Origin: a virus
Taxonomy: Duplodnaviria; Caudoviricetes
Direction: 5' to 3' (one strand)
Length of the DNA: 34,168 bases
IMG/VR virus record: IMGVR_UViG_3300036779_000090
Coordinates: 1 to 34,168 of that record
Position numbers and translations under genes: made by a program
Part shown: positions 1 to 34,168 of the stretch, one piece after another
Layout of the letters: every line of letters begins with the position of its first letter
Numbering within the stretch: the first letter of the stretch is position 1
The notes under the pieces: generated by a model
What the model was told of the DNA's origin: nothing
Databases searched by the model: none
Seen by the model: the letters and a program-made list of their open reading frames with translations, nothing else

Positions 1-989
1 TGCTGACCCATCTGGATCAGCACCGCGTCCAATCCAGTGAAGGAATAGACATCAGACTCTAAGCGGTCGTTGGCATCGAGGATACTGATACCCTCGTTTT
101 GTTGGTAGAACCGCAGGAAGTCGATTGCTTGTAACTGTGCCGCCAGCATGTCACCGCCGGTACCGACTGTCTCTTTCCACTTCTCGATAAACAGCTTGCG
201 GACACTGGCACGATTGACCAACTGCGCGGTGCTCGCGGTGGTCATGTCAAAGGACATCAACCGGTCCCACAAGGGTTCCAGCACCGACATGTCCCACAGG
301 TTTTCGCTGAGCCGCTGGTAATACGGCAGCTTGACACCATCAAACCGGATAAACCGCGTGTGATGGATTCGGGTACTCGGCGGCAATGGCGTGTCACCAA
401 CCGTGGTATAAAACTTTGGCTTGCCGTAATCGAGTGACCGTTGATCGGTGACTAGATCAGTGAGTGACGGGTCGACCAGCCAGCGGTCGAGCGGTAACAA
501 ACCGCAGAACGAATCCTTGTCGATGGTATCCTTGCGCAGCGGTGTCTTGGGGTCTTGCCCATCGATCATGATAAAGGCACCGGCACCGCCGTACAATCGT
601 GCCCAGGTGATGGTTTCGGCGAGCTTGTCCCAGATCGCGAACTCCTCGTTAAACGCCGCCTCGATGTCACCGCGCTCGGTCGGGTCCATATCGGAACCAA
701 GGGTGAAACCCTCGCGAGTCATGTCTTCGGCCACCGCTTCGACGCCGGTGCGGCATATCCATGACGAACGGTAGGCAAAATCGAGGATGATGCGCAGCCG
801 CGTGATCGGGTAGTAACCATAGGAACCGTAACTGTTGAGGTTATCGGTACCCATGCCCGTGCGGGTCATAAAGTTCTGGTAAGTGTCACGCACCTGTGTC
901 TGCGTGCGCGGCAACTCCCTTGGTAGCTCGCGGTTACGCTCGCGGCGCGCCGACCGCGCGACACTCTTGCTGCGTTGTGTCTGTGCCAC
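1..989 (-). CDS. Phage portal protein, DUF1073/HI1409 family (3' end runs off the window)
   Basis: Absent from the ORF track, so translated by hand. GTG at 989 follows GGAGGAG and the frame is open to position 3: MAQTQRS...DTYQNFMTRTGMGTDN...AYRSSWICRTGVEAVAEDMTREG...WARLYGGAGAFIMIDGQD...LDRW...YGKPKFY...RIHHTRFIRFDG...WDMSVLE. These are typical DUF1073 portal motifs, and the gene lies downstream of TerL. Confidence 0.88.
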   Translation of the reverse strand, partial: MAQTQRSKSVARSARRERNRELPRELPRTQTQVRDTYQNFMTRTGMGTDNLNSYGSYGYYPITRLRIILDFAYRSSWICRTGVEAVAEDMTREGFTLGSDMDPTERGDIEAAFNEEFAIWDKLAETITWARLYGGAGAFIMIDGQDPKTPLRKDTIDKDSFCGLLPLDRWLVDPSLTDLVTDQRSLDYGKPKFYTTVGDTPLPPSTRIHHTRFIRFDGVKLPYYQRLSENLWDMSVLEPLWDRLMSFDMTTASTAQLVNRASVRKLFIEKWKETVGTGGDMLAAQLQAIDFLRFYQQNEGISILDANDRLESDVYSFTGLDAVLIQMGQ

Positions 990-1007
990 TACCGGCACTC
1001 CTCCATA

Positions 1008-1107
1008 GTGTCTCTAATCGGATTGAGTGGTTCACTCATTGAGTCTGTGTCTATTCAAGGTAGAGGGTTCACTTCCGTTTGCGGCATCTATCTGGCTAAG
1101 TGGCTTA
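1008..1107 (-). repeat. TIGR-like dual-repeat array, about 2.5 units
   Basis: Minus strand reads TAAGCC acttagcca GATAGATGCC gcaaacgga AGTGAACC ctctacctt GAATAGACAC agactcaat GAGTGAACC actcaatcc GATTAGAGACAC. Edge repeats at 1029, 1066, 1102. Confidence 0.8.
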
Positions 1108-2094
1108 CGGTGTCAGCAAATCGTGACCGATCGTAGATTGCGGTACCCGCTGGAACACGCGGATATAGTCGACATCGAGTGACTGCGGCAGTGCCTCGTT
1201 ATCGACACCGTACCGACCGGCCCAGCTACCGCCAACCGCGAGATTGGCAAACAAGTAACATCCCGGCATCGGCTGGTGATCGTCACTCACCCAACTGTAA
1301 TTGAACGCCAGGATCGGCTCGCGGTCGAGGTACACGATCGCTTCGGGTTCCTTGTAATATAGCCCGTAGGTGTGGAACCCGGCGGCGAGATCGTCGTCAC
1401 TCCAATAATACATCCACTGCCAATTGTAGTTATCGACCGCCCAGGTACCTTCGTAACCCTGCGGGTTGGTGTCCCAATTCAGCACCTGGGCACCGCAATG
1501 CAGCATGTGCGTAGTGTCATCCTGGCCGTTGTTGACAATCTCACACTGATCGATTTCCGGTGGCCACGGGACACTCTGATCGTCACCGGGGTTGCGCTCG
1601 GAACCGGCGATCCAGAACGCGGGCCAGCATCCAAGGAACTTTGGTGCGCGCAGACGCGCCTCGAAGTACCACTCGTTACCGTCACCAATCGGGTAACAAT
1701 CCTTGCTGCGCAGCATACCGCTTGGCCAAAAGTCACCATTGTGCGGCAGCGCGGTCAGCTTTAACGCGTTGTCGGTGACAACGTGGTTCCCGGTTTCGCG
1801 GTACCGCTCCCACTCATCGTTGAGGTAATCGAGCATCCCGTCGTCGTAGACATACCGGGTCCAATAGTGCTGCATCAGCTTGTCGTTTGACCAGCCGCCC
1901 ATGCTGGCATTGAGGATGGTACGCCAGTCGGGTGTCAAGTCCATGATCGGCGGTGGTGCTGCGCGCGGTGACTTGGTATGCGGCGGTGACTGATAACCCT
2001 TGTCACCGGGAAACACCCGCATTCGTCGCGGCGGTTGCCTCGACGGTACCGGCTTTTTCAGGCGATCGCTCGGGTAATGATGTGACTGTGCCAT
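1105..2094 (-). CDS. Glycoside hydrolase family 16 (beta-glucanase/laminarinase-like)
   Basis: Motifs SGMLRSK, YFEAR, GCWPAFW, catalytic EIDQCE, FHTYG, NLAVGGSW, VDYIRVFQ. AGGAG RBS precedes 2094, but the true start may be further downstream. Confidence 0.88.
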   Translation of the reverse strand: MAQSHHYPSDRLKKPVPSRQPPRRMRVFPGDKGYQSPPHTKSPRAAPPPIMDLTPDWRTILNASMGGWSNDKLMQHYWTRYVYDDGMLDYLNDEWERYRETGNHVVTDNALKLTALPHNGDFWPSGMLRSKDCYPIGDGNEWYFEARLRAPKFLGCWPAFWIAGSERNPGDDQSVPWPPEIDQCEIVNNGQDDTTHMLHCGAQVLNWDTNPQGYEGTWAVDNYNWQWMYYWSDDDLAAGFHTYGLYYKEPEAIVYLDREPILAFNYSWVSDDHQPMPGCYLFANLAVGGSWAGRYGVDNEALPQSLDVDYIRVFQRVPQSTIGHDLLTP

Positions 2095-2193
2095 TTGTCA
2101 CTCCTATGTGGTACGGACACTGTGGTTCGTGGTAGTGCCCAAATCCGCTAAAGCACTGGGTACACGCGCCGCTGACATTATCAGGGTCTTGCA

Positions 2194-2400
2194 TCAGGTG
2201 GGCTTGATCATTGGTGCGACACGGCGCGCCTCGCTCACTTGTGTGTATTTCGGCGCTTCGGTCACTTTCTCGTTCTTTGGTTTGTCACCCTTGGCAAAGT
2301 TATAGTAACTCCGCGCGCGGGCCAGGACACCACGTTCCCTACCCTGACGTGCGAGTTCCAGGCATTTCAGCCGTAACTCTTCATCGGATGACATTGCCAT
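2194..2400 (-). CDS. Small hypothetical protein
   Basis: 68-aa ORF colinear with the operon. The ATG directly follows an edge repeat. Confidence 0.6.
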   Translation of the reverse strand: MAMSSDEELRLKCLELARQGRERGVLARARSYYNFAKGDKPKNEKVTEAPKYTQVSEARRVAPMIKPT

Positions 2401-2442
2401 GAGTCACTCATCGAGCCTGTTTCTGTTGGCGATCCAGGTTCA
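2401..2442 (-). repeat. Single TIGR-like unit filling a gene junction
   Basis: TGAACC tggatcgcc AACAGAAAC aggctcgat GAGTGACTC then ATG. Confidence 0.7.
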
Positions 2443-3300
2443 CATCGGCACGTAATACAGCCAGAGCCTGCCACCTATCCTCTTCGGTCGGTCGTTGTAT
2501 CCTTTTCGGTCGCGGAACCGGCGGTCTTCGGTCGCCGCACGCCGCCAACGATCCCTAAGATCGTCCCACTTGGAACTGAAATCACCTCGCAGTTTTCCGG
2601 CAGTGACAGCCCGGTCAATAATTCGCTGGTAAATGCGTCGCGCGTCTTCCCTTTGCTCCGCATCGGTACCGTCTTCCTTTTCTGTGCCAATGAACTTTCC
2701 TTTCCCCGGTAACACTTCGATCTTGGTATCAAACTGTTTTGCGGCGTCTGCCACTGCTTGAAGTGTCTCTTGATCCGCGCCATAGACATACACCTTGGCA
2801 CCATCCTGTTTCAGTTGCAGCGTGTGAAACGCCACATTGTGACTCAAGAGGTGGTCGTGTATCTCTTCGGGTGTACCCTTGGCCTCAAAACTTGCAATAT
2901 ATTCGCCACCCTTTCCTGGTACAAATTGCAGAACCTGTAACTGATTCGTGAGGTACCCCTTTAGCGCGAGCGCGAGTTCCGCCCGATCGGGTGTGGTATG
3001 ACGCATATGAGTCACGGTGGAATGTTCCGCGCCGGTCTTCCACGCGCCGAGTACCGGTTCGGTTTCGCTCTCCTCGATCCCGGCCAAGCGATCGATCTCC
3101 GGTGACAGTTCGCGGAACTTGGTTTGCTGTTTTGATTTGAGTGCCTTTAGCGCGGTCGGAAAGTCCAGGTTACCCTCGTTTGGTGACACAAAGCCTTCGG
3201 CACTGCCTTTGGCAACAAACTGGCCACCGTGACTGCCGCCCTTGGCGCGCGGGTGATCGGCCTCAACAAATGCGTCATGGAAGTGGATATGAACCGTCAT
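2440..3300 (-). CDS. Hypothetical protein, possible virion-internal or head-associated protein
   Basis: N-terminus VHIHFHDAFVEADHPRAKGGSHGGQF carries the HPR..GxF peptide common in phage head-module proteins. Lies between TerL and portal. Confidence 0.6.
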   Translation of the reverse strand: MTVHIHFHDAFVEADHPRAKGGSHGGQFVAKGSAEGFVSPNEGNLDFPTALKALKSKQQTKFRELSPEIDRLAGIEESETEPVLGAWKTGAEHSTVTHMRHTTPDRAELALALKGYLTNQLQVLQFVPGKGGEYIASFEAKGTPEEIHDHLLSHNVAFHTLQLKQDGAKVYVYGADQETLQAVADAAKQFDTKIEVLPGKGKFIGTEKEDGTDAEQREDARRIYQRIIDRAVTAGKLRGDFSSKWDDLRDRWRRAATEDRRFRDRKGYNDRPKRIGGRLWLYYVPM

Positions 3301-3446
3301 CGGCTGTCTCACATCCGCCTAGTGCTGGCGATCACCATAATGACCGTGACGGCCACCTACTGGATCAGCACCGGATCGCGGTCACGCGAAGCCGTCGCCA
3401 CTATACAGGTGACGCTGCCAAAATCGCAACTTATCCACCACTCGCC

Positions 3447-3713
3447 CTATGAGTTTGTCGAGCCGCCCGCCCGCTGAGCCTCATACCGCTCGTAAAGCCG
3501 CCGCAGGCGGTCCCTGGCGCTTGCCAGATAGCCCGAATTGCACAGGCGGCACCACGCTGACCCATCCGCGTCTTCGTACCAGTCGCAGTCCTCTGGCGGC
3601 AGCGGGCAATCGAGGTTGTCGCGGAAGCGGGCGATCTCTGCCGGGTCGGGTCTTTTGCCCATCCTGGCCCTCTCCAGGCGCTCTAGCCTGCGTATGAGCG
3701 ACGCCTTGACCAT
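3447..3713 (-). CDS. Hypothetical protein with Cys motifs
   Basis: ATG overlaps the upstream stop (TAATG). Contains CxxC. Confidence 0.55.
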   Translation of the reverse strand: MVKASLIRRLERLERARMGKRPDPAEIARFRDNLDCPLPPEDCDWYEDADGSAWCRLCNSGYLASARDRLRRLYERYEAQRAGGSTNS

Positions 3714-4003
3714 TACGGCCACCACCCCTTGTCGGTGTGCAGCTTGGCGATGTTAGGCACCCAGGTTCCATCGGGCAGCACACCGGGCCGCTCATCGATC
3801 CACGGCGCGCCGCAGATACCACAGACACAGACATCGCTGCCGTCATGCGGCACCGGCACATAATGCTGCGGCTCAAAATCAACAAACCACTCCGAATTGA
3901 CCGCTGGTCGATCGGGTGCCGCGACCAGTTCATGATTAGTCACACAGATACGGTGACCGTTCTCACAAGTGATTATTGCCCCGGCGGGTAACACGGTTGG
4001 CAT
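3713..4003 (-). CDS. Hypothetical Zn-ribbon-like protein
   Basis: CENGH...CGICG motifs. GGAGGTGA RBS immediately after the TerL stop. Confidence 0.65.
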   Translation of the reverse strand: MPTVLPAGAIITCENGHRICVTNHELVAAPDRPAVNSEWFVDFEPQHYVPVPHDGSDVCVCGICGAPWIDERPGVLPDGTWVPNIAKLHTDKGWWP

Positions 4004-4006
4004 GAG

Positions 4007-5530
4007 TCACCTCCCTAGCAGGTAACGCCGCACCACGGCGGCGCGCTCGTCACCAATCACCTGTAACAACGCACCGCACGCGGCGTTGGCCAGATCGTCC
4101 ATACCGCCCTTGGGGTGATCGACACTGTCACGACCGCCGCGTATCGTGCGTAACTCCAACTGGCAAAACTGGTTGAAGAGTCTTTGGTGATCGATCAAGC
4201 GGGCGCGACGGGAATTGAGCAACGGCAGGAAGTTCACGTACATGTCGCTTTTAGTCACTTCGGTCGGCTCGTACATGATCCCGCGCTTGATGAATTGTTC
4301 CCGTGGCCATTCCCCCGCGTAACGGTCACCCATCACCTTGCCGATGCGGTACTTCTTTAGTGTCTCACACAAAGTCTCGGTAGCCTGTTCCGGCTGGAAC
4401 GGCGCGCGTATCTCCTGTACCAGATCGAGAACACCTAAGTCACCTTCGGCGTGGGCGATGGCGATGGTGAAAGAATCACGGCTGCCGCCAGACGGATCGG
4501 CGAACGCGTAGTAGATCGGTCGGTTGGCTTCATCCCACGGTCGCTCGTAAACACCCATATCAGTGCAGCCGCGCACAACGTCACGATCAACATAATCTGC
4601 CAGATCACTACGGAACTCGGCACCGTATTCCGCCGCCGCGAATTCGGGGTCTTCCTCGAATGCCTTCTGTATCTCACCAGGGTAGAGTTCCTCGATGACC
4701 GGATTAAGTTGCTCCGTGGTCGCTTTGATGACCAGGATGTCATTGTCACTTTGTCCAAAATGATCCTCGTATTTCTTGAACAGTAATCCAGACTTCTTGT
4801 GTGGGGAACTGATACCGACAATCATCGAGTTGGGAATGGTCAGCATACCGGGTCGCAACGCGCGATAGGTTTCCACATCCGGTGTCGCTGACTCTTCCGA
4901 CCGGTAGAAGGCGACCTCGTCTAGTATTGCGCAGGCGATCGGATACCCACGCGGCGCGCGGTAGTTATTGGTGGCGACAACGATATCGACACCATTGCGT
5001 AACTCTATCGTGTGACCGGTGATATTGTGATCCAGCCACGGTGACAGTGTGCGATTGGTGTCAAAGTAACCCTTGATGTAACGCCACGCGATCGTCGCTT
5101 GCTCGCGTGTGTTGGCGAGACATGCCACGATCGGGCGTTCACCGGGTCTGAGCTTGGAAGTGTCTACCAGCCGCGCGGCCTCAACCGCGATGACACTCGC
5201 TGTCGAATCCTTGCCGCCTCTTCGGCCCACGATGCACCACAGTTCCTTGACACGGTGTACCGGCGGTAACCGACCGCCAGACACCGTGCTAAAGAACGCG
5301 ACCTCATCGGGTTCCAGCGGCTGGGCAAACGCCGCTTTGAGGATGATACGCCAACCACGCCAAGTGTCACCGCGATGCTGTTTCAGCACATCGGTGATAA
5401 ACTTGACTGGCTGTGTAGGGTAACGTAACCACGCGGGACCGGCGCGCTTGTCACGGTATAATTGTGACGCGATGTTTACCGCGTTTTGGAACATTCTCCG
5501 ATCGTGCGGATCGTCGTAATTGAGGCGCAT
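4007..5530 (-). CDS. terL: Terminase large subunit
   Basis: Walker A GRRGGKD, Walker B AILDE, coupling motif ISSP, RNase H-like nuclease motifs ADPSGGSRDS, GDRYAG and DDLANA. Confidence 0.93.
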   Translation of the reverse strand: MRLNYDDPHDRRMFQNAVNIASQLYRDKRAGPAWLRYPTQPVKFITDVLKQHRGDTWRGWRIILKAAFAQPLEPDEVAFFSTVSGGRLPPVHRVKELWCIVGRRGGKDSTASVIAVEAARLVDTSKLRPGERPIVACLANTREQATIAWRYIKGYFDTNRTLSPWLDHNITGHTIELRNGVDIVVATNNYRAPRGYPIACAILDEVAFYRSEESATPDVETYRALRPGMLTIPNSMIVGISSPHKKSGLLFKKYEDHFGQSDNDILVIKATTEQLNPVIEELYPGEIQKAFEEDPEFAAAEYGAEFRSDLADYVDRDVVRGCTDMGVYERPWDEANRPIYYAFADPSGGSRDSFTIAIAHAEGDLGVLDLVQEIRAPFQPEQATETLCETLKKYRIGKVMGDRYAGEWPREQFIKRGIMYEPTEVTKSDMYVNFLPLLNSRRARLIDHQRLFNQFCQLELRTIRGGRDSVDHPKGGMDDLANAACGALLQVIGDERAAVVRRYLLGR

Positions 5531-5628
5531 CGGTCACTCCACACAAGCTTCGGGCGGCGGAACCGTTGCCTGGAACCGCCGCCCTTAGCCCACCACCACG
5601 TTAAGCGCGACCCAACGCGGCAATCACC

Positions 5629-5817
5629 TTACGCGGCGGGGGTACCCTCGTCTTCGTCTTCCTCACCGTCACCCTCGCCGTCTTCGACTTCACCGTTTTC
5701 CGGCTCGCCTTCGACTTCTGCCTGCGGCTCATCGATCGGGGTACCGGGATGTGTGCCGGGTTCATCAACGGGAACGGTACCGGGTTCGGATTCGGGCGTA
5801 TCGCTCGGACTGGCCAT
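5629..5817 (-). CDS. Small acidic Pro/Glu-rich protein
   Basis: AGGGAG RBS. 62 aa, low complexity. Confidence 0.55.
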   Translation of the reverse strand: MASPSDTPESEPGTVPVDEPGTHPGTPIDEPQAEVEGEPENGEVEDGEGDGEEDEDEGTPAA

Positions 5818-5855
5818 ATAGCTCTCCCTGGTTTGTGGGGGTTACCTAACACTTC

Positions 5856-6220
5856 GGTTTATACTCTTCATCGATGTTTCTGTCTATCAGGATGGCTCAC
5901 TCGTCTGGGATGTTTCCATCGTTGTGGTTGGCTCAGCCTCATTGTGTCTGTCACAGGCTATGGCTCACTTTCCGGATGTGCGTCTGATCACCTTATTTGG
6001 CTCGTTCTTGTATTATGTTTCACTCGATTGAGGTGACTCGCTTACGCTTATGTTTCCAGTCTCTCCCGCTGGCTCATTCTTGGACCCTGTTTCCTTCACC
6101 TAGGGTGACTCGCTCGACGTATTTGTGTCTTTCAGCGTTAATGGCTCGCTCGCTCCAACTGTGTCAATTGCCCTCCATGACTCGTTCGATCGTTGTGTGT
6201 CTGTCGCGTTCTTGGACTAA
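5856..6220 (-). repeat. TIGR-like array, about 10 units
   Basis: Edge repeat (plus strand g(g/a)ctc(a/g)(c/t)tc) at 5894, 5930, 5962, 5999, 6035, 6071, 6107, 6143, 6179, 6215, mostly exactly 36 nt apart. Loop repeat gt(t/g)tc.(a/g/t)tc lies between, with unique 9-nt spacers. Confidence 0.9.
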
Positions 6221-6414
6221 ACCGGAAAAATGATCACCGCGCCATCGATTTCCTCGAATGTTTTTAGTGCCAAGTCGAGTGTCTTATAACGGCGTGACAC
6301 GGTACGCGTCGCGGTCCAGTAACCGGTCTTCCAGTGCATCCACATTAAGTGGAGGTGGAAGTGACCGTCATAGTAACGCAAGCCCCAGGTCGGTCGCACA
6401 TCGGGATAGTTCAT
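6217..6414 (-). CDS. Small hypothetical protein embedded between two arrays
   Basis: MNYPDVRPTWGLRYYDGHF..., 65 aa. The ORF-track extension to 6450 is array sequence. Confidence 0.6.
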   Translation of the reverse strand: MNYPDVRPTWGLRYYDGHFHLHLMWMHWKTGYWTATRTVSRRYKTLDLALKTFEEIDGAVIIFPV

Positions 6415-6421
6415 CTGGTAC

Positions 6422-6672
6422 GTTTCTCTCGTATCAAGTGACTCACACACCAGTTATGATTCTCACCATTGCTGTCGGTTTGGTTCACTCCTGTCTTACG
6501 CCTCAAGTCGGAATCACGGGTTCACTCGCCTTGTCCTGTGTCTATCGCCTAGCTTGGTTCACTTCTGCCGCCTGCGTCTGTTGACTTGAATGGTTCACCC
6601 GGCTCCAATGTCTCCGTCGCTTCATTCGGTTCACTCTTTCTATCTGCTTCGGTCATTTCGCTTGGCTCACTC
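6422..6672 (-). repeat. TIGR-like array, about 6.5 units
   Basis: Edge repeat ggttcactc at 6440, 6482, 6519, 6556, 6592, 6628, 6664. Confidence 0.88.
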
Positions 6673-7359
6673 ACCCGCTACTGCTTCCGTCCTACTGCTG
6701 GGTTCGGGTAGTAACTCACCGGCCTTGGCCACCTGGACGGCGAGTGCTTTCAGCGCGGCGTCACCCTCCTTCTCGGCGATCAACGCGAGCGCGGGCAATC
6801 CCTCATCGATCGCCTCTTGTACCTCTTCGCGGGTCGCGAGGCGTCCCTCACGGTACCACACGGTTTCGACCGGGTCACCCAGGCTGAACAGAACACCCTT
6901 CTCGCCCGCAAACGTGCGGAACGGCTTGGGATACTCGCGGCTCACCCACAGGCACGACACGCCGGGGTTACGCGCCAGGGCAAAACCGGGACCGGGCTTG
7001 TAACCTTCCGGCATGTTTATCTCTCTGCGGTGTGCATGCGGTCGCGCGAGGAACGGGCAAGCCTTGACCGCGAACTCGGCACACTCACGATGCGAGGGCG
7101 GCTCGGAGATCACACGGTTCACCGCGCACATGCAACCGATGACACTGACAAAGTACCTGCCCAAAGGTTCGCCGCATATCCAGCACTGGTGTTTAGACAC
7201 TGCCGGTTGGAACCGGGCGGTATTCACCACGCGGTGATCCGCCTCACCATTAGGCCACGCGACAAACTTGGGTACCGGGAACCCGCGATGATCCACCGCC
7301 AGCCGCTTGATCCTCTCTGGCATCGCGATGCCGTTGAGGGACGCATGATACTCGGTCAT
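6667..7359 (-). CDS. Phage hypothetical protein with Cys/His metal-binding motifs
   Basis: Motifs CWICG, EPPSHRECA, CPFL. 230 aa, flanked by arrays. Confidence 0.75.
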   Translation of the reverse strand: MTEYHASLNGIAMPERIKRLAVDHRGFPVPKFVAWPNGEADHRVVNTARFQPAVSKHQCWICGEPLGRYFVSVIGCMCAVNRVISEPPSHRECAEFAVKACPFLARPHAHRREINMPEGYKPGPGFALARNPGVSCLWVSREYPKPFRTFAGEKGVLFSLGDPVETVWYREGRLATREEVQEAIDEGLPALALIAEKEGDAALKALAVQVAKAGELLPEPSSRTEAVAGE

Positions 7360-7360
7360 T

Positions 7361-7474
7361 GGTCACTTCCCTATTTTGTGTCTATCCAGTAAGCTGGTTC
7401 ACTCAATCCCGTTGCGTCCAGTCTCTTTTGTTGGTTCACTCATCACTTATGCTTCTGTCGCGCAGGCTGGTTCA
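7361..7474 (-). repeat. TIGR-like array, 3 units
   Basis: Edge repeats at 7361, 7396, 7433, 7469. Loop repeats gtgtctatc, gcgtccagtc, gcttctgtc. Confidence 0.85.
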
Positions 7475-7732
7475 GACATAGTAACCGACACTCGGATACG
7501 GGTTGTCACGCCAATCGTTACTGTGCTCCGCGTACATATCATCCCACGCTTGGCGTAACTGGTCAATCAGTGTCTCTTGTATCCGCTTTGCCACCATCAA
7601 GCTCGCATCGGTATACGGCGCGCGACCGATCGCCCTGGCTACCGCATCGAGTCTCTCCTGCGCCTCGATCAGTAACCGCGCCGCTTCCAGATGTTGCTCA
7701 CGGGTTAAGTGACTTAACTTCATCTGTTTCAT
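7472..7732 (-). CDS. Hypothetical protein
   Basis: 86-aa helical ORF with a GGAGAG RBS. Confidence 0.65.
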   Translation of the reverse strand: MKQMKLSHLTREQHLEAARLLIEAQERLDAVARAIGRAPYTDASLMVAKRIQETLIDQLRQAWDDMYAEHSNDWRDNPYPSVGYYV

Positions 7733-7937
7733 CGGTCACTCTCCTGCTCCTGCCGGTACGTCGCTTGAGTACCTCTTCAACGGTAGGGGCGTGGTCTATG
7801 TGCCACTCATGTTGTGACACCGTGATGTTAGTACCATCGTGATGGATACCAATCACACCTTCGGGATGCTGCTTGAGCAATGTCTGCCAAGCACGATCCC
7901 GGTACGCCTCTGCCACTGTGCGGAACCTTTGTCTCAC
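7698..7937 (-). CDS. Hypothetical protein
   Basis: Start overlaps the TerS stop (GTGA). 79 aa. Confidence 0.55.
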   Translation of the reverse strand: MRQRFRTVAEAYRDRAWQTLLKQHPEGVIGIHHDGTNITVSQHEWHIDHAPTVEEVLKRRTGRSRRVTDETDEVKSLNP

Positions 7938-8842
7938 TCCGCGACATCCTCCAGTGCTTCGGGATCAACATCAAAACCCTGTTCCTTGGCAAACATCAGG
8001 AACTGCTTGAGGCGGTCAGCCGACATCTCGGTGATATCGATCGCATCCTCCGGTCGGCGATGTTCCGTCATCCTCAGTGCCAGATCGTTAAGGAAGCTGC
8101 GCGCGTGTGCCTGATCCTTCCATATCGTCTTGACCCCCGCCTTGGTCATCTCGGCACCGTGGAACAGTTCCCGTTCCTCTGCGGTAAAGAACCGGCTGTC
8201 CTTGATCTTGACGATCGGGTGCTTAGTGTCACCTTCACCCCGGCACTCCGGACAATCGGGATGCGGCGGTAGTGTCTCATCGTAACCGGAACCACCCTCA
8301 GGATCAAATATCGGTATCCTAATCGGCTTGCCACTGTGACGGCTGAGCTTGATCGGCTTGTTGATGTGACTCTTCCAGTCACGTTCGAACTCGGCGTGGG
8401 TCCGCTGGTATTCGTGATTGTCACCGTGACAATAACGGCACGGCGGGTTCCACACCTGGACCGGTACCCTGGCACGGGCGAGGCGCAGGTTTTGTGTCAC
8501 CACCTCGCGGAACAAAGTCTCGGCATCAATATTGGTACTCTGGAACAGTTCCCGCTCGATCTCGGCCAAGCGGTTCTGGATGCGTGCCTGACTCAACAAG
8601 CCCCACGCCTTGTGTTGGGCAGTCACCTCCGGGTACCCGGCAGCCACCGCGCTCCACTTTGGCTTGCCGTAGGAATGGCTCACCCAGTGACGCAGGAAAC
8701 GCTCCTCCTGTTCGGTCACCCCGCCGGTCAATTCCACCGGATCAAACGGCATCGGCAATTCATCAAGTGTCACCCGTGCCTTAGGTGTCGCCAAGCTCTC
8801 CACTAGGGCACGGTGGCGAAAGCTCGTCTTATCATTGGGCAT
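7934..8842 (-). CDS. terS: Terminase small subunit with Cys-rich insertion
   Basis: HTH region TEQEERFL..SAVAAGY...A.....LL....IQ, plus CRYCHG...PHPDCPECRGEG, typical of this TerS subtype. Lies upstream of TerL. Confidence 0.78.
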   Translation of the reverse strand: MPNDKTSFRHRALVESLATPKARVTLDELPMPFDPVELTGGVTEQEERFLRHWVSHSYGKPKWSAVAAGYPEVTAQHKAWGLLSQARIQNRLAEIERELFQSTNIDAETLFREVVTQNLRLARARVPVQVWNPPCRYCHGDNHEYQRTHAEFERDWKSHINKPIKLSRHSGKPIRIPIFDPEGGSGYDETLPPHPDCPECRGEGDTKHPIVKIKDSRFFTAEERELFHGAEMTKAGVKTIWKDQAHARSFLNDLALRMTEHRRPEDAIDITEMSADRLKQFLMFAKEQGFDVDPEALEDVAE

Positions 8843-8961
8843 GGGTCACCGATCAGCTTTGTCAAGCACCAACCCGGCATTATCCACATTTAAAACCGGC
8901 AAACAATCGATTTGTCCTAGAGCCGGGATGAAACCTCATTTCCCAAGCTTACCTCATTGTC

Positions 8962-9225
8962 GGTCACGCATTGGTATGTTTCCATCTTACACTTGGTTCA
9001 CTCAAGGCGATTGTGTCTATCCTTGAACGAGGTTCACTCACAGGATATGTATCTTTCGGATAACGTGGTTCACACCATTCGATGTATTTCTGTCTAGGGG
9101 CATGGTTCACGCCGTAAAGGTGTTTCTGTCGCTGATGTGGTTCGTTCATCTAATGTGACTCTGTCATGTAATGTGACTCATTCTACTATTTTGCGTCGGT
9201 CACTTCATCTGACTGTGTGTCTCCC
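8962..9225 (-). repeat. TIGR-like array, about 6-7 units
   Basis: Edge repeats at 8962, 8995, 9031, 9067, 9104, 9139, 9175. Confidence 0.88.
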
Positions 9226-9415
9226 GCCTGCCCTTTCGAGACACCACGGCTGCACGCGTTGCGCCCGCAGACCTTTGAAGGGGAACCGTCACATCGGCAG
9301 CTTTGAACCGCGCGCCGGTTTCGCCCACGGACGCGGCAGGTACTAAACACCTGAGGGGTAGGGACAACCAGTCTCAGGTGTGTTGCCGCAACCAGGAACC
9401 TAGCACGCCCGGTGT
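9217..9415 (-). ncRNA. Candidate structured RNA inside the array cluster
   Basis: Stems acacctgag (9347-9355)/ctcaggtgt (9373-9381), extended by gcggca/tgccgc, and gtgtctc (9217-9223)/gagacac (9238-9244). GAAA/GCAA loop motifs on the minus strand. No convincing ORF. Confidence 0.35.
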
Positions 9416-9419
9416 GCTT

Positions 9420-9618
9420 GTGTCTATCCACTCGTATCGGCTCGCTCCATTTGCGTGTTTCGCTTTCGCTATCGTTGGCTCACTCCGCGTTTTTGTGTCT
9501 ATCGACGGCGCTGGTTCACATCCCACTTTTGTGTCTATCCTAGTTTTTGGTTCACTCCCTTGTGTCTAAATCAGATGCTATGGTTCACTCCTGTGGTCTG
9601 TGTCTATCACCATTGTCC
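9420..9618 (-). repeat. TIGR-like array, about 5.5 units, directly 3' of tRNA-His
   Basis: Edge repeats at 9439, 9477, 9513, 9549, 9582. Loop repeat gtgtctatc recurs. Confidence 0.88.
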
Positions 9619-9622
9619 TGGT

Positions 9623-9698
9623 TGGGGCGAGTGACGGGGTTCGAACCCGTGACCTTCGGAACCACAATCCACCGCTCTACCACTGAGCTACACCCGCC
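9623..9698 (-). tRNA. tRNA-His (GUG)
   Basis: GGCGGGTGTAGCTCAGTGGTAGAGCGGTGGATTGTGGTTCCGAAGGTCACGGGTTCGAACCCCGTCACTCGCCCCA. Cloverleaf, G-1:C73 His identity pair, encoded CCA. Top of the anticodon stem is weak. Confidence 0.93.
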
Positions 9699-9701
9699 GT
9701 A

Positions 9702-9886
9702 GTGTCACTTCTCCTGTGTGTCTCCGTCTGCGTCTAGGGTTCGATCGACTTGTGTGTGTCTATCGTTGTAACTGGCTCTCTTGACTTGTGTCTAATCCAG
9801 TTCGATGGCTCGCATCCTCCAAATGTTTCCGTCACAGAGCTTGGCTCGCTTCCCCGGCTTGTGTCAATCGGTAGGCTGGGCTGTTA
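9702..9886 (-). repeat. TIGR-like array, 5 units, directly 5' of tRNA-His
   Basis: Edge repeats at 9702, 9738, 9774, 9807, 9843, 9879. Confidence 0.85.
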
Positions 9887-10141
9887 ACAGTCACCGGCAA
9901 TAATCCGGTACATCTCCTTTTTGAGTTCCCCCATCCTCCGGTTGTGGTTCATTCTTGGCGCGCCCATCTTGCCGTGGAAGTGTACCGCCAACTTGTGTGC
10001 CATCTGTTCGACAGCCCGATTACTGCGGCCCAGACACTTCCCGGCCTCCCACGCGCTAAACCCGCGATCCGCATAGGATCGCAGCTTTAACACTTCCTGC
10101 GGTGACCACGGAGGTGGTCGCGGTTCGCCCTGCTTAGACAC
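9884..10141 (-). CDS. Small HTH (Myb/GcrA-like) DNA-binding protein
   Basis: WSPQEVLKLRSYADRGFSAWEAGKCLGRSNRAV pattern. GAGGAG RBS. Confidence 0.65.
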   Translation of the reverse strand: MSKQGEPRPPPWSPQEVLKLRSYADRGFSAWEAGKCLGRSNRAVEQMAHKLAVHFHGKMGAPRMNHNRRMGELKKEMYRIIAGDC

Positions 10142-10154
10142 GCTCTCCTCGTTT

Positions 10155-10416
10155 GCTTCTGTGTCTTTCTATTCGGCTCGCTCAGGCTTCTTGTGTCTGT
10201 TCCCGTTATCGGACTCATTCTACGGGTTTGCGTCTTTCGCGCGTAGTGACTCGTTTCCTCGTTGTGTCTCTATTCAACGGTGATGACTCGCACTGAGATT
10301 TTGTGTCTATTCCAATAGAGCGGCTCGTTTCCAACTCATGTTCGCTTACCTGTGACTCGTTCCTCCTGTTTGTGTCTATCCGGATAGGGGACTCGTTCAC
10401 ATTTAATGTGTCACTC
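10155..10416 (-). repeat. TIGR-like array, about 7 units
   Basis: Edge repeats at 10175, 10212, 10248, 10285, 10322, 10354, 10390. Confidence 0.87.
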
Positions 10417-10977
10417 TTCCATAAGGACTCGTAGCTGATGTTCCTCCTCCTCGATCATCACCCGTTTGTAGTGTACCGGCACCGGTGACAGTAACTCGAT
10501 ACTGTGGAACAGGTACACATCGGCATTCCACCCTGGCAGCGAGATCACCGGGACAGCGATCTGCCCCAGCTTCTCTTCCCTAGTAACCAACACTAACTCC
10601 GGTAACCGGTCCTGCTTGGCGATCAGCATCGGGCGCTTGTGGTAGAACTTCGCCTCTCGCACGGTGTGACACCAGAACCGGTACAGTCTGCCGGTGTTCA
10701 CCAATAGACCCCGCAGTATCTGCAAATCGTGGTAGTGCTTGGCCTCGATGTACCAGTCCCGCACCAGCCATGTCGACTTGCCGTCAATCGAGCTTATATC
10801 ACCCGCCTGGGCTTCCCGCCGCTTGCCGTGGCGCTTCCCCCTGGTCGCGGTACCGCCTGACATGGCGCTACGCCACAACAGGTCGTCGCGCTCACCGTCC
10901 GAGATCAGCAACGACAGTTCGCGGCTCAGCCGCCGCTCGTTGCGCGCACCCTTCTCCTTGCCGCCGCCCTTGCGAAT
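10411..10977 (-). CDS. Holliday junction resolvase (PD-(D/E)xK, phage type), probable ATT start
   Basis: Reads (I/M)RKGGGKEKGARNERRLSRELSLL...WRSAMSGG...AGDI...IEAKHY...PMLIAKQDR. The conserved K.KG..ER motif lies upstream of the track's TTG start at 10911. Confidence 0.8.
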   Translation of the reverse strand: MRKGGGKEKGARNERRLSRELSLLISDGERDDLLWRSAMSGGTATRGKRHGKRREAQAGDISSIDGKSTWLVRDWYIEAKHYHDLQILRGLLVNTGRLYRFWCHTVREAKFYHKRPMLIAKQDRLPELVLVTREEKLGQIAVPVISLPGWNADVYLFHSIELLSPVPVHYKRVMIEEEEHQLRVLMEE

Positions 10978-10978
10978 C

Positions 10979-11110
10979 TCACCCCTCCCGTAAACTGCCC
11001 ATCGCTTCCTTTTGGCAGCGTGGACACGATCGCTTATACCTACCGTGTTTGCAAGTCAGATGGTCACCCTCTTTGAATGGCGGTACGCTCCTAAAACGTG
11101 ATTCACTCAC
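10979..11110 (-). CDS. Possible small Zn-finger peptide
   Basis: Hand translation MSESRFRSVPPFKEGDHLTCKHGRYKRSCPRCQKEAMGSLREG. Its stop abuts the resolvase start. Confidence 0.4.
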   Translation of the reverse strand: MSESRFRSVPPFKEGDHLTCKHGRYKRSCPRCQKEAMGSLREG

Positions 11111-11171
11111 CTTCTTCGGCTCGGTTCGCGGCTCGCTCAGCCTCTCTGTTTCCATCTAAACAAGTGACTCA
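11100..11171 (-). repeat. TIGR-like array, 1 full plus 1 degenerate unit
   Basis: TGAGTC acttgttta GATGGAAAC agagaggct GAGCGAGCC. Confidence 0.7.
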
Positions 11172-11753
11172 CAACGCCGCCAGCTTGGCTTCGAATTCGA
11201 GGATGCGCCGCTGTAACCCCGCCATCTCGGTCTTCAGCACCTCCAACTCGGTCTTTAGTTCCGCGATACGGGTATCCTCGCGGATCGGTCCATAGGCTGC
11301 CTCGCGGATATCGCGGACACACGCCCACGGCAAATCGAGTTCCTTGCCGATCCGTTCGTCACTGTAGCCATCAATGTACCGGCCAACCGCGTCATCAAAA
11401 TTAGTGTCTAACAAGGTGCGGATGCGGTGACGCTCATTGGCGGTCAAGGCGCGCGGTGTCGGCACCAAGGTCGGTTTTGCTGTCGCTGCCATTGTCTTCT
11501 CCCTGTTCAGACACTCCGGGCAGACGCAATCACGAATACGGTGTATGTCAAACCGCCAGCCTTCTTGCAGGAACTTCTTTTTGATCTTCTCCGGTACGTC
11601 ACCAAAGGCCCAACCGATTTCGGTTTCGTGGTGACACCGGTTACACGTCACACTCACTAAGTGGTGGTACCCACCGCCGCCCCCGCGCATCTCGCGGCGT
11701 ATCCGATAGGTCGTGGTGCGATACGAGCGTTGGGTATGACGGTGTACTGTCAT
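11169..11753 (-). CDS. Hypothetical protein with Zn finger, HTH-like region and coiled coil
   Basis: CNRC...CPEC, YSDERIGKELDLPWACVRDIRE, C-terminal heptad repeats. Confidence 0.7.
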   Translation of the reverse strand: MTVHRHTQRSYRTTTYRIRREMRGGGGGYHHLVSVTCNRCHHETEIGWAFGDVPEKIKKKFLQEGWRFDIHRIRDCVCPECLNREKTMAATAKPTLVPTPRALTANERHRIRTLLDTNFDDAVGRYIDGYSDERIGKELDLPWACVRDIREAAYGPIREDTRIAELKTELEVLKTEMAGLQRRILEFEAKLAAL

Positions 11754-11764
11754 GCTGCCTTTCT

Positions 11765-11935
11765 GCTTCAGTCACTTTTGTTGACTCGTTCCCTCAGCTT
11801 GCGTCTATCCGTGCTTAGTGACTCGTTCGCTCTGTGTTGTTTCTAGTCGTATTCGATGACTCGTTCACTTTCTTTGTTTCTGGTCTTCAACATGACTCGT
11901 TCTGTTGATGCGCTTCTATCTAATTAAGTGACTCA
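11765..11935 (-). repeat. TIGR-like array, about 4.5 units
   Basis: Identical edge repeat gactcgttc at 11783, 11820, 11858, 11894, and a half repeat at 11930. Confidence 0.9.
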
Positions 11936-13765
11936 CTCCAGCCGGACACCTTCCGCCGACCGGACCACAGTGATGTTACCATCGAACGAACCGAGTGGCA
12001 AGGCGTGATGGTCTATCAAAAATATCCGCCGGTTAAGCTCGCGGGCACGGGTCTTTAGACACTCGATCAGGTCTTCGATCCCTTCCTGCGAAAGGTGGGT
12101 CGTCGGCTCATCGAGTATCTCGAAATCGGTATCCATACCAGCGCGGGATAGCAGTATCTCGGATAGCGCACTGGTCACTGCCAACTGCCACCGCTGTGAC
12201 ACGCCACCGGCATAGTTCTCCCAATCCACCGGCTTATCCTGACCGGGCGGGAACAGGAACACGGTGAACTTGTGTGACAAAGTACCGGATTGTGTCTCAC
12301 GTTCGGTGGCGAACTGTATCTCCCAGTTATCCAAGCCGAGTGACTCACTGTGACGGTTTGCTGCCAGTTCCAGTTCCATCAAGGTAGTGTCAATCTGATC
12401 GAGCCTGATCTCACGGAACCCGTTCTGCCAGAACCCGTAGATTTCCACTTCTTGTCGCGCGCGGCGTAACTCGGTACGGTGCTGGTTACGGGCAGTCTTC
12501 AGTTCCTGCATACGGGCATCGAGCTTGTCACACTGTTCGGTAAACGGGTTCACCTGTTTCACGGCTTCGACCAGCAAGTTCTTTACCCGGTGCATCTCAC
12601 GGGTATCGTGGATTGACTGACCGGCGGCTTGTGACACTTCATTCTGCGCCTTTTGGTAACCGGCCATTCCCTCTTCCAACTGGATGACCATAAGCTGCAC
12701 CGCTCTGAGTTCCTCCGCAAACTCTTTAGCATCTTCCGTATCACCCGCTATTCCTGCTTTCGCGTCTTTAATCTTCTTTCGAACGGCGGCAGCTTTTTCG
12801 GCGATATGCTCATCGGTCACCTCCTGGCCACACTCCGGACAGACACCATTTGCCGTGGCATAGGTAGCCAGATCAGTTTGTAACTGTTCGATCACTATCG
12901 TATTGTGACCAATCCGCTGGTTGGCGCTGCCGATATCACGGATCAGGTTGCGCTCAGTGAGCCGGTAATCGTTGAGTTCGCGCAGATTGTCACCGCTGAA
13001 CTTGGCGAACGCGTCGCGTGCCTTGTTTAATATCACCTCCGTCTTGTCACGCCGCGTCGTAGCGTTACGGACATCACTCTTGAGTGTTGTCACCATAGCG
13101 ACACGATCCACCTCAAACCGCTCTTCACGCTTGATCGCAGCTTCGCGCTGATCGGTTACTTCCGCCAGGGTACCCTGAGTGACCGCCAGTTCCTGTTCCA
13201 GCCGCGTGATGGCGCGCTCGATATCAGTCACCTTGTGACTGGCGCGATCGGCTGCCTTGACCCACTTATCGAGATCAAGTGTCTCGGAAAATATCCGTGA
13301 CTTCTCTTCGGGCCGCAGCCCCATGAACATGGTACCAAACTGATCGATCAATATCGTGCGTCTTAACGCGGTGTCACTCAATGGCAATAACTGATCAATA
13401 TCCCGTTGCTCGACAGTCCGTCCATCGAGGGTGAGTCGGCTCGGATTACGATAACGCTCAAGCTGGTGGATGTTGCCATCGAGAATAAACCAACCGGTGA
13501 CACCAGCGGAACTACCGTCTGCGTACCAATTGACGATATCGGCACCGGGTCGGTTTGAGCGGCTTGTGCGCGCCTGTAATAACCAAGAAAGTGCCTCGCA
13601 GAATAGGGTAGATTTGGCGGCATCGTTGGCTCCCAGCCTGGGGTACAACTCGTTACGACCGGCGATGAAGTACAAACCGGGTGGCTGATCAAAGATCAGT
13701 TCCACCGTGCCCTTCACCGCACGGAAGTTGGTCACTGTGAGCTTCTTCAGGCTGAGTAACCCCAT
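11933..13765 (-). CDS. SbcC/Rad50/gp46-like SMC ATPase of a recombination nuclease
   Basis: NFRAV, Walker A-like GANDAAKST, coiled coil with CPECG zinc hook, signature YAGG, Walker B ILDEP, IDHH. Confidence 0.9.
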   Translation of the reverse strand: MGLLSLKKLTVTNFRAVKGTVELIFDQPPGLYFIAGRNELYPRLGANDAAKSTLFCEALSWLLQARTSRSNRPGADIVNWYADGSSAGVTGWFILDGNIHQLERYRNPSRLTLDGRTVEQRDIDQLLPLSDTALRRTILIDQFGTMFMGLRPEEKSRIFSETLDLDKWVKAADRASHKVTDIERAITRLEQELAVTQGTLAEVTDQREAAIKREERFEVDRVAMVTTLKSDVRNATTRRDKTEVILNKARDAFAKFSGDNLRELNDYRLTERNLIRDIGSANQRIGHNTIVIEQLQTDLATYATANGVCPECGQEVTDEHIAEKAAAVRKKIKDAKAGIAGDTEDAKEFAEELRAVQLMVIQLEEGMAGYQKAQNEVSQAAGQSIHDTREMHRVKNLLVEAVKQVNPFTEQCDKLDARMQELKTARNQHRTELRRARQEVEIYGFWQNGFREIRLDQIDTTLMELELAANRHSESLGLDNWEIQFATERETQSGTLSHKFTVFLFPPGQDKPVDWENYAGGVSQRWQLAVTSALSEILLSRAGMDTDFEILDEPTTHLSQEGIEDLIECLKTRARELNRRIFLIDHHALPLGSFDGNITVVRSAEGVRLE

Positions 13766-13832
13766 GTGTCACTCCTACCGGCTGTTTCTGTCGCTAATCG
13801 ACAGTGATTCACTCCATCTGCGTGGCTTTCAT
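13766..13832 (-). repeat. TIGR-like units (about 1.5) between the sbcD-like and sbcC-like genes
   Basis: GAGTGAATC ... GACAGAAAC agccggtag GAGTGACAC then ATG. Confidence 0.6.
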
Positions 13833-14803
13833 CCTCCTAAGAGTTCCCGACCGATTTTGATGTACTCCTCGTTCAGCTTGTGTCGCTTGGCGTAGTCATC
13901 AAATAGCTGGTCTAGCGTCAGGAACTCAGCTTTCGTGTTTCCGTGCTTTGTCGTGGTTTCGATCGGCATGGCTTCGACACCAAATAGTACCCAACCCTTG
14001 TCAGTGGCATACTGCCTGATCCGCTCGCGGATTTCGTGCCAAGTGTCGTAGTCACTGCGGCGCAGATGGTAACGGATACGGATATGGTCACCCGGTTCCG
14101 CGATCAAAGTACCGAGTCTTTTAACGCTGTCCAGATTGAAGACACACTTGCGCGGGGCGGGGTAGTGTAACTCGTTGGTCTTGCCATTATTGTAAACCAC
14201 CAACACTCGTGGGGTGAACGTGTCACCAAACCGAATATGATACGGGGCACCGACATACTCAATATTCTTGCGGACCTTCTGCGGGACGTGAATGTCACCG
14301 GAGTACAACATGCCTTTATAGTCACTGAGCCGTGCCGGATCGACACCTGGGAGAAGCGAACCATTTTCCGCTTCCGCTCCATCAAACGTAACGTGTGTGA
14401 AACAGAAAGGGAAATCGTGAAGTTGAAAGTTCCACTTCTCACCGGCAGGGACAAATGTCGCCTTCCCAATTGATAACTCAGCCACGGTTGAAGTTTTGAA
14501 GTAAGTGATCTTGGCATGACTGCCGACAAAGGCAAAGAACGGATCGAGCGGGTCAATATAGTCATGGTTCCCTTTCAGAAAGTAGAGGCGGCACAGATCG
14601 GTCACTATACCGGCACTCGCCACCAGCCGGTTCACCAGCCGCGCGGGGTGCCGGTCCTTGGCATCGGTCAGGTCACCCAGGTGGATGATCTCGCTGGCCT
14701 GGACTTTCTCAACTTGGTCACGCAGCCAAGGCCACAACCCCCAGCGATACTCGTCGTTCGGGCGGTCGGTCAGATGAGTATCGGACACCAAGATCGCAGT
14801 CAC
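13829..14803 (-). CDS. SbcD/Mre11/gp47-like metallophosphoesterase nuclease
   Basis: Motifs SDTH, GDLTD, GNHD, GDIH, YVGAP. GTG at 14803 follows GAGGGGG. Confidence 0.9.
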   Translation of the reverse strand: MTAILVSDTHLTDRPNDEYRWGLWPWLRDQVEKVQASEIIHLGDLTDAKDRHPARLVNRLVASAGIVTDLCRLYFLKGNHDYIDPLDPFFAFVGSHAKITYFKTSTVAELSIGKATFVPAGEKWNFQLHDFPFCFTHVTFDGAEAENGSLLPGVDPARLSDYKGMLYSGDIHVPQKVRKNIEYVGAPYHIRFGDTFTPRVLVVYNNGKTNELHYPAPRKCVFNLDSVKRLGTLIAEPGDHIRIRYHLRRSDYDTWHEIRERIRQYATDKGWVLFGVEAMPIETTTKHGNTKAEFLTLDQLFDDYAKRHKLNEEYIKIGRELLGG

Positions 14804-14989
14804 GCTACCCCCTCTTGCTCGATGCCTGGGCAATTGTCACCACGGGCAACTATCGACTCCTCCGCAACCCGCTGATCAAAGTACCGTTTAATCCGATCGA
14901 CTGGCTTGCCACAAAACCAGCCGCGCGGCCCCATCACCCTGCCCGATCTTGCACACGTCCTTTACATAGACATCATCCAAGATCATTAG

Positions 14990-15100
14990 CGTTCCGCCCT
15001 TTGTGTTTCCGTCCTACAAGATGACTCGTTCATTTCATCTGCTTCATTCAGCAAGGGTGACTCGTTTCCGCTGCTTGCTTCTATCACACAAGATGACTTA
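14990..15100 (-). repeat. TIGR-like array, about 3 units
   Basis: Edge repeats at 15023, 15059, 15095 (36-nt period). Confidence 0.85.
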
Positions 15101-15292
15101 TCTCGCGTAGTAAACCAAGGCAACCGTGACAATCGCAATAAACGCGCTGACTGCTACAAACTTCAGTAGCCCATGCATGACATGCACACAACGCCGGTTA
15201 CGCAACGGCTCGCACTCGATTAGTGCCGGTCGCGGCGCGCGATTGAAAGCGTCCCGTGGTTCCCATACATCGTTGTCGGGCCAGTTTGGCAT
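15098..15292 (-). CDS. Small membrane protein
   Basis: GGAGGGG RBS. C-terminal hydrophobic helix FVAVSAFIAIVTVALVYY. Confidence 0.6.
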   Translation of the reverse strand: MPNWPDNDVWEPRDAFNRAPRPALIECEPLRNRRCVHVMHGLLKFVAVSAFIAIVTVALVYYAR

Positions 15293-15335
15293 CTACCCCT
15301 CCGTTTGGGGATCATGTTTCTGACCGATCGCGTGA

Positions 15336-15485
15336 CTAGTAGTCGAAACCTCTACCGTAACAAATCGGACACTCATACCCGCTAGGATCGTCACCGGAAC
15401 CGCCGCAAAAGAAACAGAACCAAATCCTGGTCCGACCCTTAAGCACAAAAGGGTACCGGGGGTGATAGTACCACCAGAACCGCAT
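15336..15485 (-). CDS. Small DnaJ-type Zn-finger peptide
   Basis: Hand translation MRFWWYYHPRYPF...CFFCGGSG...CPICYGRG. TGATG coupling to the upstream gene. Confidence 0.5.
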   Translation of the reverse strand: MRFWWYYHPRYPFVLKGRTRIWFCFFCGGSGDDPSGYECPICYGRGFDY

Positions 15486-15922
15486 CAGGCTTGCGTGATC
15501 AACTGTACCACGTTGACTGCCTTACCGTGACCTTTAAGGTCTTCCATCCACACCGCATCACACGCGATCAGATTGTCTTCGGCACGATCGATGTCACTGT
15601 GTGGTCCGGTAAAGCCGAGATGTTCCGCTACCATCCACACCGCGTACTGGTTAGGCACTCGATCTTCGTTGGGTGATGACATTGACATGTGCCGCGCGGC
15701 TCGGCCATTTGGGTGATTTATCTCGGTGCTAAAAGTCACCATATAGCCAAATGGCAGCATTACTGTCTGATCGTTCATCCGGCGCATGTGCTGCTTTTTG
15801 TGACGCGGGTTCTTTAGACGCGGCATCAGAACGGCCATGTCGACCGGATTCGCTTCAGCGAGTTCCTTCAACTCAACCAGCTTGGCGATTTCATCCGCGC
15901 CTATGATAAAAGGTGTCGGCAT
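15485..15922 (-). CDS. Hypothetical protein
   Basis: 145 aa with a GAGGGGG RBS. Contains ARHMSMS. Confidence 0.7.
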   Translation of the reverse strand: MPTPFIIGADEIAKLVELKELAEANPVDMAVLMPRLKNPRHKKQHMRRMNDQTVMLPFGYMVTFSTEINHPNGRAARHMSMSSPNEDRVPNQYAVWMVAEHLGFTGPHSDIDRAEDNLIACDAVWMEDLKGHGKAVNVVQLITQA

Positions 15923-16385
15923 TTTTCGTTACCCCCTCTGATGACCTCAACGCTTTGCCGCGCTCGCGATACCACTTTCGTCCTGACTCTCGGTCACACT
16001 CCCGACACCTACGACCACCAGAAGGCATAAAATAGGTATTCTCGTCAGTGAACTCGTGACCGTGAATACAGTATACCTTAGCCAGATTGATGGCGGTATA
16101 TGATACTCCCCTTCGCCAATTTTCATAAAATGTAACCGGCTCCAAATGATTCGGGTTCATGCAAGACGGCACCCGACAATTATGATCGATTTGATACCCA
16201 AAAGAAATACTACCACGGAAAAACTCCCAAGCAAGCCGGTGAGCGGGGATACTCTGCTTACCATCCTTCAAGACGGCGTATCCCTTTTTATTAACGCGAC
16301 CCTGCCACAACCAATGCTCATCATCACCGCGATTCACGGGAAGATTGGCAAAAAACCTATCCTTCAGACTGGGGTATCTTCTCAT
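15891..16385 (-). CDS. HNH homing-type endonuclease
   Basis: WLWQG..NKKGY...AHRLAW...IDHNCRVPSCMNPNHLEPVT..EN, plus CIHGH...CREC. Start MRRYPSL. Locally AT-richer. Confidence 0.88.
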   Translation of the reverse strand: MRRYPSLKDRFFANLPVNRGDDEHWLWQGRVNKKGYAVLKDGKQSIPAHRLAWEFFRGSISFGYQIDHNCRVPSCMNPNHLEPVTFYENWRRGVSYTAINLAKVYCIHGHEFTDENTYFMPSGGRRCRECDRESGRKWYRERGKALRSSEGVTKNADTFYHRRG

Positions 16386-16554
16386 CAGAATCACCCTCAC
16401 AACAATAGGAAAGACCACAACCGCCGCAATCAGGGCAAGGCACAAGAAATGGTAAGCCATGCGGGTTCTCGATCTCTACCCGCACGCCAAATAGGGTAAC
16501 CGGTAATGCAGGGTTAAGCCGCTTACCGGAGCCTTGACAGGTTTCGCAGCGCAT
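16357..16554 (-). CDS. Small DnaJ-type Zn-finger protein
   Basis: CETCQGSG...CPDCGGCG...CC. Confidence 0.65.
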   Translation of the reverse strand: MRCETCQGSGKRLNPALPVTLFGVRVEIENPHGLPFLVPCPDCGGCGLSYCCEGDSDEKIPQSEG

Positions 16555-16772
16555 CAGTCTTCATCCTCCCCACCATCGGCGATGTACCAATTTCGCTCAC
16601 CGCGCGGGCACTCGTCGCGCATCAGTAACAGACACCGCCGGACGCTTGCGGAAGAGTCACCATAAGACTGCGTCTCATGGTCACAACGGCTACAAGTAAC
16701 ACTAACACTATCGATCGCGCGACCGTCATCATTCTCCAACTCGCAGTAATCAATCGAGCATGTCACTTCCAT
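16554..16772 (-). CDS. Hypothetical protein
   Basis: 72 aa with CSRC, translationally coupled to its neighbours. Confidence 0.65.
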   Translation of the reverse strand: MEVTCSIDYCELENDDGRAIDSVSVTCSRCDHETQSYGDSSASVRRCLLLMRDECPRGERNWYIADGGEDED

Positions 16773-16773
16773 G

Positions 16774-17064
16774 TTACCTGTCCCTCAGATCGATCAGCCG
16801 GTACCCTCTCCTGGGAATATGCTGAATCGTCCAGTCGACGGTCAGGTACTTGCGTAACCGGCACGCGAGGATTTTGACACCGAGTTCCGTGCTACGCAAG
16901 CGGTCACACAGATCGTACATCGGTACAAACCGATTGGGGAACTCGCCGAGTACATGCAGGAGATTGGCCGCGCTGGGCGTAGGCTGACCCTTCAACTCGA
17001 TTGTCATCGGGTCATCAAACCCGATCCGCATCGAGGATGGGATCATGGTCGGACGGCGGGGCAT
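16774..17064 (-). CDS. Winged-helix (OmpR C-terminal-like) DNA-binding protein
   Basis: TP....LL..L......V....L...L......VK....RLRKYL....I......GYRL pattern. Confidence 0.65.
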   Translation of the reverse strand: MPRRPTMIPSSMRIGFDDPMTIELKGQPTPSAANLLHVLGEFPNRFVPMYDLCDRLRSTELGVKILACRLRKYLTVDWTIQHIPRRGYRLIDLRDR

Positions 17065-17257
17065 GGCCGTCCGACCAATCGGTGTGCGGTCGCTAGTGAG
17101 GGCTTCTTAGCGCGGCACCTCAAAAAGGGTCCGGTGGACCCACGGGAAGATTCACCGCATCGGCTAACACCGCTCAGAAGCGTCATATACTTCCGTTCCT
17201 GGAAACATTCAAGCGTCACGGTGGTTCCTTCTCGAAAATGTCACAACGCCGTCGCGG

Positions 17258-17701
17258 TCACCCTTCCATCGGGCGTCTCTTCCCGATTCTTGGCATTTTT
17301 GGGTCTTCGATCAAACCAACTCGACGCCCAAACCCAGCAAGCTGCACCTGAAGCTGGTCTACCTTGCGCTCCATGCGTTGCAGCGATTGCCAGAATTTTT
17401 CGGCAACCCCGGTGATTTGAATGGTCGCTGCCTTAGCGTGCGCCATCGGTGGCCCCGGCGGCGGCAGCACTGACAGCGGCGCGGGTTTCACATGCTTGTA
17501 ACGCGGGGGGTGCTGTCGGCTGCGACGCAGGTAAGGCCGCTTTGTTTCGGCGATACGACCGTTATTACAGCCCCAATACGCAGAAACGTCCTGGATACGA
17601 TCGCCACGAACCAGCATGCCTTTGATAATCGCGGCGTCGGCTTCGGTCGTGCGGCGCTCCACACCACCATCAGGTCGTATCAAAAAAGCGTCACTTGCCA
17701 T
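17258..17701 (-). CDS. Hypothetical protein (HTH-like region plus coiled coil)
   Basis: GGAGGGAG RBS. IIKGMLVRGDRIQDVSAYWGCNNGRIAE. Confidence 0.7.
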   Translation of the reverse strand: MASDAFLIRPDGGVERRTTEADAAIIKGMLVRGDRIQDVSAYWGCNNGRIAETKRPYLRRSRQHPPRYKHVKPAPLSVLPPPGPPMAHAKAATIQITGVAEKFWQSLQRMERKVDQLQVQLAGFGRRVGLIEDPKMPRIGKRRPMEG

Positions 17702-17713
17702 TGTCTCCCTCCT

Positions 17714-18721
17714 TTATTCGACTTCCACCTCATTACCCCAAGAATCCCAACCGTCAAAGCTCTCACGCGCGAACATCTCCAGCTTGGGCAGTGACGGGAA
17801 CATCTCCTCAATCATCTCATGCACCGCAAAGGGCTTAACAGAGTGCTTTCTGCGCGGTGCCTCGATAACAGAATCGTACTGGTCACCCGGCGCAGGAGCG
17901 GGAATGTCACCACGCGTACCGACCAATAGAAGTTCATGGCGGTTGCGGTTCCAGTAACCAGTACCGACGCGGTCCTTGATCCACACAAAGTTACTCTTAT
18001 AGTCAAACCCCCATGCCCGCATTAAATCCAACGCTTCCAGTAGCATTGGAGCGGTTGCCCACAAGAACAACACACAATCTTCGGCGGCAGGTACGGGTAG
18101 TGCTTTGATGGTCTTGAGTGTCATTGTCGGATAGTGATTATCGGCTGCCCGGTCCATCCCAGTGTCACGACTATAGGGTTCAAAACGCCACGGCGGATCG
18201 GCCAGGATCACATTGTAAAGTGACTTATGAATGGTGGTGGCAGCCGCTGCGGTCGCTTCCGCGAGTTCCTCGATACGACTGGCGCGACGTTGCTGTTTCT
18301 CCTCAGTGGTGCCGGAACCGGCTGCCGCAACACGGCGCTTGGTCCGCTCTAGATGTTCCTCAAACTTCTCCTCGGACATCGCGGCCTTAGCCTGCCACCG
18401 CGAGGACTGAATCTTGTTGATGCCGAGATCGGTCAGTTCCGATTTCAAAGTAACGCCGCGCAACTTTGATTTTTGGTCCCCGCCTTGCGGTCGCCGCTCG
18501 CCTCGGTAACGCATCTCGATCAGGATTTCACCGGCACGCCGCTCGGCGCGTTCCCTGATCTCGGTGGCATTGTTGATCATGTCATAATCTTGTGCCTGCT
18601 GCGCGTACACCTGAGCCGCAACCGCCATGTCACGGACTTGTTTAACCTCATCGATCCGCACTGCTTTGGCCAACGCCGCGCGAGCGGCATCGTAGTGAAT
18701 AAGTGTTACCTCAGTTCCCAT
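17714..18721 (-). CDS. MT-A70 family N6-adenine methyltransferase with a phage N-terminal domain
   Basis: Motifs ILADPPW, HYPTM, LFLWAT, WGFDYK..FVWIK, GTGYW.RN.HE, HSVKP, LEMFAR...WDSWGNE. Confidence 0.92.
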   Translation of the reverse strand: MGTEVTLIHYDAARAALAKAVRIDEVKQVRDMAVAAQVYAQQAQDYDMINNATEIRERAERRAGEILIEMRYRGERRPQGGDQKSKLRGVTLKSELTDLGINKIQSSRWQAKAAMSEEKFEEHLERTKRRVAAAGSGTTEEKQQRRASRIEELAEATAAAATTIHKSLYNVILADPPWRFEPYSRDTGMDRAADNHYPTMTLKTIKALPVPAAEDCVLFLWATAPMLLEALDLMRAWGFDYKSNFVWIKDRVGTGYWNRNRHELLLVGTRGDIPAPAPGDQYDSVIEAPRRKHSVKPFAVHEMIEEMFPSLPKLEMFARESFDGWDSWGNEVEVE

Positions 18722-18736
18722 GACACATCTCCCCCT

Positions 18737-19777
18737 TTACTCGGCGGCGTAGCGGTATTTCTGGCGGGTGCCCGCCAAGAATAGCTCTTCGGTTTCGGCC
18801 CATAGCGCAGTCACCGCCTCATCAACCCGGCGCACTTCGGCCCAGTATACCGGGTCCGGCATACCGTCGATCCGCCGCTGGTAGCTGGGGCGGGTGACAT
18901 CGATCACGTCTTTCCAGCGGTCGATATCTTCGAGCCAGTCCAGACCGGACGCCAGCGAATCTATCCCGTGACCAAAACGTATAGTAAATTCACAGGTCCG
19001 CAGTGGTAATGAAATCTTGTTTTTCTCGCACTTGGCACGAATTCGGATACCAACTGGTCGCTTTATCTTGGCATGTTGCGCGGTGAGGGTGTTTAAGTGA
19101 CTAAGCCACAGACACTGACTTGCATAGAAGTCGAGGGCGCGGCCACCGCTGCGGGTCTTCTTCTTGGCGAACTTGGCCATAAAGCCTTCGGTGATCCGGT
19201 CGCGGGTCTGCGATACGATGATCAGACACATGCGCGCCCTTGACACCTCGCCCTTGCACATCCGCAGTAACTTACCCATCTGCTTCGCCTTCTCGCCTCC
19301 ATATGTACCCTGGTCAAAGTCACGCTTTAGTTCGGCTTTGTCACTCAACGCATCGAGCGAGTCCACGATATACAACGCGGTGGTGTTCCTCTTGGCAGTT
19401 TCTGTCACCGCCTTGCACAAGTCCTCATAGAAGTCCTCGACGGTGACAAACTCATCGGGATCGATGAATTGTACCCGATCGGTCGGCATACCGAGTGCTT
19501 CGGCGTAGGGTTCATCAAACGCTGACTCGGACTCCCGATAATAAATGTTACCCTTTGGGTACTTCCGCGCAAAATTGGCACAGGCTTCAATCGCCATCAG
19601 TGTCTTACCGGTGCTCTCGTCACCAATGATGTTACTAATCCGCGACAATGGCCAACCACCGCCCAAGGTACAATCCAGGACGGCGGCACCAGAGGGTATG
19701 AATTCAATACCGTTGTTACGACGGGCGAAATAGTTACCGGGACCATCGTCATCAATAAGTGCCACCCGTGCTGCCAT
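18737..19777 (-). CDS. recA: RecA/UvsX-like recombinase
   Basis: LDCTLGGG, Walker A GDESTGKT, IVDSLDAL, SQTR, SGGRALDFYAS, KNK. Confidence 0.92.
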   Translation of the reverse strand: MAARVALIDDDGPGNYFARRNNGIEFIPSGAAVLDCTLGGGWPLSRISNIIGDESTGKTLMAIEACANFARKYPKGNIYYRESESAFDEPYAEALGMPTDRVQFIDPDEFVTVEDFYEDLCKAVTETAKRNTTALYIVDSLDALSDKAELKRDFDQGTYGGEKAKQMGKLLRMCKGEVSRARMCLIIVSQTRDRITEGFMAKFAKKKTRSGGRALDFYASQCLWLSHLNTLTAQHAKIKRPVGIRIRAKCEKNKISLPLRTCEFTIRFGHGIDSLASGLDWLEDIDRWKDVIDVTRPSYQRRIDGMPDPVYWAEVRRVDEAVTALWAETEELFLAGTRQKYRYAAE

Positions 19778-19880
19778 TGTATCCTCCGTTTGAGTGACAG
19801 ACTATTCTCCCGGTCTGTCAGCGGTACGGTCACCTAACCGCTTTCTACAAGGTCGTCACCCACTAGTGCGGTTCAGTCAC

Positions 19881-21137
19881 CTAATCACGATTGCGGCTCA
19901 GCCGCGACCGCAACCGGGAATGCCGATCGTCCGGCTCGCCATCGTCGTCACGATCGCGGGCACGGGCGCGAGTGGCAGGGCTGCGGCTGCCGCTGGCAGG
20001 TTCGGACTCGAACGGCGGCTCGTCATCGTCCTCTTCCTCCACTGGCACGCGACTACGGGTGCGGCTGGTACGGCGCGGCGGCGGCTCATCATCCTCCTCC
20101 TCCACTGGCACACGGCTACGAGTGCGACGCGGCGGCTCCGGGATATCGTCATCAATTTCCCGTGCCAACCGGCTGCGGCGCGGCGGCTGTACCGCGCGCG
20201 TCATCTCCGGATCGTCCTCTTCCTCGTCTTCCACCTCCTGCGGCTGCGCACGCCCGCGCGACCGCATACGCGGTGCTTCCTCCTCCCGCTGGCGGCGCAG
20301 CGGCGCGAGGTCGACATCCTCGTCATCGTCGTCCGGTGGTGCGGTGGCGCGCCCACGGTCACGATCGCGCCCACGGTCACGGTCACGATCGCGCCCACGA
20401 TCGTCACCATTCTCCTCCTCGTCATCGGTCGCTTTACCGGAATACACTTCATCGATGTGTTCCGGCTTGTAGAAGTTCAGGGCACTCGGTAACGGCTTGT
20501 CAAAAATGTAATCGAGTACCTCTTCGTACTGCCGATTGTCATCCGTCATCGGGCTGTCTTCGCGCACCACTTGGTAACCCCGGTACCGCGTGTTGAGCTT
20601 TTGTCCCGACCGCGTGAACTCCAGGTCGTAACCACGCTCCGTATCGACAATGTTGAGCACACTACCCTTGCGCCGGTTGACACTTTGGGCCGCGATCTCG
20701 CTATCGGCTGTTCCCGACACGCGCCACAACATGACACCGTTCTGCGGCTGGTTCCGATCGAGGATGTAGTAAACAATGCTCTGTGTCGGTAACAGTGCCT
20801 TACGATCTTCGGTGGTGGCACGGGCACCGAGAGAGTACAACTCGTCACACAGTGGGCAGCTTTTGTGCGGTGACGTTTTGTTTTCCTTTAGACACAGATA
20901 AGCACCCTCCTTCGGTCCTATGTTGTAGTGGACCCAGATCGGGAACCCGTAGTGTGACGCTCCTCTCCAGGTCGGCGGCAGGATACGGACGTTGTTCCGC
21001 CCTTCCGCCGGTTTGTACACCTTCACTCCCTTGAACAGGTTGTCGTACATCGAGCCTTGTCGATCGGCCCGCTCGACTGTCTGTTCGTAACTCGGTGGCT
21101 GGTAGTCAAACTCGCGCCGTCGCGTGCCTCTCGCCAT
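19881..21137 (-). CDS. Single-stranded DNA-binding protein, gp32-like, with a long charged tail
   Basis: G.N.VRILPP, H...CL...CPLC zinc site, D.ERGYDL...RSG....T.Y. About 180-aa D/E/R/P-rich tail. Confidence 0.78.
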   Translation of the reverse strand: MARGTRRREFDYQPPSYEQTVERADRQGSMYDNLFKGVKVYKPAEGRNNVRILPPTWRGASHYGFPIWVHYNIGPKEGAYLCLKENKTSPHKSCPLCDELYSLGARATTEDRKALLPTQSIVYYILDRNQPQNGVMLWRVSGTADSEIAAQSVNRRKGSVLNIVDTERGYDLEFTRSGQKLNTRYRGYQVVREDSPMTDDNRQYEEVLDYIFDKPLPSALNFYKPEHIDEVYSGKATDDEEENGDDRGRDRDRDRGRDRDRGRATAPPDDDDEDVDLAPLRRQREEEAPRMRSRGRAQPQEVEDEEEDDPEMTRAVQPPRRSRLAREIDDDIPEPPRRTRSRVPVEEEDDEPPPRRTSRTRSRVPVEEEDDDEPPFESEPASGSRSPATRARARDRDDDGEPDDRHSRLRSRLSRNRD

Positions 21138-21272
21138 CTGTCGCCTCCGACATCATTTGTTGCAGGAACTCTTTCTTGCGCCGATGCCAACCGCATGACG
21201 CGAGGTAACCGCCCATGTAACAAGTGAGCATAAAGAACACAAAGGCGGTCACTGCCATCAATAGGAGGTGCA

Positions 21273-21740
21273 TCATTGCCGCATCCTTCTATGTCGTTCA
21301 CGTTCACTGGCCATACGCTCGTCAACATAGTCACCGGCACCATGTATGTAAGCCAGTTCCTTCATCGAGTAACCGCGCTGTCGGTAACTCTCTCGCAGAC
21401 CGTCCCAGTCATTGACTATCTTCTCAGCATCGATAAGCCGGTCATGCGCCTGTGAATATAATGGGTTCAGGGTAATGTGTGCCTGCACCACATCCACCGT
21501 GTACTTCTTACCGTCACTATCAAGCCGGTCACGTACCTCAAGCTTGATCTGTGCTTCGACCTCGCCGAGTGCCTTCTTTATTTGGTCACGGTACTTAATG
21601 GCGAGGGCGTACCACCCGGCGACGTGACCAAACAATTGTGACTGTTCGACCAGATTCTCACTCAGGGTCGTCACGCTACAATCCACCGAAGCATTGAGTT
21701 GCACGTAGGCTTCGCGCATCGCCGCGTCATGCTTTGCCAT
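21273..21740 (-). CDS. UvsY-like recombination mediator or helical protein
   Basis: Helical protein with KYT...V.A.I...P.Y and S..QRG. Adjacent to SSB and RecA. Confidence 0.55.
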   Translation of the reverse strand: MAKHDAAMREAYVQLNASVDCSVTTLSENLVEQSQLFGHVAGWYALAIKYRDQIKKALGEVEAQIKLEVRDRLDSDGKKYTVDVVQAHITLNPLYSQAHDRLIDAEKIVNDWDGLRESYRQRGYSMKELAYIHGAGDYVDERMASERERHRRMRQ

Positions 21741-21743
21741 CGG

Positions 21744-23021
21744 TTACTCTCCCCGAACGATTAGGTACAGTGCGAGAACCAGTGACTCCATATCAACCGG
21801 CTCCTCGAAATTCTGTAACACCTTAGCAGCGTAATCCAGTAAACGCTTATTGTTCTTTTCGTTCAGTAACACCGTCTTGTAGTATTCACGGATCACCCGC
21901 CGAATAGTCTCTGGGTACGCTTCGGCGTTTTTTAACAGTGACTGAAAATCCGCCCATTCGGAACTCTCTTTAAGTAACCGCGCCAACCGGTATGGTATCT
22001 CTGACGGGTCTTTATCATCGGCGATGCCGATCGCCTCTAATGCCTCATCGCGTGTCGTGAAGTGACTGCAAATCGACAGGAGTGTCATTGCACGGCGGGG
22101 CGCGCCGTGTGACTGTCGCGCACACACACCCAGCACCTCACTCGGTGTCGTCCAACGTTCCTTCTTACACACCTTCTTGAGGTGGTCGATCATATCGTTC
22201 TGACCGACATCTTCCAAGTGGATCGACACACACCGTTGAGATTCAAAGGTCGGCGGCACCTTGCCGATCTCGGTGGTGACAAAAATTATGTAAAGTCCTT
22301 TCGGCGGCTTTTCAACTATAGCCAGTAACGCCTTCCACGCCGCTTGGCTCAGCATGTGCGCTTCATCAATGATAACCACATGGACACCGGTAAAGCGGAA
22401 CGCGTAAGACTCAGTCAATTCCCGCATGTCATCGACACCACCGTGTGTCGCCGCGTCCACCGGAGTCACTCTATCGGCACGAAGGAACCGCGCCACCACC
22501 AGTGCCAGGGTGGTCTTACCGGTACCCGGTTTGCCGTGGAATACCCACGCATGGATACCGTTTGATTCTGTTCGGCGGAAGATGGAAATCGCCTTTTGCT
22601 GACCGACTATCTCGGCAAAAGTCACCGGTCGGTGACTTTCGTGGAACGACTGTGCATCCACCGTGGATGATTTCAGTTCGTCTATTATGACTCGTTGACT
22701 GCGTGACTCTTTCAGCATCTGCTTTATATCTCCAGGTGAGAGTCCGGGAACAACAACCTTGATCACTTCCTGATTTTCGCGTTCCCTACCAGTGCCGATC
22801 ACGATACCTCTGTCCCGAAACGGTTTTATTCGGGGTGACACTGTTCGATACTTTACACCAGTAATATCCGAGATTTCGTTAGCAGTCAGTCCATTCGGGT
22901 TGTCGCACAACGCTTCGTATACCAGACACGCTGCGGTTAAATGACCACGCTCCGCAGCCTTGTGACTGGTACCCGGATCGGTGCGTCGCGCAAAAGCCCC
23001 GTGGTACACCTTAGACATCAC
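21744..23021 (-). CDS. Clamp loader (DnaX gamma/tau-like AAA+) with N-terminal wHTH domain
   Basis: HRPVTFAEIVGQ, GKPGTGKTT, DAATHGGVDDMR, IIDEAHMLS..A..ALL..VEKPP. Confidence 0.88.
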   Translation of the reverse strand: MMSKVYHGAFARRTDPGTSHKAAERGHLTAACLVYEALCDNPNGLTANEISDITGVKYRTVSPRIKPFRDRGIVIGTGRERENQEVIKVVVPGLSPGDIKQMLKESRSQRVIIDELKSSTVDAQSFHESHRPVTFAEIVGQQKAISIFRRTESNGIHAWVFHGKPGTGKTTLALVVARFLRADRVTPVDAATHGGVDDMRELTESYAFRFTGVHVVIIDEAHMLSQAAWKALLAIVEKPPKGLYIIFVTTEIGKVPPTFESQRCVSIHLEDVGQNDMIDHLKKVCKKERWTTPSEVLGVCARQSHGAPRRAMTLLSICSHFTTRDEALEAIGIADDKDPSEIPYRLARLLKESSEWADFQSLLKNAEAYPETIRRVIREYYKTVLLNEKNNKRLLDYAAKVLQNFEEPVDMESLVLALYLIVRGE

Positions 23022-25615
23022 ACAAACTCCCGTGCTCTTATCGGCCAGCCCAGCCGTTCGACACTGGAAAAGGTACCGGCTTTATTCATCTCGGCCCAAT
23101 TGGAACCGGTCTTCACTTCCGCGACCAAAGGTACTGCAAACCACGGGAACTCCCGGCCATCGAGCATCACATCGAGGATGAGTGGCGCGGAGTCCTCATA
23201 GTCACGCTGTGAATTGAAACAGAAGGTGAGGTCATCGTGTATCTGCATGTTGGCCTGGAGTAACGGGTTACCGGTTTCACTCAGCCGGTTCATCCCCAAC
23301 ATCACGATCCGGTTGGTGGCACCTTGCACCGGTGTATTAATCCGCTGACCATGACTCAACGGCGCGTGACGCCGTAACCCGTCAAACAACTGCACATAAC
23401 CTTTGTCACTGAATTGTTTCTCGATGACATCCTGCCACTTATGGACACCGGCAAATTGTGTCCAAAACGCATCATAGAGCTTATACAGTTCCCGATCTTC
23501 GCATTCGAGCCGCCTAGCGGTACTCGACAAACTGGCACCATAGAACAGCGCGAACACCCAGATAGACTTAATCTTACCGCCGCGAAAATCCTCCATCACC
23601 TTCTTGTCTTTGATCTTCTCCTTGCCACCGACCAGCCGGGGCACCGCGTGCGCGATCCGCTCTGCCCACTCCATGTGGATGTCATAATCTTCCCACAGTG
23701 CCTTACAGTAGTGACGGTCACGGGAACCGCAGGCAATGATCCTGGCGTCGATCTGACCGTAGTCAAACGCTGCCATTACCTTGGCGGCGATCTGAGCACG
23801 CGCCCTCTTGCCCTCCGGTGTCCGTATCGGCACGTTCTGAATATTGGGGTCTTCACTATTGAGCCGACCGGTTTCAGTGAAACAGGTACCCAGATTGGTG
23901 TGAATTATGTTACCGGGGTACACATTAGGACCGTCCGGTGAGTACGGGTCAACATAAGTACCTTTAATCTTTTGTACCTTACGGAAGGTCAGGATCGCAC
24001 CGGATATCGGGTGCTTCACCTCTTTGAGCACTGACTCCTTGGTTGACCATCCCGGCCCAGGTTGACCGGCGCGGGTCTTGAGTATGTCACGCAGCATAAT
24101 GATGACATGCGGCGGTGACCCTGGATTAAACTCGTCACGCGTGAGTCTCTTGAACTCCTCCGCTTCCGGGAACGCCAACACCGCTGCCTTGGCCTTGGCC
24201 AGCTTACGAGCGTACTCCCTGCGGAGTTCCTTGTTTATTGTGGCATCGAGCGGAACGCCCTTAAGCTGCGTGAGCACCACTGTCGGTACCTGTCGTACCT
24301 TTTCTTCATACACTGCCGCCAGCCCAGCTTCCGCGATGGCGGCTTCCTGTTCCAGGTACACAAACCGATGATACTTGGCATCGATACCATTGTACGGAAG
24401 GAGTGTCTCAAGCCCCTCATCACGCATCCTCGCCTTGTTCATCTTCGGTGACAGTTTCTTGATATTGATCCCGAAGTGTTGCAGGGTCAGCCATTCGAGT
24501 GACAGTGGACCGCCCTGGACATGGTCACCTGATCGCTCATCGATCACGTAAGCCTGGGTCAGGGTGTCTTCCCACGGTACCGACCGCGCGTATTCCTCGC
24601 CATAGAAGTAACACGTCCACTCCATTTCGAATGACAGTTGGTGGACCGCCTTCTTGGCGCGTGACTGGAGAAACCGCATCCAGGCGTCGTCAATGATCCG
24701 TAACTGTTTGTCACTCCATCCCGCCGCTGGGTGACGGTAGGCAAAAGATACCGTTTCGTCTTCGGTCGATACCGCAGCGGTCAGTATCTCGGAGTCTGTA
24801 TTGTACGGACGCAGGTTTTGTGTCTCGTAATCGACACCGGTAACTGGCTGCGCACCGGCGTATTTGAGGAACTGCAACAGGTAATCTAGATCGTCACTGC
24901 GGCTACCGGTCAGACAGGTAATGTCACTACGGGCAAATTCCGCTGTATGTACAACGGGTTCCGGCAATCCGGCCTCAACTTCGGCAAAGGCACGGCGCAA
25001 ATCGAGTTCCAGAGCGAACTCATCGTCAGCGCCACCCCAACCATTGTTCCGCCGTTGGTGAAGGATACCCGCTGGGTGGAACATCGGGTAGTACCAACAG
25101 ACGTAGTCACCGACCTTGATCGGGAACCGTCGACCACGCCACAGATAGATACCACCGGAACGCCCCGCCCAGGTCAGCGGCTGCGCACCCAGACCAAAGA
25201 TCGCCACCGGTTGTGACTGTGCAATGTCACGCTCGATGCGTGGACGGCAGCACTCGCGCTCAACCCGCTCCGGATCACGGTTGTCGGGCGGACGGCATTG
25301 TAGGATGTTGTTCCACCGGATATACTTCAGGAACTTCGCCGGGATGTACGGGCGCAACAAGTCACCGGACTCACCGACAAACTGCCGTCCCTCCTCATCC
25401 TCCACCCGACCGGGAGCTTCGCCGATGATATAGACTTCCGGCTCGCGCGCGCCGGTCGCGGGCATCTTTGGGTGCCGCAGCCCTGGTGCGTGGTTGAGCG
25501 GGCAGGCGCGGCACTCTAGCTGGTGCAGCAGGCGGTCACTGACCACGCTTTTATTGCTGGTATTGGTTGCCCCGGTCTCTGCCGGGACTAGGCCCAGAAT
25601 CCCCCCAAAACCCAT
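23018..25615 (-). CDS. Family A DNA polymerase with N-terminal family-4 uracil-DNA glycosylase and 3'-5' exonuclease domains
   Basis: UDG motifs C.ACPL, GEAPG, FVGESG, CRPP.NR.P, HPA. Exonuclease motifs DYET, YNGID. Polymerase motifs TETGRLNS..PNIQN, DYGQIDAR, K....FALFYG, INTPVQG, IHDD. Confidence 0.93.
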   Translation of the reverse strand: MGFGGILGLVPAETGATNTSNKSVVSDRLLHQLECRACPLNHAPGLRHPKMPATGAREPEVYIIGEAPGRVEDEEGRQFVGESGDLLRPYIPAKFLKYIRWNNILQCRPPDNRDPERVERECCRPRIERDIAQSQPVAIFGLGAQPLTWAGRSGGIYLWRGRRFPIKVGDYVCWYYPMFHPAGILHQRRNNGWGGADDEFALELDLRRAFAEVEAGLPEPVVHTAEFARSDITCLTGSRSDDLDYLLQFLKYAGAQPVTGVDYETQNLRPYNTDSEILTAAVSTEDETVSFAYRHPAAGWSDKQLRIIDDAWMRFLQSRAKKAVHQLSFEMEWTCYFYGEEYARSVPWEDTLTQAYVIDERSGDHVQGGPLSLEWLTLQHFGINIKKLSPKMNKARMRDEGLETLLPYNGIDAKYHRFVYLEQEAAIAEAGLAAVYEEKVRQVPTVVLTQLKGVPLDATINKELRREYARKLAKAKAAVLAFPEAEEFKRLTRDEFNPGSPPHVIIMLRDILKTRAGQPGPGWSTKESVLKEVKHPISGAILTFRKVQKIKGTYVDPYSPDGPNVYPGNIIHTNLGTCFTETGRLNSEDPNIQNVPIRTPEGKRARAQIAAKVMAAFDYGQIDARIIACGSRDRHYCKALWEDYDIHMEWAERIAHAVPRLVGGKEKIKDKKVMEDFRGGKIKSIWVFALFYGASLSSTARRLECEDRELYKLYDAFWTQFAGVHKWQDVIEKQFSDKGYVQLFDGLRRHAPLSHGQRINTPVQGATNRIVMLGMNRLSETGNPLLQANMQIHDDLTFCFNSQRDYEDSAPLILDVMLDGREFPWFAVPLVAEVKTGSNWAEMNKAGTFSSVERLGWPIRAREFV

Positions 25616-25671
25616 CTGCGTGCCCTCCTATTTATTATATACGGGCGACGCACACTGACTTGGGCCAAAAC

Positions 25672-26751
25672 CTACCGCTTGGTCGAAATAAAATGAAAAA
25701 ATCCTGGCGGGCCGGTCAGCACCACACTGTTCTGGGTCAGCGCCAGCGACGTGCGACCACCGAGAGCACGCCGGACCAGCGCGACATCGGTCTTGACCTT
25801 CAGATCGGCGTGCCCTGCCACATCGTTGATCTCGACCAGATCATCAAACTCACCGGCGGCACTCCTGGCGTAGAGGTGTAGCACGCGCGCGTCGTCATCC
25901 ACCGAAGTGACTTCAAGCTCGACTGGTGTCTTTTCTGGTACCATCGCCGCCGCGCGCGACAGCGCGTGGTTCAGGTCACTCGGTATCACAAAGGCCAGCG
26001 CGATCTCGTCTTCGTAGTCACTAACGAACCTGGGGAAATCTACGGGTGAATTATCATCCACCAATTTCGCGTACACTGTGACTGCCATCTGTTCCGAGTC
26101 ACCGGCACAAAACACCGCGTCATCGGTCATCACCACGCTGACACCGTGACTAAAGTGCCTGATGAAATAGTCACAGAACTCGCGCGGCCATATCGCACGG
26201 TTTGGTATCGTATCGAACAGGGAACATTTCTTGATCCGCGCCCAGGACACGGTCGCCTCATCGGTGGTAAAGGCGTCGATCGCGGTTCCTGCCTGGATAA
26301 GAGTCACACCACGCTCTGCCGGTGACGCCAGCTTCTTACTGACACAGGACAACATGGTCAGCTTGAGCGCGTCGATAAACGCCTGACTGACCATCCGCTC
26401 GTCACCAGTTGGGAACTCTTCGTGGAACAGTGACTCATAGATCGGGCGCATCGGTAACAAAACAGCGGTACCACCAAACTCGACGTTTAGTGTCTTACCA
26501 CTCTTGCTGGCTTCTAAGGTGACATTTCTCGCGGTACTATTCTTTAACAGACCGAGTAACCGGTCACCTTCAACACCACCGGAAAAGTCACTAATGAAAG
26601 GTACTCTAATACCGAGAACATCATTAAATGCGGTGACACGCCTACCATCAAACCAAAAGTGTGACAAACCGGGTACGAGGTTGCGCGTGGTACCTAATGC
26701 TGGCGATGCCGCTTCTAACACCGCCAGCACTAGCGCACGCGCAACTCTCAT
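25672..26751 (-). CDS. DNA sliding clamp (beta-clamp-like)
   Basis: 359 aa with beta-clamp-like three-domain size and pattern (AFND, TTDE, LV...FP, L..ALSRA). Beside the polymerase and clamp loader. Confidence 0.7.
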   Translation of the reverse strand: MRVARALVLAVLEAASPALGTTRNLVPGLSHFWFDGRRVTAFNDVLGIRVPFISDFSGGVEGDRLLGLLKNSTARNVTLEASKSGKTLNVEFGGTAVLLPMRPIYESLFHEEFPTGDERMVSQAFIDALKLTMLSCVSKKLASPAERGVTLIQAGTAIDAFTTDEATVSWARIKKCSLFDTIPNRAIWPREFCDYFIRHFSHGVSVVMTDDAVFCAGDSEQMAVTVYAKLVDDNSPVDFPRFVSDYEDEIALAFVIPSDLNHALSRAAAMVPEKTPVELEVTSVDDDARVLHLYARSAAGEFDDLVEINDVAGHADLKVKTDVALVRRALGGRTSLALTQNSVVLTGPPGFFHFISTKR

Positions 26752-26754
26752 AGA

Positions 26755-27537
26755 TCACTTTCGAGCAAGGGCAGGACTGAAGTCGACGCCGTTCCGCTCC
26801 GACCAAGCGACAACCGCGCGGCACGCCGCCAGGGCACGATCGAGTGTCGTCTCGGAGTAGCTCGCGCCGTCCGTCTTCTCGATTCGTTCCTGGAGTTCCG
26901 GTACCTCGATGCTGCGCTTCTTGAGGTAGTGCGGCATCACCTTGGCATACCGCCCAGAGTCCGGATCGCGCTTGACGCTACGAGCGGCGGGCGCGGCGGG
27001 CGTGCGGGCGCGCTTTGGCGCGGGTGCATCGTCAGCATCATCAGCGGCAACACGGCGCGTGCGGCTCCGCGACGGCGGCGGCGGCGGTTCCGGCTCGTCC
27101 TCCTCCTCCACCACCGCGTCTTCGTCTTCGTCCTCAACAGGCGGCGCAGCGGTGACGCGGGTACGGCGCGACGGCGGCGGCGGGGCAACCTCGTCATCGT
27201 CGTCAATCACCGACACACGCGCGCGGCGCGCCTTCTGCGGCACCGGTTCCGGCATTCCCTCGATGTCGGGAAGGGCTTCCGGCTCCTCCTTGGAGCGCCG
27301 GTTGTCGTTAAAGATACCGGTCGCCTCGTTGACCCAGTCACGCAGGTCTTCGGGCAGGCGATCGAAATCGTTGGCATCCATCCGCCCGAAATGGCGAACC
27401 AGATGATTCTTATACTTTTCGACACCATCGGGCGGCGCGAACTCATGCTCATCGAACTCGATACCCGTGGCATCAACGATGAGGTCGTACAACGACGCTC
27501 CCTCATCCTGATCGGCGTCAGCCGTGGTGTTTCGCAT
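26755..27537 (-). CDS. Acidic low-complexity hypothetical protein
   Basis: AGGAGGT RBS and its own promoter. 260 aa. Confidence 0.75.
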   Translation of the reverse strand: MRNTTADADQDEGASLYDLIVDATGIEFDEHEFAPPDGVEKYKNHLVRHFGRMDANDFDRLPEDLRDWVNEATGIFNDNRRSKEEPEALPDIEGMPEPVPQKARRARVSVIDDDDEVAPPPPSRRTRVTAAPPVEDEDEDAVVEEEDEPEPPPPPSRSRTRRVAADDADDAPAPKRARTPAAPAARSVKRDPDSGRYAKVMPHYLKKRSIEVPELQERIEKTDGASYSETTLDRALAACRAVVAWSERNGVDFSPALARK

Positions 27538-27577
27538 GTTACCTCCTGGTGAGAACGTGACAGTTAAGAACCCTTCT

Positions 27578-27606
27578 CACGTAGGACGCAAGAGTGTTTT
27601 TGTCAA
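27578..27606 (-). promoter_or_regulatory. Sigma70-type promoter
   Basis: TTGACA-N17-TACGTG upstream of 27537. Confidence 0.5.
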
Positions 27607-28103
27607 CAGTCACAAAAGAACCGCCGCAGATCGTATTCATCGCGGCGTTTCACTCTCAAACCAGGATCAGTTAGAAGGGTTCTGATTAACCGGTACAGGT
27701 AATCAGGCAACTCCTCCACACACCGCGCAAGTTCACCTAACGGGTGTTCAGCCGGACTGTACCTCTCGCGCACCGCGATCTCATCGGTGCCCAGATCGGC
27801 GAGGTAAATTGGGTCACCAACACAGGCGTATTTTCGCGTGAGGTCGATCAGGTAACGACTAAAAGTCGTTTGTACCAGTGACATAAAGTGGGGGTGCTCG
27901 ATGTCGACGCCAGGAGTCCCGTAGCGGTTCCTACACCTGACAGCGCAGAGTAGCCCATCCTGGCACAGGTCGTCTAGCTCGTAAAAGCCGGATACTTTCC
28001 AGTGATTGGTAACAGAGAACCGATAAATCCAACCGACTACCGGCGATGGAATGGTCACAATAACTGACCGTTCACCGCCGCTGCGTTGAGCGCGGTTTGA
28101 CAT
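27603..28103 (-). CDS. Sigma-factor-like protein (region 2-like)
   Basis: YELDDLCQDG......C...Y...F..L........LIDL.RK pattern, with C-terminal VEELP. Confidence 0.55.
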   Translation of the reverse strand: MSNRAQRSGGERSVIVTIPSPVVGWIYRFSVTNHWKVSGFYELDDLCQDGLLCAVRCRNRYGTPGVDIEHPHFMSLVQTTFSRYLIDLTRKYACVGDPIYLADLGTDEIAVRERYSPAEHPLGELARCVEELPDYLYRLIRTLLTDPGLRVKRRDEYDLRRFFCDC

Positions 28104-28351
28104 TGTGTGCCCACTTCCTAGATAAGCGGACGAAAGGGCACACAGTCTATGCCGGGAGGTGGAACCTGTCCAGAGGAGAAACCAGCCAGTGTGGAGTTGC
28201 GGTTGCTGGCTGGACCCAACCGTCTAGGAGGAGAAACGATCGCCTAGCGCCTCATCGGACATGCCGCAACCGGGGGGTCGAACGCCAAGGGCGAATGGTC
28301 CGGCACGCCAGAGGAGCGATCGTCTACTTCCTGCACCCCACTGCACTGCAA

Positions 28352-28380
28352 CAAATAGGGACGGTTACAACAAATTGCAA
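28352..28380 (-). promoter_or_regulatory. Sigma70-type promoter driving a long leader and the sigma-like gene
   Basis: A-rich UP element followed by TTGCAA-N17-TATTTG. Confidence 0.5.
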
Positions 28381-28408
28381 GTTATTTTTTGTGACCGAAT
28401 AAAGTCAC

Positions 28409-29431
28409 TCATTTGTCACCAACACCAAACATATGACCGAATAGTTCCCGTGTGAGGAGCGCCGGGTCTTTAATACCATTGGGCATACCGTATTGTTTTA
28501 TATTGAGTAACTCCGGGAGCGGACCAAACACGCTCGCGGCATCGGCATCAAGAAGAGTTACAACTTCCTTGTAACGCGGGATCAGGTCGGCCAGGAGATC
28601 GAGTTGCTCCGGGGTGGCCTGCTTGCCGTAGAGCGCGACGGCGTTGATGGCATACCGATGGCCAAAGAAGCTCACACGGATTGCGTCGAACGGTCCTTCG
28701 GTGATCACCAGGGTGCGCCCGCCGTAGCTCGCCGCGTCAAAATCCAGGAGGGTGTGTTTAATGTTCTCAACCGCCTGGGGCTGGCCCAACTGCAACGCTT
28801 TGTCGGGATCGGAACTCAGCGAGCGGTACCGTAACTCATCATTGCCGATATGACGCCCGGTCCAAGTGACTAATCTACCGTTATGGTACACCGGCACGAT
28901 CACTCGGTAACTAAACACACCGCGCACGGCGTAACGCAAGCCAAACCGCTTCACCAGCCAATCAACCTGCCGCTCGCTATAACCGCGCCCGATCAGGTAC
29001 GGATAGTAGAGCTTACGCGCACGCGGCGAGCTATCGAGCCGCTGGTACTCATCCGGGAACTCTAATGTAGTAACGGTATGAGTCACTGTAGACACGCCAA
29101 TCCCCAACCGTCGATTAATGTCACTATGATAGGTACGGTCATTGGCAACGATGGCGCTCTCGCCTGCCTGAACAATCAGACGGGCGGTATCACGCGCGCA
29201 ACCGAGTAACGCCTCGATCAGCCGGTACGGTGACCGTCCCGAATGCGATCCCGGTGACGGTTCCCGCCAACAGTGCCAAAACCCGTTACGGACATCGATA
29301 CCCATGTTGTAACCAGTGTCGTCACCGCAGAACGGGCAATTGATCCCGATATGGTGACGCGTAATATGGTAACGACTGCCGGTGGTCGTTTCGATACCGT
29401 GACTACCCAGGAACACTTCCCAGTCAAACAC
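28409..29431 (-). CDS. DNA primase (Zn finger plus Toprim)
   Basis: CPFCGD...WHCW, RVIVPV....LVTWTGR, ITEGPFDA, LLDAD, KDP. Confidence 0.88.
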   Translation of the reverse strand: MFDWEVFLGSHGIETTTGSRYHITRHHIGINCPFCGDDTGYNMGIDVRNGFWHCWREPSPGSHSGRSPYRLIEALLGCARDTARLIVQAGESAIVANDRTYHSDINRRLGIGVSTVTHTVTTLEFPDEYQRLDSSPRARKLYYPYLIGRGYSERQVDWLVKRFGLRYAVRGVFSYRVIVPVYHNGRLVTWTGRHIGNDELRYRSLSSDPDKALQLGQPQAVENIKHTLLDFDAASYGGRTLVITEGPFDAIRVSFFGHRYAINAVALYGKQATPEQLDLLADLIPRYKEVVTLLDADAASVFGPLPELLNIKQYGMPNGIKDPALLTRELFGHMFGVGDK

Positions 29432-29600
29432 CTTGGTTACCCTTCCATCGAGTCACCAATTCCACATAGCGATCCCACTTCCGCTGCGCCTCTGCTTCAT
29501 CACGGGTTCTGAGACTGAAATAGTACAATCTGCCGTCACGCTCGTACTCACCGCGCCAGATACCGTTGGTGTGACGGTACATGCGGATCGGTTTAATCAT
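29424..29600 (-). CDS. Small protein resembling an Arm-type DNA-binding domain
   Basis: Hand translation MIKPIRMYRHTNGIWRGEYERDGRLYYFSLRTRDEAEAQRKW. Overlaps both neighbours in a coupled way. Confidence 0.5.
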   Translation of the reverse strand: MIKPIRMYRHTNGIWRGEYERDGRLYYFSLRTRDEAEAQRKWDRYVELVTRWKGNQGV

Positions 29601-29781
29601 CACTTACGCGATAAGCACGGCGAGAGATTAACACGGTGTCAGTGCCCGACAGCTTACCGATGATCTGCAACAGTTCCCTATCCGGCGGCTCGCTGCGCGG
29701 TACCGCCTTGATCGCCATCATCAGTAACCGCCGACGCTCACTCTCAGTGAAGGGTTGGTCTATCATTCCACCTCTGTTCAA
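29593..29781 (-). CDS. Hypothetical protein
   Basis: Colinear small ORF. Probable start is MIDQ after GAGGTGG. Confidence 0.5.
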   Translation of the reverse strand: MNRGGMIDQPFTESERRRLLMMAIKAVPRSEPPDRELLQIIGKLSGTDTVLISRRAYRVSDD

Positions 29782-30085
29782 TCATGTCACCGGCGTCCTC
29801 GATTATACGGACGCGGTGGTGGAAGTGACGCAAGATCGCGCCGAGTATCTCGGCGCGACATTCAATCTCGTTCGGTGTCAGTGACACCAGCTTCTGGTCA
29901 CGGTCATTAAACGGATCGAGGCCGCGACACAGTTCCGGGTCATAGACCCAGCCGGGAAAGGAGAGACACGCGCCGCAGATATAGGGCTGCATCTTGTACA
30001 TAGCGATACCAGTGACCGCTCGACCGCAGCCTGGGCAGTCGAACTCCACCGGTTCCGGTTCGATCCAATCGTCAATGGTTTGCAT
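29744..30085 (-). CDS. Hypothetical Zn-finger protein
   Basis: CPGC...CGAC motifs. Confidence 0.6.
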   Translation of the reverse strand: MQTIDDWIEPEPVEFDCPGCGRAVTGIAMYKMQPYICGACLSFPGWVYDPELCRGLDPFNDRDQKLVSLTPNEIECRAEILGAILRHFHHRVRIIEDAGDMIEQRWNDRPTLH

Positions 30086-30120
30086 TCACCCACCTTGATT
30101 CTGTCGTTCAATGTGACTCA
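30083..30120 (-). repeat. Isolated single TIGR-like unit at a gene junction
   Basis: TGAGTC acattgaac GACAGAATC aaggtgggt GA then ATG. Confidence 0.6.
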
Positions 30121-30420
30121 ATCCATCCGGCACGCCTCGAAGCTGCCGTCTGGCTGAACGATCGCCACATACTCGCAATCATAGAACCGGATCACCTCAT
30201 CGCGCAACCGTGTCTCAGCAAGTAGCTGAAGTGGCGGGTCACCGGGGTAGGATAAGTTACCATTTGACAGCATGGTGAACCCAGGCTGCGCATCCCAACC
30301 GGACTGGTAGTTGGTGTTGAGTTGCTCCTTTGCTGGTCGCGGGTCACGGTCACTCAGGAACTGCGGTATATACCCCAGCATGTCGGGGTGGAACTGCCGG
30401 TGCTTCGCTACCCAGATCAT
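30118..30420 (-). CDS. Phage hypothetical protein
   Basis: GGAGG RBS. Contains L.YPGDPP and C-terminal VAIVQPDGSFEACRMD. Confidence 0.75.
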   Translation of the reverse strand: MIWVAKHRQFHPDMLGYIPQFLSDRDPRPAKEQLNTNYQSGWDAQPGFTMLSNGNLSYPGDPPLQLLAETRLRDEVIRFYDCEYVAIVQPDGSFEACRMD

Positions 30421-30430
30421 TCTTTCCTCC

Positions 30431-31408
30431 TCACTTTTGCCCAGTCAGTTTCAGCTTGCGACTGTTAAACAGGTTAAACGCCGCCGTCAGCCGTTCGACA
30501 CTAACAGTGTTACGGCTGTCGGGATGCAGACACCGCAGGATCGAAGTGTGTTCATCGACGGTGAAGACGGATTCGTGGTCATTGATCAGTTCCCGATACC
30601 ACTCCTCGTTCGCCTGGGCCTTGTTCTGCATGTCCTTTAGGTCGGCGAGGTAGGACTCACTCTCCTTAAGTACCCGCAGACGCACCTCTTCATCGAGCTT
30701 CGCAACCCGCTCAGCATGGGCGGCGGCGAGGTTCCCGCGCTCGCGCTTGAGGACCGCTCCGATCTTTTGTTGCGCCGTCAGCGACAGGGCGATCCGGTCG
30801 ACTATCGCTTCCTCTTGTGCTTCGTGTAACCCGTCCAGGCGTCCGCGCTCCAACATGTCGGCGTCCTGGACATCGCGCGGCCCAACACCGAGTTCCTTTG
30901 CCACCTTCTCGCGCGAGATCGGGCGTCCGGCTTCTATGTCCGCTCGAATAGCCTCGCGAGCCTTGGCGACGGGCGGTGACACAACACGGCGGCTTTTCTT
31001 ATCGCCACTGTTTTTCTTACCGCTACCGGCGGGCCGACCTCGCTTCTTGCCGGGAGGTTTACTAGCGTTAGTAAACCTCCCTTTGTGTTGCTGATAAACA
31101 AGCTGTACTGACCGGCTGTCGGTTTCGCTGAACACCGTCCGCATCAATTCCGGTTCGGCACACATAGTAACCAACGCAGCACGGTCGTTAGCGTTGCTGA
31201 TTGGAAACTTTTGTTCCTTCCACCACTGACCAAATTTCACATCGTCCTTCTTAAAGTACTCCCGTACTGCGGCGGTTTTAATCGCCGCCGCGACCATGTA
31301 ATCGATCCACGCTGTATCACTCTCTGCCGCATTATGAAAATCAGCCCTAAGACCCTTGGTCATCCGTTCCAGCCAGTCGGGCAAGTGACTCACGTTTTCA
31401 CTTTTCAT
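30431..31408 (-). CDS. Hypothetical DNA-binding protein (HTH, coiled coil, C-terminal LHPD)
   Basis: ATG at 31408 follows GGAGGTGA. ISREKVAKELGV HTH and a J-domain-like CLHPD..AF motif. Confidence 0.7.
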   Translation of the reverse strand: MKSENVSHLPDWLERMTKGLRADFHNAAESDTAWIDYMVAAAIKTAAVREYFKKDDVKFGQWWKEQKFPISNANDRAALVTMCAEPELMRTVFSETDSRSVQLVYQQHKGRFTNASKPPGKKRGRPAGSGKKNSGDKKSRRVVSPPVAKAREAIRADIEAGRPISREKVAKELGVGPRDVQDADMLERGRLDGLHEAQEEAIVDRIALSLTAQQKIGAVLKRERGNLAAAHAERVAKLDEEVRLRVLKESESYLADLKDMQNKAQANEEWYRELINDHESVFTVDEHTSILRCLHPDSRNTVSVERLTAAFNLFNSRKLKLTGQK

Positions 31409-31480
31409 TTTGGGTTCACCTCCAAAAAGGAAAAGGCCGGGTGAACGCACCACCCAGCCCCCCTACGCTACCACAATACG

Positions 31481-31963
31481 CTACTCTGCCGCCTGCTGCT
31501 GATGCGTCAGTCGGCGGTACTGTTCACGACGCAGCTTCAAACCAAGGTTCTCGCTGCGCATGATACCGACGAGACACCCATAGATGTGACCTTCGGGCGC
31601 TTCGGCAGTCATGGTGTCCTTGGCGGCGCGGGCCATCTCCCGGATGACCGATACCGCGATAAAGCGGTCGAACATCCGATTTTTGGTGACCGAGTCGTTA
31701 TTGCCGACCGACTGCAAATGCCGCTTGAAGCGGGCATTCGAGTTGTACGCCGGGTAGAAGTAACCCCGCACCGCTGAACCCAGCGAGCGCGCAGTCCGCT
31801 TCTGCACCAGACGTGCAGGCATCGGTAGAACGGGAACACCAGTGTCACCGCTGTCGCTGTAGTGGATGATTTCGGTACCGAGTTCGGTGTCACCACCGGC
31901 CTCGATATCGTCGTCGCCCTCCATTTCGACAACGTCGTCGTCAATCGTAGTTTCTTCAATCAT
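31481..31963 (-). CDS. Hypothetical protein
   Basis: ATG at 31963 follows AAGGGAG. The ORF-track extension runs through promoter DNA. Confidence 0.65.
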   Translation of the reverse strand: MIEETTIDDDVVEMEGDDDIEAGGDTELGTEIIHYSDSGDTGVPVLPMPARLVQKRTARSLGSAVRGYFYPAYNSNARFKRHLQSVGNNDSVTKNRMFDRFIAVSVIREMARAAKDTMTAEAPEGHIYGCLVGIMRSENLGLKLRREQYRRLTHQQQAAE

Positions 31964-32069
31964 ACGCTTCTCCCTTTCAGAACAGTGCGGGACCGATGCC
32001 CGCAAAGCGAAAGTGGGGAAGGGTGCGTTCCTTTCTCCCAATTCGGAGCCTGCCACGGCACGACAACGA

Positions 32070-32098
32070 TTGCAAGCGGTCTTTTTCGGCGCTATATC
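32070..32098 (+). promoter_or_regulatory. Promoter for the divergent RHH gene
   Basis: TTGCAA-N17-TATATC. Confidence 0.5.
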
Positions 32099-32149
32099 AT
32101 ATGTCGCGTTATACGACGCTATAACAATGTTAGAGATGGACCGACACTC

Positions 32150-32347
32150 ATGGAAAAGATGAAAACCGTGGGGCTGCAATTCACGGAGGTACAAAAGGAA
32201 TGGTTACTCCGTGAAGCTAAGCGCCTGGACCGAACAGTACCCTGGATCGTTAGGAACTTAGTCACTGCCGAGATGGCTAGACAGACACCGGCTCGCCGGG
32301 AGACACCGGCAAAGGGTCACCAAAGAAGAGTCAACCTAAGTCACTAA
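32150..32347 (+). CDS. Ribbon-helix-helix (CopG/Arc-like) regulator
   Basis: MKTVGLQFTEVQKEWLLREAKRLDRTVPWIVRNLV follows a strand-helix-helix pattern. Divergent from the minus-strand operon. Confidence 0.7.
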   Translation: MEKMKTVGLQFTEVQKEWLLREAKRLDRTVPWIVRNLVTAEMARQTPARRETPAKGHQRRVNLSH

Positions 32348-32352
32348 CTGAC

Positions 32353-32384
32353 GGTGTAGGGTTTATCTGGATAAACCCTACACC
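32353..32384. repeat. Perfect 15-bp inverted repeat (terminator or operator)
   Basis: GGTGTAGGGTTTATC-TG-GATAAACCCTACACC. Confidence 0.8.
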
Positions 32385-32413
32385 AAAAGTGACACCTCCC
32401 CAAAAAAAGTCAC

Positions 32414-32443
32414 TTGACATTTTGTGACTCCGCACGATATAAG
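32414..32443 (+). promoter_or_regulatory. Strong sigma70-type promoter
   Basis: A-tract UP element followed by TTGACA-N18-TATAAG. Confidence 0.65.
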
Positions 32444-32549
32444 TTCCCGTGCGGGTAAACCCTATGGGTCACCCGTAGGGCGGGGTAGCGGGTGAGTATC
32501 AGTCACCCGCTACCTCTAATCACAGGAGAAAAAAGGCAGGAGCACTCCC

Positions 32550-33290
32550 ATGACTGAAGACTCTATAACGGAGGACACGGTGATCCCGCAAGACATTAGG
32601 TTCAGCCGGGGCCAACTCGTCATCCTCAACGCTGCCGAGAGAGCAATGGTACACATCCACCAGACCTTCGACCAGTGGCTGGTCGCAGGCCGGTGGTTCA
32701 AGGAACTGCAAGACGATGCAGTGCGCCGCTCGAAGTCGAGCGGTCCCAGCGGTCGGGCATATAGTGACTGGTACGAGGCACTCCATGCCAAGTCCGTCGA
32801 AAAGCATCCGCACCTCGCCAAGGTCGGCAAGACCGGGCGGTCACTCGCCATTTGGATGGTCGACAACGAGGAAGCGGTGCGTGACTGGCGTGACACGGTG
32901 CTCGATGACGAACAACGCTTCGCGTGGAACAGCCCCTCCACCATCAAGCGGGAATTCGGCGCGTGGCAGGTCGGCTCCGCGCCAATGCCGCTCGACATCG
33001 AGGAAGGCGACGATCGCACGGTCGCCGACATCTTCCCTGCCGATGAGTTCCCTGAAGACGAAGAGGAACAAGTCAATCCCCGGAAAAAGAAGCGCGGCAA
33101 GCGCAAGACTAGTGACAAGGAACTATCGGCGATCATCGGTGCGCAGTCGGAGGAGATTGTGCAGTTGAAGGCGACGATCGAGCGGCTGCACAAGCGTATC
33201 CGCAGCCTGGAGTCACAACTGCGGCGCGCCGGTATCACCATCAAGGGTGTCACCGAACCGCGTGTCGATACCGACGCGGAACCGTTTTAG
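32550..33290 (+). CDS. Hypothetical early protein with C-terminal coiled coil
   Basis: AGGAG RBS, own promoter and downstream terminator. 246 aa. Confidence 0.8.
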   Translation: MTEDSITEDTVIPQDIRFSRGQLVILNAAERAMVHIHQTFDQWLVAGRWFKELQDDAVRRSKSSGPSGRAYSDWYEALHAKSVEKHPHLAKVGKTGRSLAIWMVDNEEAVRDWRDTVLDDEQRFAWNSPSTIKREFGAWQVGSAPMPLDIEEGDDRTVADIFPADEFPEDEEEQVNPRKKKRGKRKTSDKELSAIIGAQSEEIVQLKATIERLHKRIRSLESQLRRAGITIKGVTEPRVDTDAEPF

Positions 33291-33303
33291 TCACAAATGT
33301 AAC

Positions 33304-33330
33304 GGTAGGTTTATCCGGATAAACCCTACC
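33304..33330. repeat. Second copy of the GGTTTATCYGGATAAACC palindrome
   Basis: GGTAGGTTTATCCGGATAAACCCTACC. Confidence 0.75.
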
Positions 33331-33355
33331 ACTTTGGGCATGGCAGGCGTGGTGT

Positions 33356-33389
33356 AATTAAGGGCGGGTGTGACGCCCGCCCTAATTTT
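33356..33389 (+). terminator. Intrinsic terminator-like hairpin between the convergent gene and the pentamer array
   Basis: AATTAGGGCGGGTGTGACGCCCGCCCTAATTTT. Confidence 0.7.
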
Positions 33390-33419
33390 ACGCGGCGGTC
33401 AGTGCCGGGTCTGGATCAG

Positions 33420-34168
33420 CCCCATCAAGCCGTGCCCCGCCGCGTTTTGCCATGCCAGGACTCGCCTGCCGCGCTCAGCCATACCGAACCATGCCAAAAC
33501 ATGCCATGCCTGCCGTGCCGACCGAACCGTACCCTGACGGGAGGTGCCATGCCCTGCCTGCCACGACAAGCCATACCCTGCCACGCCCTGCCGCACCTAG
33601 CCCAGCCAAACCGGGACTGCCCAGCGGTGACAATCCATACCCTGCGGTGACAATCCGTACCCTGCGGTGACAGACCGAGCCGAGCCTGCCGTGACCGGCC
33701 CAGCCGCGCCGTGTCTAACCGCGCCGAACCCAGCCTGCCTCGCCGCGCCGTGCCGGGTCGGGCGATGCGTTGCCAGGACACACCGTGCCTGCCGCGCCTT
33801 GCGTCGCCTCACCGTGAAGTGACGCGCCATTCCGTGCCTCGCCTGCCATGCCCAGCCGCTACCCGCCACGACGAACCGGGTCGTACCGGGCCAAACCAGA
33901 CCACGCCTGCCTCGCGTTACCGCGACATACGATGCCTTGCCATGACCAGACCCGCCTGCCACGCCTCGCCGAACGCTGCCTAGCCGTGCCGAGCCTGCCG
34001 AGCCGTACCGAACCGGGCCGCGCCAAGAGTCACCAAACCGGGCGGTGACGAGCCGAGCCATGCCTGCCCTGCCTAACCAAGCCTAACCGCGTCTAGCAGT
34101 GACGCGCTATGCCTGCCCTGCCTCGCCCCATCAGGACTCGCCTGGACGCGCCCCGCCTTGCCTGCCAT
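33420..34168 (-). ncRNA. GGY-NN pentamer array with GGCAGGC delimiters (VIPR-like guide RNA array), continuing past the window end
   Basis: Strict 5-nt register on the minus strand, e.g. GGCA GGC AA GGC GG GGC GC GTC CA GGC GA GTC CT GAT GG GGC GA GGC AG GGCA. Thirteen delimiters, mostly spaced 5n+4. Confidence 0.8.

Follow-up and report, generated by a model that had tools for sequence, protein, structure and literature searches.

Stop codons inside the first edge repeat of TIGR guide arrays scattered through phage operons

Why do so many genes of this tailed phage end exactly within a short repeat, as if they had been slotted into it? The window (the whole stretch of 34,168 nt analysed, IMG/VR record IMGVR_UViG_3300036779_000090) is a 36%-complete genome fragment and contains 16 TIGR arrays at 16 places, scattered through its operons (Table 1). 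Their unit consists of alternating edge and loop repeats with 8–9 nt spacers and a 36-nt period, the dual-repeat TIGR layout. The repeat columns are conserved, and the spacer columns are near random apart from a final G. Edge-spacer-loop matches at score 13 numbered 40 on the minus strand vs 1 on the plus strand; first units with weak loops (e.g., window 1105, 15336) were missed or misplaced by automatic register calling, and those rows were read by eye. The known TIGR-Tas type, with dual-repeat guide arrays, accounts for the window repeats; new here is the dispersal of 16 arrays through core operons. A strict repeat-pattern search matched one viral stretch.

No tas gene was found in the window by Pfam, PHROG, tblastn or NF052498. 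A complete 112.6-kb relative (G001) encodes one TasA, 37–53 kb from the orthologous arrays, which thus do not lie beside tas; three others of its 18 array clusters adjoin tasA. One TasA copy above the NF052498 cut-off is present in each of G001, G006, G007 and G008, and TasA matches occurred in 23 of 28 unrelated loci picked up by the repeat pattern. The window arrays are therefore probably served in trans by a TasA encoded outside the fragment. They may also be co-transcribed with the genes. A scan for promoters and terminators gave no excess over shuffles (9 vs 8.2; 18 vs 14.2). Searches for self-targeting with 181 units returned no match at 0–1 mismatches and nine at 2 mismatches (4–11 in three controls), the 39 window units in 8+8 mode gave one target match vs 3 and 1 in controls, and opposite-strand targets of spacers A/B yielded no matches above controls in the sequences searched. 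A relative of terL was sought in prokaryote genomes and none was found, hence no host could be assigned.

Table 1. TIGR arrays and adjoining genes of the window, with their state in relatives
Feature	Position	Strand	Context	In relatives
3-unit TIGR array	990..1109	-	Between GH16-like gene (stop TAA 1107-1105 in first edge) and portal start 989	Junction inherited in G001 with other spacers; last unit alone left in G005
GH16-like gene, 329 aa	1105..2094	-	PF00722 above cut-off	
Single TIGR unit	2401..2444	-	Stop TGA 2442-2440 in first edge; last half edge = leader of ATG 2400	With other spacers in G002/L069 and G005; missing from G001/G003 and G004
Conserved unknown gene, about 286 aa	2440..3300	-		Orthologs 73-85% identical
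Array, about 9 units	5860..6222	-	Stop TAG 6219-6217 overlaps first edge by two bases	
65-aa gene inside array	6217..6414	-		Same place in L069; different array in G001; stop register different in window, L069 and G001
Array after gene 6667	6415..6671	-	Stop TGA 6669-6667 in full-consensus edge	
Unknown gene, 230 aa, between two arrays	6667..7359	-	Last 12 codons resemble decayed unit	L069 ortholog likewise ends at the slot
3-unit array	7360..7476	-	Stop TGA 7474-7472 in first edge; leader of ATG 7359 in last half edge	
86-aa ORF	7472..7732	-	No family match	No ortholog
Array, about 7 units	8950..9218	-	Behind conserved non-coding element; no gene abutting	
Array	9400..9625	-	Begins on CCA end of tRNA-His	
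tRNA-His(GTG)	9623..9697	-	Between two half edges	Outside arrays in G001, L069
Array	9698..9886	-	After HTH-like gene 9884-10141, stop just ahead of degenerate edge	
Array	10142..10415	-	After RusA-like gene 10411-10911; stop TGA in edge/loop hybrid	Half unit fewer than L069 counterpart
Unit(s) after gene 11169	11060..11173	-	Stop TGA 11171-11169 in first edge	
194-aa gene inside post-sbcC array	11169..11753	-	phrog_21667	Missing from L069, G001
5-unit array	11754..11937	-	sbcC stop TGA 11935-11933 in full-consensus edge	Same junction in L069
SbcC-like gene	11933..13765	-	phrog_77	
1.5 units	13766..13831	-	Between sbcD (stop 13831-13829) and sbcC start	L069: 4 units, stop at the slot
3-unit array	14990..15102	-	Stop TAA 15100-15098 of 64-aa gene in first edge	L069 ortholog with gap and full edge
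Single unit, newly found	15293..15341	-	TAG 15338-15336 overlaps unit	Both spacers recur in G006 array near tasA
Single unit	30086..30122	-	Stop TGA 30120-30118 in first edge, ATG 30085 at end	Missing from G001 and G006

Stop and start codons at the array borders

The initial annotation placed eight stops at the TGA slot of an edge. All eight coordinates are correct, all lie on the minus strand, and each stop is followed by 9 nt and then the loop repeat, in the 36-nt register. The slot holds TAA at 1105 (TAA GCCA) and 15098 (TAA GTCA), and TGA at 2440 (TGA ACCT), 6667 (TGA GCCA), 7472 (TGA ACCA), and 11169, 11933 and 30118 (TGA GTCA each). Pfam/PHROG matches support 1105, 11169 and 11933 as genes, and orthologs in relatives support 2440, 6667, 15098 and 30118; gene 7472 has neither. 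Additionally, we identified five near-slot junctions: TAG overlaps the edge by two bases at 6217 and 15336, the stop stands one base ahead of the edge core at 9884 and 13829, and the TGA of gene 10411 falls in an edge/loop hybrid.

Could TGA-rich edges and dense genes produce this overlap by chance, as the initial annotation had allowed? T does occupy the third position in 61% of edges. However, the stop context T[GA]A-R-Y-C was found in 8 of 13 array-preceding genes vs 1 of 29 other genes (Fisher p=8.5e-5, from a hand-chosen gene list and set of 13, the test being partly circular since an array must follow somewhere), against a base rate of 3.5% (of 1009 TGA/TAA triplets on the minus strand, 35 are the stop of a called gene). 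The overlap also recurs in orthologs and in unrelated tas loci. The probability of a chance origin is thus practically nil, and we rejected it.

The start-side pattern is weaker than the stop-side pattern. Starts had been reported directly behind edge repeats; this holds for 2400, 7359 and 13765, which follow a GAGTGAC-type half edge, whereas 30085 is preceded only by a degenerate half edge. The likeness of GAGTGA to a Shine-Dalgarno site is real, but the same leader is found without arrays: of 42 starts, nine have GTGAC at most 14 nt away, six of these without an array, and the leader also precedes the tRNA-His of G001, outside arrays there.

Inheritance and turnover in relatives

Comparison with about six independent relatives, mostly partial genomes, revealed that the junctions at sbcD, sbcC, rusA and 2440 are conserved while their spacers change. 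Spacers of orthologous first units match at 27 of 96 positions, and fourfold sites of the flanking genes at 52–75%. Junctions are therefore inherited, and spacers are replaced wholesale. The stop itself slides in orthologs around a conserved ARYCA, the 5′ end given in print for a mature guide, with overlap by one or two bases, abutment, a gap or read-through. Registers are TAA-G-AGTCA, TAA GTCA and TAG TCCA for the 65-aa gene; TAA GCCA, TAA-G-AACCA and TAG plus a full edge for GH16; and TAA-G-AGCCA, TAG AGCCA and TAG CCA for tasA, of which the first and last come from strains with identical TasA protein. Read-through into arrays occurs in the HTH gene of L069, which stops at a loop TAG, and in a G001 gene stopping at the second edge. 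Among 30 tas rows, several scored by eye and many redundant, the stop overlaps the first repeat in 13, abuts it or stands 1 nt away in 3, is separated by a 6–11 nt gap in 10 and lies deeper in the array in 4. In the printed reference loci, read by eye, the FpTasA stop lies in an edge and the TaTasR stop in a loop.

Units are gained and lost at repeat boundaries, as had been anticipated, at edge and also at loop repeats; an exact 36-nt indel in G001/G003 has its breakpoints in loops. A clean empty site was found at 0/8 junctions. A unit common to the window and a distant G006 locus supplies the stop of gene 15336, and as a whole appears to have replaced the end of that gene. Some in-array genes present in one relative are missing from another, as predicted for cargo; breakpoints at the edge repeat could not be mapped because all neighbouring spacers differ too. 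Gene turnover was equal at array-free sites (after terL, between recA and 17043, HNH 15891). Contigs of four DNA runs had no joints over 900–16000 apart from one extra unit in one contig of run X2, at 6592-6598, with a 7-nt edge duplication around it (depth 4.6). One X2 contig (depth 2.5) has an extra T at 10410, possibly erroneous, and the X1 joint 17231-18737 is weak (depth 4.2, side 30) and was used only beside the G001 comparison.

Packing, processing or insertion

A mature TaTasR guide starts with AGCCA and ends with UGCG, i.e., it is split mid-edge (PMC12045711, supplement 4), and arrays are described as opening with a 5′-truncated and closing with a 3′-truncated edge. We consider it probable that stops in the first edge reflect tight packing together with repeat-driven trimming and shuffling of arrays flush with their neighbours. 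A guide would require just five bases at the end of its first edge (ARYCA) and four at the beginning of its last edge. Deletions and short-repeat recombination, the presumed agents, would trim each array flush against its neighbours, presumably in this direction, until the first A came from TGA/TAA, or the first AG from TAG; the 5′ half of the last edge would double as the phage's ordinary GGAG/GTGAC leader. Since both guide ends lie in the middle of an edge, any gene flanked by arrays on both sides appears slotted into one edge, and this look therefore requires no cassette recombinase. Against packing, the exact slot is favoured beyond a null with only five tight registers open (8/13 in one register, p=0.0012), and passive deletion does not account for the swap of both spacers in place while the flanks stay fixed. 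The apparent replacement of the end of gene 15336 by a whole unit and the lack of tas in the fragment count against it too. The 5′ half of the first edge may not be dispensable, given that published minimal arrays required full edges for processing. Full edges (GAG-TGA) occur at 2/8 window slot junctions and a GAG ending in 4/29 array-free genes; those at several slot junctions fit targeted insertion or selection for a cuttable edge equally.

Under packing and trimming, TasA processing is predicted to have the side effect of cleaving the mRNA within the stop (TG|A) and again between the leader and the start codon. That guide maturation cuts mRNA at gene boundaries, the third option of the initial annotation, is plausible and has been sharpened, because the published cut position lies inside these stop codons: a processing cut is predicted inside the stop (TG|A) and between ribosome-binding site and start. 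It is rather doubtful, yet conceivable, that TasA is also a genome-wide mRNA processor. By maturing guides from arrays at a dozen or more gene junctions, it would cut the phage's transcripts within stops and behind ribosome-binding sites, and so link the making of guides to switching off sbcCD, rusA, the portal-region genes and tasA. In the same scenario, units would be added at edge-like GAGTGA junctions and existing spacers exchanged where they stand; if true, such writing and rewriting would expose a route of TIGR acquisition. Selection of the flush overlap for regulation, with TasA cutting polycistronic phage mRNAs at edges as a timer comparable to T4 RegB that would also feed back on tasA, seems unlikely to us. 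The cut would leave the upstream gene stopless and the downstream gene without a ribosome-binding site, and is compatible with trimming. By analogy it would fall inside the stop at 8/8 junctions, and the four inherited junctions named above persist despite spacer change. SpTasH cuts the edge itself via Y289/H296 (PMC13421893), and G001 TasA has Y352 and H359 at the same spacing, compared by eye; a direct alignment of TasA to SpTasH stops short of this tail, in which H is invariant in 5/5 proteins. However, Y is replaced by F in 2/5, G006 included, ortholog registers that would spare the stop are tolerated (TAA-G-AGCCA, 6–11 nt gaps) or the array is lost entirely, the affected genes (replication, packaging, unknown) share no common timing, and the full-edge need of minimal arrays argues against such cuts. 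RegB (PMC1702504) resembles the predicted effect only, in that a phage nuclease cleaves the phage's own mRNAs at ribosome-binding regions; it is a stand-alone GGAG cutter, whereas in the window mRNA cleavage would accompany guide maturation as a by-product.

Insertion at stop/start junctions, the first option, holds insofar as units move, but not with 0/8 clean empty sites, stops that slide among registers and breakpoints in loop repeats too. A dedicated acquisition route, inserting units at edge-like GAGTGA with half-edge duplication, mostly at stop/leader junctions with in-gene insertions purged, is quite unlikely: the edge-like terL junction (TGA-CTC-ATG), one of the array-free examples in its favour, is unfilled in 6/6 records, at 2440, G004 has unrelated sequence and a junction shorter by 18 nt, indels from loop to loop or of half a unit are seen, and no RT or resolvase families were found in G000, G001 (the complete relative) or G006. 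It would account for the 7-nt duplication around the extra X2 unit, for stop-proximal units differing between G000/G005 and G001/G004, and for the single units at 2440, 15336 and 30118. Integron-like capture and excision of genes by a site-specific recombinase acting on the edge, the second option, is already largely refuted and very unlikely. It resembles the locus in its promoter-less genes bounded by a repeated site beside the stop codon (PMC12901181), and gene 11169 has no counterpart in L069 or G001, where the arrays run on uninterrupted, the 65-aa gene and tRNA-His are placed elsewhere in relatives, and G001 carries in-array genes not in the window as well as a tyrosine recombinase. Yet the attC core pair (RYYYAAC...GTTRRRY with folding bottom strand) and hairpin were found at 0/8 junctions (fold z-scores -1.5 to +1.9). 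IntI was not found: the one PF00589 protein of G001 scores far below IntI-type cut-offs and below all three NCBIfam cut-offs it touches, fits a prophage-type integrase model best and was not detected in G000 or G006 (both partial). Moreover, the essential core genes sbcC, sbcD and rusA share these junctions without being mobile, and genes turn over to the same degree at sites free of arrays.

Relation to known systems

In dual-repeat TIGR-TasA systems (PMC12045711; bioRxiv 2026.09.09.750476; PMC13421893), 36-nt edge-spacer-loop-spacer units with truncated terminal edges are described as here; the window edge 9-mers are identical to SpTIGR variants, the TasA of the complete relative exceeds the NCBIfam cut-off, and the printed Fp and Ta loci have their tas stop within a repeat. 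In contrast, the arrays described there adjoin tas, whereas ours lie between unrelated core genes and a tRNA. Guides within tas coding ends, possibly linking maturation and translation, are mentioned in this literature; stop overlap is not discussed in the portions consulted ("stop codon" has 0 matches in the main text of PMC12045711), and we found no paper combining TIGR, Tas, polycistronic and stop codon, though figures or supplements of TIGR papers may show the overlap. Archaeal C/D box sRNA genes (PMC7994747) are comparable as Nop-domain guide RNAs whose conserved boxes carry an upstream stop and which are co-transcribed with mRNA, 25% of them overlapping a 3′ end of an ORF. These are, however, single cellular methylation guides, as opposed to phage arrays of DNA-targeting type, flush at both ends, and in TIGR systems repeat cleavage is reported for the protein itself. 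T4-type phages carry PeSL cassettes (PMC2839356), likewise dispersed intergenic repeats at which recombination shuffles non-essential genes, but these are promoter-terminator elements, unlike the 9–10 nt guide repeats found here.

If guide maturation does not cut mRNA at TG|A, what remains is a known system with its genes economically packed. Array finders confined to the tas neighbourhood would miss most guides of such phages. The origin of TIGR arrays and the role of TasA in phages are stated open questions (PMC12045711, discussion), and in this clade orthologous junctions form natural series whose flanks stay fixed as spacers are replaced; near-identical strains differing by single units are available as well, so array turnover can be traced.

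Repeats of the window and the Tas protein of its relatives

The window is an entire virus record (34,168 bases). Its genes, nearly all on the minus strand, mark it as a tailed phage and include those for portal, terminase, SbcCD, a RecA-like protein, DNA polymerase and primase. The same strand carries a 36-nt repeat unit of edge ((G)AGTGARYCA or (G)AACGAGTCA), spacer, loop ((G)AYAGAMACA) and spacer; 40 repeat matches lie on the minus strand vs 1 on the opposite strand, and they group into 15 clusters plus one weak unit at 15341. No tas gene was found in the window, a record of 36% completeness. The complete relative G001 (112,650 bases) contains 18 clusters of window-type repeats and a single Nop-domain protein above the NCBIfam TIGR-Tas cut-off, which matches TasR and TasH structures; 37-53 kb separate this TasA from the arrays that are orthologous with those of the window. 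A repeat-pattern search returned 28 unrelated viral loci, 23 of them with a TasA match. The window repeats work like a dual-repeat TIGR-TasA system, membership of the fragment resting on the tas gene of its relative, and we infer that a tasA elsewhere in the genome, beyond the part covered by the record, serves its arrays in trans.

Stop codons and the first edge

Eight stop codons had been placed by the initial annotation at the TGA slot of the edge, with spacer and loop following in register, and both observations held at all eight junctions. Thirteen window arrays directly follow a protein gene; the stop touches or overlaps the first repeat in all 13 and occupies the exact slot in 8, vs 1 of 29 other window genes with a slot-type context (Fisher p=8.5e-5, a partly circular test on hand-picked array-preceding genes, as an array must follow somewhere). 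Only 35 of the 1009 minus-strand TGA/TAA triplets in the window terminate a gene. The overlap of stop and edge is real and non-random. The companion proposal, that start codons follow edge repeats, fared less well: GTGAC precedes 9 of 42 starts, but 6 of these 9 lack an array. GTGAC is the usual leader of this phage and also precedes the tRNA-His of G001, away from any array.

Published arrays are described with a 5′-truncated first and a 3′-truncated last edge. Because the mature TaTasR guide starts with AGCCA and ends with UGCG (PMC12045711), a guide runs from base 5 of one edge to base 4 of the next. The split between guides falls mid-edge, and therefore a gene between two arrays necessarily has edge halves on either side, split at the processing site. 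To ARYCA, the last five bases of the edge, TGA or TAA can give the first A and TAG its AG, no larger overlap being possible; only TGA fits the edge consensus as well. Among orthologs the stop slides around ARYCA, which stays intact: the end of the 65-aa gene reads TAA-G-AGTCA in G001, TAA GTCA in the related stretch L069 and TAG TCCA in the window, that of the GH16 gene reads TAA GCCA in the window and G001, TAA-G-AACCA in G004 and, in G005, TAG followed by a full edge, and the L069 ortholog of the gene ending at 15098 has a gap, then a full edge. Some genes continue into the array and end at a later stop.

The tasA stop differs between two strains with identical TasA protein (TAA-G-AGCCA vs TAG CCA). 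The 30 tas stop registers, many of them redundant, comprise 13 overlaps with the first repeat, 3 stops that abut it or nearly so, 10 gaps of 6-11 nt and 4 stops further in. In the printed reference loci, inspected by eye, the stop of FpTasA shares bases with the first truncated edge, and TaTasR reads through spacer A to a stop formed by the TGA of the loop. tigRNAs inside tas ends have been noted in the literature. A parallel to the stop overlap of the window exists in archaeal C/D box sRNAs, 25% of which carry the stop of the upstream gene (PMC7994747). The literature searched did not describe arrays that are scattered over a whole genome and fused to the ends of genes; supplements may show more.

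Array turnover, gene capture and predicted mRNA cutting

Junctions pass down by inheritance, spacers do not: in six orthologous first units, spacers agree at 27 of 96 positions, vs 52-75% agreement at fourfold sites in the genes on either side. An exact 36-nt indel with breakpoints in the loop distinguishes G001 from G003 (97% identical), as do spacer changes in place; one contig of sequencing run X2 has an additional unit with a 7-nt duplication of the edge, the rusA junction of the window is half a unit shorter than that of L069, and units reappear in different arrays. The simplest agent would be short-repeat recombination; it does not account for the in-place replacement of both spacers. 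Replaced spacers often retain their first two or three bases (G001 vs G003 and G004), which may hint at how spacers get rewritten.

Three explanations had been offered for the junctions. Against specific insertion of units, a clean empty site was found in relatives at none of the eight slot junctions, and in 6 of 6 records no unit occupies the edge-like terL junction (TGA-CTN), which argues against efficient targeting of edge-like sites. Capture of genes into arrays gained partial support, as in-array genes are gained and lost between relatives (the gene ending at 11169, the 65-aa gene, tRNA-His, G001-only genes); genes differ at array-free sites too, one of them being the site behind terL in all records. 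An integron was rejected, with neither an attC pair or hairpin at the eight slot junctions nor IntI found; searches for reverse transcriptase and resolvase were likewise negative. The window arrangement is a variant architecture of the known dual-repeat TIGR-TasA system, not an integron.

mRNA cutting at array junctions is a predicted, testable consequence of guide processing and might be a selected role. SpTasH cuts the edge by Y289/H296 (PMC13421893); TasA of G001 has Y352/H359, at equal spacing as judged by eye, and that of G006 has F instead of Y. A first-edge cut at the published position would leave the upstream message ending in UG or UA, its stop lost, and a last-edge cut would part the downstream gene from its ribosome-binding site. 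Three points count against such a selected role: published minimal arrays are reported to require full edges, orthologs tolerate registers sparing the stop or absence of the array, and the genes concerned have no obvious common timing.

Over the entire window there is a strong excess of GTGAC/GTCAC and of GTAAC/GTTAC, and avoidance of GGCC and ACGT. The contig end lies just upstream of candidate VIPR-like repeats; a phage with both guide systems, TIGR and VIPR-like, would be worth attention.

Slot junctions (by stop coordinate) and further features of the window and related genomes (G) or stretches (L)
Location	Feature	Observation
2440	slot junction	filled in G002/L069, G005; G004 18 nt shorter, unrelated sequence
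30118	slot junction	unfilled in G001, G006, where downstream genes differ
11933, 6667, 1105	slot junctions	filled in nearest relatives, altered in others
7472, 11169	slot junctions	without ortholog
2196	junction	no unit in window (may be an eroded array), half unit in G005, ~1.5 units with TAG overlap in L070
15338	unit	both spacers common to a G006 unit after a hairpin; its TAG terminates a window gene, L069 ortholog ends otherwise
10397; G001 18637; G002 8015	Shine-Dalgarno-like spacer B	identical, in different arrays; also in half unit behind a stop in G005
9138-9285 (-)	non-coding, precedes an array; candidate promoter or structured leader	74-83% conserved in G001 and L069
9623-9697 (-)	tRNA-His between two half edges, CCA end merging into edge core	other location in G001, L069
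17258-18721 (-)	MT-A70 methyltransferase and 147-aa gene	both missing in G001; weak joint in sequencing run X1 also omits them
33479-34088 (-)	dense GGY-NN 5-nt repeats, 17 triple runs; match VIPR guide RNAs as described in print	not found in G001, G006, G008, L069
G001 18781-19899 (-)	TasA (P0001)	~80-residue insertion in Nop domain vs other TasA; also in L016
L001 8150-9240	sbcD of G001	split in frame by ~900 nt, 633-aa ORF, intein-like
23018-25615 (-)	family A DNA polymerase	N-terminal fusion to uracil-DNA glycosylase-like domain
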